IMG/VR virus record: IMGVR_UViG_3300031908_000001
Coordinates: 1-64,000 of that record
Strand: one strand, 5' to 3'
DNA from: a virus
Lineage: Duplodnaviria > Caudoviricetes
Length of the DNA: 64,000 nucleotides
Each line of letters starts with the position of its first letter. Positions within the stretch are counted from its first letter, which is position 1. This document shows, piece by piece, positions 1 through 64,000 of this stretch. The notes below the pieces were generated by a model. It was given only the letters and a program-made list of their open reading frames with translations. It had not been told where the DNA came from and did no database searches. A program made the position numbers and the translations under genes.

Positions 1-2229
1 TTTTTTGTGCCCACCGGTCTCCATTGTTCCAGGTCGATAAATAGAGTTTGTTGCAATAAGATCTTCAATATTGTCTGGCACAAGATCTTTTAAGTAGGCA
101 CTCATCCCATCTCCATTAAATTGGAAGACATCTATCATGTATCCATTTTGAAAATACCAGTATGTCAATTCATCATCAAGTGGAATTTCTTCCATCACTA
201 AATCAACATAATGATTTTCTTTAACTGACCTGAAGATGGCTTTTACCTTATCTAGCTGATTAAGTCCCAGGATATCATTTTTAAGAAACCCCATTTTATC
301 CAATAGAGCTCCATCTATCTCACTGACAATTATTCCATTGTCCATTCTCACTGGAATAAGGTCCCAAATATTTACTCTTTCTCCATCCACAAATTTTGGA
401 AAAATCATTGTGGCTGCAGCATGCACTCCTCTATTTCTTATTGCACCAAGGCCAGCTTCCAAACTATTAACAAGTTTATAATTACTCTGTATGAACTCTT
501 TAAGAGGAGGAGTCTTGCTAGAATATGCAAATAATTCTGACATATCCTTTATTTCATCTGCCGCTTTTTTTGGCAATGTAGCCGTCACATAGTTTATTTT
601 ATGGAACGGTATGCCAAATATTTTGGCCACGTCCTTTATTAAGGATTTTACTTTCAATACCCCAAATGTTCCAACATAGCATGTTGAGGCTGGCGTATAT
701 TTATTTACCAGATATTGTTTTACCTTCTCTCTGCCCTCAGATTCAAAATCGCTGTCAATATCTGGAAGAGATTCTTTTAATCTGGCGGGGTTTAGAAATC
801 TTTCAAAATACAAATCATATTTTATTGGATCTATTTTAGTCACACCAAGTAAATAAAGAACCAAACTTCCAGCAGCCGATCCTCTGCCCAAATTTCTAAA
901 AATATTGTTCTGATCGGCAAATTCACATATTTCCCAGGTTATAAGGAAATAATCTATAAATCCCCCTTGGTTAATAATATCTATTTCAAATTCTATGCGG
1001 TCCAAATATTCATCTTCTCTACCCTGCACTTTATCTGTAATCTTTTTATCAAATCCTCTTTGAATCAAATAAAAAAATAGATCTTCATTGCTGTCAAATT
1101 GGTTAGCCTGATCAGAGCTCATTTCATACGATGGCAAATAAAATCTACCAGAATCTATTTTGAAATCACATAAATTATTTATCTCAACTGTATTTTCGAT
1201 TGCTTCCTGAAAAAATTCCTCAAATCTATCTTGATCTTCAAATAAGCTTGAGAGTGCCGTATAATTATCTTCCAACGACTTCATGTATTGATCTTCTGAT
1301 TGCTCTTGAGATGACCCCTTTTGAATTTTGTTGAGAATTATTTTTGTTAAAGCATCTGATTTGTCAAGATAATAAGCATCATTTATCAGAACCGGCTTAA
1401 TCATGTCTTTGAAATTTGTCAAATAATTATTAAGATATCCCAACCATCTTTGATCTCTTTCATTACTCTTATATTCTACTGCATCGAACTGGAAATATAT
1501 TTCATCAAAACATACTTGACAATTTATTATTATGTCCTCATTTAAATATTCTCCTGGTGTCAAAACACATATTACACCATCAGCAAGATTTAATAAATCA
1601 CTTTCCTTTATAAAATTACCGCCGTTGTCTACATTGATAATTTTATTGATGTTTAGAAGGCTTCTCCAGCCCTTTTTATTCTTTATGTATAATTTAACGT
1701 CATAAGTAATATCGTTGCCCCTGAGTACTGTTACTGTTTCTCCCAGGATACTTTTTAGCTTGTTTGCCTTACATGCATTCTGAAAATACAGTACACCGGC
1801 TAAAGTATTCTTTTCGCACAATCCTAGAGATCCGTATCCCAAAAATTTTGCTTTTTTGCACCAATCCGAATAATCTCTTGATCCATTCAATACTTCATAT
1901 TTGCCTCTGACCCCCAAGAATGGAAAATTTTCTACCTGGAGATTTATATTAGAATTCCCTAGGTGCTTAAATGGCCTTAATTTTATTTCATCAATCCTGG
2001 AATAGAACCAATTTTGCCCAAATTCAAAAAGAAAATACTGTATTTCGGGTGTTGAATCTAATATGTCCATCTCCTCATCTGAGAGAAGAAAAATAAACTC
2101 TTCACTAAATATTTTATCTTCTTTATGATCTATTACGATCATTTGTCCAGCTCCTTCTACCAATATTATCTTATCCGATAATGCTTCGGCAGATATATGA
2201 TTGGCCTCTATCCAGCTTATTAGGTCCAT
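1..2229 (-). CDS. dnaE: DNA polymerase III alpha subunit (family C), 3' end runs off the window
   Basis: Not in the ORF track; translated by hand from ATG at 2229 (MDLISWIEAN...). PHP-like N-terminus (GSRDYSDWCKKAKFLGYGSLGLCEKNTLAG), then GRGSAAGSLVLYLLGVTKIDPIKYDLYFERFLNPAR and the catalytic SLPDIDSDF. Confidence 0.93.
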   Translation of the reverse strand, partial: MDLISWIEANHISAEALSDKIILVEGAGQMIVIDHKEDKIFSEEFIFLLSDEEMDILDSTPEIQYFLFEFGQNWFYSRIDEIKLRPFKHLGNSNINLQVENFPFLGVRGKYEVLNGSRDYSDWCKKAKFLGYGSLGLCEKNTLAGVLYFQNACKANKLKSILGETVTVLRGNDITYDVKLYIKNKKGWRSLLNINKIINVDNGGNFIKESDLLNLADGVICVLTPGEYLNEDIIINCQVCFDEIYFQFDAVEYKSNERDQRWLGYLNNYLTNFKDMIKPVLINDAYYLDKSDALTKIILNKIQKGSSQEQSEDQYMKSLEDNYTALSSLFEDQDRFEEFFQEAIENTVEINNLCDFKIDSGRFYLPSYEMSSDQANQFDSNEDLFFYLIQRGFDKKITDKVQGREDEYLDRIEFEIDIINQGGFIDYFLITWEICEFADQNNIFRNLGRGSAAGSLVLYLLGVTKIDPIKYDLYFERFLNPARLKESLPDIDSDFESEGREKVKQYLVNKYTPASTCYVGTFGVLKVKSLIKDVAKIFGIPFHKINYVTATLPKKAADEIKDMSELFAYSSKTPPLKEFIQSNYKLVNSLEAGLGAIRNRGVHAAATMIFPKFVDGERVNIWDLIPVRMDNGIIVSEIDGALLDKMGFLKNDILGLNQLDKVKAIFRSVKENHYVDLVMEEIPLDDELTYWYFQNGYMIDVFQFNGDGMSAYLKDLVPDNIEDLIATNSIYRPGTMETGGHKK

Positions 2230-2240
2230 CGTTAAGTTAA

Positions 2241-2582
2241 TTAATTTTTAGATTCTGAATACTCTTTCATTATCAAAAATAATTCTTGCTTTTCTTCAAT
2301 TGTTTTTGCCTTAAATATTAGCTCAAGACATCTTGAAAATACTTCAGAATTTTCATCATAAATCTCTTCTGCTTCTGAATCATTAAAATGTTTCTCTATT
2401 TCCTTTAATAGTCTGGTAGATGAGATTTGCATCTGATTATAAATCATCTTCATTTTTCCGGTAACTTTCCCCTTCAGGAACCATGACCACCCCTCCGATT
2501 GCTTGAACATATTTGCCCACATAAACATGGCAAATTGTGTTTGATTTAATGTTGTTTTTTCTACGATCTCTTCAGTAATCAT
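2241..2582 (-). CDS. hypothetical protein
   Basis: 113 aa ORF, translationally coupled within the minus-strand operon. Confidence 0.7.
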   Translation of the reverse strand: MITEEIVEKTTLNQTQFAMFMWANMFKQSEGWSWFLKGKVTGKMKMIYNQMQISSTRLLKEIEKHFNDSEAEEIYDENSEVFSRCLELIFKAKTIEEKQELFLIMKEYSESKN

Positions 2583-2818
2583 GCGATCTTTAATTTTTTA
2601 ATTAATCTTTTTCTCCTTAGTCTTAATTGTGCTATCATGTATCTGATGTACAAATCTTTTGTTGGCTCATCAAGGGTGGCAAAAACTGGATCATTTTCCA
2701 GCTCTTTCCTCTCTTCCCACATTTCAATCAAAGTATCATAATACTCAATATCCTGTTCGCCAATAATATTCTTTTTTATTTTAAATAACTTATCTTTTAA
2801 CGTTAACTGTTTTTCCAT
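2579..2818 (-). CDS. hypothetical protein
   Basis: 79 aa ORF with stop/start overlaps at both ends. Confidence 0.65.
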   Translation of the reverse strand: MEKQLTLKDKLFKIKKNIIGEQDIEYYDTLIEMWEERKELENDPVFATLDEPTKDLYIRYMIAQLRLRRKRLIKKLKIA

Positions 2819-3306
2819 TAAAATATTCTATTTACCTGATTGAACTTGTATAAATTAATATCATCACTATTCTTGAACTTTACATGAATCTCCTTGTTTT
2901 CAACATCACACTTTTTAATTTCCCCTATCTTAAACTCTCCATCTCCCAAGTACACTTTGCATTCGCATCCGGTTCTGTAATAAGATAAAATATCTCTTTT
3001 TTCAAGATCAATTCTATTTGCTTCACTTATGTACATAAAATTTGGAATACCTTTTGTAAGAACAGTTTGCCTATACAAATCATAGTACATTTTATGATCT
3101 GTAAAAATAGAAGGAAGGTCATTTCTAAGAGAAAGATTTGTTATTTTCCCCTTTTTAAATCCCATTATTTTTGCCCAATACTTCTTATCGGATTCATTAA
3201 CATAAATTTTATTACGCAGATAGGCAATAAAAAATTCTTGCTGCAGCACATTTAAGAAATCATAAATGCTTAAATTTCTTGTCTTATCATCTTTCCTCTC
3301 TAGCAT
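2818..3306 (-). CDS. hypothetical protein, possible C-terminal SH3-like fold
   Basis: 162 aa; C-terminal GCECKVYLGDGEFKIGEIKKCD beta-rich segment. Confidence 0.65.
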   Translation of the reverse strand: MLERKDDKTRNLSIYDFLNVLQQEFFIAYLRNKIYVNESDKKYWAKIMGFKKGKITNLSLRNDLPSIFTDHKMYYDLYRQTVLTKGIPNFMYISEANRIDLEKRDILSYYRTGCECKVYLGDGEFKIGEIKKCDVENKEIHVKFKNSDDINLYKFNQVNRIF

Positions 3307-3311
3307 ATGTT

Positions 3312-4334
3312 TTACTTTAAAATTATATTATTGATAGTATTTAATCCAAATTCAAGTGGTGATTGCAAATTATCCAAAACATCCATCAATTGATCTAGTG
3401 TGATATCTCCAGGATCACATTCAGTTAATTTTGCAACCAGAACATTAAAATATTTACTTAATTCAAATGCATACTTAAATGTATCCTTATAAGCATCTGG
3501 ATCAAACATGAGCACTATATTTTTTACTCCTGCGATCTGAAGCTTGTGTATTTGCTCATCAGAAATCTTCTTTCCAAAGCATGCTACACATTTTAACTCT
3601 GAGTCATGATACAAATTAAGTAACTTTGTTACGTTAAATTTATCAAATACACCTTCTACAGCTATTACCGTATTAGTTTTACCCCTTTGTATTTCTTCAT
3701 ATCCAAATAACATTTTGCCAAAATCAGATACAGAGTTAAGATATCTTGCATGCTTTATGCCCCTTATCTTTAAAGCTTGTACTTCCTCCTTTGTTTTTTT
3801 TGATCTAGCTATGTATCCAACACATTTTCCCCTCTCTTCTATTAAAAGAATAATTCTGTCTTTATATCTACTTAATATTTTTGATGAGCCAAATTTATAT
3901 TTTTCAAAATCCTCTGGAGTTATTCCCCTATTTTCAAGGTACTCATCTGAGTGTAATCTTTTGAATCCGGTTGGCAGTGCTTGTTCTTGTAAATATAAAC
4001 TATTTTCATCAAACCTTACTATAGTTTTTGTTAAGTTACTTAAATTTATTTTTAATAACTTTTCACTAAAGATTGAAGTGTCCCTAAATACCTTAACTAA
4101 GTCCAATCTATCTAAGTGTTTAAGAAGGGTATATAATCCTCCCTCCTCATTACACTTTAGGCACCTAAACTGATATGATTTATTATTCCCCCTCTTGTCT
4201 ATTTCATCAGTTTTTTTCTTAATAAAGAAGTGACCATCTCCCTTTTGGCAATAAGGACAATCTGCGGTTAATTGATTTTTGTTTGCTGGATGAACGTTTT
4301 CAAGAAGTTCATATAAATCTATATCTGCAACCAT
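3312..4334 (-). CDS. DNA primase (Zn finger + Toprim)
   Basis: CPYC...CLKC zinc finger, YLENRGI, RYLNS, Toprim AVEGVFD and MFDPD. Confidence 0.88.
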   Translation of the reverse strand: MVADIDLYELLENVHPANKNQLTADCPYCQKGDGHFFIKKKTDEIDKRGNNKSYQFRCLKCNEEGGLYTLLKHLDRLDLVKVFRDTSIFSEKLLKINLSNLTKTIVRFDENSLYLQEQALPTGFKRLHSDEYLENRGITPEDFEKYKFGSSKILSRYKDRIILLIEERGKCVGYIARSKKTKEEVQALKIRGIKHARYLNSVSDFGKMLFGYEEIQRGKTNTVIAVEGVFDKFNVTKLLNLYHDSELKCVACFGKKISDEQIHKLQIAGVKNIVLMFDPDAYKDTFKYAFELSKYFNVLVAKLTECDPGDITLDQLMDVLDNLQSPLEFGLNTINNIILK

Positions 4335-4352
4335 GAATTTTATTAATATATA

Positions 4353-5021
4353 TTAATCCTCATCATCAAAACTATTAATAGTTTTTTCTTTACTCCATGC
4401 ATCAGAAAAATCCTTATCCTTAAATAAGGAAGCAAGTCCGGTTATTTGTTTTAATCTTAAAAGCTCATCTCTGTCCATTCCAACATGTTTTAATATCCAT
4501 GCATCACTCATTCCGGCATTTGTAAGCTCTGCAACAATGTTTGACATAAGATCTATAGAATGCGATCCCCTGGCCCTATTATGTCTTATTGTTGAAGCCA
4601 TTCTGTCAGAAATATCTTTTTGACTTTTTCTTATAAATGTTAGTGGCACCCTTCCGTATGTAGATTCACTTATATCTGGATACATTCTTTCCATTAATCT
4701 TCTATGAAATCCATCAACAATTTTGATATTATTCCCCTCATTAAAAGTAACTATGCTCATTGTATATCCGTCTTCGGCAATGGAGGTATGAAGCAAATCA
4801 AGTTCCGGTTTTGCAATAGCGTTAGGATTATATTCATTTGCCTCAACATCTTCAGATTTTTTCCATAAAACACAATCCACTGGATGGTGTTTGAGTGGAC
4901 TAACCTCATGAAGCCCCATTCTAATTTCATTTAATGCTTCTATTTTTTCATCAGTACCATCTATACTATTAATTGTGTCTTGCAAAAATAAAATTATTTC
5001 TTTCAAGTCTTCCTTGCTCAT
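4353..5021 (-). CDS. ibrB: IbrB-like ParB/Srx-domain protein
   Basis: HPVDCVLW, NEYNPN, SIAEDGYT, IVDGFHR, STIRHNRARG, LLRLKQITGLASLF; directly follows an IbrA-like gene. Confidence 0.88.
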   Translation of the reverse strand: MSKEDLKEIILFLQDTINSIDGTDEKIEALNEIRMGLHEVSPLKHHPVDCVLWKKSEDVEANEYNPNAIAKPELDLLHTSIAEDGYTMSIVTFNEGNNIKIVDGFHRRLMERMYPDISESTYGRVPLTFIRKSQKDISDRMASTIRHNRARGSHSIDLMSNIVAELTNAGMSDAWILKHVGMDRDELLRLKQITGLASLFKDKDFSDAWSKEKTINSFDDED

Positions 5022-6310
5022 ATATTTTTTCTTTGAGTTAATACATTTTTATATTTTGCTTCCGCCCCCTGCCTTAATTCATTTTCCTCTTTGGTCAAAG
5101 AGAATCCCATATACTTACATAAAAAATCATTCTTTAATATACATACGCACATCCTTTTATATGTTGGTATTTCTGTAAATTCTGTAATATCAATATCATC
5201 CAAATATTCCATCGTCACTGGCAATTTTCTTGTACTGTAATTTGTTTCTTTGCCAACCTTATGTGGAATATTTAATTCTATCAGCTTATTAATGACCTCC
5301 TGTGAAAGACATCCACCCTTCTCCCGCCAAAATTTCTGACTGGTTAGAAGTTTTTTTTTATAATTATCTCTTGTTGATGCTGGAAGAGTTTTTAATAAAA
5401 ATTCCAGATAGCTCTTCCAATTGTGTCCAGGTGGCAATTTTATTGATCTCCAGCCCATTGCAGTTGTTCCGCCATATAATCCAGTAAAATTAACACCATT
5501 CACCCTAGATATCAATTTACCCCATGTATTTGGCTCAATAACCCTATACAATTTTAAACTCTCTTGAGCAGTAGATAAAAATGGACTTGCCACTCTTTGC
5601 TGATCTATTGTCACTCCAGCCTTGTAAAATATATCATAAAGCTTATTGTAATCCCACTCAAATTTGCAATTTGCTATCCATATATCTTCAGTTATCCAAT
5701 CGTATACCGGATATGCATTATATACATTTTCATACATTTCCTTTGTCCAAGGGATATCATTATATTTTCTATTGTTTCTATCACTATGTATTGCCCTCCA
5801 TCTATTTAAACTTTCTTGAGTTCTAATTCCAACTAGACATGCTGTTTTAACTGCCCCCGTTTTTTCATGTATCCATCCACTAAATTTTTCTTGAAATTCA
5901 TAATCCCACATTGTTTCAGAAAAAAAAGGAAAATCTTTCTCTGTATAGCATTTCTTTGGAAGCTTGCTTACCCATAGGTCTTTCTTCTCTCTGTCCCAAG
6001 GTCTCCAATAATTTTCATGCATTGATGTACAGGTCGTTACTTTAAACGGTACACAGCACCTATATACTTCCAAAATATCAGAGTTTTTTTCTAATTCCCT
6101 ATCTACGTATTCAGTAGTTAAAGTATATTGTGCTTCATAATCAAGATGAAAAACACCTAATTTTCTATTTAATTTATTTTTTCTAATGTAGTCTATGCAG
6201 AGATTTAGCAAAACACCGCTGTCCTTTCCACCGCTGAAGGAAACATATACATTGTCAAACTCTTCAAATATGGTTTTTAATCTTTTCTGAGAAGCTTCAA
6301 ATACGTTCAT
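5018..6310 (-). CDS. ibrA: IbrA-like PAPS-reductase family / DUF3440 protein
   Basis: PP-loop SFSGGKDS, VGIRTQESLNRW, YPVYDW, RVASPF, RVNGVNF and C-terminal PTYKRMCVCILKND. Confidence 0.9.
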   Translation of the reverse strand: MNVFEASQKRLKTIFEEFDNVYVSFSGGKDSGVLLNLCIDYIRKNKLNRKLGVFHLDYEAQYTLTTEYVDRELEKNSDILEVYRCCVPFKVTTCTSMHENYWRPWDREKKDLWVSKLPKKCYTEKDFPFFSETMWDYEFQEKFSGWIHEKTGAVKTACLVGIRTQESLNRWRAIHSDRNNRKYNDIPWTKEMYENVYNAYPVYDWITEDIWIANCKFEWDYNKLYDIFYKAGVTIDQQRVASPFLSTAQESLKLYRVIEPNTWGKLISRVNGVNFTGLYGGTTAMGWRSIKLPPGHNWKSYLEFLLKTLPASTRDNYKKKLLTSQKFWREKGGCLSQEVINKLIELNIPHKVGKETNYSTRKLPVTMEYLDDIDITEFTEIPTYKRMCVCILKNDFLCKYMGFSLTKEENELRQGAEAKYKNVLTQRKNI

Positions 6311-6313
6311 TGT

Positions 6314-6967
6314 TTAAGACTTTAAAAGATGCATACTAAACCACTTACTTCCTTTGCCAGTTGTTTTAAATCCTAAAGATTCCCAATTTTTAATATCATC
6401 AATCTTAACATAAGATGACGCGATCTCATAAGCAGATTCTTTAAAATCTTTTAATATTTCAGATAATAATGTCTTGAAAGTCTGAACATGAGCTGCTTTT
6501 GGATCTATATAAACATTTCTAATTGCAAATGTTGACTTTAAGCAAACTATAGATGCAAATGCAGCCAAGCCGCTTTTTCCATGCATCAAGTACCATTTAT
6601 GATCTTGTGTAGTTACCACCGGATAATTATCAAAATACTTTCTGCCGGCCACACTCATGACAATTGGGCCAATTTCAGAATATACTTGAGGGTCTAGCCC
6701 ATCTATCTTTTTAATATTTGTTTCCATACTTTGAATTTTACGCTCTCTTAATTCAATTTGTTTTAATAAAGAATAATATTCACTTTTTGGCTTTGAAAAT
6801 CCCAAAGATTCTAAACAGATATCGTTTTTTAATATTGCTCTACAAATCGCCTTATATGATGGAGCTTTATTAAGTGCATCCAGTCTAATTGGAACTTCAT
6901 CTGGAATTCCTTCATGATAATCCCTAGATTCCCAGGTTTCAATGTATTGATTAATTTTATCTATCAT
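6314..6967 (-). CDS. DUF3440 C-terminal-like domain fused to a GNAT-like domain
   Basis: N-terminal APSYKAICRAILKNDICLESLGFSKPK aligns with IbrA C-terminal IPTYKRMCVCILKNDFLCKYMGFSLTK. The C-terminal half has a GNAT-like pattern (AAFASI, IRNVYIDP, KNWESLGFK). Confidence 0.6.
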   Translation of the reverse strand: MIDKINQYIETWESRDYHEGIPDEVPIRLDALNKAPSYKAICRAILKNDICLESLGFSKPKSEYYSLLKQIELRERKIQSMETNIKKIDGLDPQVYSEIGPIVMSVAGRKYFDNYPVVTTQDHKWYLMHGKSGLAAFASIVCLKSTFAIRNVYIDPKAAHVQTFKTLLSEILKDFKESAYEIASSYVKIDDIKNWESLGFKTTGKGSKWFSMHLLKS

Positions 6968-6977
6968 TTAGAATTAT

Positions 6978-6999
6978 CAAATGTAATAAAAACTTTTAT
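6978..6999 (-). promoter_or_regulatory. promoter (-7 TACATTTG) plus abutting operator-like box upstream of the DUF3440-GNAT/ibrA/ibrB genes
   Basis: CAAATGTA 6978-6985 followed directly by ATAAAAACTTTTAT 6986-6999. Confidence 0.6.
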
Positions 7000-7367
7000 A
7001 ATAAACTAGACTCAAACTGAATAATTATTTTTTCTGCTGCTTCATTGGCCCTATTTTGCTCTTCTGAACTCAAATTACCCCAAGCAATTCTGGTTAAAAT
7101 TTCTGGCACCTTGTGCAAATACGAGCAAGATGCTTGACCTAGCCAAGATCTTCTATTGCAAGACACATTTGTCAAGTTTACCTGAGAAGATACTGGCCAA
7201 TGAATCAATATCAGTTTCATGATTCTCTCAAAATCACCAACATTTCTTAATAAATCTTCTGCTTTTTTAATTAATAAATCATCATTTGTGTCTGAAATAT
7301 AATCATACATTCCATTTTGAAAATCTTCCCATTTTTCATATCTATGAAATATTCTCTTAATTTTCAT
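6996..7367 (-). CDS. conserved hypothetical phage protein upstream of the IbrAB-like genes
   Basis: Likely start at [21 protein letters not shown] (ATG 7367, avoiding a long overlap with recA); [11 protein letters not shown] motif. Confidence 0.65.
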
Positions 7368-8358
7368 ACCCCATTTTTCCCAAAAGCTCTGATTCAATTA
7401 ATTCCAATATTTCTGGATTATCCTCTAATGTCTTTTTTACATTTTCTCTGCCTTGACCAATTTTTTGATCTAGGAAAGAGTACCATGAGCCAGTTTTTTT
7501 GATAATTTCAAACTCTTCTGCTAGATCAACTACTTCACCCATCCTATCTATTCCAACTCCAAATACGACATCAAAGGCGGCTGTCTTAAAAGGAGGTGCC
7601 ACTTTATTTTTAATTACTTTTACTTTTACCTTACTGTTCACCACATTTCCATCCTTATCTTTATCTCCCGATGTTCTTGACACTTCTATTCTTTGACTGG
7701 CATAGAATTTAAGAGCGTTGCCGCCGGTAGTTGTAATTGGATTGCCAAAAACAATTCCTATTTTTTCCCTTGTTTGATTTATGAATATACATAGAGTATT
7801 AGTCTTGTGTATATTTCCGGTCATTTTTCTTAATGCCTGACCCATTAGTCTAGCCATGATCCCCATTTTAGATTCTCCCATCTCTCCATCCAGCTCAGAT
7901 TTAGGAACAAGAGCGGCTACTGAATCAATAACCACTACTCCAATTTCACCAGATTTAACCAATATATCGGCAATTTCCAATGCCTGTTCTGCATTATCTG
8001 GTTGTGCAAATATTAAATTATCAACATCAACTCCAAGTAATTTGGCGTATCTTATATCAAAAGCATGCTCTACATCAATAAAGGCAACCTTGCCCCCCTT
8101 TTTTTGACATTCTGCCATAGTATGAATTGCAATTGTTGTTTTTCCTGAAGATTCTGCACCATATATTTCAACTATTCTTCCCTTCGGAAATCCACCCACT
8201 CCCAGGGCAAGATCTAAAGTAAGAGAGCCAGAAGAAATCACTTCTATATCATTAACCGGCTTATCTCCCAGGGCTTGAACTGTTCCTTTTCCATATGTCT
8301 TGTTTATCTGATCAAGGGCTGAAGCCAAACCACCCGATTTTTTTGATTCTTTTTCCAT
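7357..8358 (-). CDS. recA: recombinase RecA
   Basis: [16 protein letters not shown] Walker [45 protein letters not shown]. Confidence 0.97.
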
Positions 8359-8369
8359 TATTAAGTTAT

Positions 8370-8906
8370 TTAAAATTCAATTTTGTATTTGCATTCATAA
8401 ATTAAAGAAAGAGCCATTAATATAGTTTCATACTCTTCAGATTTAGAAGTGTCAATCAATGATATTTTAAAATCTGGTATGTGGATTACTGCAAGCTCAC
8501 AATTTTCCTCACACATCCTATATCCCATCAATTGAAGCTCATTTTCAAAATATACTTTGTCGGAGCTCTTGTAATCACATATGTATATCTTTCCCCTATA
8601 TTTAATCTTTACATCATATCTTCCCTGGAAGTAATCATTTTCTACTGATTGCTCTACTGAAATTATTTCTATGCCATTCTTAGATAAGAAATTTTCAAAT
8701 CTCTTTTGAATTTCTAAATCTGAAAATGGAGTCTTTTCTTTGCAATAATGCATTATTTCATTATGCAATTTATTTCCATCTGATTTACTTTTTGCTCTAT
8801 GATCATCTAATGATATTCCCTGAAGACCAATTTTATTGGCCCAATAAAGTAAAGCCGGTTTATCCAATAAAGCCAGCAATTTTGATATAGAAGGCTTTCT
8901 TTTCAT
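8370..8906 (-). CDS. PD-(D/E)XK nuclease / exonuclease
   Basis: [29 protein letters not shown] motifs. Confidence 0.75.
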
Positions 8907-9352
8907 ATTATAACTTGTTCAACATGTATGCCTACATTTCTTAAAAATTCTACCCCCGCTAAATCTCTATACTCTTCAAGATAGAAAACTCTCTTTATTC
9001 CACATTGAGCCATTAGCTTGGCACAATCAAAGCATGGAGATAAGGTAATATACATGTCCGCTCCATCTGAGCTCATTGTAGATTTTGCAATTTTGGATAA
9101 ACAATTTAATTCGGCATGCAACACTTCTTTCTTTGTCACATTATTTTCATCCTCGCAAACATTATCAGAGCCTGGATAGGTTCCATTGTATCCCATTGAA
9201 ATTACTGCATGATTTTTAACTAAGGCGGCTCCAACCTTCTTTCTCTCAGCTTTAGATAATTCTGAAAAACTAACCGCACACTTCATAAACGCGCGGTTAA
9301 TAATTTGCTCTTTTGTCATACCAAAAGTGGCTCCAGATTTAATACTCTCCAT
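8903..9352 (-). CDS. dCMP deaminase
   Basis: VGAALV, GYNG, HAELN and SPCFDC zinc-deaminase motifs; true start probably MTKEQ at about 9319. Confidence 0.92.
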   Translation of the reverse strand: MESIKSGATFGMTKEQIINRAFMKCAVSFSELSKAERKKVGAALVKNHAVISMGYNGTYPGSDNVCEDENNVTKKEVLHAELNCLSKIAKSTMSSDGADMYITLSPCFDCAKLMAQCGIKRVFYLEEYRDLAGVEFLRNVGIHVEQVII

Positions 9353-9810
9353 TCTAATTGTTTTAATCCCTGACTATTTGGAATAATTATATCTGCCTTC
9401 TCCCATAAATTAATATTGAAAGAGTCTTTTGCCTCTTCAGGCTTTCTATTGTCATATACTCCAATGATAAGATCAAACACTCCTTGCCTCAAACATTCAA
9501 CAATTTCAGCATCATCTCTCATTCCTACATATATATCTGAAGATGCCATTATTCCCTTTGCAAGTTTTGCCTTATCTTCTCTGTTATATTCACAAATTAA
9601 ATCATACCATTCCGCTCTGTGGTTTCCTCTGTCATTAAAACACTCTTCCGGTGTATTATAGCCATATTTTTCTCTAAGAGCATCATAAATAAATATCTCT
9701 GACGCGGCTTGAGATGAACTTTTAAAAGTATATCCAAAATGTTGATTTAACATTTCAGCTACTGTATCTTTCCCGTGCCTAGCTGAACCGATAATAAGCA
9801 GTTTTTTCAT
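9316..9810 (-). CDS. deoxynucleoside monophosphate kinase-like P-loop protein
   Basis: MKKLLIIGSARHGKDT P-loop and IYVGMR; start taken at ATG 9810. Confidence 0.75.
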   Translation of the reverse strand: MKKLLIIGSARHGKDTVAEMLNQHFGYTFKSSSQAASEIFIYDALREKYGYNTPEECFNDRGNHRAEWYDLICEYNREDKAKLAKGIMASSDIYVGMRDDAEIVECLRQGVFDLIIGVYDNRKPEEAKDSFNINLWEKADIIIPNSQGLKQLEWRVLNLEPLLV

Positions 9811-10250
9811 TATTTTATAAGTTTTAAATTGATTAATAATTCTTCCATTTTTACCCAATCAACAAACGCTCTTTCCTCTGATCCTGGCAATGGATATATT
9901 AATGGACACCCAATTGCTATATCATCAATCATATAGTTTCCATATGCCTTTGGAGAAGTTGTCCAAGTTTTCTGATCTGGATTGGTTTGCACTCCATAAA
10001 GTGAAATATTATGCATTTCAAACCAACTAATTGCCTGAGTTAGATATTCCCCTATATACAAATGAATATCTGGATCGGTTGAGCTTGCGGCAAAATTTTC
10101 TGGGTGATCGCATCTCATTGTAAATAAAATCAACTTATGTCCGGCATCCACTAATTTTTTAAGAACTGGAGCTGCGCCAATTTCTTCTCCTAATTTTGGA
10201 AATGCATGCTTAACACATGTTCCATCAAAATCAACAAGTATTACTGCCAT
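9810..10250 (-). CDS. HAD-superfamily hydrolase-like protein
   Basis: ILVDFDGT, LILFTMR, K...YMIDD HAD motifs. Confidence 0.8.
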   Translation of the reverse strand: MAVILVDFDGTCVKHAFPKLGEEIGAAPVLKKLVDAGHKLILFTMRCDHPENFAASSTDPDIHLYIGEYLTQAISWFEMHNISLYGVQTNPDQKTWTTSPKAYGNYMIDDIAIGCPLIYPLPGSEERAFVDWVKMEELLINLKLIK

Positions 10251-10564
10251 TATACTAATCCTCCAGGCTTTTTATTTGAATTTACTAATGGTAGTGGCTT
10301 CTTTTTTTCAAAAAACCTCATTGCAATATAATGCATTCCAATACTACCTAAAACTGCTCCAATTAGATATCCAACTTGAACCAATGGCTCATCTAAATTC
10401 ATTTGAAGCTGGCGGAAAACTAATAAATACATGCCATTTGACAATACTGCACTTATAGCGTGATATGCAATATTGTCGCTATTTCTGGCCCTGCTTACCA
10501 GAGTGAATGAGGCGTTCTGCAATATGCAAAGCCCAACCATAATTAAAGCTTCTGTTTCTTTCAT
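10250..10564 (-). CDS. small membrane protein
   Basis: Three hydrophobic segments. Confidence 0.6.
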   Translation of the reverse strand: MKETEALIMVGLCILQNASFTLVSRARNSDNIAYHAISAVLSNGMYLLVFRQLQMNLDEPLVQVGYLIGAVLGSIGMHYIAMRFFEKKKPLPLVNSNKKPGGLV

Positions 10565-10576
10565 AAATTTTATTTT

Positions 10577-10589
10577 TTAAGTTACTTAA
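10577..10589. repeat. TTAAGTNACTTAA palindrome, representative intergenic copy
   Basis: Perfect copies also start at 4031, 21208, 38088, 38529, 42084, 53633, 59542 and 63604. Confidence 0.8.
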
Positions 10590-10595
10590 TGAAAA

Positions 10596-11975
10596 TTAAT
10601 CCGGCTCTTCCCCCTTTAATGGATCAAAGAAATGAAGCCTTGTTTTTGCCCTATCAAAGAATCTATCTTTCTTAAAATTAGTACAAATTCTTACAGTTTG
10701 TCCAGATTTATTAAATCTAAACTTATCACAAAATAGCCTTATTATTTGCTCATTTTGCTCATCTCTGGTCTGGTTAATAGTTATAAAATAACTAAATGGC
10801 TGAACTATACCCTTACATTCAGAAACATTATATCTGGTCATTTTATATTTTGCATCATTTAATAATTCTTCATTTACTGAGGATGCCTGGGTTACTGCAA
10901 CTACCCTAGTAACTCCTTCAACTGCCAAATTTTTCATCTTATTCCCTACTGCAAGTCTTCTAAACCTTTCATCCTGTGGCTTGTATTTTATACCGTTCGA
11001 TGGATCAAATAATTCAAGATAATCAAAAAGAACTAAATCAATCTTTCCATGATTTTTTTCAACCTCAATTAATATATTTCTCGCATCTGCCATTGTTGCA
11101 GTTCCAAACTGTTCAAATGCATGCACATATATCTCTCCGCCGCCGGCTTTCAGATCTCTAACAATTTTATTTAGCTTTTCACTTAACTTGGAATCTATTT
11201 TGCAAAAATCTATATCATGATTACTTAATCCTGTCCACGTGGAATCATAACCGCGCAATGTCTCTTCTTTTGACCCCTCCGCCTGTAGATGTAATACTTT
11301 TTTGCCCAATCTTGCTGCTGTCACACCAATATGCCTCAAGAGCTTAGTTTTACCAGAACCTGATCCCCCCAGAAATAAAGCTGTATCTGTAACGTTTATG
11401 CCCCCCTCAATTAAAAAATCTATCTCCTCTATGCCAAATGGAAGCTTTTCATTACTGATCTTATGGCTATCCATATTTGACTTTCTTTCAAGAGATCTCT
11501 TTTCAAAGTTGTCAAATATCTTTTCATAATATTCTCTTTTTAGAGAGAATGCCTGGAGATCTTCACTTAATTTATGAATAAGTTTGTACCCCTCTTCTTT
11601 TGATTTCTCCCAAACTTTAGCAAATCCCCCATTGCCATCTGCATCTTCCGAAATTCTTGTCTTCAGCATTGATTGTTTCAGAAAATCTTCAAGATTAGAA
11701 ATCAATAGATCTTTCTCAACTATTTCAGCATGCTTTATTTTGCCAATTAACTGAAGCGTATCTGCATCATTTACGAATACCTGACCCAAAGTACCAACAG
11801 AGGACAAAGTGCCGTTAACCTCATAAGAATTAGAAATTAGCTTCCATATTTTTTTATACTCTTCTGTAGGGAGGTATTCATATTTTAAATGATTAATGCA
11901 AATTTCTAATATATCCTTTGACCGAAGACACGATTTATACAGTTCTTCCAGAAAGTGACCAGATAATTTATCCAC
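10596..11975 (-). CDS. DnaB-like (SF4) replicative helicase
   Basis: GGSGSGKT Walker A, LHLQAEG, VLFDYLEL Walker B, VTQA, DKFR; GTG start. Confidence 0.85.
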   Translation of the reverse strand: MDKLSGHFLEELYKSCLRSKDILEICINHLKYEYLPTEEYKKIWKLISNSYEVNGTLSSVGTLGQVFVNDADTLQLIGKIKHAEIVEKDLLISNLEDFLKQSMLKTRISEDADGNGGFAKVWEKSKEEGYKLIHKLSEDLQAFSLKREYYEKIFDNFEKRSLERKSNMDSHKISNEKLPFGIEEIDFLIEGGINVTDTALFLGGSGSGKTKLLRHIGVTAARLGKKVLHLQAEGSKEETLRGYDSTWTGLSNHDIDFCKIDSKLSEKLNKIVRDLKAGGGEIYVHAFEQFGTATMADARNILIEVEKNHGKIDLVLFDYLELFDPSNGIKYKPQDERFRRLAVGNKMKNLAVEGVTRVVAVTQASSVNEELLNDAKYKMTRYNVSECKGIVQPFSYFITINQTRDEQNEQIIRLFCDKFRFNKSGQTVRICTNFKKDRFFDRAKTRLHFFDPLKGEEPD

Positions 11976-12533
11976 TTAACCTAATTTAAGCTTTTTACAA
12001 TCTTTTTTAAACTTGCAAAAAATACACAACTTAGATCTATGATTGTATAAAGTTGTCACCTCTATACAATTTACAAAACCACGCTCTGTATTATAAAATC
12101 TTAGCTTCTCAATATCCTGAAGAGGAATCTTATTAACAATTTTTACTCCATTCAATTTAGCAACTAAAATATCTTTATCTATATTAAATCTCTTAATAAA
12201 TTCCTGTAAAAAGTAATTCCAGCTCGACTGCTTATTGTCCCATCTATCCAGTGCCTTCTTGCCAACTACCCAATTTAACATCACCTTCCCTTCAAATCTA
12301 GTATCTAGCTCAGACCAATATTTAAACTGAAACGTATAGTAATCAATTAAAAAATTTGGACCTATGCTAAGTAAATGATAATTTTTATGAAGTAGTTTTA
12401 CAAAGTTACTAATTTGTTTTTCCTGATTATCTGATGGTCTAAATTTGTAATTCTTCCATCCAGTCATCTTTACAAAAAAGTACTCATATAAAATTCCTAT
12501 ATGCTCTTTAATTTCCCTCTCTTTTTCTTGCAT
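11976..12533 (-). CDS. hypothetical protein with C-terminal CxxC
   Basis: 185 aa, abuts the helicase; NC...CIFC...C. Confidence 0.65.
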   Translation of the reverse strand: MQEKEREIKEHIGILYEYFFVKMTGWKNYKFRPSDNQEKQISNFVKLLHKNYHLLSIGPNFLIDYYTFQFKYWSELDTRFEGKVMLNWVVGKKALDRWDNKQSSWNYFLQEFIKRFNIDKDILVAKLNGVKIVNKIPLQDIEKLRFYNTERGFVNCIEVTTLYNHRSKLCIFCKFKKDCKKLKLG

Positions 12534-12552
12534 TATTAGTGTATTTAGTTAA

Positions 12553-12580
12553 GGCCGGATACCATAAATTATGGCCGGCC
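12553..12580 (-). terminator. GC-rich hairpin downstream of the ParB-like gene
   Basis: GGCCGG-ATA-CCATAA-A-TTATGG-CCGGCC inverted repeat. Confidence 0.45.
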
Positions 12581-12610
12581 AATAACTTTTCCATAGCTGA
12601 TAATAATTTC

Positions 12611-13465
12611 TTATTTGATCGATGTTGTTCTGTAAGTAAGATAGTTTTTTAATTCTCTTAATGTAACCTCTTGCTCAAGATACATTACGACATTATTAAA
12701 TGTTTCTATTCTCTCATTATCATTTCCGGCAATATCTTTCTGTACTGATTTCAAAAGCTGTACTATATGAGAAACCTTTCTTTCGTTCTTCTTATCTGAT
12801 ATTACACTAACGTGCTTTGATGTTATCCTGTCTTTTCCCTCTTTTTTTGCATTCTCCTTGGCCTCTTCTATGATTTCTTTTTGTCTGTCTTCATCTTTTG
12901 CAGATCTCATTATTTCTGAGGCAGTGGTTGCGCTCATTACATTTTCCAGGATTTGATTTTTTACAAATTTTGGAGCTTTGCTGACAAGTATCATGTTTGA
13001 TACATGAGCCTCTGTTTTACCGATCTTTCTTGCAATATCTTTTCTTGCCCATCCGTACGCCTCTAATCTGGAAAATAGATCTCCTTCTTCAAGTGGAGTA
13101 AGACGCTTTCCAGAATTTAAAACAAACATATCTACTAATCTTTGCTCATTAGTATAACCCCGCTCTTCTAAAATAAAAGGAACTTTCTTAATCAATGTTC
13201 CCTCACTTATTGCCTTCATCACTGCGGTATATCTTCTGAATCCATCTGTAAGTCGGAATTTTTCGCCATCCTTTTCTCTGAATCCCCTTAATGGTTGCTT
13301 AACACCGTTTTCTATAATTGAATTTTTTAGCTCATCAATATCACCATAATCTTGGCGAACGTTAAAACTTTCATCCGCAATTATTAGAGCAGGATCAAGC
13401 ATTAATAAATCTTTTCTTGTTATTGGTCTTACGTCTGTTGAATTAATAGCTGCGTTCTTTTCCAT
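12611..13465 (-). CDS. ParB/Spo0J-like partition protein (ParB-N + HTH)
   Basis: FNVRQDYGDIDELKNSIIENGVKQPL, LTDGFRRYTA, N..KRLTPLE and HTH RKDIARKIGKTEAHVSNMI. Confidence 0.85.
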   Translation of the reverse strand: MEKNAAINSTDVRPITRKDLLMLDPALIIADESFNVRQDYGDIDELKNSIIENGVKQPLRGFREKDGEKFRLTDGFRRYTAVMKAISEGTLIKKVPFILEERGYTNEQRLVDMFVLNSGKRLTPLEEGDLFSRLEAYGWARKDIARKIGKTEAHVSNMILVSKAPKFVKNQILENVMSATTASEIMRSAKDEDRQKEIIEEAKENAKKEGKDRITSKHVSVISDKKNERKVSHIVQLLKSVQKDIAGNDNERIETFNNVVMYLEQEVTLRELKNYLTYRTTSIK

Positions 13466-13508
13466 TGTTACGATCTTTTTATAGTTTAATTATTAACCTG
13501 ATACAATA

Positions 13509-13558
13509 TTATAAAAGTTTTTTTAAATAAAAAAATATTTTAAGAAAAACTTTTATAA
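13509..13558 (-). promoter_or_regulatory. paired operator-like boxes upstream of the ParB-like gene
   Basis: TTATAAAAGTTTTT...AAAAACTTTTATAA inverted pair. Confidence 0.55.
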
Positions 13559-13563
13559 TATTT

Positions 13564-14367
13564 TTAATACTCAAAGTAAAATCTTACACCTGTTTCTATC
13601 AAATCGCTTGATAAAATAGTTTCATTATTTTCAATAATTCTTTTAATAAAAAGCCCCAAATATGTTCCAGATTTAAAATCTTCCACCTCTATACTATTAT
13701 CTATTAATCCCAAAAGAGGCACTGCTGGAGCAATATTAACAATGTTTATTTTTGTACTTATAATTCCACCTTCTTCTACACCCAACAATAATTTAGTAAT
13801 TTTTAATACTTGCCTCTCTGCATCTTCTAATAATACTTTCTCAATCTTATAATTTTCATTGGAGAATTTAGACACAATATAATCAAGATACTTGTCTACC
13901 TGAGAATTTAAAGTGAATGGTATTGAATATATAAGTAAAGATCCATCATAAATATTTACTGTTTGCCCCTTTGTTGGAGGTATATTGATGTCTATTATTG
14001 CTGATTCAAAATTAACATCGGCATCATAAAATTTGACAAAACGTGGCAAAATACCTTGGCCAACTGGCAATTCAAAATATGGGCCACATTCACTTGCGGT
14101 TGTGTGAGCTAATCCTATTTCTATTTTTGCCTGAGATTCTGGAAGGTATTCATAATATAATTTTAAATTTGCAATATCGGGTCCAGTATTCTTTAATGCT
14201 ATACATCGGCATTGCTTGGTTTTATCTCCAATATCTTTTAATGTGACATCAGTAAATAAGTTATTTAAATATTCATCCGGTATCTCAGAAGTACTTATGT
14301 GGCCACCTATTGAAATAGATGGATCTGTTTGTGCTCCTGACGAATTTGTATAATAAAATTTTATCAT
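13564..14367 (-). CDS. putative virion/baseplate protein
   Basis: End of the tail operon; beta-rich, PSISIGGHISTSEIP. Confidence 0.5.
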   Translation of the reverse strand: MIKFYYTNSSGAQTDPSISIGGHISTSEIPDEYLNNLFTDVTLKDIGDKTKQCRCIALKNTGPDIANLKLYYEYLPESQAKIEIGLAHTTASECGPYFELPVGQGILPRFVKFYDADVNFESAIIDINIPPTKGQTVNIYDGSLLIYSIPFTLNSQVDKYLDYIVSKFSNENYKIEKVLLEDAERQVLKITKLLLGVEEGGIISTKINIVNIAPAVPLLGLIDNSIEVEDFKSGTYLGLFIKRIIENNETILSSDLIETGVRFYFEY

Positions 14368-14801
14368 TATTTTTCTCCTGCTGCTATAACTAGTACGGCC
14401 TTTGATGTTAAAGTTGGAATTGTTACAGAATCTATCTCTATTGTGCCATCAAAATTTTCAACATTAATCATTTGATACTGTGACATTTTTCCAAGCGACA
14501 CTGTATTTACCGATAAGGAAAATTTAATATCATTTTTCTGAAAGTTTTCAGAATTGGAGTCATAGATCTGAATGTATAGATATGCCAATTTTGAAGCGTC
14601 AATATTTAATGCTTCAAACACATTTAAACTGAAGCTTGCTCCATATTTAATAGAAAAAGATCTATAATCTACTCTACCAAGTATAAATTTATTATATTCT
14701 GTAGAGGATGATCCTATTATATCATTAGCTACTAAATAATTGTTGGGAGACTGATAATCAGTCTCCTCAAATTTTATCTTAGATCCTACAGTTAGTTTCA
14801 T
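14367..14801 (-). CDS. hypothetical structural protein
   Basis: 144 aa, coupled to both neighbours. Confidence 0.55.
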   Translation of the reverse strand: MKLTVGSKIKFEETDYQSPNNYLVANDIIGSSSTEYNKFILGRVDYRSFSIKYGASFSLNVFEALNIDASKLAYLYIQIYDSNSENFQKNDIKFSLSVNTVSLGKMSQYQMINVENFDGTIEIDSVTIPTLTSKAVLVIAAGEK

Positions 14802-15190
14802 TATGGAAGTGGCTCAGATTTTCCTTCTCCGATCAACACCTTTCCAATATTGGCACTATATTCAGTCACCTTATCTCCGTCTCCAAAAGTGCCATCTGTT
14901 TCTGAAACAAGCACTATCGCTCTCATTATTCCTTCTGGGTAAGATGCGGTCTCTTCTCTTTCCAAAACAATATCTATTTGATTATCAATTGTTCCATTAA
15001 CAGTTAATGTACCAACACCCGTACTCGGATTTAGCGCATACCTTTTTGACTGCTCAACACCATTCACTTTAATGAATGCCTTTATATTTGGCACAGCCGT
15101 TAAATCAACTGCTACACCACTTTTGTCAAGAATTTGAATACTGGCAACGCTATCTTCGCCCTGTTTAAGAATAGTATATAGATTTGGCAT
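14801..15190 (-). CDS. BppU-like/Ig-like virion protein
   Basis: ILKQGEDSVASIQILDKSGVAVDLT...IVLEREETASYPEG pattern typical of BppU N-terminal-like domains. Confidence 0.5.
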   Translation of the reverse strand: MPNLYTILKQGEDSVASIQILDKSGVAVDLTAVPNIKAFIKVNGVEQSKRYALNPSTGVGTLTVNGTIDNQIDIVLEREETASYPEGIMRAIVLVSETDGTFGDGDKVTEYSANIGKVLIGEGKSEPLP

Positions 15191-15331
15191 TTTTATTAAA
15201 TTATTTTAAGTAAAAGTAGCGATTTATTTTATTATTTGAAAATAATTAAGTAATTTAAAATATTATAAAAACTTTTATCATTTAATGGTTACATTAATTA
15301 TTAAATAAGTATAAATAATAAAGATCGTAAA

Positions 15332-16252
15332 ATGAAAAAGATAGTAATAATTTTATTAATCTCCTTAAATTTTTCCTGCTTTTCTCAGTCTTTTAATCAA
15401 CAGGAAAGACAAATAATAGCTTATAATATATTGTTCGGTGGAATAAATGGAGGAATAGGAGCTGCAATAAATAAACCCAAACATGAAAAAACAACTAAAG
15501 CTTTTATTAAGGGATTCTATAAGGGTTGTATAGGAGGCACATTAATGTATGCGGGGAAAAGAACTTCTGCCCTTATAAAAATTGAAGCAACAAAACATGA
15601 TCAAATAACATCTATGTTTCGCTCGGACTTTCGATATAATAGCTTTGGTTATGGTTGGGCAGGTAAGCTTATACACACTACAGGTGCATCTATTGTGGAA
15701 AATGCAAGTACAGGCAGAGGGTTTTTAGAAGATTGGACTATGGACTATGGACCAATCAGAATGTCTTTTAATACAAAAAACCTATCTCCTTCATTTAGAC
15801 TTAAAGCAGAAGGAAGTTATAGATTTATACAATTATTTTTTCATGGAAAACTCTCAATAAAAAAATCACTATTAATTGGAACACCTTATTTTATTTCTAA
15901 TCCTGAATATGCTGAGTTAGATTTTAATGGAAGACATAAAGCAGGGAGTATAATAGTAAATGAGGGTCATTTAGCAAATGTACATCAAGTTACAACTCAC
16001 GAATACATTCATTCTCTACAAGAAAGAGAAAATTCAATTTATTTATATTTAACTTACAAAACTAATTCTAAATTTATGAATAAATATGGTTCTTATAAAT
16101 TTATTGGAAAATATTTGTGTGTAGAACCAATTTATGTATCAACAGTTAGATGGATAATTCAACCTTCAAGAGAAAATTATTTTAAATCATACTCTGAAAT
16201 GGAGGCTCAGCACATAGCTACTAATCAATATGTTTCACCTAAATTGCCTTAA
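15332..16252 (+). CDS. secreted/membrane protein with HExxH motif; the only convincing plus-strand gene
   Basis: Signal peptide MKKIVIILLISLNFSCFSQ, Gly-rich helices, THEYIHSLQ...EMEA zincin-like motif; fills the gap between minus-strand genes. Confidence 0.75.
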   Translation: MKKIVIILLISLNFSCFSQSFNQQERQIIAYNILFGGINGGIGAAINKPKHEKTTKAFIKGFYKGCIGGTLMYAGKRTSALIKIEATKHDQITSMFRSDFRYNSFGYGWAGKLIHTTGASIVENASTGRGFLEDWTMDYGPIRMSFNTKNLSPSFRLKAEGSYRFIQLFFHGKLSIKKSLLIGTPYFISNPEYAELDFNGRHKAGSIIVNEGHLANVHQVTTHEYIHSLQERENSIYLYLTYKTNSKFMNKYGSYKFIGKYLCVEPIYVSTVRWIIQPSRENYFKSYSEMEAQHIATNQYVSPKLP

Positions 16253-18726
16253 TCTATCCAAAAAGATATTGAAGATAAATCAGAAGATTCACTTGTTACT
16301 GATCCACTTAATATTAGTGTTACGTCTCCATTGCTTCCAACAACCACAGCTTGAGGTAATGAGTTAACAAAATCATAGGTGACAAAATATGTATTTGAAA
16401 GAGGCCTATGTCCAACTGGCAATGTAAAAGCTACAGCACTTCCTGAATTAGTATAGCTTACATTCCCCTGTAATGTAATTTTTCCACTTTGCTCTTTTCT
16501 ATATTTTGCAGTACCTGTAAATGTTCCCCCTACTGTTGCAGAAATCCATGCTGGTTGAATGATGTCTGCTTTAAGAAGTATTGCTTCATTTAAGACATTA
16601 TAGTCATCACTATCCAATATCTGGATCCACGATGTCCATCCGCCCAAAACAGCGTTTTTTAATCTATGAAATAAATTATCTCCACTGCCTATCTTTCTTG
16701 CTAATTGAAAGCCATAATCGGGGGTTAGAAAACTTGAAACTACATGATATTGTCCTGTGTCTGGTGCATTTGGTGTAGAACCATCCCAAAATGTAAAGCC
16801 GGCTACCGTAAAATCATTAGCATTAGATGATGGAATATATTTGTCAACTTTTTTATCAAGATCGATTAGCTTAATTGAAACATGTGGAAATAGTTTCCAA
16901 TTTGTTCCATCGTAAACACACTTTATTAATAGATTCCCCGCCTGGGCTTGAGCAATAAAAAATGAATCAAAAGTTATTAATGTTGATCCCGTATTTCCAG
17001 AATTAACATATCCTTGAACTATTCGTAAAAAGAATGATCCAGAATTTATAGCATTTCTAAAATCTAATATAAAACTATTTCCATTAATGGCCCCTAATGT
17101 ATTTAAATTAATATAATGATCGGCTGTAAATGTAATTGACCCATCTATTAACTGATATTGTGGGGTTGTTCCTACGAATACTTGAACAACTGGATTATCG
17201 TTGCTTAATTGTCTTGTTTGCACTCCAAACACATCTCCGCTATCAACCTTTGTTTTAAATTTTGAATAGGCGGTAGCACTAATTGTTAACTGAATATATC
17301 CATCAGTTTCACTAGAGATGTATGGATATAAAACTCTTTCAGATATATCTTTAAGACTTCCGTCAGAATTAAATGAATCCTCAGTATAATATCCAACCGA
17401 ATCCGATATAAGGGAAAATAAATTAGAATATTCATTATTATTCTTATATCTGTACTTAATATTATATAGACAGGTTGGATCTTTATAGGCCAATAAATAG
17501 ATTTTTCCAAACCCCTCATTTATAAGGAATGTTTGTTTCAGAGCTGGTAACTCTATATTATCAGAAACATTTGGAGTACATACAAATTCAATTTCTTCTA
17601 CATCTGGACATATTATGAGCTCCTGAGAAGGATCTGAATATTTATCAACATCAATTATGTCTAGTATTAAATTTATCTGAGAAAAGGATTTTACACTAGA
17701 TGTGATTCTACTAAATGATCCATCTTTTGTATAAACTCTCCAGCCATCAAAATTTCCATTTATAAAATCAGCAGTAGATTTATATCTTCCGCCGGAGCCG
17801 GCTGAGATTGCTATTTTATTTAAATTAGAATCTATTGTCCAATTTGTTGTTCTGAAGGCCCAGGCTGCATATACTATATTTTTATCCCTAGTAGATGCGA
17901 TATGATCAAAAACTATTTTCTCTACTCCAGCTAATGGATTGGCTACTTTATCTATATTGCTTACAAAATATTCTGATCTAGTTTGCCAGATTTCCGTTCT
18001 CTTGTCTTCTATAACAACTTGACCACTTATAACTTTAACCCTTGCTAAAAAGAATTCTTCGTTTTCTATGGCTACCGGCCTTGTATTTAAAGTTGTTTCG
18101 GCAATTAATGACAATATACATGAATCATATTGAAATATGTTTTTATCATCTGATGATGGAACCATGCCTGGGGTAAATGTTCCTATTACGGATACCTTTA
18201 AATCTGATTCTGAACTGAATTCTCCCTGAAGTACTGCGCTTGTATTACTTAGAACCTCCAATACATCATATTCTAATGTATTTAGAGAAGCGTTTGTGAA
18301 CTTTATTCTGGTTGGTAGATTGGGCTGACCTCTAAATTCCAACATACTTGTACCTACTCCAGTAAGATTTCCAGAAGAATCTATAGAATATGTTCCGACT
18401 TCTTCGGAAGATTCTTGATATTTTATTTTTATCCAATAAAAATTACCATCATTAGGAACAGAAATATTGTCTGTAGCTGATTTTATAATAAATTGGCCAT
18501 TTACATTAATTGCAAGCAAGTCAGAATGCTTAATTGTCAATGCATTTGTTCCAAGACTTATTTTGCCGTTATCAAATGATGCATCAATATTGTTATTTAT
18601 TAACCCAAATTTAGCAGTATTATTTAAAGCAAATTTTCTAAATCCATCTATATCCAATGAATTTACCAATTTCTGTAATTCTGTTTTGCCTATAAAACTT
18701 CCGCTTGAAAATTTAACTCTTCCCAT
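16249..18726 (-). CDS. baseplate/tail fibre protein
   Basis: 825 aa; C-terminal fibre-like knob (ANDFTVAGF...PNAP...WTSW) and FTLPVGHRP tip motif. Confidence 0.7.
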   Translation of the reverse strand: MGRVKFSSGSFIGKTELQKLVNSLDIDGFRKFALNNTAKFGLINNNIDASFDNGKISLGTNALTIKHSDLLAINVNGQFIIKSATDNISVPNDGNFYWIKIKYQESSEEVGTYSIDSSGNLTGVGTSMLEFRGQPNLPTRIKFTNASLNTLEYDVLEVLSNTSAVLQGEFSSESDLKVSVIGTFTPGMVPSSDDKNIFQYDSCILSLIAETTLNTRPVAIENEEFFLARVKVISGQVVIEDKRTEIWQTRSEYFVSNIDKVANPLAGVEKIVFDHIASTRDKNIVYAAWAFRTTNWTIDSNLNKIAISAGSGGRYKSTADFINGNFDGWRVYTKDGSFSRITSSVKSFSQINLILDIIDVDKYSDPSQELIICPDVEEIEFVCTPNVSDNIELPALKQTFLINEGFGKIYLLAYKDPTCLYNIKYRYKNNNEYSNLFSLISDSVGYYTEDSFNSDGSLKDISERVLYPYISSETDGYIQLTISATAYSKFKTKVDSGDVFGVQTRQLSNDNPVVQVFVGTTPQYQLIDGSITFTADHYINLNTLGAINGNSFILDFRNAINSGSFFLRIVQGYVNSGNTGSTLITFDSFFIAQAQAGNLLIKCVYDGTNWKLFPHVSIKLIDLDKKVDKYIPSSNANDFTVAGFTFWDGSTPNAPDTGQYHVVSSFLTPDYGFQLARKIGSGDNLFHRLKNAVLGGWTSWIQILDSDDYNVLNEAILLKADIIQPAWISATVGGTFTGTAKYRKEQSGKITLQGNVSYTNSGSAVAFTLPVGHRPLSNTYFVTYDFVNSLPQAVVVGSNGDVTLILSGSVTSESSDLSSISFWID

Positions 18727-18727
18727 T

Positions 18728-18922
18728 TTACAAATAAATATTTTTCTTAGTGCTATTGTATGGTATTAAATATTTTCTTTCAATCTCCTCAATTTGTTCA
18801 TTTGTGAGATTTTGATTATTGTTCTTTAACCAATTAATAATAAAAGGGCCCGATTGAATAAATCCTGTGGAAAATTCTCTATCTAACGGTCTTACTTTGA
18901 AATCTTTTATTATGGTAGCCAA
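18728..18922 (-). CDS. small baseplate-associated protein
   Basis: 64 aa, abuts the start of the 825 aa gene. Confidence 0.5.
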   Translation of the reverse strand: MATIIKDFKVRPLDREFSTGFIQSGPFIINWLKNNNQNLTNEQIEEIERKYLIPYNSTKKNIYL

Positions 18923-18974
18923 TATAATTTATTAATTTTATATAAAAATAAGCAAATTTTTACAATATTAATAA

Positions 18975-20363
18975 TTATACCGTCTTTATTACTAGCTCTG
19001 GAAGTATCTTTTTAACATTATCTCTAAATCTAAGATTTGACCCAAATCCTATATTCAATCTTGCCTCTTCTGAAGAAATATTTGGCTTATTGTTGGCATA
19101 AATAATGCCCCTTATAAAATAATATTTATCTGATTGATTTAAAGATTTTTCTACAAAAAAATTATTTAGTGACAATCCGGTAACGGGACTTTCCAAATCT
19201 ACTATATTTTCATTTTCATCAAATGCTTTTATTCTAAATGTTATATTTTCAAGAGCGATGTCTTCTTGCTTTATCCATAGGGTTATCTCATAACTTAATC
19301 CAATATCTACTTTTATACATTTGTCAGTATCAAAGGGCTCCTCATATCCTATTCCACTTCCCGACATGGACCCATTAATATTTATTACATTTATTCCACT
19401 TTCATCTATAACACTTACATCAGAATCATTTATTAATGGATAATTTGTTATATCTTCTACAGATTCTGTTGTCTCGTAGCCCTTGATAAGCATATTATCA
19501 AACAGAGTTCCTAAATAAAGTGGGCTAGATGTGTCCACATTCCAGTTTATTAATTCCGGTCTACTAATGGTGAATAAAAATTCATCTATGGGACTATAAC
19601 ATATAAGCCTCAATAATTCTCCATCTACAGATTTTGTGTCGCTCTTAGGCCTAATTATTTGTATAGTGCCTCTCTGTCTAATCTCATCATAATAATGTTG
19701 CAGAATATAAAGCAAATCTATCTGCAATTCATCATGGCAGATTATCATATTTCTTTGCTTAAGATAATCTATTAATAAATCTACATAATTTTTGAAAAAT
19801 TCAAATTTCCTAGCATAAATTACATGATAAGCAAAAAACCAGGATATGCTTTTAAATAGATCTATAAAATCCTCATCATCATTAATATTTCCGGTTGCCC
19901 CCCTTGTAATATATTTTGGAACAATTCCTGAATAAATTTTATTTGTTACATTTATCGCCCATCCAACAACTTCTGGATCATGGCAAGAAAAAAAATCTGC
20001 GAAAATACTTTTCTTATATATTTCTCCGCATGATGGTTCTAAAAATTCACCATCTAAAGTTATTGAATTAAAATATAAATCTCCAGTAAAATCTGAACCC
20101 GATCTGGTATATTTATAATCTATAAAAAATGTATCATTGGAAGCAACAATTATGCTAGATAGGTTATCGTTTGTAAGCTCTATCCAAGAAGTATAATTTA
20201 TACTATCAACCGAATATCTAAATTGCTTAATAAAAAATCTAGTGAGTGTTTCTCCTATTGTATCATCAACATAGCTGACAGTTCCTATTAATCCAACAAT
20301 GGGAATATCTGCTTGTATTAAAAATACATCGCCGAACTCAGTAGATTTATTTCCAATTATCAA
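18975..20363 (-). CDS. putative baseplate wedge protein
   Basis: 462 aa, in the tail operon; YYDEIRQRGT resembles tail-protein-I-like motifs; TTG start. Confidence 0.55.
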   Translation of the reverse strand: MIIGNKSTEFGDVFLIQADIPIVGLIGTVSYVDDTIGETLTRFFIKQFRYSVDSINYTSWIELTNDNLSSIIVASNDTFFIDYKYTRSGSDFTGDLYFNSITLDGEFLEPSCGEIYKKSIFADFFSCHDPEVVGWAINVTNKIYSGIVPKYITRGATGNINDDEDFIDLFKSISWFFAYHVIYARKFEFFKNYVDLLIDYLKQRNMIICHDELQIDLLYILQHYYDEIRQRGTIQIIRPKSDTKSVDGELLRLICYSPIDEFLFTISRPELINWNVDTSSPLYLGTLFDNMLIKGYETTESVEDITNYPLINDSDVSVIDESGINVININGSMSGSGIGYEEPFDTDKCIKVDIGLSYEITLWIKQEDIALENITFRIKAFDENENIVDLESPVTGLSLNNFFVEKSLNQSDKYYFIRGIIYANNKPNISSEEARLNIGFGSNLRFRDNVKKILPELVIKTV

Positions 20364-20367
20364 TTAA

Positions 20368-20613
20368 TTATTTTTTAACCTCTTTTAATATTTCTTTAAT
20401 ATCTTTTCTTATCTCTGTTAGATCTTCTCTAACATTCTTTCTATCATCCCTCACCTCTCTTTTTATTTCCTCAATTCTCATTTCATGAGAAGATAATTGT
20501 GATTGAGCTACTGCAATTGCAGAGGTTATTGTGCTATAAGTGACAAAAATAGCCACTATTCCTCCAGCTATTTTGCAAATTATATCAAAGTTGTCTTTAA
20601 TTTTTTTAAACAC
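20368..20613 (-). CDS. putative holin/lysis accessory protein (TM + coiled coil)
   Basis: One TM helix followed by a charged coiled coil, immediately downstream of the endolysin. Confidence 0.5.
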   Translation of the reverse strand: MFKKIKDNFDIICKIAGGIVAIFVTYSTITSAIAVAQSQLSSHEMRIEEIKREVRDDRKNVREDLTEIRKDIKEILKEVKK

Positions 20614-20622
20614 TGTATTAAA

Positions 20623-21186
20623 TTATTTAATTGTTGCGTATGTATTCATTAATTTCAAATCATATTTGTTGACTTTATATGATTCGCCATTATAAAGTTT
20701 CGCAAATTTGGCCCAATCTAAAGTTTTAAGAGCTATGAACATGGATGAATTTGATTTTATTAAATTCATCATTCCCTTTAATTGATCAAATTCACTATTT
20801 GAAAAAGATTCAACCATTTCTTCTACTGTCTTATATCCCGCAGCTAGGTGATTAGATCCCATGATTTGGCCAAGACCCCAACTAGCTGACTTTAATGCTG
20901 CCGATTTGTTTAAAGATTTTGCCTTTTCAATTCTTAACCATTCTCCTTCCGGCCCCTTATATAAATTCTTATTCCATTTTAAACTGGAAATATCTGGATG
21001 GGTTTTATCATATATATGATTTGTTAATTTTGAAAAATGATGAGCCTCAAATAGAATTTTAACTTTGCCAGATGGCAAAAATCCGGTCCCCTGCGCTTCT
21101 ACTAAGAGAACTGTTTTAACTTGCTTAAACGTTAAACTAAAATTCAATGCTATTTGCTCTATATCTATATCTTGAATCTTTTTCAT
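20623..21186 (-). CDS. endolysin, N-acetylmuramidase (DUF3380-like)
   Basis: VEAQGTGF, KILFEAHHF, SASWGLGQIMGSNH, WAKFAKLYNG..Y..N.YD.KL. Confidence 0.88.
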   Translation of the reverse strand: MKKIQDIDIEQIALNFSLTFKQVKTVLLVEAQGTGFLPSGKVKILFEAHHFSKLTNHIYDKTHPDISSLKWNKNLYKGPEGEWLRIEKAKSLNKSAALKSASWGLGQIMGSNHLAAGYKTVEEMVESFSNSEFDQLKGMMNLIKSNSSMFIALKTLDWAKFAKLYNGESYKVNKYDLKLMNTYATIK

Positions 21187-21191
21187 TAAAA

Positions 21192-21199
21192 CAAATATA
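21192..21199 (-). promoter_or_regulatory. Bacteroidota-type -7 promoter box (TATATTTG) for the endolysin
   Basis: Exact TAnnTTTG on the minus strand, 5 nt before the ATG. Confidence 0.55.
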
Positions 21200-21243
21200 G
21201 CTATTTTTTAAGTAACTTAATAAAAATTTAAAAAATTGTTTGT

Positions 21244-21274
21244 TTAATTAGGAGCCAGAAGAGCTCCTAATTAA
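21244..21274 (-). terminator. intrinsic terminator-like hairpin
   Basis: TTAATTAGGAGC-N7-GCTCCTAATTAA, 12-bp stem downstream of the hydrolase gene. Confidence 0.6.
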
Positions 21275-21285
21275 TTACTTAATAT

Positions 21286-22086
21286 TTATATTTTCTTTGT
21301 ATATATATTTCCCCCGCTTCTTATCTCCAATAATTTACTTAATAGAGATTGAGCCTTAATTATAGTATCCCTACAATTCTCTATTTGCAAATCTAATGCA
21401 GTAGTGACATTAATGTACTGAGGACCTAGTTTACTTTGAGAAAACAACCATTCGTAATTAAGTTCTGTACCATAAGCTCTATCCCAACTATTATGCGAGG
21501 TTCCTGTTCCTATATCTGTTTTGAGATTAGCTTCAACTTGCTGAAGTGCTGTTATTGTTCCTTGCAATACTGCTGGATTGTCTCCTTCGTTTGAAACTAA
21601 TAAAGCTGGAAATCCTTTTAAATCTTTTCTAAAAGGCATAAAAGCTGATTGAATAGCCACCGCCCATGCTGCAGTAATTAATTCTGGATAATAAAAAGCG
21701 GAGTGTATGACCGCATTAGATCCTGAGCTTAATCCTGTTGCATAAATTCTATTTAAATCAGCATTTGGCAAAGATCTAATATAATTTAAAACTGGCTTTA
21801 CTTCGTTAGCCTCTAAATTCGCTCTATCAAATGCATAAAAGCCTGAATAGTGTTGGGGGCAAATTACGATAGCCTTCAACTCTTTTTGACCCGCTTTAAG
21901 CAACTTAGGCAATGCAATGTTACACACTTTATCTAAGCTTCCAATTGTCCCATCTCCTTTTTCACTTACTCCATGAAAAAACAAGATAATGGGCAATTTT
22001 TCAATTCCATTATAACCATTTGGTACAAATTTTATGTACCCCAAACTCAAGCCAGTAGTTCCTTTTGGATGATATGTTATTTCCAT
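21286..22086 (-). CDS. alpha/beta hydrolase (esterase/peptidase-like)
   Basis: IILFFHGVSEKG oxyanion region, IVICPQ, nucleophile elbow ATGLSSG, candidate Asp in EGD and His in SHNSW. Confidence 0.8.
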   Translation of the reverse strand: MEITYHPKGTTGLSLGYIKFVPNGYNGIEKLPIILFFHGVSEKGDGTIGSLDKVCNIALPKLLKAGQKELKAIVICPQHYSGFYAFDRANLEANEVKPVLNYIRSLPNADLNRIYATGLSSGSNAVIHSAFYYPELITAAWAVAIQSAFMPFRKDLKGFPALLVSNEGDNPAVLQGTITALQQVEANLKTDIGTGTSHNSWDRAYGTELNYEWLFSQSKLGPQYINVTTALDLQIENCRDTIIKAQSLLSKLLEIRSGGNIYTKKI

Positions 22087-22100
22087 AGCTATTTATTAAT

Positions 22101-22283
22101 TTATTTATTTTTCCATCTTCTAAAAACGCCATAAGACCATACTAATGCTGCCCACAATATTGTCAACTTTACTACCAATTTATTTCCATTCAATTCAGCT
22201 ATTGTTCCAATTATACCTGGAATTACTAGCCAAAGTGTTATCCATATATAAATATTACCAAATAATGTATTTAAAAATTTCAT
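22101..22283 (-). CDS. small membrane protein
   Basis: Two TM segments and a basic C-terminus. Confidence 0.55.
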   Translation of the reverse strand: MKFLNTLFGNIYIWITLWLVIPGIIGTIAELNGNKLVVKLTILWAALVWSYGVFRRWKNK

Positions 22284-22680
22284 AAGTTATTAAAATTAAA
22301 AGTGAAAATATAAATAATATGACTCTTGTTTTAAAATTAAAATTCCATTCTGCTGTTGATGTTGTAGAATCACTCCAATACCCCCTATAAGCATTATCTA
22401 TTTTATTTCTGGATTCATAATATGAACTATTGTGAAAAAATGGAAATGAAATCAAATAACAGATCTCGCACAATATTAAATCTAAAGGAATTAAAAACTT
22501 TAACCACCAGCCCAAAGCTATTAAAACTATTAAAATTGAAATTGAAGCTCTTTCTCCATAAAATATTTTATGTTCATCTATCTTAAAAGAATCCGCCCCC
22601 TTTCTCCCCCATAAAACTCCATCTTTTATTCCTGAGAATACTGAATACATTGATCTTATTAAATAAATTAATATTGACAT
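22255..22680 (-). CDS. membrane protein
   Basis: Several hydrophobic helices. Confidence 0.55.
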   Translation of the reverse strand: MSILIYLIRSMYSVFSGIKDGVLWGRKGADSFKIDEHKIFYGERASISILIVLIALGWWLKFLIPLDLILCEICYLISFPFFHNSSYYESRNKIDNAYRGYWSDSTTSTAEWNFNFKTRVILFIFSLLILITYEIFKYIIW

Positions 22681-22683
22681 AAT

Positions 22684-23415
22684 TTAATTAAATGTTTCAT
22701 AAGTTGGCACACCTGTTAATGTTAGAGTTCTTGAATTTCCAGAAAAATCATTTCCATTTCCTTCAAATTTATACCCAAAAATATGTGTTAATGAATCTAA
22801 GTTATTTGACCCCTTCCCATTATTCCAGTGATCTTTTACTTGTTGTGTTGTTATGTAGCTACTAATAAACCTCATCTCTCCCATCACACCAGGAGCATAT
22901 CTGCCAGCAGAAAGTCTATCTGATCCTACATAAGCTAAGTTAGAGAATGTTGAAGGCTTATCTACCATTGAAGAAACAGTAGCACCACCAACAGACACAC
23001 CATTAGCATAAATTGCAAATTCTGTATTGCCTGATATCTGTCGATAGGTTATTATATAGCAATTAATTGCAGTATTTCTTACAAACTCACCACTGTCCCT
23101 AGAAGCCCCTAAAAGTTGAGTACCAGCAGAATTGTAATAAAAAAATTGTATTGCCGCTTGCTGATTTGAAGATGTGTTTAATTTAATTGACATCCCAATT
23201 AAATTAGATAGTGCATTATCGGTACTAGAAACAAGTAATCCGACGTTTGGAGAAGTATTGAAAACTTTAATGTCAAATCTCTCCCAGCAAACAATAGTTC
23301 CAGATGTTGGAATTACTACTCCATTTATATTTGTAATGGTTCCATATTGAATAGTTGAAGCACGATTCAATATTATACCTTGCCCAAAATCATATTTATT
23401 GCTTGCTCCCTTCAT
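22684..23415 (-). CDS. LamG/concanavalin-like virion adhesin (paralogue 3)
   Basis: IIITY-like strand, IYANG, YVG, GVMGEMRF, YKFEGNGNDFSGNSRTLT. Confidence 0.72.
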   Translation of the reverse strand: MKGASNKYDFGQGIILNRASTIQYGTITNINGVVIPTSGTIVCWERFDIKVFNTSPNVGLLVSSTDNALSNLIGMSIKLNTSSNQQAAIQFFYYNSAGTQLLGASRDSGEFVRNTAINCYIITYRQISGNTEFAIYANGVSVGGATVSSMVDKPSTFSNLAYVGSDRLSAGRYAPGVMGEMRFISSYITTQQVKDHWNNGKGSNNLDSLTHIFGYKFEGNGNDFSGNSRTLTLTGVPTYETFN

Positions 23416-24117
23416 TTAATTGAATGTTTCATAAGTTGGTGAATTTTGTAGTGTTAAATGCCTACTATTGCCACTACTGTCGTCTCCATTTCCATTAAAT
23501 TGATACCAAAACGAACATGTTAATGAAGAAGCTGCCAATATATCTAAATTATTACTACCTTTTGCATTATTAAAATTTTCTTTTATCTGAGCATCTGTGA
23601 TTGTTAAGTTGATTAACTTCATGTCTCCAAAAACACCCCTAGATTCCCATCCAGATGTCAAACCATCTCTACCAACTTCGCTTACATTGTAAAAATTATT
23701 TGGAAAATCAGACACACTCTTTGCTGCACTATCTATTAGCACACCATCAAAATAATATCTTGCTGTAGTGCCATCATAAGTTATTCCAAGTTGATGTATT
23801 GCTGTATTGACTCCGCCTGGAATAATTAACGTATATCCTGGATTGGTTGTTGCAAAGCTGATTGAAGATTGTATAGAGCTCACAAAAGAATGTTGTACTC
23901 TAACATAAGGAGTGGAAGAGTTCGTGTCTCTTGAAGTAAAAAATCCTCCTAATGGAGATTTGTGAGGAAGAACAAATCTAAACCAACAAATAAAACTAAA
24001 TGCAGTTTTGGGGAATGTAGCTCCAGCAATATTTGTAATTATTCCATATTGATTAGTTCCATTCCAAATAATTCCTTGCCCAAAATCATATTTTGCTAAA
24101 GGTAGTCCTACTCCCAT
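23416..24117 (-). CDS. LamG/concanavalin-like virion adhesin (paralogue 2)
   Basis: FSFICWFR, HQLGITYDGTTARYYFDG, YQFNGNGDDSSGNSRHLT. Confidence 0.75.
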   Translation of the reverse strand: MGVGLPLAKYDFGQGIIWNGTNQYGIITNIAGATFPKTAFSFICWFRFVLPHKSPLGGFFTSRDTNSSTPYVRVQHSFVSSIQSSISFATTNPGYTLIIPGGVNTAIHQLGITYDGTTARYYFDGVLIDSAAKSVSDFPNNFYNVSEVGRDGLTSGWESRGVFGDMKLINLTITDAQIKENFNNAKGSNNLDILAASSLTCSFWYQFNGNGDDSSGNSRHLTLQNSPTYETFN

Positions 24118-24120
24118 AAT

Positions 24121-24897
24121 CTAAAATCCTGTTAATATTAAATTTCTAGTACTTGACTTTGATGCAAGCAATGTTGTAGTTCCTAAAGTTTCGCCTGTAT
24201 ATAATTCAACAAAATTAGCATCAGAATATAGTGAAAGTCCTTTTACACTTATGGATGGATTTGATAAATATTGACCATGTAAAGAAATCGCTTCTGCGTT
24301 GGATAGCTTTCTACTCATAAATGATAATTCTCTTAATGTAAAATCTCCAAAATTGGCACTAGTTGAAGTAGATCCTATATAAAGTCTATCTAATCCCAAT
24401 TCAGTTGGTCCATTAATCACATTTGTTAATGTTCCAGATGTAGTTGTTGCAGCACTACCATTTATGATTATACTGGTCCCAGAAGAATCAGTTGCAAGAG
24501 ACACTACATAAAATCCTACCTCTAGTATTGTCGGAGCTACAAATCCTGTAACTGTTACAGTTCCTCCATTTGACGTGCTTAATAATGTGAAAACTTCAGA
24601 TGTAAGTCCAGCAGTTACATTTCCAAAATATATTCCATGAACACTTGATCTTAATAAGTTTGAAAATTCTAAAATTGTCTTAGCTATTGAAGAGGCTCCA
24701 ACTATTCTAGTACTAGGAATAATTATAAAGGTAATTGTTGAATTAGTAGAAATAAATCCACTAATATCAAATCCAGCAACAGCATTGACTCCATTCGCTT
24801 TTTGAGATGTTCCATTGAATATAATTGGCCATGTTTTTATCATGGGTAACTTTACCCCTCTATTTTTCTTAGCTATATTTCCAAGTAAAAACGTCAT
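24121..24897 (-). CDS. LamG-like virion protein (paralogue 1, more divergent)
   Basis: IIFNGTSQ, IIING, LYIG, RELSFMSRKLSNAE. Confidence 0.6.
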   Translation of the reverse strand: MTFLLGNIAKKNRGVKLPMIKTWPIIFNGTSQKANGVNAVAGFDISGFISTNSTITFIIIPSTRIVGASSIAKTILEFSNLLRSSVHGIYFGNVTAGLTSEVFTLLSTSNGGTVTVTGFVAPTILEVGFYVVSLATDSSGTSIIINGSAATTTSGTLTNVINGPTELGLDRLYIGSTSTSANFGDFTLRELSFMSRKLSNAEAISLHGQYLSNPSISVKGLSLYSDANFVELYTGETLGTTTLLASKSSTRNLILTGF

Positions 24898-24898
24898 A

Positions 24899-25306
24899 TT
24901 ATTCGTTAAATCTTCCTCTTTGATCTGCTACTTGAACTGATTGGACTATTAATCCTATTACTACATTAAGGGGCGGTATTCCATCGTATGTCTCTGATAC
25001 CTTTGCAATTGTAGCAGTAAATTCACCAATTCCAACACTTAAATCTCCTCTCCCTAATAGATCTCCAGTTTCTGGATTAAGTCTATCTAAGTCTGAAGCT
25101 GCAAATGTCTTTCTGAAAGATGGATATTCTGGTGAGAATGGTATTTGATCTCCATATTCTCCCGATTCGTTCTTATATCTAAAGATTTCCACCTCTATTT
25201 GTAGAGACTCGTCTCCATCTTCTAATTGAAGTGTAAACTTTCTTACTTTTACTTTTCTTTTAATCCCACTTACTTGGGAGTCACTTATATCTACTAATAT
25301 TTCCAT
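24899..25306 (-). CDS. hypothetical protein, possible tail fibre chaperone
   Basis: 135 aa, downstream of the fibre gene. Confidence 0.5.
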   Translation of the reverse strand: MEILVDISDSQVSGIKRKVKVRKFTLQLEDGDESLQIEVEIFRYKNESGEYGDQIPFSPEYPSFRKTFAASDLDRLNPETGDLLGRGDLSVGIGEFTATIAKVSETYDGIPPLNVVIGLIVQSVQVADQRGRFNE

Positions 25307-25311
25307 TTAAT

Positions 25312-25707
25312 TTAATTATAATATCCAAAAATATGTACATCAACCACCATAGTTGTAGCAGTTGCTATTCCAGTTACTTTACAATAAATACTAGTATTAG
25401 CTGAAACCGCATCTATGACTCCAATTATATCTGCTTTAATATATTTATCTACTGAAATTAATCCAGTTAATAATGTTGCAGGAATTATATTATCATAACT
25501 AGTTGAATTTGTTCCAATAGAAATAGTAGGAACCAAAGTAATTACAGACCCAGAAGATACTTTAAAAATGACAAATAGTGGATGAAATTTTTGAGTTCCA
25601 TTTTCAGTAATTGTAATTAAAGTATCTGCTAAGACCTTAGCATCTACACCGACCTTACTTATTCTTGTTAAATGATTTGAATATGCCATATTTAAAGTAT
25701 AAACCAT
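25312..25707 (-). CDS. hypothetical virion protein
   Basis: Beta-rich, T/S/I-rich, follows the tail fibre. Confidence 0.5.
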   Translation of the reverse strand: MVYTLNMAYSNHLTRISKVGVDAKVLADTLITITENGTQKFHPLFVIFKVSSGSVITLVPTISIGTNSTSYDNIIPATLLTGLISVDKYIKADIIGVIDAVSANTSIYCKVTGIATATTMVVDVHIFGYYN

Positions 25708-28700
25708 TTTGAAATACCATCACTATACAAATCTCTTGATCCATAATTGGTATTTATTAAGGCACTTGTAGCTCCATCTATTGTATCAGATCCAGCCCTT
25801 GCTATTGTTATATTATTTGTTCCAGCTGTGCCGTATTCATCTTTTATTGAAAAGGCAAATCCTTCTCTAACTGCGTTGGCTGCTGGCAATGTAATTGTTC
25901 TAACTGCGGTTGTATCAGTAACTGCCACAATTCCATTTTGCATAACTTCATTTACCACTACTGTATAATCTATAGCAGTTGCTTTTCTTTTTCTAACTAC
26001 CACAGATCTGGATTGGATGATCCAATTTGCCCCATCAGATATCAATACAAGTAAAGCATACTGAGTAAATAGAGAATCTGTCGTTACTCCATTTATTGTC
26101 TGAGAACTTGTGGTTGCTATTGATATTACTCCAGTTCCAACATTTGCTATCATATATTGCCTACCACTTATTCCAACTGCTGTTGGTAGAGTTACTGTAT
26201 ATGTTCCAGTTGCAAGTATTATACAATCAGTAGCATCTAATGTTCTTAATGCTGAAATACTTCTTAAGAATTTGGCAAAAGATCCACCTGACTGCAATGT
26301 GCTATGCGCTGAACCTGTACCAAATATTGCAAGGCCAGTATTTGATATATTAAATGTTTGAACTGATCCTGTGGTTCTAAATGTTACGGCTCCAGTCAAT
26401 CTTGCTCCAGTAGATTGTAATATAAGTCTTTCGTTCGCTGTTCCATTTACAAAAAAAGCAACATCATTAGCATCTAATGTTCCAAAACTTATTGCTGCAC
26501 CATAAGTATTGCCACCTTGTTTGAATCTAAGATCAAGTTCTGATCTCAATAATCCAACACTAGGAATATCTGTGGTTGAATAACTTAATGTCTGAACTAT
26601 TTGGCCATCTCTTGTAATCCAATAAATATTAGATCCAAATCTATAGAAAGTAAGAAAATATTCATCCCCAATAGCTCCCGCCGGTAATATTAATGCTGAA
26701 ATAGTTGTTTCAGAATCTTTATGAGTTAATCCTGCTCCACCCAATGAAACTGTCACGGCACTTGCAGTATTCTTTGTTAATTTTGCAATACCAGTTATTC
26801 CAGAATTGGATATATTTAAAGCAAAATCTGCTGAAATGGAAGATATATCTATAGTGTCAATTGCTTTTTGTACTCCTGATTGCAAAAAGTCCCATGTTGC
26901 AATATTAGAAGATATTGCAACAGTTGCAGTTTCGTAATCAAATCCTATATTTTGTCTTCCTGTCTGGATATTATTTAATTCACTTAAATTACCTAAAGAA
27001 TCCAATAATGTAACAGTAACACCATTAACTCTTGCCTTAAGTTTAAATCCTTCTATCCACACTTGACCCTCAGATGGAGTTGAATTTGTAAAAGCACTTA
27101 ATACAATGCCCTTTGTAAAAGTTGTAAATTCTGAAAATATCCATCCAGTTGTTGCCGATATTGTTCTTGTTGTTGAATTAAAGTTGTCAATAAAATACTT
27201 GACCTTATTAAACGCCTGTAGAATTGTATCAGTAGCCGCTAATGTGCCTGATGCTGCTGCCAATCCTGTCAAAACTGATGCTATTGCTCTTGCAGCAGTA
27301 AAATATAAATTTGTTGCCCCCTCTGTTATTTGGTCTGAATTATGAGTATGATTTCCTGGAGCGGCTTCATTAGCACCTGACCCAAGAGTAACTACCAATC
27401 CATTTGAAGTTTCAGTAATCAAACCCTCTGCCGAAGTTAAGCTAGCTGATTTTAATTTAACTTTTATTCCTGATCCACTTTTAGAAAGTGAATTTCCATC
27501 TATTTCAAGAGTAATTGTTGTTCCAGAAATCTCTATTCCTTGTCCATCTGTATTATATATTGCTGATCCGAATCCAGTCCAAACAATATTTGAAACACCA
27601 ATAGTAATTGTATCTGTTGTTTGCTGAAAAAGTCCATCTGCATTTACTGTACCCTCTTGAACCAATATTGCTGCTGCATACAATTCTGAGGGGGTGTCAG
27701 AATCTAATGATCTTGTCCATGAACCCGCTGCAACTATATAAATACCATTTTGGGTAGCATCAGTTTGATCCTTTACTAAACATCTCTCTCCAGCTATTAA
27801 AGCTATTCCATCTATAGTTTGAGCTCCAGACAATGTAATATTTGCAACAGTTGCTGCTTTTGCTGGCTGCTTCCATCTTAATCCATTAAGTGCATTAAGA
27901 ACATAATTTACTGTGGTGAATGGATTAGATGAGCTCGGAGCAAAACTACCATCTCCAACTAAAGCCTCTTTTTCTGATGTTGTTGGAAATCTTGAATCAT
28001 TGCCTAATGCTGCTTGATTTGCTGATGTTCCACCTTGCAAAAATATGCCATCAATATCTTCACTTAGTGCTATTTTATCGGTACTTAAACCAGTTGTTTT
28101 TCTTCTTAGAGAGAAAGAAAATGAGGGTGCAGAATCAGTATAAGCAGCAGCTATAGAATTCGTATCTGCTAAAGCATTTCCAACTGCATCCTGAGCCATT
28201 TCATCTGTATAAGTGCCTCCTCCTCCGCCACCGCCTCCAGTGTTTGTGATAGTTATATCTATTTTTTCATTCACAGAATCATCTGTGATTGACATACTTA
28301 TTCCATCTCCCTGAATAAAATTTATGCCGCGTCTTGTTCCCTTTAAAAGTCCTTCTAGTAAAACCCTTATTCTGGCATTTGCATTTAAATTGCCGGTTAA
28401 TTCATCGGAACCACCAGCTTCATGGCTTGCTTTATGAGCTATAGCGACTCTTGCATTTGTTAATGATGGATCATTATAAGTTACATAAGGATTAGAAGCT
28501 CCTGGAGTCCCAGAAGTTCCTGCTAATGCAGCTTTTTGATCTAAACTAGGAAATCTTGGATCTGTAGTACTGGCTTTAGCAGTAATTAATGCTAAAATAT
28601 CGGTATAGAAATTTGCATTATTGTTAATAGCTGAAGCTATTTTCTCAAGCGTATTTAATGCTGTTGGGACGGAACCTTTTAAATTATTTATCTGTCCAGC

Positions 28701-28925
28701 TATATAATTAATAAGATCGGTTTGAGATCCGATTGTTCCGGCTATTAACCCCCATGTTGCTGCCCCTGATGCTGGTGCAAGTGTAGTCCATGTTGCAGTA
28801 TTTACATCATAATATTTATGAACAAATTGACCTGGGTTTGTATCATACCAAAGTATTGCAGTATTTACTGGAGCTGTATTGCTAGGAAAGATTGCCTGTA
28901 TTAAACCTAAATTGATTACTGACAT
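25692..28925 (-). CDS. long tail fibre protein
   Basis: 1077 aa, A/T/G/S-rich; fibre module WKQPAKAATVANITLSGAQTIDG...LVKDQTDATQNGIY; poly-Gly hinge; two C-terminal T.TLP.A...TI(N/D)G repeats. Confidence 0.85.
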   Translation of the reverse strand: MSVINLGLIQAIFPSNTAPVNTAILWYDTNPGQFVHKYYDVNTATWTTLAPASGAATWGLIAGTIGSQTDLINYIAGQINNLKGSVPTALNTLEKIASAINNNANFYTDILALITAKASTTDPRFPSLDQKAALAGTSGTPGASNPYVTYNDPSLTNARVAIAHKASHEAGGSDELTGNLNANARIRVLLEGLLKGTRRGINFIQGDGISMSITDDSVNEKIDITITNTGGGGGGGGTYTDEMAQDAVGNALADTNSIAAAYTDSAPSFSFSLRRKTTGLSTDKIALSEDIDGIFLQGGTSANQAALGNDSRFPTTSEKEALVGDGSFAPSSSNPFTTVNYVLNALNGLRWKQPAKAATVANITLSGAQTIDGIALIAGERCLVKDQTDATQNGIYIVAAGSWTRSLDSDTPSELYAAAILVQEGTVNADGLFQQTTDTITIGVSNIVWTGFGSAIYNTDGQGIEISGTTITLEIDGNSLSKSGSGIKVKLKSASLTSAEGLITETSNGLVVTLGSGANEAAPGNHTHNSDQITEGATNLYFTAARAIASVLTGLAAASGTLAATDTILQAFNKVKYFIDNFNSTTRTISATTGWIFSEFTTFTKGIVLSAFTNSTPSEGQVWIEGFKLKARVNGVTVTLLDSLGNLSELNNIQTGRQNIGFDYETATVAISSNIATWDFLQSGVQKAIDTIDISSISADFALNISNSGITGIAKLTKNTASAVTVSLGGAGLTHKDSETTISALILPAGAIGDEYFLTFYRFGSNIYWITRDGQIVQTLSYSTTDIPSVGLLRSELDLRFKQGGNTYGAAISFGTLDANDVAFFVNGTANERLILQSTGARLTGAVTFRTTGSVQTFNISNTGLAIFGTGSAHSTLQSGGSFAKFLRSISALRTLDATDCIILATGTYTVTLPTAVGISGRQYMIANVGTGVISIATTSSQTINGVTTDSLFTQYALLVLISDGANWIIQSRSVVVRKRKATAIDYTVVVNEVMQNGIVAVTDTTAVRTITLPAANAVREGFAFSIKDEYGTAGTNNITIARAGSDTIDGATSALINTNYGSRDLYSDGISKWFIL

Positions 28926-29227
28926 TATAATTTATTATATTCTAATTCGCCCATACTATTTATAGAATACTGAGCTGCATCTGCGGCATCAATACTTATT
29001 GTTCCATCTTCATTTAAAAAGAAATTAATCTGAGATGGATGATTTTTTAATACAAATACCAGATCTCCTTCTGCATATCCAACACCATTTAAATCAGATG
29101 CAATGTCGGCTAAAAACATATCAAGCGTATTTGGAAGCTCATCAGCAAAATAATAAGTAAAAATTGATATACTGGCTCCGTTTACTGTTGCCTGAGTTTT
29201 TGTACTTAATAATCTTTGCTCGGCCAT
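28925..29227 (-). CDS. hypothetical baseplate/fibre-associated protein
   Basis: 100 aa, coupled between baseplate J and the fibre. Confidence 0.55.
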   Translation of the reverse strand: MAEQRLLSTKTQATVNGASISIFTYYFADELPNTLDMFLADIASDLNGVGYAEGDLVFVLKNHPSQINFFLNEDGTISIDAADAAQYSINSMGELEYNKL

Positions 29228-30429
29228 TATATTGAACTTATTACAGTGCTTATAAAATTTTCATTCGCCTCATTAGGAAAGAAAAAAGGATTTAGTGTCC
29301 CAGAAATATTTACTATAATATTTCCATCCAAGTCTCTCATTATAAAACTTCTCAGTCTAGGCAATTTTGTTTTGCTAATAATCACATCATTGTTAGGAAA
29401 GAAATAATTATCTGGAACATATCTCATTCCCCTAGATGTTTTTGCGATTTGCAACAAATTATCCCACTCCACCTTCATATTTGCCTCCCAAAATCTATAA
29501 TCAATATATTTATTTGATCTTATTTGAACATCTTTTCTTACATCGTCTGGATTGAATGATGGGCCTATATCAGCTCTAAAATCTATATCAATTGGTTGCC
29601 ACTCTATGTTAACTAACTTAATTCCAAAAGTTGTTGTTCCAAATGCCCTTAAATCACTTAATGAAAGAAATTTTTCAGCCTTGTTAGAAATATCATCTAA
29701 TTCTGAACCGGAAAGATTTATTCCATTCTGAGTACATATTGCTATAACTGGCTGTCCCTGGGAGTTTATTCCATGATAGAAAAGCCTCAATACATTATTA
29801 TTTATTTTAATAAAGATTTGTTCTAATTGAGCCAGGGTTCCAGTGGCCAGAATATTAGCACCCTCTTTTATTCTTTTTCTAAATACATCATCTTGCTCTT
29901 CATTTCTTCCGCCGGAAGGCATCACATCATTTATTACATACTGATGACCAGATGGGATGGGATTTACTTTATTTATTGATAGAGGATCAACATTTGTTTT
30001 CTCTCCACTATCAATGCTTCTAACTTTTGCAAATATGTATCCTGTTACTCCAACTTCAATATCTTCATCTAGTTCAAATATCAATCCCTGATTACCAGAA
30101 AATGTATGAGTATTTTTTAAATACTGTGTTCCTGAATCTGCAGCTATTCTTAAATAAGTTGAGCTTTGAGAAGCTCCGAATCTTGGTGAAATTCCATAAT
30201 TTGAAGCTAATTCATCTAATTGAGAGCCAAAAGCGTCATCTGGAAACAGTTTAGAAAGAGATAATGCAATATCTTTTAATGCCTTTTGACCAATTGCACT
30301 TATGCCATATGCTATTCCACCAACTACCGAATCATCAGCAATTTTAGAAACAGCGTCTGTATTGTTTAGAAGTGTCTCAAGAAAAATTTCTTTCAGCTCT
30401 GATTTAGTGGTTATCTTTGTTTTCAACAA
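29227..30429 (-). CDS. baseplate J-like wedge protein
   Basis: PDDAFGSQLDELASNYGISPR, GEKTNV, GGRNEEQDDVFRKRI. Confidence 0.85.
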   Translation of the reverse strand: MLKTKITTKSELKEIFLETLLNNTDAVSKIADDSVVGGIAYGISAIGQKALKDIALSLSKLFPDDAFGSQLDELASNYGISPRFGASQSSTYLRIAADSGTQYLKNTHTFSGNQGLIFELDEDIEVGVTGYIFAKVRSIDSGEKTNVDPLSINKVNPIPSGHQYVINDVMPSGGRNEEQDDVFRKRIKEGANILATGTLAQLEQIFIKINNNVLRLFYHGINSQGQPVIAICTQNGINLSGSELDDISNKAEKFLSLSDLRAFGTTTFGIKLVNIEWQPIDIDFRADIGPSFNPDDVRKDVQIRSNKYIDYRFWEANMKVEWDNLLQIAKTSRGMRYVPDNYFFPNNDVIISKTKLPRLRSFIMRDLDGNIIVNISGTLNPFFFPNEANENFISTVISSI

Positions 30430-30522
30430 ATTATCATTAGCATATTTACAATCTTTTTAAAAATAACTATTCGTAATTGTAAATATAATAAAAATTTAAT
30501 TCATTTTTTAACAAAAACAAAC

Positions 30523-30555
30523 AAAAAACCCCAATAAAAAATTAAGGGGGTTTTT
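30523..30555. terminator. intrinsic terminator, potentially bidirectional
   Basis: AAAAAACCCC...GGGGTTTTT inverted repeat with A and T tracts, in an intergenic gap. Confidence 0.6.
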
Positions 30556-30612
30556 AGAAAACAAAACAACTTTGAAAGACCGAATATTAATAATATTCAT
30601 CAAAAATTAAAA

Positions 30613-31554
30613 TCATATATTTATTCTCTGTGTAATAACTTCATCCAATCTGGTTGCAACACTAAATTCTAAAGCAACATAATCATCTTTTTGCTCTATG
30701 TTTATTAATGTAAAATTTTTAAGTGAATCATCTTTTGCAAAAGTTAATGCCAGTTGACGAAATAAAGAAGGAAACTGTATTGCAGATATGTTTGATCCAA
30801 CAACAAATTTTTCATTAATTCCATCTTCTGGAAATTCTGGGTTGTCTCCTCTTCTTAGATTTGCCAAAATATCAACCGTTTGATAAAGAGTTTCTTTCCC
30901 CGACAAAACTTTTATATCATCATTTTCAAAAGTAATTACTCTATCAATATCTCTTCCATAAACATTTACTGCTTCAGTTATTGTATCCACAATACTTTGA
31001 ATGTTGAACAAAGATCCATTTTTCAATGTTATCTTAATTCTGTTGCCTCCATTTATATTATAATCTTCCTCCTTGATATCATTGTCAAATGCAAGCTGCA
31101 CCCATTCATTATCTGGATCTGTTGAACTCATAACATTTTTCTCAACCCCCTCCAAAGTTTGGCCATACTTTAAAGTATAATCAATTTGTATATTTGGATT
31201 AAAATTATTTTTCCCAATTGAACTTCTTAACCATTTTGGAGTGTTTTCAATTGTCTTTAATTTTGCAGATATTTCTTCAACCTGATCCAATATTTCCCAA
31301 AATATTGATGAGGTGAAACTATCCCTGCTTTCCTGAATTTTTTGCAGGACTCCTCTATATTCTCGTTGTAAATTTTCCAAATTCTTAAAAGACTGAGAGC
31401 TTGGCTTATCAATTGATCCACTGTAGTAATCTACTATATTTTGATAATCGAATTCAATAAACAATATAAATTTATTGAATAAATCCAACAGATCTACATT
31501 TGTAATTCTGTTAAACTCATCAACAATATCTTGTGAAAATTTAATATTTGCCAT
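30613..31554 (-). CDS. baseplate wedge / gp25-like sheath initiator
   Basis: C-terminal LRRGDNPEFPEDG...FAKDDSLKNF resembles the gp25 family; position upstream of baseplate J. Confidence 0.6.
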   Translation of the reverse strand: MANIKFSQDIVDEFNRITNVDLLDLFNKFILFIEFDYQNIVDYYSGSIDKPSSQSFKNLENLQREYRGVLQKIQESRDSFTSSIFWEILDQVEEISAKLKTIENTPKWLRSSIGKNNFNPNIQIDYTLKYGQTLEGVEKNVMSSTDPDNEWVQLAFDNDIKEEDYNINGGNRIKITLKNGSLFNIQSIVDTITEAVNVYGRDIDRVITFENDDIKVLSGKETLYQTVDILANLRRGDNPEFPEDGINEKFVVGSNISAIQFPSLFRQLALTFAKDDSLKNFTLINIEQKDDYVALEFSVATRLDEVITQRINI

Positions 31555-31555
31555 T

Positions 31556-32320
31556 TTATCCTATTGATCTTTTAAGCACCGAAACTACATTAGTAAGTTT
31601 TTTTTGTATTATATCAAATGCCAGCCCCCTTATTAAAGATTTTTGAAGATCTGGTTTAATTGCCTCCAGTGGAGCAATCGCTCTAAATGTGATATTATAT
31701 TGCCATATCATATTTTCTTCCTTGCCTGTTTGACTTAAGGATAAATTTACCGCTTTTACCAAATAATTTTGCCCTATAGAGGGATTATACAGGTACAATT
31801 TAAAAGGCTGATTATATTGATCTAACTGCTTTGCTTTTCTATATATTGCCTGGAGGATTTTTGTACATCCATATCCAGTTTTTACCTTTGGATCAAACAC
31901 AGCTTTTTTAGCTGACGATATAGCATCTACAACATCAAAATTTCCATTTTGGGTGCTGAAAGCAAATGCAGCAGCATTTAATTCAGAATTACCTATCAAA
32001 AATTTAAAACTTTTTCCAAAATTGCCGGTGAAATTTATATCAACCGGAACAAAAGTTGTTGAACTTAATGCTGTAATTCCTCCGGCGCTCTTTTTAATGT
32101 TTGTAATTTCAGTCTCCATGTATCTCATACTAGATGGCATTATTGGAAAAGAAAAGTAATCAACCACATCTCCCCTTGAATTAGTTAATTCTAAAGCGCA
32201 CCAATAATATTCAAAATCATTTGGAAACAATGCATTTACTGTTGCTTTACCGACTTGGTTTAATAAATCTGTATACCTTCTAAGTGGACCTGATTGAACT
32301 ACGTCTGAAAATAATGCCAT
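31556..32320 (-). CDS. putative tail tube initiator/baseplate protein
   Basis: FSFPIMPSSM...INFTGNFG...WQYNITFRAI, tube-like fold pattern. Confidence 0.5.
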   Translation of the reverse strand: MALFSDVVQSGPLRRYTDLLNQVGKATVNALFPNDFEYYWCALELTNSRGDVVDYFSFPIMPSSMRYMETEITNIKKSAGGITALSSTTFVPVDINFTGNFGKSFKFLIGNSELNAAAFAFSTQNGNFDVVDAISSAKKAVFDPKVKTGYGCTKILQAIYRKAKQLDQYNQPFKLYLYNPSIGQNYLVKAVNLSLSQTGKEENMIWQYNITFRAIAPLEAIKPDLQKSLIRGLAFDIIQKKLTNVVSVLKRSIG

Positions 32321-32332
32321 ATTACTTATTAA

Positions 32333-32569
32333 TTAACTTATTTGTCCTGTTCCCGACGCTGTTGTTATACCGGTTTGAGCTACAGCACTTCCTGTTGTTG
32401 CCACAGGTATTCCTGGAAGAACTGTCACTGTTGCGCTTGTTATAGCTGAAACTATCACCGATGTTAGCTTGGTAGCAAAATCTTCTTTGGCTAATTTTGG
32501 ATCTAGTTGTGCAGAACTATCTAGCAGATTCAAAATTTCTTGCTTTATTTGTGCTGGATTAATTGCCAT
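32333..32569 (-). CDS. putative spike-tip protein
   Basis: 78 aa T/A/G-rich protein directly after the spike gene. Confidence 0.45.
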   Translation of the reverse strand: MAINPAQIKQEILNLLDSSAQLDPKLAKEDFATKLTSVIVSAITSATVTVLPGIPVATTGSAVAQTGITTASGTGQIS

Positions 32570-32570
32570 T

Positions 32571-33455
32571 TTATTCTAAGAAAGATTTAGTCGATTTTAA
32601 TTTATCTAATTTTTGTTTCAGTATAGTATATTGAGCTTGACCCAGAAGTGGATAAGGGCCGGCACTTTCTTTTGCCAACTGATCTAATAAATCACTTATA
32701 AGTTGAATAGTGGTATTGCCCAATAACATTGGCTCATTGCCGGAATTATGAATTATCTTTTTAGATGTTATATTAATCTCTCCGTCTTTTGCAATTATAC
32801 TATTTTGATATTCATCTTTGTATTTAAAACCCTCCCCCTTAACATAAGTCAAAGTTGTTATTTTATCATCTTTACTTATGTCGGAAATTTCAAAATTTAA
32901 TTTTTTAGTTGTTTTAATATTTAAAGAATCTGTACAATAAATTTCCCCACTTCCATTTATGAAAATTTTTAATTGACCCGTCTTGTTTTTATTATTTATG
33001 GTAATATTTAATAATCCGCCCTCTTCTTTGTCTGAATTAAGAGATATTAATAAATTACCTGACCCACCATCGCCGGTTATATCAACACTATTGCTTCCAA
33101 ATGTTTTATTTAACTTAAATTTCTTTTCATTTAAAAAAAATGTTTCATCATTTTTTGATAAAACTGCAACAATTACAACCTGATTATAGGGCTCTATATT
33201 AACCCAAATAACAGGACTACCTATGCCGCCACCAGATTCAGGAAATTCTATATTTTGAATTGCAGATTTATCAATAGGTACATCTTTAAAAAACTCATTA
33301 TTTTCAGTCAATAAACACACCCTATTCATTCTATAACATTGTTGAATGAACTGTTCTCTATCCACTTCCGTCGGAATAGTAATATAAGCTGACCCAGAAG
33401 TATATCTTGGAGATGATGGTGATTGTTTTCCAGCCGATGCTTTTTCTATTATCAT
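32571..33455 (-). CDS. baseplate central spike (gp5/gpV-like)
   Basis: OB-like N-terminus (FPESGGGIGSPVIW), beta-helix-like middle, EPMLLG. Confidence 0.6.
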   Translation of the reverse strand: MIIEKASAGKQSPSSPRYTSGSAYITIPTEVDREQFIQQCYRMNRVCLLTENNEFFKDVPIDKSAIQNIEFPESGGGIGSPVIWVNIEPYNQVVIVAVLSKNDETFFLNEKKFKLNKTFGSNSVDITGDGGSGNLLISLNSDKEEGGLLNITINNKNKTGQLKIFINGSGEIYCTDSLNIKTTKKLNFEISDISKDDKITTLTYVKGEGFKYKDEYQNSIIAKDGEINITSKKIIHNSGNEPMLLGNTTIQLISDLLDQLAKESAGPYPLLGQAQYTILKQKLDKLKSTKSFLE

Positions 33456-33478
33456 TAAGTAAATATAGTCATTTTTAA
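33456..33478 (-). promoter_or_regulatory. putative late promoter, copy 1 (TTAAAAATGACTATATTTACTTA)
   Basis: 23 bp identical to 38542-38564; contains a TATATTTA -7-like box. Confidence 0.55.
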
Positions 33479-35778
33479 CGAAATTGTTTTCTGGCTAGGA
33501 AGAAATTAAGAACTTTTTGATTTATGCCCCAATCCTTTAGCACATTAGTATTTACTGTAGTATTCCCTTCACTTCTAACTATGAAAAATTCTTCCAACAA
33601 ATTGGTTCTCATAATATCAAAATAACTTACAAAAACCTGCTCTCCTTCAATTAAAATATTTCTGCCCTTAACATATTCTTCCACCATTCCCCTGCTTACT
33701 TGAAGCGTGGTTACTCTATCAATTACTTGATCTGATATTGCATATGAATTACTTACAGCATCAACATAATATATCTCTCCAGTTCCCTTGTGCCTTATTG
33801 TTGTGCCCCTTTTTATTCTTCTATCCCCATTAATAGTAATAGATCCCTTTCTTGTAAATGGAAGATAAATTTTTGAATCAATGACAAACTTTAAATCATA
33901 AAATACTTGCTTCTCTAAATAATTTAATGAATCTTTTTGTTGAGCCCCAACTATAGGAGAATATGGTACATAATTTGAAACAATGTCATAAGGCTTTGCG
34001 CCATATATATCAACCAACTCAGGTATATAGATTGCTGGGAGGAAAGCAAGTGTCATTTCGGAACCAGCGCCAAAAAAAACAGATTGTGGAGTTAATCTAT
34101 ACCAGGTATAAACCTCTTCATCGTTAAACATCAACTGCTCTTGAAGTATGTCTAATTCCTCAATGTCAATGCATGTTGAATTTGTTCCAATTTCATCAAT
34201 CTTGATCTCTTTTCTGCTATCATTTATTGCAAATCCCCTACTATCAAAATTATTGCCCTGGTAATTTATATTTGCCTCTTCATTCTTTACATCTCCATAA
34301 ATTAATGCCCTAAATAGTTTAGCATTGAATGGCGGTTGCCTTACTTGAAAATAAAATTGATCTCCTATAGTATCTGTATAAAATTCTGCAAAAGGTTCTT
34401 GAACCAATTTTTTAATCGAATTAAGAATACTGCCCTGCTCCTGAGCTATGGAGCTATCTACTATTCTTCTACTTGCTACACTATCATCAATTATTAACTT
34501 AATAATTTGCCAAATTCCCCTCATTAATTGCTCTTTAAATGGGGCCTGGGTTTGATTTAAATTATCTCCAGAATTATCCAATCTAAATTGAGTACTTCTA
34601 TTTGTATAAGCTGAAAACAATTCATCTGGGATTATGGAAATATTGGCCAACTGATTTACTATAAATTGCAAAGAAAAACTTATAGATCTCTCAATGTATG
34701 CATTCAATGTCAATAAATTCCCCGACGCTATACTTCTTTGCACCAGATCAGTTCTATTTTTATTATCTCCTGTATTGTAAAAAACCCCCTGTGCAAATTC
34801 TAATGGAAAGAAATAACTACCATCTTCTATCAATACTTTTATTAGATCTCTTCCACTAACACTTATTCCCACATCATTTGACTCTGGACTGAAAGATATA
34901 CTATTAAGATCCACTAATCCAATCATATCGTAAATTTGATTGGGAAGGTCTTGCGGAGATATGATAAAATTATTATTTTTCTTTATTCTTTTTTCTGCCT
35001 CTATTTCAAGAGTTTCAAATCTGATAAAAATCAGATCATTTGCATTTATTACATTATGAAAGAAAAATTGATTTCTTTTTAACTTTCCATTTTTAGTCTT
35101 ATGTATTCCTGCCTCGGACACATAACTGTCTCTTAAATTTCCAGCATTATATTGCTTAATGGATGCCGGCGTTATTATCCAACTTCCATCATCACCTATT
35201 TCACATACAAGTGGTGATAACGACAAATCCCAATTGCCCCCATTTTCAGCAACATTTGTATTTATATTCTGAATGAATGGAGACAAATCTATTATTGTAC
35301 CATTTAAATTGTTTTCATTTGTTAAGGCTCTGCACCACATCCATACAGTAACATTGGGATACATGTCCTTTGAATCCCCCAATGTTGCATCATTTGACTT
35401 ATTTATCTGCACATATTTTTGATCCTTTAATAGTCTATCTAGCTCCCTGGCCATAAAAGCTCTTACAGAATCATTTTTTACCAAAAAATTACCCTGGGTA
35501 AACAATACATCTCTATTTAAATTATCTTTTGGAACTGCAACCATTGTTCCATATTTTATCAATAAATCTCCCGCCGGCTTATTTTTATTATCTTTCTCCT
35601 CTTCTAAAGTATATCTTTCAAATATTCTATCTTTATTTGTTACCCCATTATCATCTTTATAATTTAAAAGTTGAGATGGAGTAAAGTTTTTAATTAATGC
35701 AAAATCAGTCTGAATAATAAAATTTGCTAAATCTTTTATCTCTGGCTTATCATGTGTGACATAAATATAGTTTGCCAT
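33475..35778 (-). CDS. baseplate hub protein
   Basis: 767 aa after the tape measure; ISVSGRDLIKVL, EPFAEFY, RQPPF, GSITINGDRRIKRG, YYVDAVSNSY, TTLQVSRG. Confidence 0.7.
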   Translation of the reverse strand: MANYIYVTHDKPEIKDLANFIIQTDFALIKNFTPSQLLNYKDDNGVTNKDRIFERYTLEEEKDNKNKPAGDLLIKYGTMVAVPKDNLNRDVLFTQGNFLVKNDSVRAFMARELDRLLKDQKYVQINKSNDATLGDSKDMYPNVTVWMWCRALTNENNLNGTIIDLSPFIQNINTNVAENGGNWDLSLSPLVCEIGDDGSWIITPASIKQYNAGNLRDSYVSEAGIHKTKNGKLKRNQFFFHNVINANDLIFIRFETLEIEAEKRIKKNNNFIISPQDLPNQIYDMIGLVDLNSISFSPESNDVGISVSGRDLIKVLIEDGSYFFPLEFAQGVFYNTGDNKNRTDLVQRSIASGNLLTLNAYIERSISFSLQFIVNQLANISIIPDELFSAYTNRSTQFRLDNSGDNLNQTQAPFKEQLMRGIWQIIKLIIDDSVASRRIVDSSIAQEQGSILNSIKKLVQEPFAEFYTDTIGDQFYFQVRQPPFNAKLFRALIYGDVKNEEANINYQGNNFDSRGFAINDSRKEIKIDEIGTNSTCIDIEELDILQEQLMFNDEEVYTWYRLTPQSVFFGAGSEMTLAFLPAIYIPELVDIYGAKPYDIVSNYVPYSPIVGAQQKDSLNYLEKQVFYDLKFVIDSKIYLPFTRKGSITINGDRRIKRGTTIRHKGTGEIYYVDAVSNSYAISDQVIDRVTTLQVSRGMVEEYVKGRNILIEGEQVFVSYFDIMRTNLLEEFFIVRSEGNTTVNTNVLKDWGINQKVLNFFLARKQFR

Positions 35779-37770
35779 TTATTTTGTTTTTTTAGGTACA
35801 TAAGTTGGATTTACAGATGGTGCGCTTGAGGAATTAAACCAGCTTCCAATTCTAGCCAATCCTGCCTGTAATGTTTGTAAATCACCCTCTATTGACTTAT
35901 TAAATTTTTCAATTGGACCATCTACAAAGAAGCCCTTAAAATCTATTTTATTAAAAGTTTCTTTTATAGCATCTCCCGTAGCTTTCGCAATATCTTTCCC
36001 CATGCTGGTAGCGCCTGAAAGAAGGCCATCATCCTCTATTTTATTAATATATTTCTCACCCTTGTTTACTAAGCCTTCTCCAAGTGGAGCAACTCTATTT
36101 GTCATCTTAGCCGTCAATCTATCAATACTTCCTGTCATTCTAGTTCCGCCTTCAACAAATTGAGAGTCTTGCGTTAATCCATATTTTTTAAATAGTTCAT
36201 TTCTTGATGCTATGTCTGCAAAAGGGTCTTTGCCCTCATTCATTCCTTTTTGATATGAATCGAACAATGCCCCCGATTGATTGGCCGACAATCCAAACAT
36301 TTCTTTTAACATTATTTTTTTATTGCCGGAACTGCCTCCTCTATTGGTTAAATCTTTCATAACCTGAGATAGCGTTCCTTCACCAAAAATTCCCTCTTCT
36401 TGCTTCTTCTGTAGGTCGAAAAGATCGGCATCAGGGTTAAGTTTTCTTAAAGCAGAATAAACCATTGCTTGCTTAAAATCGTTTCCAGGATTAACTATTG
36501 CATTATTCATTGTGCTAATTCTTTCACCTGCGGTTACTGGATTTGCGAAAGTTCCACCTAGTCTCTGGAAGGAGGCTATGACGGATGCATTTGAATTGGT
36601 ATTTACGCTTTCAAGCCTCTTAGACTGATCCTGCATTATGGTAGTCTGAATATGCATAAATTCTTCTAATGAGGCCATATCTTTCCCAGATGCACCAAAT
36701 GCCCCCTCTTGTTTTAAGTATTTAATTAAATTTTGTATATCGCCGGCCGTATCTCTTCTGTTGCTATCTAATCTTTGTAATTTATCAAATCCAAGCAAAG
36801 ACCCATCACTTACTCCATACATTTGCTTAGTCCCCTGCAATCTTAATGCAGCACCCTGAACACTATCTGAAAATCTACCCATTCCGAGGGCATACGCTTC
36901 TGTAGAATATCCACGATTCTTTGCCATCTGAGCGGAAAAATTCATAAATTCTGCTTGATCGACTCCCATTCCTGCTGCCGGTTTTCCAATATCAATGTTT
37001 GGATTACCAGATATTCTTCCTAATGTAAGTCTACTTTCCTGAAGTCTTGATCCCTCCTGAATTAATTTATTTGCTATAGTAGATATGCCCTGACCAATCA
37101 TTGGTATTATAGCAAATGCTGCTGCTGCCATTGCCAATTCATTGCCTTGTGTCGCTATCTGAGCACCATTGTTGAATGCACCAGATGCACTGCCTCCACT
37201 TTTTCTTTTTTCATTTGATTCTGATTCCTTTTTCTCTGCCTTATCTCCTCTCTTATTTGAATTTTTAAATTCTTCTTCTGGATCTATTTCCTTCTTTTTG
37301 CCGCCGAATATTCTTGAAAAAAATGATTGCGTCTTATTTTCTTGGATGTTCTCATCTTTTATCTCCTCTTTTGCAGAAGTTTTAATAGCTTCTACAATCT
37401 CTTTAAGATATTTAACCTGAAGATTGTCTTCTGAAGATTCTTGATTTATATTAGAAAGATCAGATTTATATTTTTTAGCAATCTCATCTCTTTCTATTTT
37501 TGTCTTTGCTGCACTAGATTGAGATTGATAAGCTTTAGATGCTTCAATTTTTCTACCTTCTGTTTCTAGTCTATTTCTTTTATCTATTAAGGCAATCTGT
37601 TCTGACAGGTATTTATTCTGCTCCTTGGCGGAACTAGAATATTTGATTGCATCTGCAATTAAATCTTTGGAAAGATCTTTAGCAGATCTCCTTAATTTAT
37701 CCATTAAGGAAACTACACCATTATCCTGTGCTTCAAATTGTACTCTTTTTGTAGATGAACCTGAACCCAT
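35779..37770 (-). CDS. tape measure protein
   Basis: 663 aa, helical, A/G/Q-rich; follows the tube gene and two chaperone-like genes. Confidence 0.7.
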   Translation of the reverse strand: MGSGSSTKRVQFEAQDNGVVSLMDKLRRSAKDLSKDLIADAIKYSSSAKEQNKYLSEQIALIDKRNRLETEGRKIEASKAYQSQSSAAKTKIERDEIAKKYKSDLSNINQESSEDNLQVKYLKEIVEAIKTSAKEEIKDENIQENKTQSFFSRIFGGKKKEIDPEEEFKNSNKRGDKAEKKESESNEKRKSGGSASGAFNNGAQIATQGNELAMAAAAFAIIPMIGQGISTIANKLIQEGSRLQESRLTLGRISGNPNIDIGKPAAGMGVDQAEFMNFSAQMAKNRGYSTEAYALGMGRFSDSVQGAALRLQGTKQMYGVSDGSLLGFDKLQRLDSNRRDTAGDIQNLIKYLKQEGAFGASGKDMASLEEFMHIQTTIMQDQSKRLESVNTNSNASVIASFQRLGGTFANPVTAGERISTMNNAIVNPGNDFKQAMVYSALRKLNPDADLFDLQKKQEEGIFGEGTLSQVMKDLTNRGGSSGNKKIMLKEMFGLSANQSGALFDSYQKGMNEGKDPFADIASRNELFKKYGLTQDSQFVEGGTRMTGSIDRLTAKMTNRVAPLGEGLVNKGEKYINKIEDDGLLSGATSMGKDIAKATGDAIKETFNKIDFKGFFVDGPIEKFNKSIEGDLQTLQAGLARIGSWFNSSSAPSVNPTYVPKKTK

Positions 37771-37783
37771 TTATTAAGTTGTT

Positions 37784-38140
37784 TTAATCAAATTTTATGT
37801 TATCATCAAAAGCATTCAGATCAATATTATCAAACCGCTCCATTTTTTCTTCTTCCTTAATTTCACTCATCTTTAGCCATTCGCCCGTTTTTTCATATTC
37901 TTTTTTACCACTTTCAAAATCTTCTATATCCTGAAAATATTTTTTAAACATGTTCTCCTCCTCAATCTCAATTTTCATATCAATCAAACACATTTCTCTA
38001 TGTTCACTTGAACCAAAAGAAATATTTCTCTTAAGTCTCCAAATTCTATCAACTGGATATTTATTATTCCAGGAAATGATAAAAGATTTAAGTGACTTAA
38101 GAGAATTATCTTTGTAATTTTTTAATTTTAATTGAGGCAT
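37784..38140 (-). CDS. putative tail assembly chaperone 2
   Basis: Position between the tube and tape measure genes. Confidence 0.5.
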   Translation of the reverse strand: MPQLKLKNYKDNSLKSLKSFIISWNNKYPVDRIWRLKRNISFGSSEHREMCLIDMKIEIEEENMFKKYFQDIEDFESGKKEYEKTGEWLKMSEIKEEEKMERFDNIDLNAFDDNIKFD

Positions 38141-38517
38141 TAGTTGCTCTCCTTAATCTCCTCCTCTTCCTCTCTTGAATTTATAACTTTGTCCCATTCT
38201 TCAAACCAAGGAAGAAATTCTTCCTTATAAGCCTTAAGAAGCGGCTTTGCTTCTATCGGAGACAATTCTAAAATGGAATTATATCCCTGAAGATTATCCT
38301 TTAATTTGGGTATAAGAGTAATAAAATATGCAAGCATATCTATTAAATCCAATGCATATACTGAGTTATGATTATTCATTAAAGATAATGACCCATACAT
38401 ATTATTTGCCAGGGCCGCTTTCTTTGTTTCAATATCTAACAATTCTCCTATGTTCGGATATTTAACCTCATAAGACTGTTCTCCTATGTTAACTTTTACT
38501 GTTTTGCTTAATGCCAT
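38140..38517 (-). CDS. putative tail assembly chaperone 1
   Basis: Position after the tube gene; YEVKYPNIGELLDIE. Confidence 0.55.
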   Translation of the reverse strand: MALSKTVKVNIGEQSYEVKYPNIGELLDIETKKAALANNMYGSLSLMNNHNSVYALDLIDMLAYFITLIPKLKDNLQGYNSILELSPIEAKPLLKAYKEEFLPWFEEWDKVINSREEEEEIKESN

Positions 38518-38541
38518 TAATTTAAATTTTAAGTTACTTAA

Positions 38542-38564
38542 TAAGTAAATATAGTCATTTTTAA
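38542..38564 (-). promoter_or_regulatory. putative late promoter, copy 2
   Basis: 23 bp identical to 33456-33478; lies just after the tube-gene terminator. Confidence 0.55.
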
Positions 38565-38590
38565 AATGATTTAATAACTTATGTATAAAG

Positions 38591-38616
38591 AAAAAGGGCC
38601 TCAGAAAGACCCTTTT
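38591..38616 (-). terminator. intrinsic terminator after the tail tube gene
   Basis: Minus strand AAAAGGGTCT-TTCTG-AGGCCCTTTTT. Confidence 0.65.
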
Positions 38617-38657
38617 TAAAATTTATCAACTTAAACCTAAAATTTATGCAAAATTTC

Positions 38658-39137
38658 TTATTTTGGAAAGATTACTGGTTCTGTAAAAACAAAACTTTGA
38701 TTGTGAGTAGCTACTTGCCCCTCTGAAATGCTCAAACTTTCATTGTTAGAGTATACACCCTTTATTATAGCTATCGGCTTTAATTTTGGCCTTGGTATAC
38801 CTCTTTCATCTATAACATCTGTTATCTTTCGGAAGATGTCCAACTGTATACCCTCTTCTTGTAAGGTAAGATAGTCTTCATATTCATTTGCTGTCTGAAC
38901 ATCTCTTCTGACTGAGCCTTTTGCTCTGGCCGTTTCCCAATCAATAAAATAATATGTGCATGACACAGATCCTGAGTGAGCAACAACTGGCTTTTCTTGA
39001 GAAAAAATTGTTCCAAGCCCCCTTACATCTGCTCTTTGTAGATCTTCTGTAACGGAGATGTCTCTCATTTTACCTATCACTTGACCCTTTACTCGAACCA
39101 GGGCGATTGCACCTGTGACCACTTCATTTTTTGACAT
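38658..39137 (-). CDS. tail tube protein
   Basis: 159 aa directly after the sheath; VVTGAIALVRVKGQVIG...VRGLG, SPO1/Twort-like tube pattern. Confidence 0.8.
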   Translation of the reverse strand: MSKNEVVTGAIALVRVKGQVIGKMRDISVTEDLQRADVRGLGTIFSQEKPVVAHSGSVSCTYYFIDWETARAKGSVRRDVQTANEYEDYLTLQEEGIQLDIFRKITDVIDERGIPRPKLKPIAIIKGVYSNNESLSISEGQVATHNQSFVFTEPVIFPK

Positions 39138-39172
39138 TATATTTTAATTATTTAATTCGTTATTAATTTATT

Positions 39173-40807
39173 TTAATTTTCTAAAACGAAGCCAGTAAAG
39201 AATAATTTATTGATAGCAAAATTTGGAACTATGCCATAACTAACTTCATATGAATCTTGAACAGTTTTAACAGTTATATTTTCAAATCTTAAAATAAGAT
39301 TATCTGCCTGATTTGTGGCTACTCTTAATGAAAGGAATCCTTGAAGCCATGCTATAACATCTTGCTCAGTTAATGTATTCCTATTAACTCCGTTTTCCTG
39401 ACCCAACAATTGCTTCTTAGCATTTATAACTATTTCAGCATTTATCTGGGCAATGATACGATTTAAAGAAACAGAATAAGATGTTCCATTATCATTTACA
39501 ATATTGTCATTAGTTTGTAATGAATTAATATCCTGATTAATAATAAAGGCTCCAAAATCTGCATCAAAAGTTGTATGAAGTACACCAGAATCCAATGCCG
39601 CTTCTCTTTCTTTTTGAGTCATTATATGCCTATCACCATCCATTTGTATGGCCTTAAATGTACCAGGAACCTGAGGAGCTAATCCAGCTATTCTTCCAAG
39701 AACCTGAGCTGCTTTATATATTGATGGCCTGTCCTTAAATCCAGATCCAGTTCTTATTGCTTGCTTTATACCAGCATGAACAACTACAACCTTTTCAGAA
39801 TTATAATAAGCGGCGGTGTCTGTAGAACTATTTGTTCCGGTAAATGCATCCTTATCATCTCCACCACCAACTACCATAAATTTTGTAAATTTAGCTTCAT
39901 TAACCAAATGAGCTAAAATTTTAGTATTAGCAGCAGATTGAGCATTAGCCGCCCACTGATCAGCTAAAATGAATGTATAATATTCTTCCTTTATTGCATC
40001 AAGAACAAGATCAAGATCACTTGAATTGTATGTCTCTGTTCCACCTGTCGCTAAAACCTGAGATACATTTGCAGCTAAGTCTGCTGAATTAACCGCGCCC
40101 GTTCCTGCAACAGATGAGGAATCTAATTTAAAATAACTATTGAATGTGGAATCATTAGTCATCCAAGTAATCAATGTACTGATGTTATTGAATTCAACAC
40201 TTCTAGCAATCAATGTTGGAAGGGAATCTGCTTGTGTGGCTTCATAAGGATCATTTTCAGGGTCTAAACCTCTATAGGTTCCAACGTAGAAATCAATTTT
40301 AAATTTAGCAGTATCTTTTATGCCAGCAGTCATTTTTGCAGCATATCCTTTTCTTAATATAGAAGAAGTTGCCGACCCATTTCCTATTAACCCCTCATCT
40401 TTTACTTTGATAACAAATTCTCCACCATTTGCACCACCACCAGTAAATGTATAGCTTATTTCAGCACATGCGGTTGTTGCAGCACGAACATAAGTTATTT
40501 TAGAAACACCTGGGGAGGCCAGACCATTTGGCTTAAATAGTGGTTCTGCCAGGAGCCAGTGCAATCCACCCTTAACAAAAGATCTAAAATCATCAATATT
40601 GTCAAAATTATAAATCGACTCCTTCATTGTTGCAAGCTCTCCAGATATTCCAGCCCCTCCTCCAAATGCAGCATTTGAACCAGTATCTATAATACATATA
40701 TTTCCATAAGGAAGATTTAATGGTGGATTCTTAATCCCACTTTTTATTTGTGAATAGGCTCCAGGTTCTTTTATTATCTTGCCGCCAAAGAATGTCGATT
40801 TGCTCAT
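39173..40807 (-). CDS. tail sheath protein
   Basis: FGGKIIKEPGAYSQI N-terminus, GRIAGLAPQVPGTFK, C-terminal YGIVPNFAINKLFFTG. Confidence 0.88.
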   Translation of the reverse strand: MSKSTFFGGKIIKEPGAYSQIKSGIKNPPLNLPYGNICIIDTGSNAAFGGGAGISGELATMKESIYNFDNIDDFRSFVKGGLHWLLAEPLFKPNGLASPGVSKITYVRAATTACAEISYTFTGGGANGGEFVIKVKDEGLIGNGSATSSILRKGYAAKMTAGIKDTAKFKIDFYVGTYRGLDPENDPYEATQADSLPTLIARSVEFNNISTLITWMTNDSTFNSYFKLDSSSVAGTGAVNSADLAANVSQVLATGGTETYNSSDLDLVLDAIKEEYYTFILADQWAANAQSAANTKILAHLVNEAKFTKFMVVGGGDDKDAFTGTNSSTDTAAYYNSEKVVVVHAGIKQAIRTGSGFKDRPSIYKAAQVLGRIAGLAPQVPGTFKAIQMDGDRHIMTQKEREAALDSGVLHTTFDADFGAFIINQDINSLQTNDNIVNDNGTSYSVSLNRIIAQINAEIVINAKKQLLGQENGVNRNTLTEQDVIAWLQGFLSLRVATNQADNLILRFENITVKTVQDSYEVSYGIVPNFAINKLFFTGFVLEN

Positions 40808-40848
40808 TAATTATATAATTAATATTTATTGATAAAAATAATGAAAAT

Positions 40849-41106
40849 TTATGACAAATTAAAAATGTTTTTTAAATTATTTGAAATTTTGACATCTAAT
40901 TTTTGCAATTTTAATAATTCCACCCATTCTTTAAATGTATGAGTTTCATTTGCAAATCTTTTTTCTACAAAAAAAAGATCTCTGCTATTCAAATCTGTTA
41001 ATTCACAAAATTCACTTCCAGTAAATTCTTTAATTTCTTGTTGATTTATTACAATTTCTTCCTCATCTATAGGGAGATCTTTTTTGACTTTTTTAATTGA
41101 TTCCAT
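40849..41106 (-). CDS. hypothetical protein
   Basis: 85 aa, upstream of the sheath. Confidence 0.55.
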   Translation of the reverse strand: MESIKKVKKDLPIDEEEIVINQQEIKEFTGSEFCELTDLNSRDLFFVEKRFANETHTFKEWVELLKLQKLDVKISNNLKNIFNLS

Positions 41107-41773
41107 TGTCTAAAATTATTTTTTCTTTAAAAACTATATCTCTTATTATTGTAGCTGGAATAAGCTGTGGAACTTTTACTTCATAAGAAATTCCAACGCC
41201 CAACATTCTTAAAAATATATGTGCTGGCACCTGCTCTTGATTTATTGTAAGATCCTGGCCAGATAATTTCATTTCGCTAAGTCCCCACGATACTTGAATT
41301 GACTGTTGCATAGAAATTAAGCCAGCTCTCAACACTTCATAAATTAAAAGTGCCTCCAATGGGTTTTGAGAGGTAATTATCAAATTATATTGGGTATCAT
41401 ATCTTCTTGTCATTATTGGAACATATTCGCCTCTTGCATCATTATAATCTGAATCTTGATATCCTTCATCGACCCCAATGCCATCGGCCCCTGGATTTTC
41501 TGATGGGAGAGTAACATGAATAGTGGGTATTGCGGACCTCTTTGCATCAAAAAATAATTTTACATCTATTCCCTCAAGCTCATTTACATCCTGAGTAAAT
41601 ATATGCTTACCCTGATGATAATAGTCATAGTTTCCAATTGTTGTACCTACACCAAATAATTTAAATAAATAAGTATCCTCTTCTTCATTTATTCTAAAAT
41701 CCTCTCTTATCCATTCTAAGAATGTTTTAATAATTTTTTGAAGTCTTATCTGTGGTAAAATTAATGTATCCAT
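41093..41773 (-). CDS. tail completion/terminator-like protein
   Basis: PTIHVTLPSE motif and neck-module position; start taken at MDTLILPQ. Confidence 0.55.
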   Translation of the reverse strand: MDTLILPQIRLQKIIKTFLEWIREDFRINEEEDTYLFKLFGVGTTIGNYDYYHQGKHIFTQDVNELEGIDVKLFFDAKRSAIPTIHVTLPSENPGADGIGVDEGYQDSDYNDARGEYVPIMTRRYDTQYNLIITSQNPLEALLIYEVLRAGLISMQQSIQVSWGLSEMKLSGQDLTINQEQVPAHIFLRMLGVGISYEVKVPQLIPATIIRDIVFKEKIILDNGIN

Positions 41774-41775
41774 TT

Positions 41776-42579
41776 TTATAAGTTTAAGTATTGTGCCATC
41801 CAAATATTTTGAGCTATTTCAACCTCTCTATCTACGTCAAATTTTGATAAAGCTGAATCTGATATATTTTTTGCAGTTAATCCTGGATATATCCAGCTAT
41901 TTGGATCAGAATTTAAACTAACTCTCCTAAAACTCTTATAAGTATTCTGTCCAGTTACAGAATCTTGAAATTTACTTATGCCCTGATAAATAGAATGCTT
42001 ATTTTCATAAGCTTCAAATTTTTTATCGGCTAATGCTATTTCCGGCCTAACTTTTGGTCTTGACAAGAAGTCTGGAACGTTTTTTAAGTCACTTAAACTT
42101 ATACCGGAAGATCTCTTTCCTTCTCCATTTTGAATATTTGCCGGCTTATCTTTTACAATATCGTATATTTCTACAGGCATTTTTGCTGAAAACATTTCGC
42201 TTTCGCCTACTGCTCCAGGAGTAGCAAATCTAAGTGGAATTGTTATATAAGCTTTTCCATCCTTATCAAATTTTACCTTTGAACTGGCAAGAAATCCGGC
42301 CTTCATATCAAAAGCAGAACAGCCCGATTCAATCATATTTGGAAATTTATTTACCAACATTACTGCACCGGAGAATTTTCCTTCATCTACTACAACCAAA
42401 GATTTTTGATAAATAGATCTAGTTGAATTAAGCTTTCTTCCAGCTTCAGCCATCCACCTTTCATAAAAATTTGAAGTAAGTCTTCTTACGACAAATGTTT
42501 TTAATTTATTTACATCTGCTTGTGTTATGTTTGGATACAATGCAGAAATCTTAGAGCTATCTATTAATATATTTATCAT
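41776..42579 (-). CDS. neck/tail completion protein
   Basis: PNMIESGCSAFDMK, YITIPLR, YKSFRRVSLNSDPNSWIYPG, SPO1/Twort-like neck pattern. Confidence 0.6.
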   Translation of the reverse strand: MINILIDSSKISALYPNITQADVNKLKTFVVRRLTSNFYERWMAEAGRKLNSTRSIYQKSLVVVDEGKFSGAVMLVNKFPNMIESGCSAFDMKAGFLASSKVKFDKDGKAYITIPLRFATPGAVGESEMFSAKMPVEIYDIVKDKPANIQNGEGKRSSGISLSDLKNVPDFLSRPKVRPEIALADKKFEAYENKHSIYQGISKFQDSVTGQNTYKSFRRVSLNSDPNSWIYPGLTAKNISDSALSKFDVDREVEIAQNIWMAQYLNL

Positions 42580-43352
42580 TTACAATCCCCCGAATCACTT
42601 ATATAGTCTGAATTGTCAAATAAATCTGCTGTCATGGTTGGTAATACATATTGAGATCTTCTGCCCCTATAATTTGTTATTAATTGACTCACGGGACCTT
42701 CTTGTGTCTTATTAACCATTGTTTCCCTAATAATATCAATTACATTAAAAGTAGGAGAATGAATATATCTTATAGATAATTGTATATTTTCTTTATAAAG
42801 GTATGAATCACTTAAAATAATTTTATTTTTATCGAAAGTGTAGTCAATATTTTCAATTAGTAATTTTAAAGGCTTATCACTTCCTGCAAACAAATAAATA
42901 CAAAGTATTTTTTTTATATTATATGTGCAATAAGAGGTCATCTTATTGTTTCTATTCTTTGGATAAAGAAGCTGAGAATATTCTACCTCTCCCTCAATTA
43001 CCTCTATTCTATCCATGTAAGATAATTTGTCAACTTCTCTTACAGTAATTGACACAGTTCCCAGCTTTTCCTCTGTCCAATCCTTATATATTGTATCAAG
43101 ATTCATCGAATGTAGCACTGCCTTAGTCTGAACCTTGTTTAAAAAGGTCCATCCGGTTCCTCCACAATTTCTGCAATCAGATAACTGAGCTTTGCCAGAT
43201 TCATCTGATCTACATGGACAAGATATTGCTTTTTCATAATAAATATCATATCCATTTTGCTGAATTACATTGTCAAAATTACTCTTGTAAAAGTAAACGC
43301 CTGGAACATTTTCCACATTTGGAGCTGGCGAAATTTTTACTTTTTTATTCAT
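42576..43352 (-). CDS. head completion/neck protein with Cys cluster
   Basis: EKAISCPC...DCRNCGGTGW, LSYMDRI. Confidence 0.65.
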   Translation of the reverse strand: MNKKVKISPAPNVENVPGVYFYKSNFDNVIQQNGYDIYYEKAISCPCRSDESGKAQLSDCRNCGGTGWTFLNKVQTKAVLHSMNLDTIYKDWTEEKLGTVSITVREVDKLSYMDRIEVIEGEVEYSQLLYPKNRNNKMTSYCTYNIKKILCIYLFAGSDKPLKLLIENIDYTFDKNKIILSDSYLYKENIQLSIRYIHSPTFNVIDIIRETMVNKTQEGPVSQLITNYRGRRSQYVLPTMTADLFDNSDYISDSGDCK

Positions 43353-44140
43353 TACAATGATGTGAATGGAATAGATCTATAATAATTCATTAACCTCTCT
43401 TTTTCCTCAGCCAACTCTTTTAAGTAATTTATTACCCTTGCTCCATATCCGGCGTTGGTTGCTGAAGCTGTACTGGCTATGCTTTGAGATAAGCCATCCA
43501 ATGATATGCTTTGAGAAGCTATGCCGGCTCCTAAAATAATATCACCCATAATATTGAATACTTGAATAGATGCATATTTCCCAATGAAATCAACCAAATC
43601 TTCTGGTATTTTATTGAAGCCAGTCTCATATTTTACTCTCCAGTAATTTGGAACATGGCCAACATTTGTAATTCCATAAAATGGAGCATATCCAGAATAT
43701 AGAACGCCGGTGGATGTAACTGTTCCAGACGTTGGAATTATATTTATAAGCCTTTGATAAGTTTTATTGTCAGATGTTTTTCTACAAGAAAGCCACTCGG
43801 ACGGATATTTTACTTGTTTGTAATTTGAGTAATACCCCTCTAAAGATAGAGGCTTTACAACCGGATATGTTGTCCTTATAAGTCCCCAATGTTTATGTTC
43901 ATCAAGAACAAAATCTTTTGAGTCTACTTCTATTACTTGTTTTCTTAACTTTAATTCTAAATACTCTTCTGTCTTATGCATAGCCATTCTCAAATAAAAT
44001 TCTAATGATGAATCTTTCATTTGATTGCCATTTGTTTCTTTTAAGGGTACTCCAAAAAAATACAAATCCTTAAAATCTTGAATAGACATTATAAGATCCC
44101 CCTTTATATTATAAGGGAGATCAATAGTAGTTTTAGCCAT
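43352..44140 (-). CDS. head-tail adaptor protein
   Basis: YLELKL, YETGF..IPEDL, GAGIASQSISLDGLSQS. Confidence 0.7.
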   Translation of the reverse strand: MAKTTIDLPYNIKGDLIMSIQDFKDLYFFGVPLKETNGNQMKDSSLEFYLRMAMHKTEEYLELKLRKQVIEVDSKDFVLDEHKHWGLIRTTYPVVKPLSLEGYYSNYKQVKYPSEWLSCRKTSDNKTYQRLINIIPTSGTVTSTGVLYSGYAPFYGITNVGHVPNYWRVKYETGFNKIPEDLVDFIGKYASIQVFNIMGDIILGAGIASQSISLDGLSQSIASTASATNAGYGARVINYLKELAEEKERLMNYYRSIPFTSL

Positions 44141-44561
44141 TTAGTTTTGGAGACAAATAATCAACCATTTCTTTTTTTGTTGCAATAGATATATATTCTT
44201 CTTCGGGTAATTTGGCTTCTTTAGCCGCTTCTTTTAGCTGCTTAAGGGTCAAATGTTTTAAATCAAATTCCGGCTCTTCTTCTTTTTCTTCAACTGAATC
44301 TATCTCTGGCTCGGCGGATTTTTCCTCATTTACTTTGGGGGCCTGTTCTTCTTCGGGTAATTTGGCTTCTTCTATATTCTCAAATACTTGAGAAGGATGA
44401 GCCAATTGCTCGAATTGAGTATGATATTTACTATTCAATATCTGCTCTCCTAGTTCATCACTTACTTCCGATTCACCAGCAATGTTAAATGCTATTTTGC
44501 CGAATTCTCCATAAGAAACGATCTGAGGTGCTTTCGGCCTTTCTATTAATTTAATAACCAT
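44133..44561 (-). CDS. acidic protein with C-terminal Rho-N/HeH-like helix pair
   Basis: LKHLTLKQLKEAAKE...TKKEMVDYL; directly after the capsid gene. Confidence 0.55.
   Translation of the reverse strand: MVIKLIERPKAPQIVSYGEFGKIAFNIAGESEVSDELGEQILNSKYHTQFEQLAHPSQVFENIEEAKLPEEEQAPKVNEEKSAEPEIDSVEEKEEEPEFDLKHLTLKQLKEAAKEAKLPEEEYISIATKKEMVDYLSPKLNG
44196..44371. repeat. 26-bp exact direct repeat, two copies 150 bp apart
   Basis: TTCTTCTTCGGGTAATTTGGCTTCTT at 44196-44221 and 44346-44371 (encodes EAKLPEEE twice). Confidence 0.85.
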
Positions 44562-44616
44562 TTTAGATTTTTGTTTAAATATTTGTAATAAAGATACTCT
44601 TTTTTTTCGTAAAATA

Positions 44617-44646
44617 AAAATAGGTAAGATTTCTCCTACCTATTTT
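44617..44646 (-). terminator. intrinsic terminator after the major capsid gene
   Basis: AAAATAGGTA...TACCTATTTT inverted repeat. Confidence 0.65.
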
Positions 44647-44669
44647 AGTTACTTAATGTTTACTAGTAA

Positions 44670-46145
44670 TTATCGTGCAATATTCTTGATAACGGTAATT
44701 TTTCTTAGCGCAAAGCAAGTCAAATTAAGATAAGCAAGAACCATAAATCTATCAGATTGGGCAAGACGTGGCAAATCTAATTTGAACATTGGGGCAAGTT
44801 GCTTAATTGTCCATACATCCATATCATTTTGGATCATAAACGCCTTTCTTGTTCCGGCAATGGTTCTGTTTTTATCAATTATGTGATTTGCTGCTCCCCC
44901 ATCATAACCAGCAACCTTTGCAGCCTTGCTGATAGAGATGATAGGATAAAGTGGTACAGCAGTTCCAAAAGTTGCTCCTTTTTCACTTCTATAGATCTTG
45001 TAACCTGTAGTTGTAGCATCTCCATCTGTAAATGTAATATCTGTTCCATCTCCGGCGGCTACAGCTATTACTGCACCACCTCCAAGATCAAGTAAAGCAG
45101 ATTCTCCATTTGGACCAACGGCGGCTACTGCGTAGATATAATTTCCAGCATCTCCAGCACCAAATAATGATCCAGTTGTTGCTGGAGTTGTTACAGTTGG
45201 TGCAGATGGTGTTGCAGGGCCAGTTCCTATTTGAGCTGAAGCAAGTGTTCTTGCCGCTCTCGAAGTATCCAAGAATACATCTTGAATCATTTTAACTGAT
45301 CCACCGGAAGTGTTAACTTCTGAAGGTACGGTTCCTACGGTTCCGGCAAACCCGCCTTGACCATTGGTCATTGGAAATCTTTGATTTGCAAAATGCGTAA
45401 TACCAAAGTCGGCCTTAGTTTTTGGATCTAAGAAGATTGTGTCTCCAAAACCAAAGTTGTTTATAATTCCTTGAGAAGCTGTCTCAAAATGAGCTTGCGT
45501 TAAAACTGCACCTCTTAAATCAAGAACGCTATCTGAAGCCGCCTCTATATCAAGAGAACCAAATTGTCTCTGATGTTGGGCATATATACCGTTAAATTCT
45601 TTTGTTGCAACTTCTGAATCTGCAAAAGCAAGAGCTCTATTTACCTTATGTAATAGGTAAATCATCTTGTTTCTTATTTCAGTCTGATAAAGATTACCAA
45701 CGTTGTTCTTAACCATTTGAGCAGCTAGAGAAACTTCTCCTTGAACCCCCATGAATTTGATCAACTCCATTCCTCTTGTATACACAGAGTCGGCAACGGC
45801 TGGCAATTCTGTTTCGCTTATGAAACCTCCACCATCTGCACCATATGAAAGCAATTGATTGTACTCTTCAACCGTGTTATAAGCAGCCATTTTAGGCACC
45901 CATTTGTACAGCTCAAGTTGACCTTCTTTAAAAGTTAAAGTCTTAAGGTTTGCATCCAAACTCTCAAGTTTTAACGATTGAGAACCAACATTTGTTAGTC
46001 CAGTTGTCTCTCTACCAGTTATAGTTCCGGCGGTTAGAGCTTTATTAAGATTATCTAATTGGTCGGCAGAGGATGAGCCCTCTAATAGACCATCTGCTCC
46101 AGCGCCCTGATAATCTGACATTGAAATTCCTAGATTTGGAGTCAT
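44670..46145 (-). CDS. major capsid protein (SPO1/Twort-like HK97 fold)
   Basis: LNKALTAG...SLKLESLDANLKTLTF, AYNTVEEYNQ, FADS...EFNGI, DLRG, QLAPMFKLDL, VIKNI. Confidence 0.9.
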   Translation of the reverse strand: MTPNLGISMSDYQGAGADGLLEGSSSADQLDNLNKALTAGTITGRETTGLTNVGSQSLKLESLDANLKTLTFKEGQLELYKWVPKMAAYNTVEEYNQLLSYGADGGGFISETELPAVADSVYTRGMELIKFMGVQGEVSLAAQMVKNNVGNLYQTEIRNKMIYLLHKVNRALAFADSEVATKEFNGIYAQHQRQFGSLDIEAASDSVLDLRGAVLTQAHFETASQGIINNFGFGDTIFLDPKTKADFGITHFANQRFPMTNGQGGFAGTVGTVPSEVNTSGGSVKMIQDVFLDTSRAARTLASAQIGTGPATPSAPTVTTPATTGSLFGAGDAGNYIYAVAAVGPNGESALLDLGGGAVIAVAAGDGTDITFTDGDATTTGYKIYRSEKGATFGTAVPLYPIISISKAAKVAGYDGGAANHIIDKNRTIAGTRKAFMIQNDMDVWTIKQLAPMFKLDLPRLAQSDRFMVLAYLNLTCFALRKITVIKNIAR

Positions 46146-46174
46146 TTGTTATAATTATTATTTTAGTTATTTAC

Positions 46175-47863
46175 TTATTTAGTTATTAAAATATTTTCTT
46201 GTTTCAATTTTAAAATTGCTTCTGGAGATAAACCAAGTGTTCCTGGTGTTACTTCATAAGTTGCAGCCTCTTTTGCCCAAAAATCATTTTCTGAATTTGA
46301 ATGACCCTTTTGAATTGCATCATAATTAACTTTGCCTGTAATTATGTTCATCAACTCTCTTTTGTTGCCAACAATTGACAAAGTTCTTACATTAGAAGGT
46401 GTTTCATTGTTAAATGATTTCTCAATGTAATTTGCTCCAGTAATTGCTTTTCTAACTGGCTCTTTTTCATATTCTTCCATTCTACCTGAAACTTCAGAAA
46501 GCTGTTTTGTCACCTCTGAAAGAGATTTTGACAAATCATTATTTACACCTTCAAATTTTTCAATAATGGTTTTAGTAATTATTCCAAATGATTTAATAAG
46601 ATCATCGGTTTTTTTATTGCTTTCTTCTGTAAGACTTTTAAATAAATCAGCTGCCTCAGATTTAGAAATCACTTCTACTGCTGGAGGGGCGGGTGTGGCT
46701 GGTTCAGTGGCGCCATCTTCTGATTTTTTTACATCGTCAGTTTTAGGAGCATCATCTTTATCCTCATCTTCCTCACCATCTTTTTTCTTCTTTTTATCTT
46801 TATCCTTCTTGTCCGAATCCTTGTCTCCTTCTTCTGCATTCTCTGATTTTACTACATCCTCATCTTTTTTAGGATCTGCATCAGATGCAGGCTTTTCACC
46901 TTTTGAAAAAACTTCTTCATAGTTTAATCCAATCATATCAAAAGCTTTGATAATTGATTCATTGGAAACTATGTCAGTATTATTATTATCCATCTTATCT
47001 TCTTTTTGTTTTTCGATTGCCTCAATCAAGACAACAATTTTTTCAGATTTATTTATATCGTAAATATAATTAAAAATTTTATCAAAAATAAAACTTTTAC
47101 TAAACTTTTTTGAAAAGTTTTTATTTTTATCCTTCTTTTTTTTCAAATGTTGTAATTTGCTGGCTCCCTCTAATGATTCTTTCATTACTGGATTTGTTTC
47201 AATTGCTACACCGGAAGTATCTGAAGTGGTTGTAATTGCCTTAATTATATTAAGCTCTTTATCTACAACAATCCTCTCTCCACTTACCTCTAAATCCAAT
47301 ATTGCTTCTACATCTCCGCCATTAATAAATGACTTAATAATATCTGGAGAGGTGGATTTGAGCAAAGTCATTTTTGTTCCTGGATTCTTTCCAATTAGAC
47401 ATATTGCGCAATGATGAATATCTGCTTCCTCTATGTGCTTATAACCAGAATCTTTTTTATCAGTTGATTTTCTCTTCGTTGCTTTTCCCTCAATTGAAAA
47501 ATGAAGAGATCTTCCAGAATTAGATTTTTCTAAAATTTCCTGTAATTGATACACCTTATCTGCTAAAGGGGAGTCATACAATTCCCCCTCTACATAAAGT
47601 ATATTGTCCTTTACTTCTGCTTTTGTTGGATATCCTATTGCAGCTAATAGTGGGTCTCCAGACATATGGGCCCAATTGAAGAAACCTTCTTGTAAAAAAA
47701 TTGATAAATCAAATCCATTTGGTTCAAGTATCTCATCATCGGCATCTTTCGTGTCTGTCGATGCTACTCCTCCAAACTTACGAACCTTCTTGCCGGAACT
47801 ATCCTGTTTCGCCTTTGAGAAAGTTACAGGAACAAACAAATTAAAATTATCTTCTGTATTCAA
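46175..47863 (-). CDS. prohead protease with C-terminal scaffold
   Basis: GVASTDTKDADDEIL, NWAH, IGYP, LYVEGEL, FSIEG protease motifs; acidic/Lys-rich coiled-coil tail; TTG start. Confidence 0.85.
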   Translation of the reverse strand: MNTEDNFNLFVPVTFSKAKQDSSGKKVRKFGGVASTDTKDADDEILEPNGFDLSIFLQEGFFNWAHMSGDPLLAAIGYPTKAEVKDNILYVEGELYDSPLADKVYQLQEILEKSNSGRSLHFSIEGKATKRKSTDKKDSGYKHIEEADIHHCAICLIGKNPGTKMTLLKSTSPDIIKSFINGGDVEAILDLEVSGERIVVDKELNIIKAITTTSDTSGVAIETNPVMKESLEGASKLQHLKKKKDKNKNFSKKFSKSFIFDKIFNYIYDINKSEKIVVLIEAIEKQKEDKMDNNNTDIVSNESIIKAFDMIGLNYEEVFSKGEKPASDADPKKDEDVVKSENAEEGDKDSDKKDKDKKKKKDGEEDEDKDDAPKTDDVKKSEDGATEPATPAPPAVEVISKSEAADLFKSLTEESNKKTDDLIKSFGIITKTIIEKFEGVNNDLSKSLSEVTKQLSEVSGRMEEYEKEPVRKAITGANYIEKSFNNETPSNVRTLSIVGNKRELMNIITGKVNYDAIQKGHSNSENDFWAKEAATYEVTPGTLGLSPEAILKLKQENILITK

Positions 47864-47963
47864 TTAAATCATAAACCTACTTTATTTACGATCTTTTTAT
47901 TTATTAAGCTCATAAATTATAAACTTTTGATAAAAATAATGATTTAATTTCAAAAATAAAAAT

Positions 47964-48884
47964 TTATTCATCTTTTGTTATTGTAACTTTTGGTTTTGGC
48001 AATCCTTCAACCTTCATTTTATATTTTTCATCATACAAATCAAATAATTGAGTTTCAGGATTCCACTTCATTCCCACTATAGCCCTGTGCCAAGTGCAAC
48101 GACAATAAGGATGAGTAGATCCCATTACTGGCAACCATTCTGAAGATTTTCTGCCTATATTATCTCCATTGGCTTCAATTTCTTCTGTAGTAAATAAAAT
48201 GGGCTCACTTCCGGCACCAGATGTTAAATATAATTTAATACAGTGCTTACATGCCTGGGCATATACCTGTCTATAAATTTTTGCTTCAGGGTCTTCTCTC
48301 TTGATTGCTGCAACTCTCCCCTCTTGGAATGCTGAATTACTTCTAAATTCCACTATCCTATCAAAATCACGTGAATAATCGCCTGTTCTATCCTGAATAT
48401 CTGAAACTACTTGCCTTAATGATTTTCTTTCCTGAATTCCTCTTTGCTCTTCTTCAGTAATCGCCTCAATCATTCTCTGCTTTCTTTCTTCAGATAAAAT
48501 TCTATCCCCTATTTGATTCCCGATTTTATCAGATAAACCCTTAATATCATTTACAGTTTGTTTTTTAATTGCTTCCAGAATATCATTTTCTTGTTTATTT
48601 AAAGGAATAAACCGGCCCGACTTCAGATATTTTTTAAAATCTTCATAAGTAATTTTATTTCCCTGAGTCTGATTTAATGCTTCTGAAAGAATTCCGAATT
48701 TAAATGATACGCCAAGTGTATCAATATTCTCAATTTTAGAAAGGTCTATTCCGAATTTCTCTAATAACTTTTTATCATCCTTTGTTAAAAAAGATTCGCC
48801 GACATGATTTACAATAAAAGTAAGATGATAATGTCTAATTATATCCAGTATCTCTTGTAACTGAGATGGGGATAATTTTAACAT
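47964..48884 (-). CDS. MuF/gp7-like head morphogenesis protein
   Basis: RDFDRIVEFRSNSAFQEGR, ACKHC, C-terminal THPYCRC. Confidence 0.8.
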   Translation of the reverse strand: MLKLSPSQLQEILDIIRHYHLTFIVNHVGESFLTKDDKKLLEKFGIDLSKIENIDTLGVSFKFGILSEALNQTQGNKITYEDFKKYLKSGRFIPLNKQENDILEAIKKQTVNDIKGLSDKIGNQIGDRILSEERKQRMIEAITEEEQRGIQERKSLRQVVSDIQDRTGDYSRDFDRIVEFRSNSAFQEGRVAAIKREDPEAKIYRQVYAQACKHCIKLYLTSGAGSEPILFTTEEIEANGDNIGRKSSEWLPVMGSTHPYCRCTWHRAIVGMKWNPETQLFDLYDEKYKMKVEGLPKPKVTITKDE

Positions 48885-49066
48885 TGTGCAGTATGGTTAA
48901 AATGAATTATTTGTCTGACAAATGTATGATTACATGCCCCATGTGTATGATATCTATTATTATTTAATTTGGCTTCAAGATCCAATATATGTTCTGTTTG
49001 AACATCAATAAGCTCTAATAAATCATCTATATATTTGTTTAATTGCGCTTTTTTAGGTTTTTTCAT
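48878..49066 (-). CDS. small hypothetical protein
   Basis: 62 aa with a His/Cys-rich C-terminus; overlaps both neighbours. Confidence 0.4.
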   Translation of the reverse strand: MKKPKKAQLNKYIDDLLELIDVQTEHILDLEAKLNNNRYHTHGACNHTFVRQIIHFNHTAQC

Positions 49067-49650
49067 AGTTCTAATGGTAAAATGTCCTCATTATTAATTA
49101 ACATAATTTTGTGAAGATTCTCATTTAAATCTAGCAAAAGATTCATATCCATCCAGGTATGCTTTCCGGCCCACATATAATTCTGATGTTCAGTATAATT
49201 TAAAATTATAGTTTCTGGATCTGAAATCGTTGCCCAAAAATATTTTATGTTTGCTTTATTTGAATCCTTCTCTGCTACAAACAAAGCATCATTTATCACT
49301 AACCCCGTTTCTTCTTGTAATTCCCTTATTGCAGCATCTTTTGCTTCTTCTCCTTTGTCAACATGGCCCCCTGGAAGTCCCCATGCATTTGGAGCAAAAC
49401 CATTCATTAAACTTCTTTTCAATAAAAGAACCTGATTGCTAGAATTGCAAAGTATGATATCTGCATAAAATTCTTTTTTCTTTGATTTTGGAGCCTGTTT
49501 TGCAAATGATTGATTTATCATTTTATCAAGTGGCTGTGGATTTTTGGCCATCTTCATCTGATCAGTGTCAGTGACGACATCAAGTATTGAAATCTCTATA
49601 TGAGATCTATTTGCAATAATTGCTTTTTTTATGTATCCACCTATATCCAT
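49063..49650 (-). CDS. Nudix hydrolase
   Basis: Complete Nudix box GGHVDKGEEAKDAAIRELQEETGL, plus VLLLKR and EH..YMW. Confidence 0.92.
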   Translation of the reverse strand: MDIGGYIKKAIIANRSHIEISILDVVTDTDQMKMAKNPQPLDKMINQSFAKQAPKSKKKEFYADIILCNSSNQVLLLKRSLMNGFAPNAWGLPGGHVDKGEEAKDAAIRELQEETGLVINDALFVAEKDSNKANIKYFWATISDPETIILNYTEHQNYMWAGKHTWMDMNLLLDLNENLHKIMLINNEDILPLEL

Positions 49651-49877
49651 TACTTTGAAAATTCTATTATTTTAGATAAGATATCTTTTGTCATATTTGC
49701 CACTGATTTTTGATAATTCTTCTTCATCTCATTCTCATACTGAATTATCATTTTAAATCTAGGGGGGTCCTTATACTCTGAAACTTTTTTTTTAAGTTTC
49801 ATTGGCTTTGCCTTAATAATCCAGCCCTTCTTTGGATCAATTTCGGCGCTATAAAAATCATTATCTATTATACACAT
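49650..49877 (-). CDS. hypothetical protein
   Basis: 75 aa, coupled between the ART and Nudix genes. Confidence 0.5.
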   Translation of the reverse strand: MCIIDNDFYSAEIDPKKGWIIKAKPMKLKKKVSEYKDPPRFKMIIQYENEMKKNYQKSVANMTKDILSKIIEFSK

Positions 49878-50839
49878 TACACTTCTTTCTTCTTTTTAGA
49901 TTTAGTAGCTTTCTTTTTCTCTGGTGTAGGGTCTTTGGTTACAAATTTACTCAAATCCAGATCCCTTGGCAATAATAACTCTTTTTCTCCGCCTCCAAGA
50001 TATGCATAATTTGTTCCAGCCGGTATTGTTAATTTATATATTTTTCCACCATCTGATTTAAACTGATAAGAAGCGTATGGATCTATAGATGTAGACTGAA
50101 AGGCTTTATCTTCCTTTAAACCCTCAGTACCAGATAAGCTTCTATAAACTACAAGATCTTCTTTTAATTTATGCTTCTTAATAGCTGAATCAATCTGATC
50201 AATTGTTTCTTGATCTTTCTTGCTTATTTTTACATTTTCTGGATCCCGCAGGAATCCATTTATTTTTTTATAATTTATAGAAACATAATCATCTAAAGCA
50301 TCTATCTCTTCATCAGTAAAATTTTGCTCTAAATTAGACTCTATGTCCCTAGTATCAGATTGAGCGGCATCTATTAATTTACCCTGCTTTACTCTATCCA
50401 TTTTCTTGAATTTTCCTGACTGAAGTGCATCAAATAATTTGCCATGCGCTATTGCATGAGTGTCATTTCCCTCTCCCCTCTTATCCAATTCAGCCTGGGC
50501 AATATTTTTAAGTTCTTTATCTTCTCCATTTTTCACATAATGTTCAAGATCATTTGTTGATGCATCTTTTGCATGCTCTTCGGACTCCTTTGCTTTAGAA
50601 TCTTTTTTTTCTTCTTCCGGCTCTTGACTATTGGTAGAAGCTTCTTTCTTTTCATCTTCGCCAATTTTTACATAGACTGTCCTTTTTTGTCCATTCTTGT
50701 CTGTAATTTCCTTTTTTTGTAATTCCGATATATTTTTTTTAGCCTTCTCCAAAGCATCAATGTCAATAGCCCCACTATCATAAGCCTTAGCTATATTGGT
50801 TATAGATTCTATAAGATTTTCTTCTGTTATTTCAATCAT
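49877..50839 (-). CDS. ADP-ribosyltransferase (VIP2/C3-like R-S-E class) with a long charged N-terminus
   Basis: ALDDY...YKKINGFLR, IDSAI, LVVYR (R), FQSTS (STS), IPAG, EKELLLPR (ExE). Confidence 0.85.
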   Translation of the reverse strand: MIEITEENLIESITNIAKAYDSGAIDIDALEKAKKNISELQKKEITDKNGQKRTVYVKIGEDEKKEASTNSQEPEEEKKDSKAKESEEHAKDASTNDLEHYVKNGEDKELKNIAQAELDKRGEGNDTHAIAHGKLFDALQSGKFKKMDRVKQGKLIDAAQSDTRDIESNLEQNFTDEEIDALDDYVSINYKKINGFLRDPENVKISKKDQETIDQIDSAIKKHKLKEDLVVYRSLSGTEGLKEDKAFQSTSIDPYASYQFKSDGGKIYKLTIPAGTNYAYLGGGEKELLLPRDLDLSKFVTKDPTPEKKKATKSKKKKEV

Positions 50840-51096
50840 TGCTTTATTGTTAGTGACTCTAAAAAATACGCCAATTCAGTCTCTCCCTCTATATCTATTA
50901 CTCTCTCGCCACCGATTAAATAATTTAATTGCAGATATATGTTTTTTGATTCATATTCTTCTTCAATTATTTTATAAAGTGCATATTGCATATCAAGAAG
51001 CTCATCTATAAAAAATAGATAATCTTCATCATGCAAACAAGACTTAATAAACAGTGTCTCATTTTTAATAATGCACTTTATAAAATAATATTCCAT
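50836..51096 (-). CDS. small acidic hypothetical protein
   Basis: 86 aa; 4-nt overlap with the ART start. Confidence 0.55.
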   Translation of the reverse strand: MEYYFIKCIIKNETLFIKSCLHDEDYLFFIDELLDMQYALYKIIEEEYESKNIYLQLNYLIGGERVIDIEGETELAYFLESLTIKQ

Positions 51097-51101
51097 TTTA
51101 G

Positions 51102-51392
51102 TTACTTAATAATATTGTCATTTTCTCCTAAATTCACTTTATTTGAGGTAGTCATCTGAGCACCAACAATTCCAAGAGCTCCACCAATTACTCCTATTCC
51201 AGAGCACCATTGACCAATTTGAATTAATATTTCTGGCAGAAATCCAGGAGCATTTGTTTCTGCCGTATAAATTCCCAATCCCAAAACTATTGAAATTGCC
51301 ACAACTTTCTTTAAAGCTTTTTGAATAGCTTTAGCTATTTTGGGGGTTTCGCTTTTCCATCTTTGAATTACTAGCTGTATTACTTTTTTCAT
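51102..51392 (-). CDS. holin-like membrane protein
   Basis: RWKSETPK basic N-terminus and two TM segments. Confidence 0.5.
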   Translation of the reverse strand: MKKVIQLVIQRWKSETPKIAKAIQKALKKVVAISIVLGLGIYTAETNAPGFLPEILIQIGQWCSGIGVIGGALGIVGAQMTTSNKVNLGENDNIIK

Positions 51393-51401
51393 TGTTTATT
51401 A

Positions 51402-59550: not shown

Positions 59551-60084
59551 TTAAGATTTTTTGAATTGTTCTGCTATCATTTTTATTTGCTGGATGAGGA
59601 TATTGTACATATTGACATCATTATCTTTTATAGTTTTGAGGTCTGGATTGTGTAGAACTCCATTTACATAAAATTCTTGGATTCCACTCCCCAAATTTGT
59701 AATTGATAAACTGGCAAGTTTAGTTTCTATTCCAGGCTTAGACATTATTCTTTTGATTACCTCTTCTTCGTTATAGCCAAGATTATAATTTCGGATATCC
59801 AGAATATGGACCCATTGAAGTTTTCCATCTTTATAAACTTGTACTTGATTATGGGGAATTTCATCTATTGCCGGTACTTGATATTTTTCTACCAATTCAA
59901 GCTCATAATCTGCAAATTCACATGAATCACTGCTTCCCAATGAATCATTAAATCGAACAAGAAAAGGAAATTCTCTATATTGAAAGAATTCACCTATTAC
60001 TCCTGTTCTACCTATATCGTCCTTATCCCCGTGCTTATTCGAGATGACTTTTACTTCGTCTCCTGCTTTAAATTTTCTTTTCAT
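59551..60084 (-). CDS. hypothetical protein with N-terminal SH3/KOW-like domain
   Basis: FKAGDEVKVI...GRTGVI...YELELV. Confidence 0.6.
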   Translation of the reverse strand: MKRKFKAGDEVKVISNKHGDKDDIGRTGVIGEFFQYREFPFLVRFNDSLGSSDSCEFADYELELVEKYQVPAIDEIPHNQVQVYKDGKLQWVHILDIRNYNLGYNEEEVIKRIMSKPGIETKLASLSITNLGSGIQEFYVNGVLHNPDLKTIKDNDVNMYNILIQQIKMIAEQFKKS

Positions 60085-60085
60085 T

Positions 60086-60289
60086 TTAACTTGAAAGTTT
60101 AGATTTTATACCATTTTTATTCCAATAGAACTTTGGCACCAGATCTCCCCATTTTCCATCTTCGTATATTTCTCTTACTACACCTTTTGTTCCGTTGTTC
60201 TGAATTACCATGAATTTTTTATCGCACCACTCTATTACTGACCCTGGTTCAAATTCTAGCATCCATTGATTTTCTTTTGTGATTGTCAT
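60086..60289 (-). CDS. hypothetical protein
   Basis: 67 aa in an operon. Confidence 0.55.
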   Translation of the reverse strand: MTITKENQWMLEFEPGSVIEWCDKKFMVIQNNGTKGVVREIYEDGKWGDLVPKFYWNKNGIKSKLSS

Positions 60290-60300
60290 AGCTGTATTAT

Positions 60301-60747
60301 TTATTTTTTATCTGTACTGCCGTATCCACCGACTCCTCTTTCTGTTGATGATAATTCCTCTACTTCTATCCATTCAGCTTTCTCTGCTCTTGCAATTACT
60401 CCCTGAGCTATTGCTTGCCCTTTTTTAATTTCAATTGTGGAATAATAAAAATCACCATCACATTTATGATCAATAATCACTCCAATTTCTCCCCTATAAT
60501 CTGCATCAATTGTTCCTGGGGAATTGGCAATACGAATATAAGTTTTAAGTGATAATCCTGATCTTGGTCTTATCTGCATCTCAAATCCTTCTGGAATCTC
60601 TAAGGCAAAGCCAAGTTTAACAAGCACTGTTTCTCCTGGATATATTATTGCATCCTCACACGCTATCAAATCAAATCCGGCTGATAGTGCTGTTGCATAT
60701 TTTGGCAATACTGCGTCTGAATGAAATCTTTTTATCTTTATTTGCAT
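60301..60747 (-). CDS. dut: trimeric dUTPase
   Basis: AGFDL, RPRSGL, GTIDADYRGEI, AIAQG, ERGVGGYGSTD. Confidence 0.96.
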   Translation of the reverse strand: MQIKIKRFHSDAVLPKYATALSAGFDLIACEDAIIYPGETVLVKLGFALEIPEGFEMQIRPRSGLSLKTYIRIANSPGTIDADYRGEIGVIIDHKCDGDFYYSTIEIKKGQAIAQGVIARAEKAEWIEVEELSSTERGVGGYGSTDKK

Positions 60748-60756
60748 AATTTTGGT

Positions 60757-61308
60757 TTATTTATAATCTCCGCAACATTGACAAGTAACTTCGTATATAG
60801 ATGGAGGACCTGGTCTAACTTCTTCTCTCACCTCAATCTCGTCGCCTTGCTTTATCCAATGTGCTTGTTCTGATATTTTCCCAAGTACCCTATATATTGA
60901 CTCTCCATTGTCTTTGACAACTGTATATCTTCTTTCAAGGTATGAATCTTCTTCAGCAAATTTCAAGCAATGCATAGGAAACTTATTATCATTGACTACT
61001 GTAATCAAGTTGTCATATATGCCTGCAGTCTCTACCAAAAAGTCTTTGTGGTCAAACGTAACCTTCAATATTTCTCCACCATTCTCCTTAAGATTGCTTA
61101 CAATTGCAAATAAGCCAACTTTCTTTGATTTACTTTTTTTACTTATAAGATATGTTTCTCCACACGGATCAAGATCTCTTTCGCTTGTTAAAAGATCACC
61201 ATTTTCTAATATCTTTGTCACCTGAGTTACAATATGCAAGTCATTTATAATAGAGTCTCCAACTTTAATTTCTTCTTCTACTGGGATGTATTTTGCTATT
61301 GCCTTCAT
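60757..61308 (-). CDS. hypothetical protein
   Basis: 183 aa with C-terminal CQCC. Confidence 0.6.
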   Translation of the reverse strand: MKAIAKYIPVEEEIKVGDSIINDLHIVTQVTKILENGDLLTSERDLDPCGETYLISKKSKSKKVGLFAIVSNLKENGGEILKVTFDHKDFLVETAGIYDNLITVVNDNKFPMHCLKFAEEDSYLERRYTVVKDNGESIYRVLGKISEQAHWIKQGDEIEVREEVRPGPPSIYEVTCQCCGDYK

Positions 61309-61310
61309 GA

Positions 61311-61535
61311 TTATCCTACTTTAAAAATCTTTTCTATTTGATATAATCCTGGATCAAGTGTTTTTATCACTTCCATTGCTTGTGAATATGAGACAAATTC
61401 TGTACATGATTTAAATTCGCCAATACCATATGTAATTTCTCCACTTCCATGCAAAGAATGGTGAACTTTTTTTAAATAAAAAGAACTAGTGGGGAAATAT
61501 GTATTACAATCCTTTATTACAAATATTTCTTTCAT
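61311..61535 (-). CDS. hypothetical protein
   Basis: 74 aa, coupled. Confidence 0.55.
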   Translation of the reverse strand: MKEIFVIKDCNTYFPTSSFYLKKVHHSLHGSGEITYGIGEFKSCTEFVSYSQAMEVIKTLDPGLYQIEKIFKVG

Positions 61536-61801
61536 GATTTTACTTCTCTATAATTTTTATGGAATTGATATACTACCCACTCCCTTTCCGATCTGGATAG
61601 TTTTGACTTCTTATTCTGAATAAGTCCAAATTCATCAATAATATTGACGTCTGGAGTTGGCTTCTTATGATCGCGGCCACCCATTAAGTAAGAACTCATC
61701 ATAGCACTTGCCATAAGCATTTTCACCATTTTAGATGAATGATCGGAAGTCTTCTTTGGTACCGGTTCGTACAAAACCCCATTTACCTCAATAGTATTCA
61801 T
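61532..61801 (-). CDS. hypothetical protein
   Basis: 89 aa; IIDEFGLIQNKKSKLSRSERE. Confidence 0.55.
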   Translation of the reverse strand: MNTIEVNGVLYEPVPKKTSDHSSKMVKMLMASAMMSSYLMGGRDHKKPTPDVNIIDEFGLIQNKKSKLSRSEREWVVYQFHKNYREVKS

Positions 61802-61877
61802 ATTAAATTCTGTTTAATTATTGCGCCTATGATGATCATAAGCAACATTAGTGTTCCTATTATAAATTCTTTCTTGG

Positions 61878-62105
61878 TCATGGCTTCTGATTTGCTAATA
61901 CAATTATTTCTGATTTCAAATGTTGTATTTTATTAATTAGACCTTCAATTATCTGGTCTCTCTCCTCGGCATACTTTCTAATTGACTTTACAGCATCAAC
62001 CACTGTTATTACTCCTAAAGGATTTGTCTCTACTATATAAGATTCCTTGTTTAGGACCTCCGCAATGATGTCATGAGGAGTTTTATTTAATTTAAGCTCT
62101 GACAT
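61878..62105 (-). CDS. hypothetical protein
   Basis: 75 aa. Confidence 0.5.
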   Translation of the reverse strand: MSELKLNKTPHDIIAEVLNKESYIVETNPLGVITVVDAVKSIRKYAEERDQIIEGLINKIQHLKSEIIVLANQKP

Positions 62106-62106
62106 A

Positions 62107-62283
62107 TCATTTTAAGTTATTAATGATCTCAGGTGCCTTAATATCATTCTGTCCGGCTATTGCTACACTCATTCTCCTAAGAACATCTTCTGTTTTATCT
62201 TCCAGTTCGCTTCTTTTATATCTATCACAATTCTTTGTGATAAAGTCTATTAGCTGCTCCCTGTATCTTTCTTCAGGTGTCAT
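62107..62283 (-). CDS. small hypothetical protein (58 aa, not in the ORF track)
   Basis: Hand translation MTPEERYREQLIDFITKNCDRY...; promoter box directly upstream. Confidence 0.55.
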   Translation of the reverse strand: MTPEERYREQLIDFITKNCDRYKRSELEDKTEDVLRRMSVAIAGQNDIKAPEIINNLK

Positions 62284-62297
62284 ATGATTTATGTTTA

Positions 62298-62337
62298 CAA
62301 ATGTAATACAAAGTTTTTGAATAATAAAAACTTTTAT
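62298..62337 (-). promoter_or_regulatory. promoter (-7 TACATTTG) with two operator-like boxes
   Basis: CAAATGTA 62298-62305, then ATACAAAGTTTTTG and ATAAAAACTTTTAT. Confidence 0.6.
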
Positions 62338-62340
62338 AAG

Positions 62341-62517
62341 TTATTTTTTTGGCAATGCTATAATCATTCCAACAAATATTGGAAAAAATATTGGTGCTGT
62401 AACGATTGACAAAATCCATCTTGCAAAATTAGATTTATCACCATTAATATGTGAGCCCAATAAATTACCAAACATTACCAAACATGAAAATGCGATATAG
62501 GTCCACAATGCTATCAT
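62341..62517 (-). CDS. small membrane protein (58 aa, not in the ORF track)
   Basis: Hand translation MIALWTYIAFSCLVMFG...WILSIVTAPIFFPIFVGMII. Confidence 0.5.
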   Translation of the reverse strand: MIALWTYIAFSCLVMFGNLLGSHINGDKSNFARWILSIVTAPIFFPIFVGMIIALPKK

Positions 62518-62855
62518 AATTGTTTTTGTTTAAATTGTTCCGCGTACTCTTCCATTACTTCCAGCATAAATTGTTTTAAATCTGGAAGGTGTGATAAATC
62601 CAAATGAGTCTTGTTGTAACTATCCAGGATTTCTTCAGCCGTCTTTATTCGCGGCTCCAAATCTTCTTCCTGGACATCGTAAAATTCCCCCTCTCCATTG
62701 TCAGACACCAATGATACTGAATACCATTTCTTACCAACCATTAATCCATCTCTATCAGCTATTATTACAGCATCACCCTTATTTAATTCAGACCCCGATG
62801 GGAAATCTTTATTGATGATTGCCTTGTCTTCTAATCTAAATTTATATGCACTCAT
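62514..62855 (-). CDS. hypothetical protein (SH3-like N-terminus)
   Basis: YKFRLEDKAII...VQEEDLEP; KTAEEIL...MEEYAEQF. Confidence 0.55.
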   Translation of the reverse strand: MSAYKFRLEDKAIINKDFPSGSELNKGDAVIIADRDGLMVGKKWYSVSLVSDNGEGEFYDVQEEDLEPRIKTAEEILDSYNKTHLDLSHLPDLKQFMLEVMEEYAEQFKQKQL

Positions 62856-62859
62856 AATA

Positions 62860-63285
62860 TTATTTTTTTACAAAATAAACTACGTCCAAAATATTTGTTG
62901 TTACAAAAACTTTATGATGATGAATCTCAATTGTTCCACCATTTACTCTATAAAGAGAGTAGCCATTTAAATGAACCGGATCTCCTATTATAACATAATG
63001 CCTATAATATGTGCCGGCAAGAAATATGTTGCCAGTCTCTTCATTGATACTTATTGAATTATCTTGCTTTCTTTCAAATACATTGAATCTTGAGATAGAA
63101 TAATTTAATGAATCAATTATATAATCTGGATCTTCTTTACTGATTTTTGTAAAATCCCATTTCTGATAAATAAGAATTTTTTCTGATTCTATCTTTGTTG
63201 TTTGGGCCACTGCTACATTAAGCATTCCCGTTATTAGTATTGCAAACAACAGAGATACAATAATTGTTTTTAAGTTACTTTTCAT
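62860..63285 (-). CDS. putative secreted protein
   Basis: Signal peptide ending AVA-QTT. Confidence 0.55.
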   Translation of the reverse strand: MKSNLKTIIVSLLFAILITGMLNVAVAQTTKIESEKILIYQKWDFTKISKEDPDYIIDSLNYSISRFNVFERKQDNSISINEETGNIFLAGTYYRHYVIIGDPVHLNGYSLYRVNGGTIEIHHHKVFVTTNILDVVYFVKK

Positions 63286-63608
63286 ATACTTTTAAATTTT
63301 ATTAACAAACTACAAATACTTTTACTCCCCATCCAAGGGGCCAAAGCCAGCTTCTTTCTACTTGAATATAAGACTGTCTTTCACTTGTTCTGGTTGATTG
63401 ATTATTTTCTTTATTCAAAATTAAAAATTGTTTCTCCTGAATCTATCTTTGGAGGTAAAAGCTGAGTGTGAGTCTTTGATATGATCTCTTTCCCTGGGTT
63501 GCTTTACTCCTCTGTTTTGCTCATTTTCCTTGATCTGATAATTGAGCTCATGATTTGTGCTGAATTTTAACATGATCTTTTCGGTTTAAGTTGATAAATT
63601 TCATTAAG

Positions 63609-63872
63609 TTACTTAACGGTTGAAAGCTTATTAAATACAGTAGTCCACTCATATCCGCATTTTGTTATCACTCTGCAAAATGGACCGTGTTGCTCTAACA
63701 AAGTGACCTCTATTAACTCTTCATTCTCTTCAAACTCTATAAGATAAATTTGTCCTATAAGGAGAATATCAGTTTTCTTATATCCATGTTTTTTATGAAA
63801 ATAAGATTTAATTGACCACTGAATGGCTACTCCTGCTGCTATTATATAAAATAATTCTATAGGTACAAACAT
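63609..63872 (-). CDS. hypothetical membrane-anchored protein
   Basis: N-terminal TM segment. Confidence 0.5.
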   Translation of the reverse strand: MFVPIELFYIIAAGVAIQWSIKSYFHKKHGYKKTDILLIGQIYLIEFEENEELIEVTLLEQHGPFCRVITKCGYEWTTVFNKLSTVK

Positions 63873-64000
63873 AATCTTTATCGTTTAATTAAAGGTAAAT
63901 AAATTATTTTAATTATCAAAACTTTTATTATATTTTATTTAATTATTTAATAAAAAAGTAGGATTTAAATTATTTAATAAGCCTGAGATCGTTAAGTTAC

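Follow-up and report, generated by a model that had tools for sequence, protein, structure and literature searches.

Orphan ParB genes of unassigned role occur in many phages and, to our knowledge, the only documented case in which a ParB clamp slides along DNA to silence distant promoters is a plasmid system, KorB/KorA of RK2. The inverted-repeat (IR) sites of N15 SopB are dispersed. KorB OB sites lie from 4 bp to >1 kb from promoters (PMC11790492), and four natural IR sites are described for N15 SopB (PMC7205306). In cluster A mycobacteriophages (L5, Bxb1, TipsytheTRex), stoperators of 13 bp occur >20 times per genome, at promoters and in short intergenic spaces (PMC9283540). ParB-dependent thymine dioxygenases use a ParB that has no DNA-binding domain (PMC13229309), and thus provide no model for the helix-turn-helix (HTH)-bearing ParB considered here.

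The 108,492-bp genome of the Bacteroidota phage studied here carries one 13-base palindrome in about 30 copies. As in RK2, the sites are scattered replicon-wide, at promoter-proximal, distal and far positions, and the replicon itself encodes a ParB-family protein that combines an HTH with a CTP-binding N-domain.

Enrichment and form of the palindrome

TTAAGT-N-ACTTAA is the top palindrome of the genome and its most over-represented 9-10-mer, with 16 perfect copies and 35 with at most one mismatch. The window, a 64-kb stretch (positions 1 to 64,000 of the record), holds 9 and 20 of these, respectively (Table 1). The nine perfect and eight one-mismatch copies of the original prediction were all recovered, the latter comprising six in Table 1 and those at 29649 and 51899, and we add three intragenic one-mismatch copies at 26975, 29609 and 53503. 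A copy at 63992, rightly noticed but described as truncated, is complete and perfect in the genome.

The excess withstands the Markov-background check that had been proposed, as orders 0-5 predict 0.02-0.08 perfect copies genome-wide against the 16 observed. For the window, dinucleotide shuffles gave an expectation of 0.02, and 0 of 100 reached nine. Junction DNA alone contains 10 perfect copies, compared with 0.003-0.01 simulated under a junction-trained model, and 22 copies with at most one mismatch, compared with 0.2-0.4. Within genes, six perfect copies stand against 0.11 expected from synonymous-codon shuffling, a count reached by 0 of 300 shuffles. Half-sites alone showed no enrichment once motif copies were subtracted. 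Avoidance of restriction sites was considered and rejected, as GTNAC shows no depletion (172 observed, 146 expected).

Among 406 Bacteroidota genomes the motif occurs 0-4 times each, no more commonly than a backward-read control; thus, no host regulon or repeat uses it in the sampled genomes, and judged against this set the motif is specific to the phage. A literature search for the exact 13-bp motif found no match. An IMG/VR scan for TTAAGTAACTTAAA returned matches that were nearly all single and at chance level, and two of the records it concerned, L012 and L014, have no relationship to the present phage.

As a unit, the 13 bp form a strict 6-N-6 palindrome with a free centre base, and the flanks of all copies have zero information content. 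Three of the perfect window copies lie within coding sequences, as predicted (4031, 38088 and 42084). In six intragenic copies of the genome, 12 of 12 outer bases are kept against codon preference and the centre base fits the reading frame; the L-K-S-L-K frame at 38088..38100 needs the observed centre C. At the primase site, the peptide LSNLT is kept at the same position in a 65%-identity relative, and not in a 69%-identity relative. A hairpin, terminator or REP-like element was rejected on a minimum free energy of 0 kcal/mol and the uninformative flanks, and none of nine position-5 changes is compensated at position 9. Uninformative flanks, the lack of a hairpin and the upkeep of outer bases within genes thus suggest that a symmetric dimer reads the site as double-stranded DNA. 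The original proposal of a dimeric-protein site spread across all modules is consistent with every feature computed from sequence, namely the 6-N-6 form, free centre, flanks, lack of a hairpin and codon choice.

Junctions hold 22 of the 35 copies, and many overlap the stop codon of the upstream gene. TAA stops in both palindrome arms account for part of this junction preference, which explains how a stop-codon-rich, AT-rich palindrome ends up between genes and aids the reading of similar motifs in other phages. Read on the sense strand, junction copies depart from the motif nine times at position 5 and not once at position 9 (p=0.004), and 17 of 23 have A at the centre. This strand bias is not predicted by a plain symmetric loading site. 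The motif was also rejected as a Bacteroidota host-type promoter (-33 TTTG / -7 TAnnTTTG), the TAnnTTTG boxes being separate and variably placed upstream or downstream of it. Short promoter cassettes recur at junctions.

Table 1. The ParB-family gene and copies of the palindrome in the window, with their settings
Feature	Position	Strand	Setting	Detail
Orphan ParB-family gene, candidate reader	12611..13465	minus		HTH_ParB domain and N-domain with G-x-R-R-x-x-A box
Perfect copy	4031..4043		In Toprim primase gene 3312-4334 (minus)	In-frame L-S-N-L
Perfect copy	10577..10589		Junction	6 nt past DnaB-like helicase stop, 12 nt before next ATG
Perfect copy	21208..21220		Past terminator hairpin; 8 nt before TATATTTG box preceding muramidase gene	Sense centre T
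Perfect copy	38088..38100		In 118-aa ORF 37784-38140	Second open frame, L-K-S-L-K
Perfect copy	38529..38541		3-4 nt past TATATTTAC -7-type box	11 nt before ATG of 38140-38517
Perfect copy	42084..42096		In 267-aa ORF 41776-42579	L-S-D-L, centre G
Perfect copy	53633..53645		4 nt past stop of 53650-53862	About 20 nt upstream of portal-gene operator and promoter
Perfect copy	59542..59554		TAA (motif bases 2-4) is stop of 59551-60084	ATG 2 nt downstream
Perfect copy	63604..63616		Central TAA (bases 6-8) is stop of 63609-63872	
Perfect copy	63992..64000 in window		Cut at window end	Complete at genome 63992-64004
One-mismatch copy	2232..2244		Junction; 2 nt before DnaE-like polymerase ATG	Sense TTAATTAACTTAA
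One-mismatch copy	8361..8373		Junction; 2 nt before RecA ATG	Sense TTAAATAACTTAA; TAA is upstream gene's stop
One-mismatch copy	15246..15258		Divergent region between 15190 and 15332	6 nt past ATAAAAGTTTTTAT operator
One-mismatch copy	44644..44656		Between major capsid gene stop and terminator-like hairpin	13 nt from stop
One-mismatch copy	51097..51109		Junction	Overlaps upstream stop codon, abuts next ATG
One-mismatch copy	57641..57653		Final codons of 57637-57909	9 nt before next ATG

An orphan ParB-family protein as candidate reader

The phage ParB matches Pfam HTH_ParB above the cutoff (4e-8) and ParB_N at 22.9 bits, under the 26.3-bit cutoff, and the G-x-R-R-x-x-A residues of the CTP box (G75, R77, R78 and A81) are invariant in the family alignment. 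Its best PDB sequence matches are Noc (7ng0, E 1e-9, the best), Spo0J and KorB. The AlphaFold2 model has a pLDDT of 82, with the first 11 residues disordered, and a fold matching KorB, ParB and Noc; Foldseek ranks the KorB-KorA-DNA complex 8qa9 first (E 2e-10). Among about 90 scanned phage proteins, ParB is the sole recognisable sequence-specific DNA binder. No DNA-binding family was detected in the small proteins adjoining the site cluster at 89.5-89.8 kb. The dCMP deaminase (8903-9352), common to G407 and G442, was set aside as ordinary nucleotide metabolism, and no result of the analysis supports TerS or the IbrAB-like system, the latter also put forward originally, as reader.

The suggestion of ParB as reader gained comparative support from unrelated phages and proviruses whose ParB relatives are accompanied by scattered same-core palindromes, described below. 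Its 'parS-like' wording, in the partition sense, is unsupported because ParA was not found adjoining parB: the flanking ORFs (11976-12533, 13564-14367, 14367-14801 and 14801-15190) gave no Pfam match. No motif copy adjoins parB in the present phage, the nearest being about 2 kb off.

With confidence only slightly above even, we favour a model in which the palindrome is the double-stranded DNA site of a phage-encoded symmetric dimer, most likely the orphan ParB/KorB/Noc-type protein at 12611-13465, acting as a sliding clamp. By analogy with KorB on OB and Noc on NBS, we infer that the ParB dimer would recognise TTAAGT-N-ACTTAA (duplex TTAAGTAACTTAA) through its HTH domain and would then close into a CTP-bound clamp. 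With about 20-35 points of entry, one every 3-7 kb, sliding or spreading of the clamp would leave the whole phage chromosome coated. The probable outcome would be genome-wide transcription control, by silencing or road-blocking, in which the binder of a second palindrome, ATAAAAGTTTTTAT, located on host-type promoters, may be a partner. Coating could alternatively serve whole-genome organisation.

Of the proteins of the present phage, only ParB recurs in all five ParB-bearing records that were analysed in full, and in three of the five a scattered (A/T)AA-S-T-N-A-S-TT(A/T) is the top palindrome. In G407 this is AAAGT-N-ACTTT, with 10 copies at no more than one mismatch over 56 kb. The 63.5 kb of G442 contain G-AAA[GC]T-N-A[GC]TTT-C 14 times; 9 of these copies are intragenic and one lies about 20 nt upstream of parB. 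In G448, AAACT-N-AGTTT occurs in 8 perfect copies, mostly at intervals of 5-7 kb, and in 11 near copies. AAASTNASTTT reached three or more copies in 8 of the 42 ParB-positive records and in none of the 37 ParB-negative controls (Fisher p=0.0045), a test that is partly circular because the pattern was refined after viewing the ParB-positive set. The motif-bearing kin do not have the same HTH helices as the present ParB; thus, shared contact residues do not explain the shared core.

The nearest fetchable ParB relatives (G412, G413, G414 and G417; 42-48% identity), which have the recognition helix most similar to that of the present ParB and of which three of four are fragments, contain no motif copy and no enriched palindrome. 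Likewise, neither G001 nor Chryseobacterium phage MA9V-3, both distant structural relatives, has a copy or an analogous motif. Close relatives of the phage are absent from IMG/VR, and one metagenome scan returned only a 39% relative. Nearest homologues, known as proteins only, have identities of 70% for the capsid, 68% and 60% for ParB, 73% for DnaE, and 69% and 65% for the primase. RecA places the host at phylum level only, and a search with the T9SS-like protein as a guide to the host gave no match.

These records may conceivably belong to an undescribed class of viral genome-wide ParB systems, a doubtful extension that we offer tentatively. Its members would be orphan HTH-ParB CTP clamps, encoded by phages and proviruses, that coat the viral chromosome from 10-35 scattered (A/T)AA-S-T-N-A-S-TT(A/T) palindromes, one per 3-8 kb; in the present phage the ATAAAAGTTTTTAT binder would be a KorA-like clamp lock, giving long-range, replicon-wide transcription switching. 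If the palindromes are ParB loading sites, they would define the target of one orphan ParB subfamily, and the sliding-clamp silencing mechanism would operate on whole viral genomes across several host phyla.

Alternative explanations for the sites

The junction preference, with its many copies over upstream stop codons, could instead reflect another, unrecognised dimeric phage regulator that reads the sites as operators or 'stoperator'-type roadblocks stopping RNA polymerase at gene ends along a genome that runs in one direction, with ParB binding elsewhere, for example at ATAAAAGTTTTTAT. Two copies span the transcription start, as they begin 2-4 nt past a -7-type box; that at 38529..38541, sited between box and ATG, covers the likely start and leader. 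About 100 or more of the 183 ORFs are without a family assignment or outside the scan, leaving room for such a protein, and the orientation bias relative to transcription recalls the stoperators of L5 (PMC9283540). However, L5-type sites are asymmetric and monomer-bound, whereas the present one is perfectly palindromic, and neither a repressor nor an integrase turned up in the scanned proteins. A separate regulator would also leave unexplained why the same core palindrome occurs in unrelated phages sharing only ParB, and sits poorly with G442 and G407, in which the majority of sites are intragenic. We regard this explanation as unlikely. A host protein as reader seems to us extremely improbable, given the rarity of the motif in the 406 Bacteroidota genomes.

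Of the junction copies, 14 of 23 end 0-13 nt 5' of the next start codon, TAACTTAA, the core on the sense strand, is conserved better than the other half of the motif, and G448 copies also abut ATG codons, as might be expected of a translation (re-)initiation enhancer or intercistronic processing site acting in mRNA, the host phylum not being reliant on Shine-Dalgarno pairing. The motif also resembles the T7 gene-10 'epsilon' UUAACUUUA. Yet genome compaction, with a median gene junction of only 3 nt, accounts for the proximity to start codons, and several copies have no start codon within 80-145 nt or are flanked by a stop codon and a terminator. A single-stranded signal has no need of a palindrome, and the six perfect palindromes deep within genes, the mostly intragenic sites of G442 and G407, and the centre base of G448 (A and T equally often, though its genes run one way) all argue against an mRNA signal, which we consider very unlikely. 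There is similarly slight probability that the copies are recombination footprints or joints, left by a short mobile sequence or at module-exchange boundaries, and not a working protein site. The intragenic copies at genome positions 107433 and 88449 have about 27 nt in common, which encode SLSNL[MI]KY[YF] within otherwise unrelated proteins, and the recurrent promoter cassettes would fit such exchange. But flank conservation is absent across all copies, the DnaE homologue alignment shows that the internal copy is no insertion, and a 73%-identical DnaE relative keeps SLSNL while adjacent residues change. Recombination would also leave the association with ParB unexplained.

Comparison with described ParB and stoperator systems

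In N15, too, a ParB-family protein has its sites at several separate inverted repeats on a phage genome, those of the present phage being putative. N15 differs in having four sites, the ParA partner SopA and a plasmid-prophage lifestyle, whereas the present phage has 16-35 sites and ParA was not found. With L5-type stoperators the phage sites share a 13-bp length, placement in short gaps and an orientation tied to transcription. In contrast, stoperators have no symmetry, and the temperate-phage repressor that binds them is a two-domain monomer; the phage site is a perfect palindrome, and such a repressor was not recognised among the proteins scanned.

Noc, which acts through NBS sites on the Bacillus chromosome, is a non-partition ParB paralogue on many scattered palindromes and the best PDB match of the phage ParB by sequence. 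It differs in that it controls the division site by tethering the chromosome to the membrane, the present replicon being viral, and its membrane-targeting N-terminal helix is not seen in the phage ParB alignment.

RK2 differs in being a plasmid rather than a phage replicon and in its site sequence, and the phage sites are strand-biased; a ParA/IncC partner and a recognisable KorA were not found in the phage. Both sites are of odd length and 6-N-6 form, the OB core being TTTAGC-G-GCTAAA (oligo in PMC11790492). In structure, the modelled phage ParB matches KorB best (8qa9), and in both replicons a second palindrome lies on promoters, OA in RK2 and ATAAAAGTTTTTAT in the phage. KorB/OB or Noc/NBS is thus a better analogy for this phage than partition parS.

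Enrichment and specificity of the palindrome

The repeated palindrome TTAAGT-N-ACTTAA is real. All nine perfect copies originally predicted in the window were confirmed to the base (TTAAGTNACTTAA; dinucleotide-preserving shuffles expect 0.02), and tolerating one mismatch raises the count to 20, where 0.55 would be expected. These include the eight predicted one-mismatch copies and three more, and the copy at 63992, thought to be truncated, is complete and perfect in the full genome. In the whole record (108,492 bp, 32.6% G+C, with overlapping ends; the window is its first 64 kb), 16 perfect copies are found, or 35 when one mismatch is allowed, where Markov models of order 0–5, the background proposed for checking enrichment, expect 0.02–0.08 perfect copies. 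The motif is the genome's top-ranking palindrome, and no other 9-mer or 10-mer is in greater excess on the coding strand (TTAAGTAACT, for instance, is found 14 times where 0.2 are expected).

About 173 of the 183 open reading frames lie on the minus strand. The window encodes an SU10-type major capsid protein, portal, prohead protease, DnaB-like helicase, DnaE-type polymerase (spanning the record ends), Toprim primase, RecA, muramidase, terminase, DEDD exonuclease and dCMP deaminase, and the remainder encodes ThyX, UvrD-type and SNF2-type helicases and RNase H. As the phage RecA is nearest to Bacteroidota RecA across many families (57–65% identity) and the closest cultured capsid relatives belong to Bacteroides and Chryseobacterium phages (34–37%), we place the host in the Bacteroidota, at phylum level. 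The dCMP deaminase, ThyX, a PAPS-reductase/DUF3440 protein and its small ParB/Srx-like neighbour together suggest that pyrimidine metabolism is altered or the DNA modified; phage thymine dioxygenases have ParB-like activators (PMC13229309).

A host signal was rejected, as 406 Bacteroidota genomes (1.6–7.2 Mb) carry 0–4 copies each, not above a backward-read control. Motif density in the phage is roughly a thousand-fold higher, and thus the reader should be phage-encoded. Three perfect copies also occur in an unrelated 9.8-kb viral contig from IMG/VR (L012), set within a series of CTTAAG-type iterons and a 40-nt inverted repeat bracketing a 3.2-kb segment, possibly an origin or a segment capable of inversion.

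Copies at gene junctions and inside genes

Information is confined to the 13 bp, with none contributed by the flanks, and half-sites by themselves are not enriched once motif copies are subtracted. An RNA or DNA hairpin is ruled out because folding the lone 13-mer gains no energy (0 kcal/mol), with weak folding in only two copies via chance extensions, and because position 5 is altered (G to A or T) in nine junction copies while position 9 never compensates.

As predicted, most copies lie at gene junctions: 22 of 35 genome-wide overlap at least partly with a stop codon or non-coding sequence, a class that accounts for 12.6% of positions. With the background model fitted to junction sequence (27% G+C), 0.003–0.01 perfect copies and 0.2–0.4 with at most one mismatch are expected there, against 10 and 22 observed. 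Many copies supply the upstream gene's stop codon, through motif bases 2–4 or, when the centre is A, bases 6–8, and 14 of 23 junction copies end 0–13 nt ahead of the next start codon. The median junction is 3 nt and TAA terminates 126 of 173 genes; such contact with stop and start codons is what one would expect when a TAA-rich 13-mer has to fit into so compact a genome. Junction copies are also strand-biased: nine of them differ at position 5 and none at position 9 (p = 0.004), and 17 of 23 have A as the coding-strand centre base. Variation in intragenic one-mismatch copies falls at position 9, the wobble base.

Within genes, six perfect copies lie deep in coding sequence against 0.11 expected under synonymous-codon shuffling (0 of 300 shuffles reach six). 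They use rare codons (AAC, 16% of Asn codons; AGT, 19% of Ser codons). Four translate as L-S-[N/D]-L, and two, with centres T and C, occupy the other open frame (nTT AAG TNA CTT AAn), which tolerates those centres alone. The twelve outer bases thus stay constant while the centre adapts to the frame, a pattern that marks the motif as a symmetric site in double-stranded DNA and not as an mRNA signal.

Alignment of DnaE shows that its internal copy is not an insertion, and a relative at 73% identity retains S-L-S-N-L, followed by a codon necessarily starting with A, although adjacent residues differ. Primase relatives keep LSNLT at 65% identity but have LNNEI at 69%, and thus individual sites turn over. 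That DnaE relative, the nearest found (P0120), has 1502 aa, about 300 more than others, and aligns in two separate segments, as would a protein interrupted by an intein or insert. Separately, about 27 nt around the motif copy are common to the DnaE-type polymerase gene and that of a 285-aa protein unrelated to it.

Coordinates of the palindrome, its counterparts and associated features
Feature	Sequence	Position	Description
Additional one-mismatch motif copies	Window	26975, 29609, 53503	
Motif upstream of promoter boxes	Genome	53633, 63992, 85652	20–70 nt upstream of TAnnTTTG
Motif over start site	Genome	38529, 71907	2–4 nt downstream of -7 box
Motif in operon-internal junctions	Window	e.g. 2232, 8361, 10577, 51097, 59542	No promoter
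Motif between stop codon and terminator	Genome	44644, 94069	
Intragenic copies sharing ~27 nt, flanks included	Genome, beyond window	107433, 88449	Peptide SLSNL[MI]KY[YF]
ParB reading frame	Window	12611-13465	
dCMP deaminase, ThyX, PAPS-reductase/DUF3440, ParB/Srx-like set	Window; genome	8903-9352, 5018-6310, 4353-5021; 68834-69889	
ATAAAA-NN-TTTTAT	Window	6986-6999, 15265-15278, 53598-53611, 53868-53881, 58241-58271, 62324-62337	Also elsewhere
AAAGATCGTAA	Window; genome	53556, 47886, 30446, 13468, 11995; 97887, 79927	Window positions on minus strand
AAAAATGACTATATTTACTTA	Window	33455-33475, 38542-38565	
Perfect 13-mer copies	L012	2195-2246, 5380-5530	Three copies
[G/T]AAAGT-N-ACTTT[C/A]	G407 (56 kb, 56% G+C)	6.8 to 55.3 kb	10 copies (at most 1 mismatch); control 0
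G-AAA[G/C]T-N-A[G/C]TTT-C	G442 (63.5-kb provirus, 55% G+C)	End to end	14 copies, 9 intragenic
AAACT-N-AGTTT	G448 (L266-L268; 48.8 kb, 45% G+C)	4957-46067 (perfect copies)	8 perfect, 11 near copies
TACAAAT-N-ATTTGTA	G418 (L260; 69 kb)	32661-39109	Different N1 palindrome; cluster of four or five, 10-16 kb from parB

The ParB/KorB-like protein as candidate reader

The element is very probably a phage DNA site bound by a protein, and its best-supported candidate reader, held with moderate confidence, is the ParB/KorB-like protein. Its reading frame matches HTH_ParB (Pfam, E = 4e-8), with weak matches to ParB_N and KorB, both under Pfam cutoffs. Noc, Spo0J/ParB and KorB are its best solved relatives by sequence, and the family alignment has invariant G-x-R-R-x-x-A and N-x-G-K-x-L-T-x-x-E boxes. 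An AlphaFold2 model (pLDDT 82) is nearest to the KorB-KorA-DNA complex 8qa9 (E = 2e-10, TM 0.70 on target), followed by ParB and Noc. No ParA was found beside parB, and no motif copy adjoins parB in the phage.

Among 50 IMG/VR loci with ParB relatives at 30–48% identity, drawn from the homologue alignment, the exact 13-bp motif is absent. A palindrome search across these loci recovered GAAAGT-N-ACTTTC, whose inner nine bases are identical to the phage site. A degenerate form of it is the top palindrome of one record (G407, p = 7e-14), and in a provirus (G442) one copy of another such form lies about 20 nt upstream of parB. The perfect copies in G448 are mostly spaced 5–7 kb apart, with one 1.6-kb gap involving a near copy at 18550; half of its copies are at junctions, several abut ATG codons, and A and T are equally frequent at the centre. 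In the G+C-rich relatives sites are mostly intragenic, which argues for a DNA-level site and suggests that part of the phage's junction bias comes from the stop codons in its TTAAGT and ACTTAA arms.

Three or more copies of AAASTNASTTT are present in 8 of 42 ParB-positive records and in 0 of 37 viral records without a ParB relative (Fisher p = 0.0045; 0.008 with related records collapsed), a partly circular test as the pattern was refined on the ParB-positive set. The a-priori core WAAGTNACTTW had already picked out G407, G442 and G418. ParB is the only one of the phage's 183 proteins to recur, as a homologue, in every one of the five records analysed in full.

The prediction of a site for a dimeric protein, with ParB among its possible readers, thus stands in part. 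The symmetric unit and the outer bases fixed in genes agree with dimer binding, but the junction strand bias does not fit a plain symmetric loading site. Similarly, ParB is the sole recognisable sequence-specific DNA binder among about 90 phage proteins scanned and like palindromes occur in ParB-bearing records, but the four closest relatives compared (42–48% identity, most similar recognition helix; three fragments and one record 75% complete) have neither such a motif nor any enriched palindrome. Recognition helices of the motif-bearing relatives differ from that of the phage ParB.

Promoters and known systems

Host-type TAnnTTTG boxes mostly abut a second palindrome, ATAAAAGTTTTTAT (ATAAAA-NN-TTTTAT, about 35 genome copies with at most one mismatch, usually abutting the -7 box), which is a promoter operator distributed unlike the 13-bp motif. 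No fixed position of the 13-bp motif relative to these boxes was found. A third repeat, AAAGATCGTAA, is coding-strand-specific (11 sense copies against 2 antisense); at junctions it mostly sits 1–22 nt ahead of a start codon, with portal, protease/scaffold and parB among the key genes so preceded, and a signalling role in the leader or in translation is possible. Upstream of two late genes stands a 21-nt promoter-like cassette, AAAAATGACTATATTTACTTA; one copy abuts ATG and the other is set apart from it by the 13-bp palindrome plus a further 11 bases.

By analogy, the mode of action is most likely that of KorB or Noc. A CTP clamp would load site-specifically at many entry points and then slide or spread across the viral genome, probably resulting in transcriptional control, with the ATAAAAGTTTTTAT binder at promoters a possible partner. 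The spread of motif positions around promoters agrees with that of KorB operators on plasmid RK2, which lie from 4–10 bp to >1 kb from promoters (PMC11790492). In its strand bias at junctions the motif is reminiscent of mycobacteriophage stoperators, which are orientation-dependent (PMC9283540); however, those are asymmetric monomer sites, whereas the phage motif is a palindrome. The literature searched describes no virulent-type phage genome with scattered ParB sites.

Follow-up and report, generated by a model that had tools for sequence, protein, structure and literature searches.

An IbrA/IbrB-like cassette with a DUF3440-tail and GNAT fusion in an uncultured phage: a candidate DNA-modifying machine

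Layout and surroundings of the locus

The locus lies in the replication region of an uncultured 108-kb phage genome (98% complete), of which we analyzed a stretch of 64,000 nucleotides, here called the window. Four packed genes occupy positions 4353 to 7367 of the window, all on the minus strand. Between recA and a primase gene they encode, in this order, the small protein p123, a 217-aa protein, an IbrA-like protein, and an IbrB-like protein (Table 1). The p123 open reading frame (ORF) and the recA stop overlap by 11 nt, the stop of the 217-aa gene is spaced 3 nt from IbrA, and the co-oriented IbrA and IbrB genes overlap by 4 nt, so arranged that IbrB is predicted to be translationally coupled to IbrA. 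The flanking genes were identified as recA (Pfam, E 1e-120) and a primase gene (PHROG 47, E 3e-34; the Toprim match is weak). A four-gene set at this position had been proposed in a sequence-only reading of the DNA, and the coupled ORFs, with the motifs SFSGGKDS and IVDGFHR both present, bear this out. No near-identical DNA was found among cultured phages.

Table 1. Coordinates of the genes, domains, and palindrome of the cassette within the window
Feature	Position	Strand	Description
p123	6996-7367	-	123 aa; ATG start backed by alignment with 26 homologues
217-aa ORF	6314-6967	-	Tail module plus GNAT-fold domain
Tail module	6737-6967	-	Residues 1-77 of the 217-aa ORF; duplicate of the "tail" that ends DUF3440
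GNAT-fold domain	6314-6736	-	Residues 78-217 of the 217-aa protein
IbrA-like enzyme	5018-6310	-	PAPS-reductase-family PP-loop ATP pyrophosphatase with a complete DUF3440
IbrB-like ParB/Srx-fold protein	4353-5021	-	PHROG 2159 plus DGxHR box
Palindrome ATAAAAACTTTTAT	6986-6999		Within the 28 nt that separate the p123 and 217-aa genes; overlaps the p123 stop codon

The same reading had drawn support for a modification pathway from nearby genes for a dCMP deaminase, a dNMP kinase, and a HAD hydrolase. A family search recovered the dCMP deaminase and, weakly, the dNMP kinase (PHROG 139, E 6e-7), and the supposed hydrolase (9810 to 10250) had to be dropped, as it has no Pfam match and its PHROG match (1238) is named "phosphoheptose isomerase." The argument from the kinase and hydrolase neighbors is weak. 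Circumstantial support for DNA modification comes from the lack of any N6_N4, C5, or D12 methyltransferase and of ThyA across the 98%-complete genome. The phage also encodes a second ParB (12611 to 13465), which has an HTH_ParB domain.

A promoter/operator had been placed at 6978 to 6999, ahead of the last three genes, and this was supported only in part. The palindrome ATAAAANNTTTTAT occurs eight times in the window versus 0.19 expected; seven of the eight copies fall between genes, and their spacing to the following start codon varies. Recurrence is limited to these 14 nt, the 24-mer of the gap being unique. A palindrome that recurs in this way in the phage is a possible operator. The coding strand of the gap contains no sigma-70-like promoter, and promoter-like counts in the region equal those of shuffled sequences.

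Four proteins and a fusion

The IbrA-like protein matches DUF3440 (PF11922, E 3e-87) over residues 232 to 411, covering model positions 1 to 181 of 182, as well as PAPS_reduct (PF01507, E 7e-11) over residues 21 to 228 and PHROG 2302 (E 4e-103). Alignment of 61 IbrA sequences revealed the conserved residues S26, G28, K29, D30, S31, D57, E59, C86, G161, R163, E166, S167, R170, N198, Y200, P201, D204, W205, D209, W211, N222, Y225, D226, N394, and D395. Judged from this alignment, the PP-loop and the PAPS-reductase/DndC-type substrate motifs appear intact. C86 is the only well-conserved cysteine (57/61), and none is conserved after the PP-loop domain. The IbrB-like protein matches PHROG 2159, annotated "ParB-like" (E 2e-64); Pfam gave no match for it, and its relatives match ParB_N. 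The DGxHR box (D103, G104, H106, and R107) is present in 64/64 IbrB sequences, which also share an Arg-rich motif (T144, R146, H147, N148, R149, A150, R151, G152, and H154). IbrB showed no HTH domain, and neither protein matched the PDB by sequence. The assignment of the pair to the IbrA/IbrB module thus holds, with a PAPS-reductase PP-loop and a full DUF3440 in one protein and a DGxHR box in its adjoining ParB/Srx partner.

The protein p123 has 29 homologues at 43 to 51% identity, with W13, E14, D15, G19, N64, N67, N71, W75, G77, C81, E89, T92, R93, W96, and N108 invariant. Its AF2 model is all-helical, with six helices (pLDDT 95.8). Comparison with the PDB gave a best Foldseek E value of 1.2 and a best VIA-align Z score of 4.5 among 48,161 chains; the ESM Atlas gave no usable match, and no family in Pfam, PHROG, NCBIfam, or PADLOC matched. 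p123 is therefore a confidently predicted fold without a solved relative. In the viral loci found with p123, IbrA adjoins it in 80/80, and IbrB is present too wherever the contig reaches; p123 is specific to phage-type IbrAB modules. A C-terminal extension seen in relatives is missing from p123 of the window.

The N terminus of the 217-aa protein matches positions 138 to 179 of Pfam DUF3440 (E 7e-7) and is 41% identical to IbrA residues 373 to 409 over 37 residues. These matches make this tail module a paralogue of the ~75 C-terminal residues of IbrA, with which DUF3440 ends. Elsewhere the tail is a free-standing protein of 76 to 99 aa, with Y8, W12, Y17, GIPDE (20 to 24), P26, PSY (36 to 38), N48, D49, L52, and G56 conserved; in "type B" IbrA proteins it is IbrA's own C terminus. 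The ESM Atlas returned only matches with TM scores below 0.5 for its fold. The free tails frequently end in QLKLF, QLKLxL, or QLRLF (34/43), peptides present in 15 of 1,031 other ORFs (1.5%) and in 0/62 ParB proteins. Bacterial beta clamps are bound through the consensus QL[SD]LF or QLxLxL, and the C-terminal peptide of the free tails, although a short motif, resembles it. No clamp-like peptide is present in the 217-aa fusion, p123, IbrA, or IbrB of the window.

Is the C-terminal half of the 217-aa protein an acyltransferase? The GNAT fold, a mixed beta-sheet with helices and a V-shaped cleft that had been put at stake beforehand, is supported by the AF2 model (pLDDT 95.2), by Foldseek (443 PDB matches at E ≤ 1e-3, GNAT acyltransferases throughout among the matches listed), and by Pfam GNAT families matching 7 of 29 homologues. 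TM scores are 0.7 to 0.76 to SACOL1063, ElaA, and GCN5. The domain starts at the internal Met81, at or next to the start of its free-standing homologues (45 GNAT-domain homologues, mostly ~135 aa and free-standing). The activity itself is uncertain because the CoA loop, DPKAAHVQTF, is not the canonical R/Q-x-x-G-x-G/A, which in GNATs binds pyrophosphate between strand 4 and helix 3; the closest homologues are alike, as read from the alignment, and this subclade is further set apart from other GNAT acyltransferases by the fusion to a DUF3440 tail. The loop looks degenerate; backbone amides may still bind CoA. In contrast, distant IbrA-associated GNATs (P0044, P0056, P0076, and P0051) keep R-x-x-G, and such members match Acetyltransf_1. 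Contig look-ups and an IbrA-centered survey link the domain to IbrA, with 9/9 looked-up homologues that have evaluable flanks adjoining it. The window domain belongs to this family of IbrA-associated GNATs. The tail::GNAT protein, seen in one metagenomic assembly, is a Rosetta-stone fusion that links a putative accessory enzyme to a proposed adaptor.

Recurrence of the module and a possible role on DNA

The gene set, whose co-occurrence had also been put at stake beforehand, recurs in many unrelated phages. IbrA/IbrB pairs are very common, with at least 398 IMG/VR contigs matched, and full-length IbrA is present in 41 cultured-phage records; the family also occurs in E. coli, Bacteroides thetaiotaomicron, and Lactococcus lactis. 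The same set is carried by Mycobacterium phage Gaia (gp103 to gp107), Pseudoalteromonas phage XCL1123, and Pseudomonas phage Amjad_SA. Among 80 IbrA-centered viral loci, p123 was present in 50, with a free tail gene in 48 of those 50, and a SNF2 helicase in 26. Only one of the 80 loci had both p123 and SNF2, the latter at a distance of 2.6 kb. The p123-tail pair and SNF2 are alternatives. In Streptococcus phage Pika, Lactobacillus phage CR28, L104, and L110, a compact SNF2 protein of ~390 to 404 aa lies directly upstream of IbrA. The genome studied here has a 565-aa SNF2 protein outside the window, which we left out as a partner because its identity to the IbrA-linked SNF2 family is only 20 to 25%.

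Fusions and neighbors in relatives point to a role of the module on DNA. SNF2 helicase and IbrA are fused in at least nine clusters, a full IbrA is in frame with a complete DnaN clamp on a single contig (P0090), possibly a gene-calling or assembly artifact, and a tail::IbrA fusion is found in L119. An EctC-like cupin (Pfam Ectoine_synth, E 3e-41) lies between IbrA and IbrB in other modules and is fused to ParB in Gaia gp104. Other loci are neighbored by ERF, YqaJ, PD-(D/E)XK, NinG, and DnaA-HTH genes, that is, by recombination and replication regions. A role in DNA modification had been suggested from the window alone; its DNA-directed part is now supported because of the SNF2-IbrA fusions, the IbrA-DnaN fusion, and the clamp-binding-like peptide of the free tails, and a chemical modification as such did not gain this support. 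Coupling to replication can be argued for the family only, because the window tail has no clamp-like peptide and the window p123 has no C-terminal extension. SNF2 proteins and ParB folds also serve roles other than modification.

From the observed gene set, folds, conserved motifs, co-occurrence, and fusions, we infer DNA as the substrate, an adaptor role for p123 and tail, clamp binding, and each chemical step of the following scheme. At about even confidence, we propose that the products of the four genes form a single ATP-dependent, multi-subunit machine that modifies DNA chemically; its target would most likely be the phage's own replicating DNA. IbrA would be the catalytic core, its PP-loop adenylating a substrate oxygen that a nucleophile then replaces. 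IbrB would be the NTP-binding partner that engages DNA, in the manner of DndB for DndC or of DpdB for DpdA. Recruitment of the enzyme to DNA would fall to p123 and the tail module, phage-specific adaptors whose place a dedicated SNF2 DNA translocase can take. The GNAT domain would occupy a swappable accessory slot, which an EctC-like cupin may fill between IbrA and IbrB elsewhere. It could acylate the installed moiety or, because its CoA loop looks degenerate, act as a binding or regulatory domain. A DNA-modifying GNAT-fold protein is known in phage Mu Mom.

Could the pair instead regulate gene expression or DNA architecture? IbrB would then work as an NTP-gated DNA clamp of the ParB/KorB kind, with IbrA as a cofactor that uses ATP, and the two would switch phage or host transcription. 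CTP-dependent ParB-fold clamps that control gene expression have been described (PMC12704722), the sole functional label for IbrA/IbrB in the literature is transcriptional ("co-activators of prophage gene expression"), a dedicated LysR repressor controls E. coli ybdNM, and a phage-specific palindrome lies inside the cassette. We nevertheless regard regulation as unlikely: all catalytic PP-loop and substrate-binding motifs are kept across 61 divergent IbrA sequences, the proteins that accompany the pair have enzymatic functions or folds (GNAT and EctC-like cupin) or are a DNA motor, and IbrB has no detected HTH, unlike the phage's other ParB. An effect on expression could, moreover, be secondary to DNA modification. 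We give very little weight to an RNA substrate, tRNA above all, on which IbrA would work like TilS/TtcA/ThiI-type enzymes and the GNAT like TmcA-type enzymes, protecting or retuning tRNAs in infection. Although tRNA bases are common substrates of PP-loop enzymes, RNA acetylation by GNATs is known from other systems, and the PP-loop region is weakly similar to TilS, TtcA, and LarE (NCBIfam), the best similarities outside IbrA are to the PAPS-reductase/DndC branch and not to tRNA enzymes. No THUMP, PUA, TRAM, or other RNA-binding domains were detected, and the SNF2 and DnaN fusions, the clamp-like peptides, and the replication/recombination context favor double-stranded DNA.

Counterdefense or superinfection exclusion is a further alternative, with a nucleotide or small molecule as the substrate (a signaling or precursor nucleotide made or destroyed, for example) or host DNA marked, and not with phage DNA protected. 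The ParB fold serves as a small-molecule or protein kinase in Srx, SerK, and SbnI, and EctC and a GNAT are small-molecule enzymes of ectoine synthesis. Temperate Streptococcus and Lactobacillus phages carry the pair after the lysis genes, and in CR28 it is near Cro/antirepressor genes. Against this, PADLOC defense models were unmatched beyond weak DndC/BrxP similarity, the neighborhood shows no conserved effector nuclease or toxin, and a soluble metabolite is hard to square with the SNF2 and clamp links; we consider the proposal improbable.

On the preferred reading of a DNA-modifying machine, we add, as a tentative extension that may well be wrong, that IbrA/IbrB could be the core of an unrecognized class of replication-coupled DNA modification with two delivery routes and a swappable slot that diversifies the mark. 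Delivery would be either by p123 and a free tail that hooks the host sliding clamp via QLxLxL or by a compact SNF2 translocase. In the window phage, the slot enzyme would be welded onto the adaptor in place of the clamp hook, the GNAT being fused to the tail where the clamp peptide normally sits. If a DNA mark is installed, the chemistry, epigenetic or anti-restriction, would be both new and widespread, with bearing on phage therapy host range, sequencing artifacts, and enzyme tools. The full cassette is present in several cultured phages, and the hypothesis is therefore directly testable.

Comparison with known systems

Dnd (DndBCDE plus IscS/DndA), Ssp (SspABCD), and BrxP of BREX type 4 likewise have a PAPS-reductase-fold PP-loop enzyme that acts on DNA, and DndC pairs with the ParB-like DndB and an ATPase or helicase (PMC12839542). 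IbrA scores only marginally against DndC and BrxP (E 5e-6, 2e-5, and 3e-4), far below family cutoffs, with 19.9 bits against TIGR03183 DndC (cutoff, 290) and 23.8 bits against PADLOC DndC. No cysteine desulfurase, DndD/SspC ATPase, DndE, or DUF4007/SspB was found among the cassette genes or recurrent neighbors; DUF3440, p123, and tail are in turn absent from Dnd and Ssp. Host IscS could stand in for DndA. We therefore rejected membership in Dnd, Ssp, or BrxP on the scores, the lack of a conserved cysteine cluster, and the lack of partner genes. The suggested analogy to phosphorothioation is not supported, IbrA having one well-conserved Cys and no DndC-like cluster of iron-sulfur cysteines, and the DndA/D/E or SspA/B/C partners being missing.

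Dpd (the TGT DpdA plus DpdB), which modifies DNA with 7-deazaguanine, is similar in that its modifying enzyme has a ParB-fold NTPase as an obligate partner. The ParB-like ATPase DpdB powers the insertion of preQ0 into DNA, and ParB/Srx proteins nick DNA (PMC12839542). Unlike Dpd, the locus has no TGT or QueC-family enzyme, and IbrA belongs to another PP-loop branch.

For IbrA/IbrB themselves, DUF3440, or PAPS reductase plus ParB (with or without SNF2), the searchable literature holds annotations and surveys and no biochemistry or mechanism, in agreement with the sequence-only reading, and reports no modified nucleotide in any IbrAB-bearing phage. Our survey adds the alternation of p123 plus tail with SNF2, the clamp-binding-like peptide of the free tails, and the p123 fold. 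The IbrAB modules of Streptococcus and Lactobacillus phages have a SNF2 helicase instead, with neither p123 nor a free tail detected. The same coupled two-gene core is found in IbrA/IbrB of the E. coli ECOR-9 island, in the K-12 paralogues YbdN/YbdM, and in phage PHROGs 2302/2159; beyond what the E. coli pair has, the cassette in the window includes p123 and a second copy of the DUF3440 tail, joined to a GNAT domain.

The cassette and its four proteins

The source virus record (IMG/VR) is 108,492 bp long with an estimated completeness of 98%. The window has a G+C content of ~32%, and nearly every gene is on the minus strand. A four-gene locus between recA and primase had been proposed in the sequence-only reading, and our analysis bore this out, with both of its named motifs, SFSGGKDS and IVDGFHR, found. 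In transcription order, the replication region runs from a DnaB-like helicase through several small genes, a weak dNMP-kinase-like protein, dCMP deaminase, and an exonuclease-like protein to RecA. It continues with p123 (a 123-aa protein), the 217-aa protein, IbrA (the PP-loop/DUF3440 enzyme), IbrB (its ParB/Srx-fold partner), primase, and DNA polymerase. The recA and p123 genes overlap by 11 nt, p123 and the 217-aa gene are 28 nt apart, 3 nt separate the latter from ibrA, and ibrA and ibrB overlap by 4 nt.

Coordinates of the cassette, its flanks, and other features in the window
Feature	Position	Strand	Remark
RecA	7357-8358	-	flank before p123
p123	6996-7367	-	first of four cassette genes
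217-aa protein	6314-6967	-	tail + GNAT, second cassette gene
IbrA	5018-6310	-	third cassette gene
IbrB	4353-5021	-	fourth cassette gene
Primase	3312-4334	-	flank after IbrB
ParB-like protein	12611-13465	-	second, canonical
Palindrome ATAAAANNTTTTAT	6986-6999, 15265-15278, 22558-22571, 53598-53611, 53868-53881, 58241-58254, 58258-58271, 62324-62337	.	window copies

IbrA joins a PP-loop domain of the PAPS-reductase type to a complete DUF3440. In a set of 61 diverse viral sequences, conservation covered the PP-loop, G-x-R-x-x-E-S-x-x-R, Y-P-x-x-D-W-x-x-x-D-x-W, and, in the extreme tail, an N-D pair (N394 and D395); C86 was the only well-conserved cysteine. The window's IbrB had no match in Pfam. 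It matches PHROG 2159 (E = 2e-64) and keeps the DGxHR box of ParB/Srx proteins and a T-x-R-H-N-R-A-R-G-x-H motif rich in arginine. Among IbrA homologues, the 840-aa metagenome protein P0091 is split by an intein that carries a LAGLIDADG endonuclease, and in three viral contigs (L079, L084, and L141) a type A and a type B IbrA gene lie on either side of ParB and p123.

p123 is a conserved six-helix protein with a confident AF2 model (pLDDT 95.8). It matched no known family, and no structural relative turned up in the PDB; a p123 without any solved fold relative is a new point of this analysis. Cellular genomes are nearly devoid of it, with 8 MAG contigs among 185,579 species in a pattern-based scan.

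The tail::GNAT fusion that makes up the 217-aa protein is also new. Residues 1 to 77 are a paralogue of the final ~75 residues of IbrA (the tail), and residues 78 to 217 adopt a GNAT fold (AF2 pLDDT 95.2). In the PDB, Foldseek found 443 matches to this domain at E ≤ 1e-3, every match listed being a GNAT. HMMER over 1.8 billion representatives retrieved 45 homologues, mostly free-standing and ~135 aa long; Pfam GNAT families were matched by 7 of 29. The CoA loop R/Q-x-x-G-x-G/A is kept in distant family members, such as the P0044 type, and looks degenerate in the window GNAT and its nearest relatives. Since Met81 falls at or beside the start position of the free-standing homologues, the fusion looks like the product of a lost stop codon in the tail gene. 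The window is the sole case seen of tail and GNAT in one reading frame, and the fusion is known from one metagenomic assembly.

Several other features of the genome were recorded. The second ParB-like protein belongs to the same replication module, 7 kb from IbrB, and matches ParB_N weakly, HTH_ParB (E = 4e-8), KorB, and PHROG 1033 (E = 9e-49). Outside the window, the phage's own genome encodes a 565-aa SNF2-family helicase (G000:C1:90343-91134) with 20 to 25% identity to the SNF2 family linked to IbrA in relatives. Most gene starts between 4334 and 11975 lack a Shine-Dalgarno sequence and have only A/T-rich leaders, which together with the 32% G+C suggests a Bacteroidota-type host. The palindrome ATAAAANNTTTTAT occurs eight times in the window versus 0.19 expected; of the eight, seven are intergenic and precede the nearest downstream start codon on the minus strand by anything from 5 to 219 nt. 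A phage regulator probably binds this site.

Recurrence of the gene set and exchange of partners

Scanning IMG/VR with the p123 family yielded 132 relatives. IbrA lay beside p123 in all 80 kept loci, IbrB was present wherever the contig reached, and co-occurrence of the set exceeds chance. Loci of type A have a free tail gene (76 to 99 aa); those of type B have a shorter IbrA, and it is in the C terminus of this IbrA that the free tail has its closest homologue. Cultured phages that share this set include Mycobacterium phage Gaia (gp103-107), Pseudoalteromonas phage XCL1123, and Pseudomonas phage Amjad_SA; further cultured carriers of an IbrA/IbrB cassette are Mycobacterium phage Nebkiss, Streptococcus phages Pika and CHPC1148, and Lactobacillus phage CR28.

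GNAT is rarer than the rest of the set yet tightly linked: it sat directly against IbrA in 9 of 9 homologues with evaluable flanks (looked up or detected), a figure from a modest number of look-ups. The order was p123-tail-GNAT-IbrA, as separate genes, in L008 and L106; SNF2-GNAT-IbrA-ParB in L104 and L110; and GNAT-IbrA, then ParB where the contig goes on, in L105, L108, L101, L123, and L131. In addition to these nine, L155 and L162 have GNAT between IbrA and ParB, a slot held in some loci by a cupin.

A second scan, centered on IbrA, retrieved no fewer than 398 viral contigs, the best 80 of which were classified. Among these 80, p123 was present in 50 loci (48 with a free tail) and a compact SNF2-family helicase adjoined IbrA in 26. 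Both occurred together in one, where the SNF2 was 20% identical and 2.6 kb away, and neither in five, truncated contigs for the most part. Most p123 loci in this set also carry an EctC-like cupin, which matches Pfam Ectoine_synth over its full length (E = 3e-41; L003 3748-4647 and L005:3322-3705). Either partner set accompanies IbrA proteins 60 to 75% identical to that of the window, so close relatives exchange these partners, an argument that p123 plus tail and SNF2 do equivalent jobs. This quantified mutual exclusivity is new.

Fusions, terminal peptides, and the likely target

Fusion proteins connect the same parts. SNF2+Helicase_C+PAPS_reduct+DUF3440 proteins (870 to 898 aa) form at least nine clusters at 90% identity, and their helicases belong to one family with those encoded next to IbrA in Streptococcus phage Pika and Lactobacillus phage CR28. 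L119:1702-3234 is a single 511-aa reading frame that fuses the tail module to the N terminus of IbrA, and Gaia gp104 (L003 3748-4647) is a cupin::ParB fusion; both link the parts physically. In two other lineages, P0003 (224 aa, L005) and P0004 (188 aa, L004) carry the tail fused to C-terminal regions that differ, one of them containing a CCHC zinc-knuckle-like motif, so the tail behaves as a portable N-terminal adaptor. The 760-aa metagenome protein P0090 begins with a full IbrA, including the tail, and runs on in the same reading frame into a complete DnaN beta clamp; it is known from a single contig and may be a gene-calling artefact.

The P0090 join sits at the position of a QLxLxL peptide on free tails. 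Bacterial beta-clamp-binding peptides follow the consensus QL[SD]LF or QLxLxL. Free tails ended in QLKLF, QLKLEL, QLKLKL, QWRLEL, or QLRLF in 34 of 43 distinct proteins, after a charged linker of variable length, and by sequence this peptide matches the consensus. The motif is short, and its C-terminal background was 1.5% of the remaining ORFs in these loci and 0 of 62 ParB proteins; 5 of 20 type-B IbrA proteins ended in it. The window's tail protein lacks the peptide because GNAT occupies that position, and the window's p123 is without the C-terminal extension found in related proteins. We therefore infer replication coupling at the family level, for the relatives and not for the window copy. 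No DnaN-type clamp was found in the phage's own genome.

Proposed activity and comparison with known systems

In other phages, the cassette lies among ERF, YqaJ, PD-(D/E)XK, NinG, and DnaA-HTH genes. This genomic context, the SNF2 and DnaN fusions, the tail peptides, and the further fusions make DNA the best reading of the target. RNA or tRNA modification seems to us quite improbable. A role in transcription or architecture instead of modification is unlikely, and we give small-molecule or counter-defense chemistry a similarly small chance. The three main DNA methyltransferase families (N6_N4, C5, and D12) are all missing from the phage's own genome, as is ThyA; this is compatible with the cassette being the phage's DNA-marking system and proves nothing.

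We put at about even the chance that the cassette is an ATP-dependent DNA-modifying complex. In such a complex, IbrA would adenylate an oxygen on the substrate, IbrB would be an NTP-gated subunit engaging DNA, p123 and the tail would bring the complex to DNA, and GNAT or cupin would regulate or diversify the chemistry. Precedents for the IbrB role are DndB beside the PAPS-reductase homologue DndC (Dnd), DpdB with DpdA, and nicking by ParB/Srx proteins (PMC12839542).

The analogy to phosphorothioation drawn in the sequence-only reading was not supported. Similarity to DndC/BrxP is marginal, IbrA lacks the cysteine cluster, and the partner genes are absent; phosphorothioation of the Dnd/Ssp kind is thus unlikely, and the cassette is not a member of the Dnd/Ssp systems. 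Our literature search found no paper that defines IbrA/IbrB biochemistry. The window has both features that define the IbrA/IbrB (YbdN/YbdM) family, and its cassette is a member of that family.
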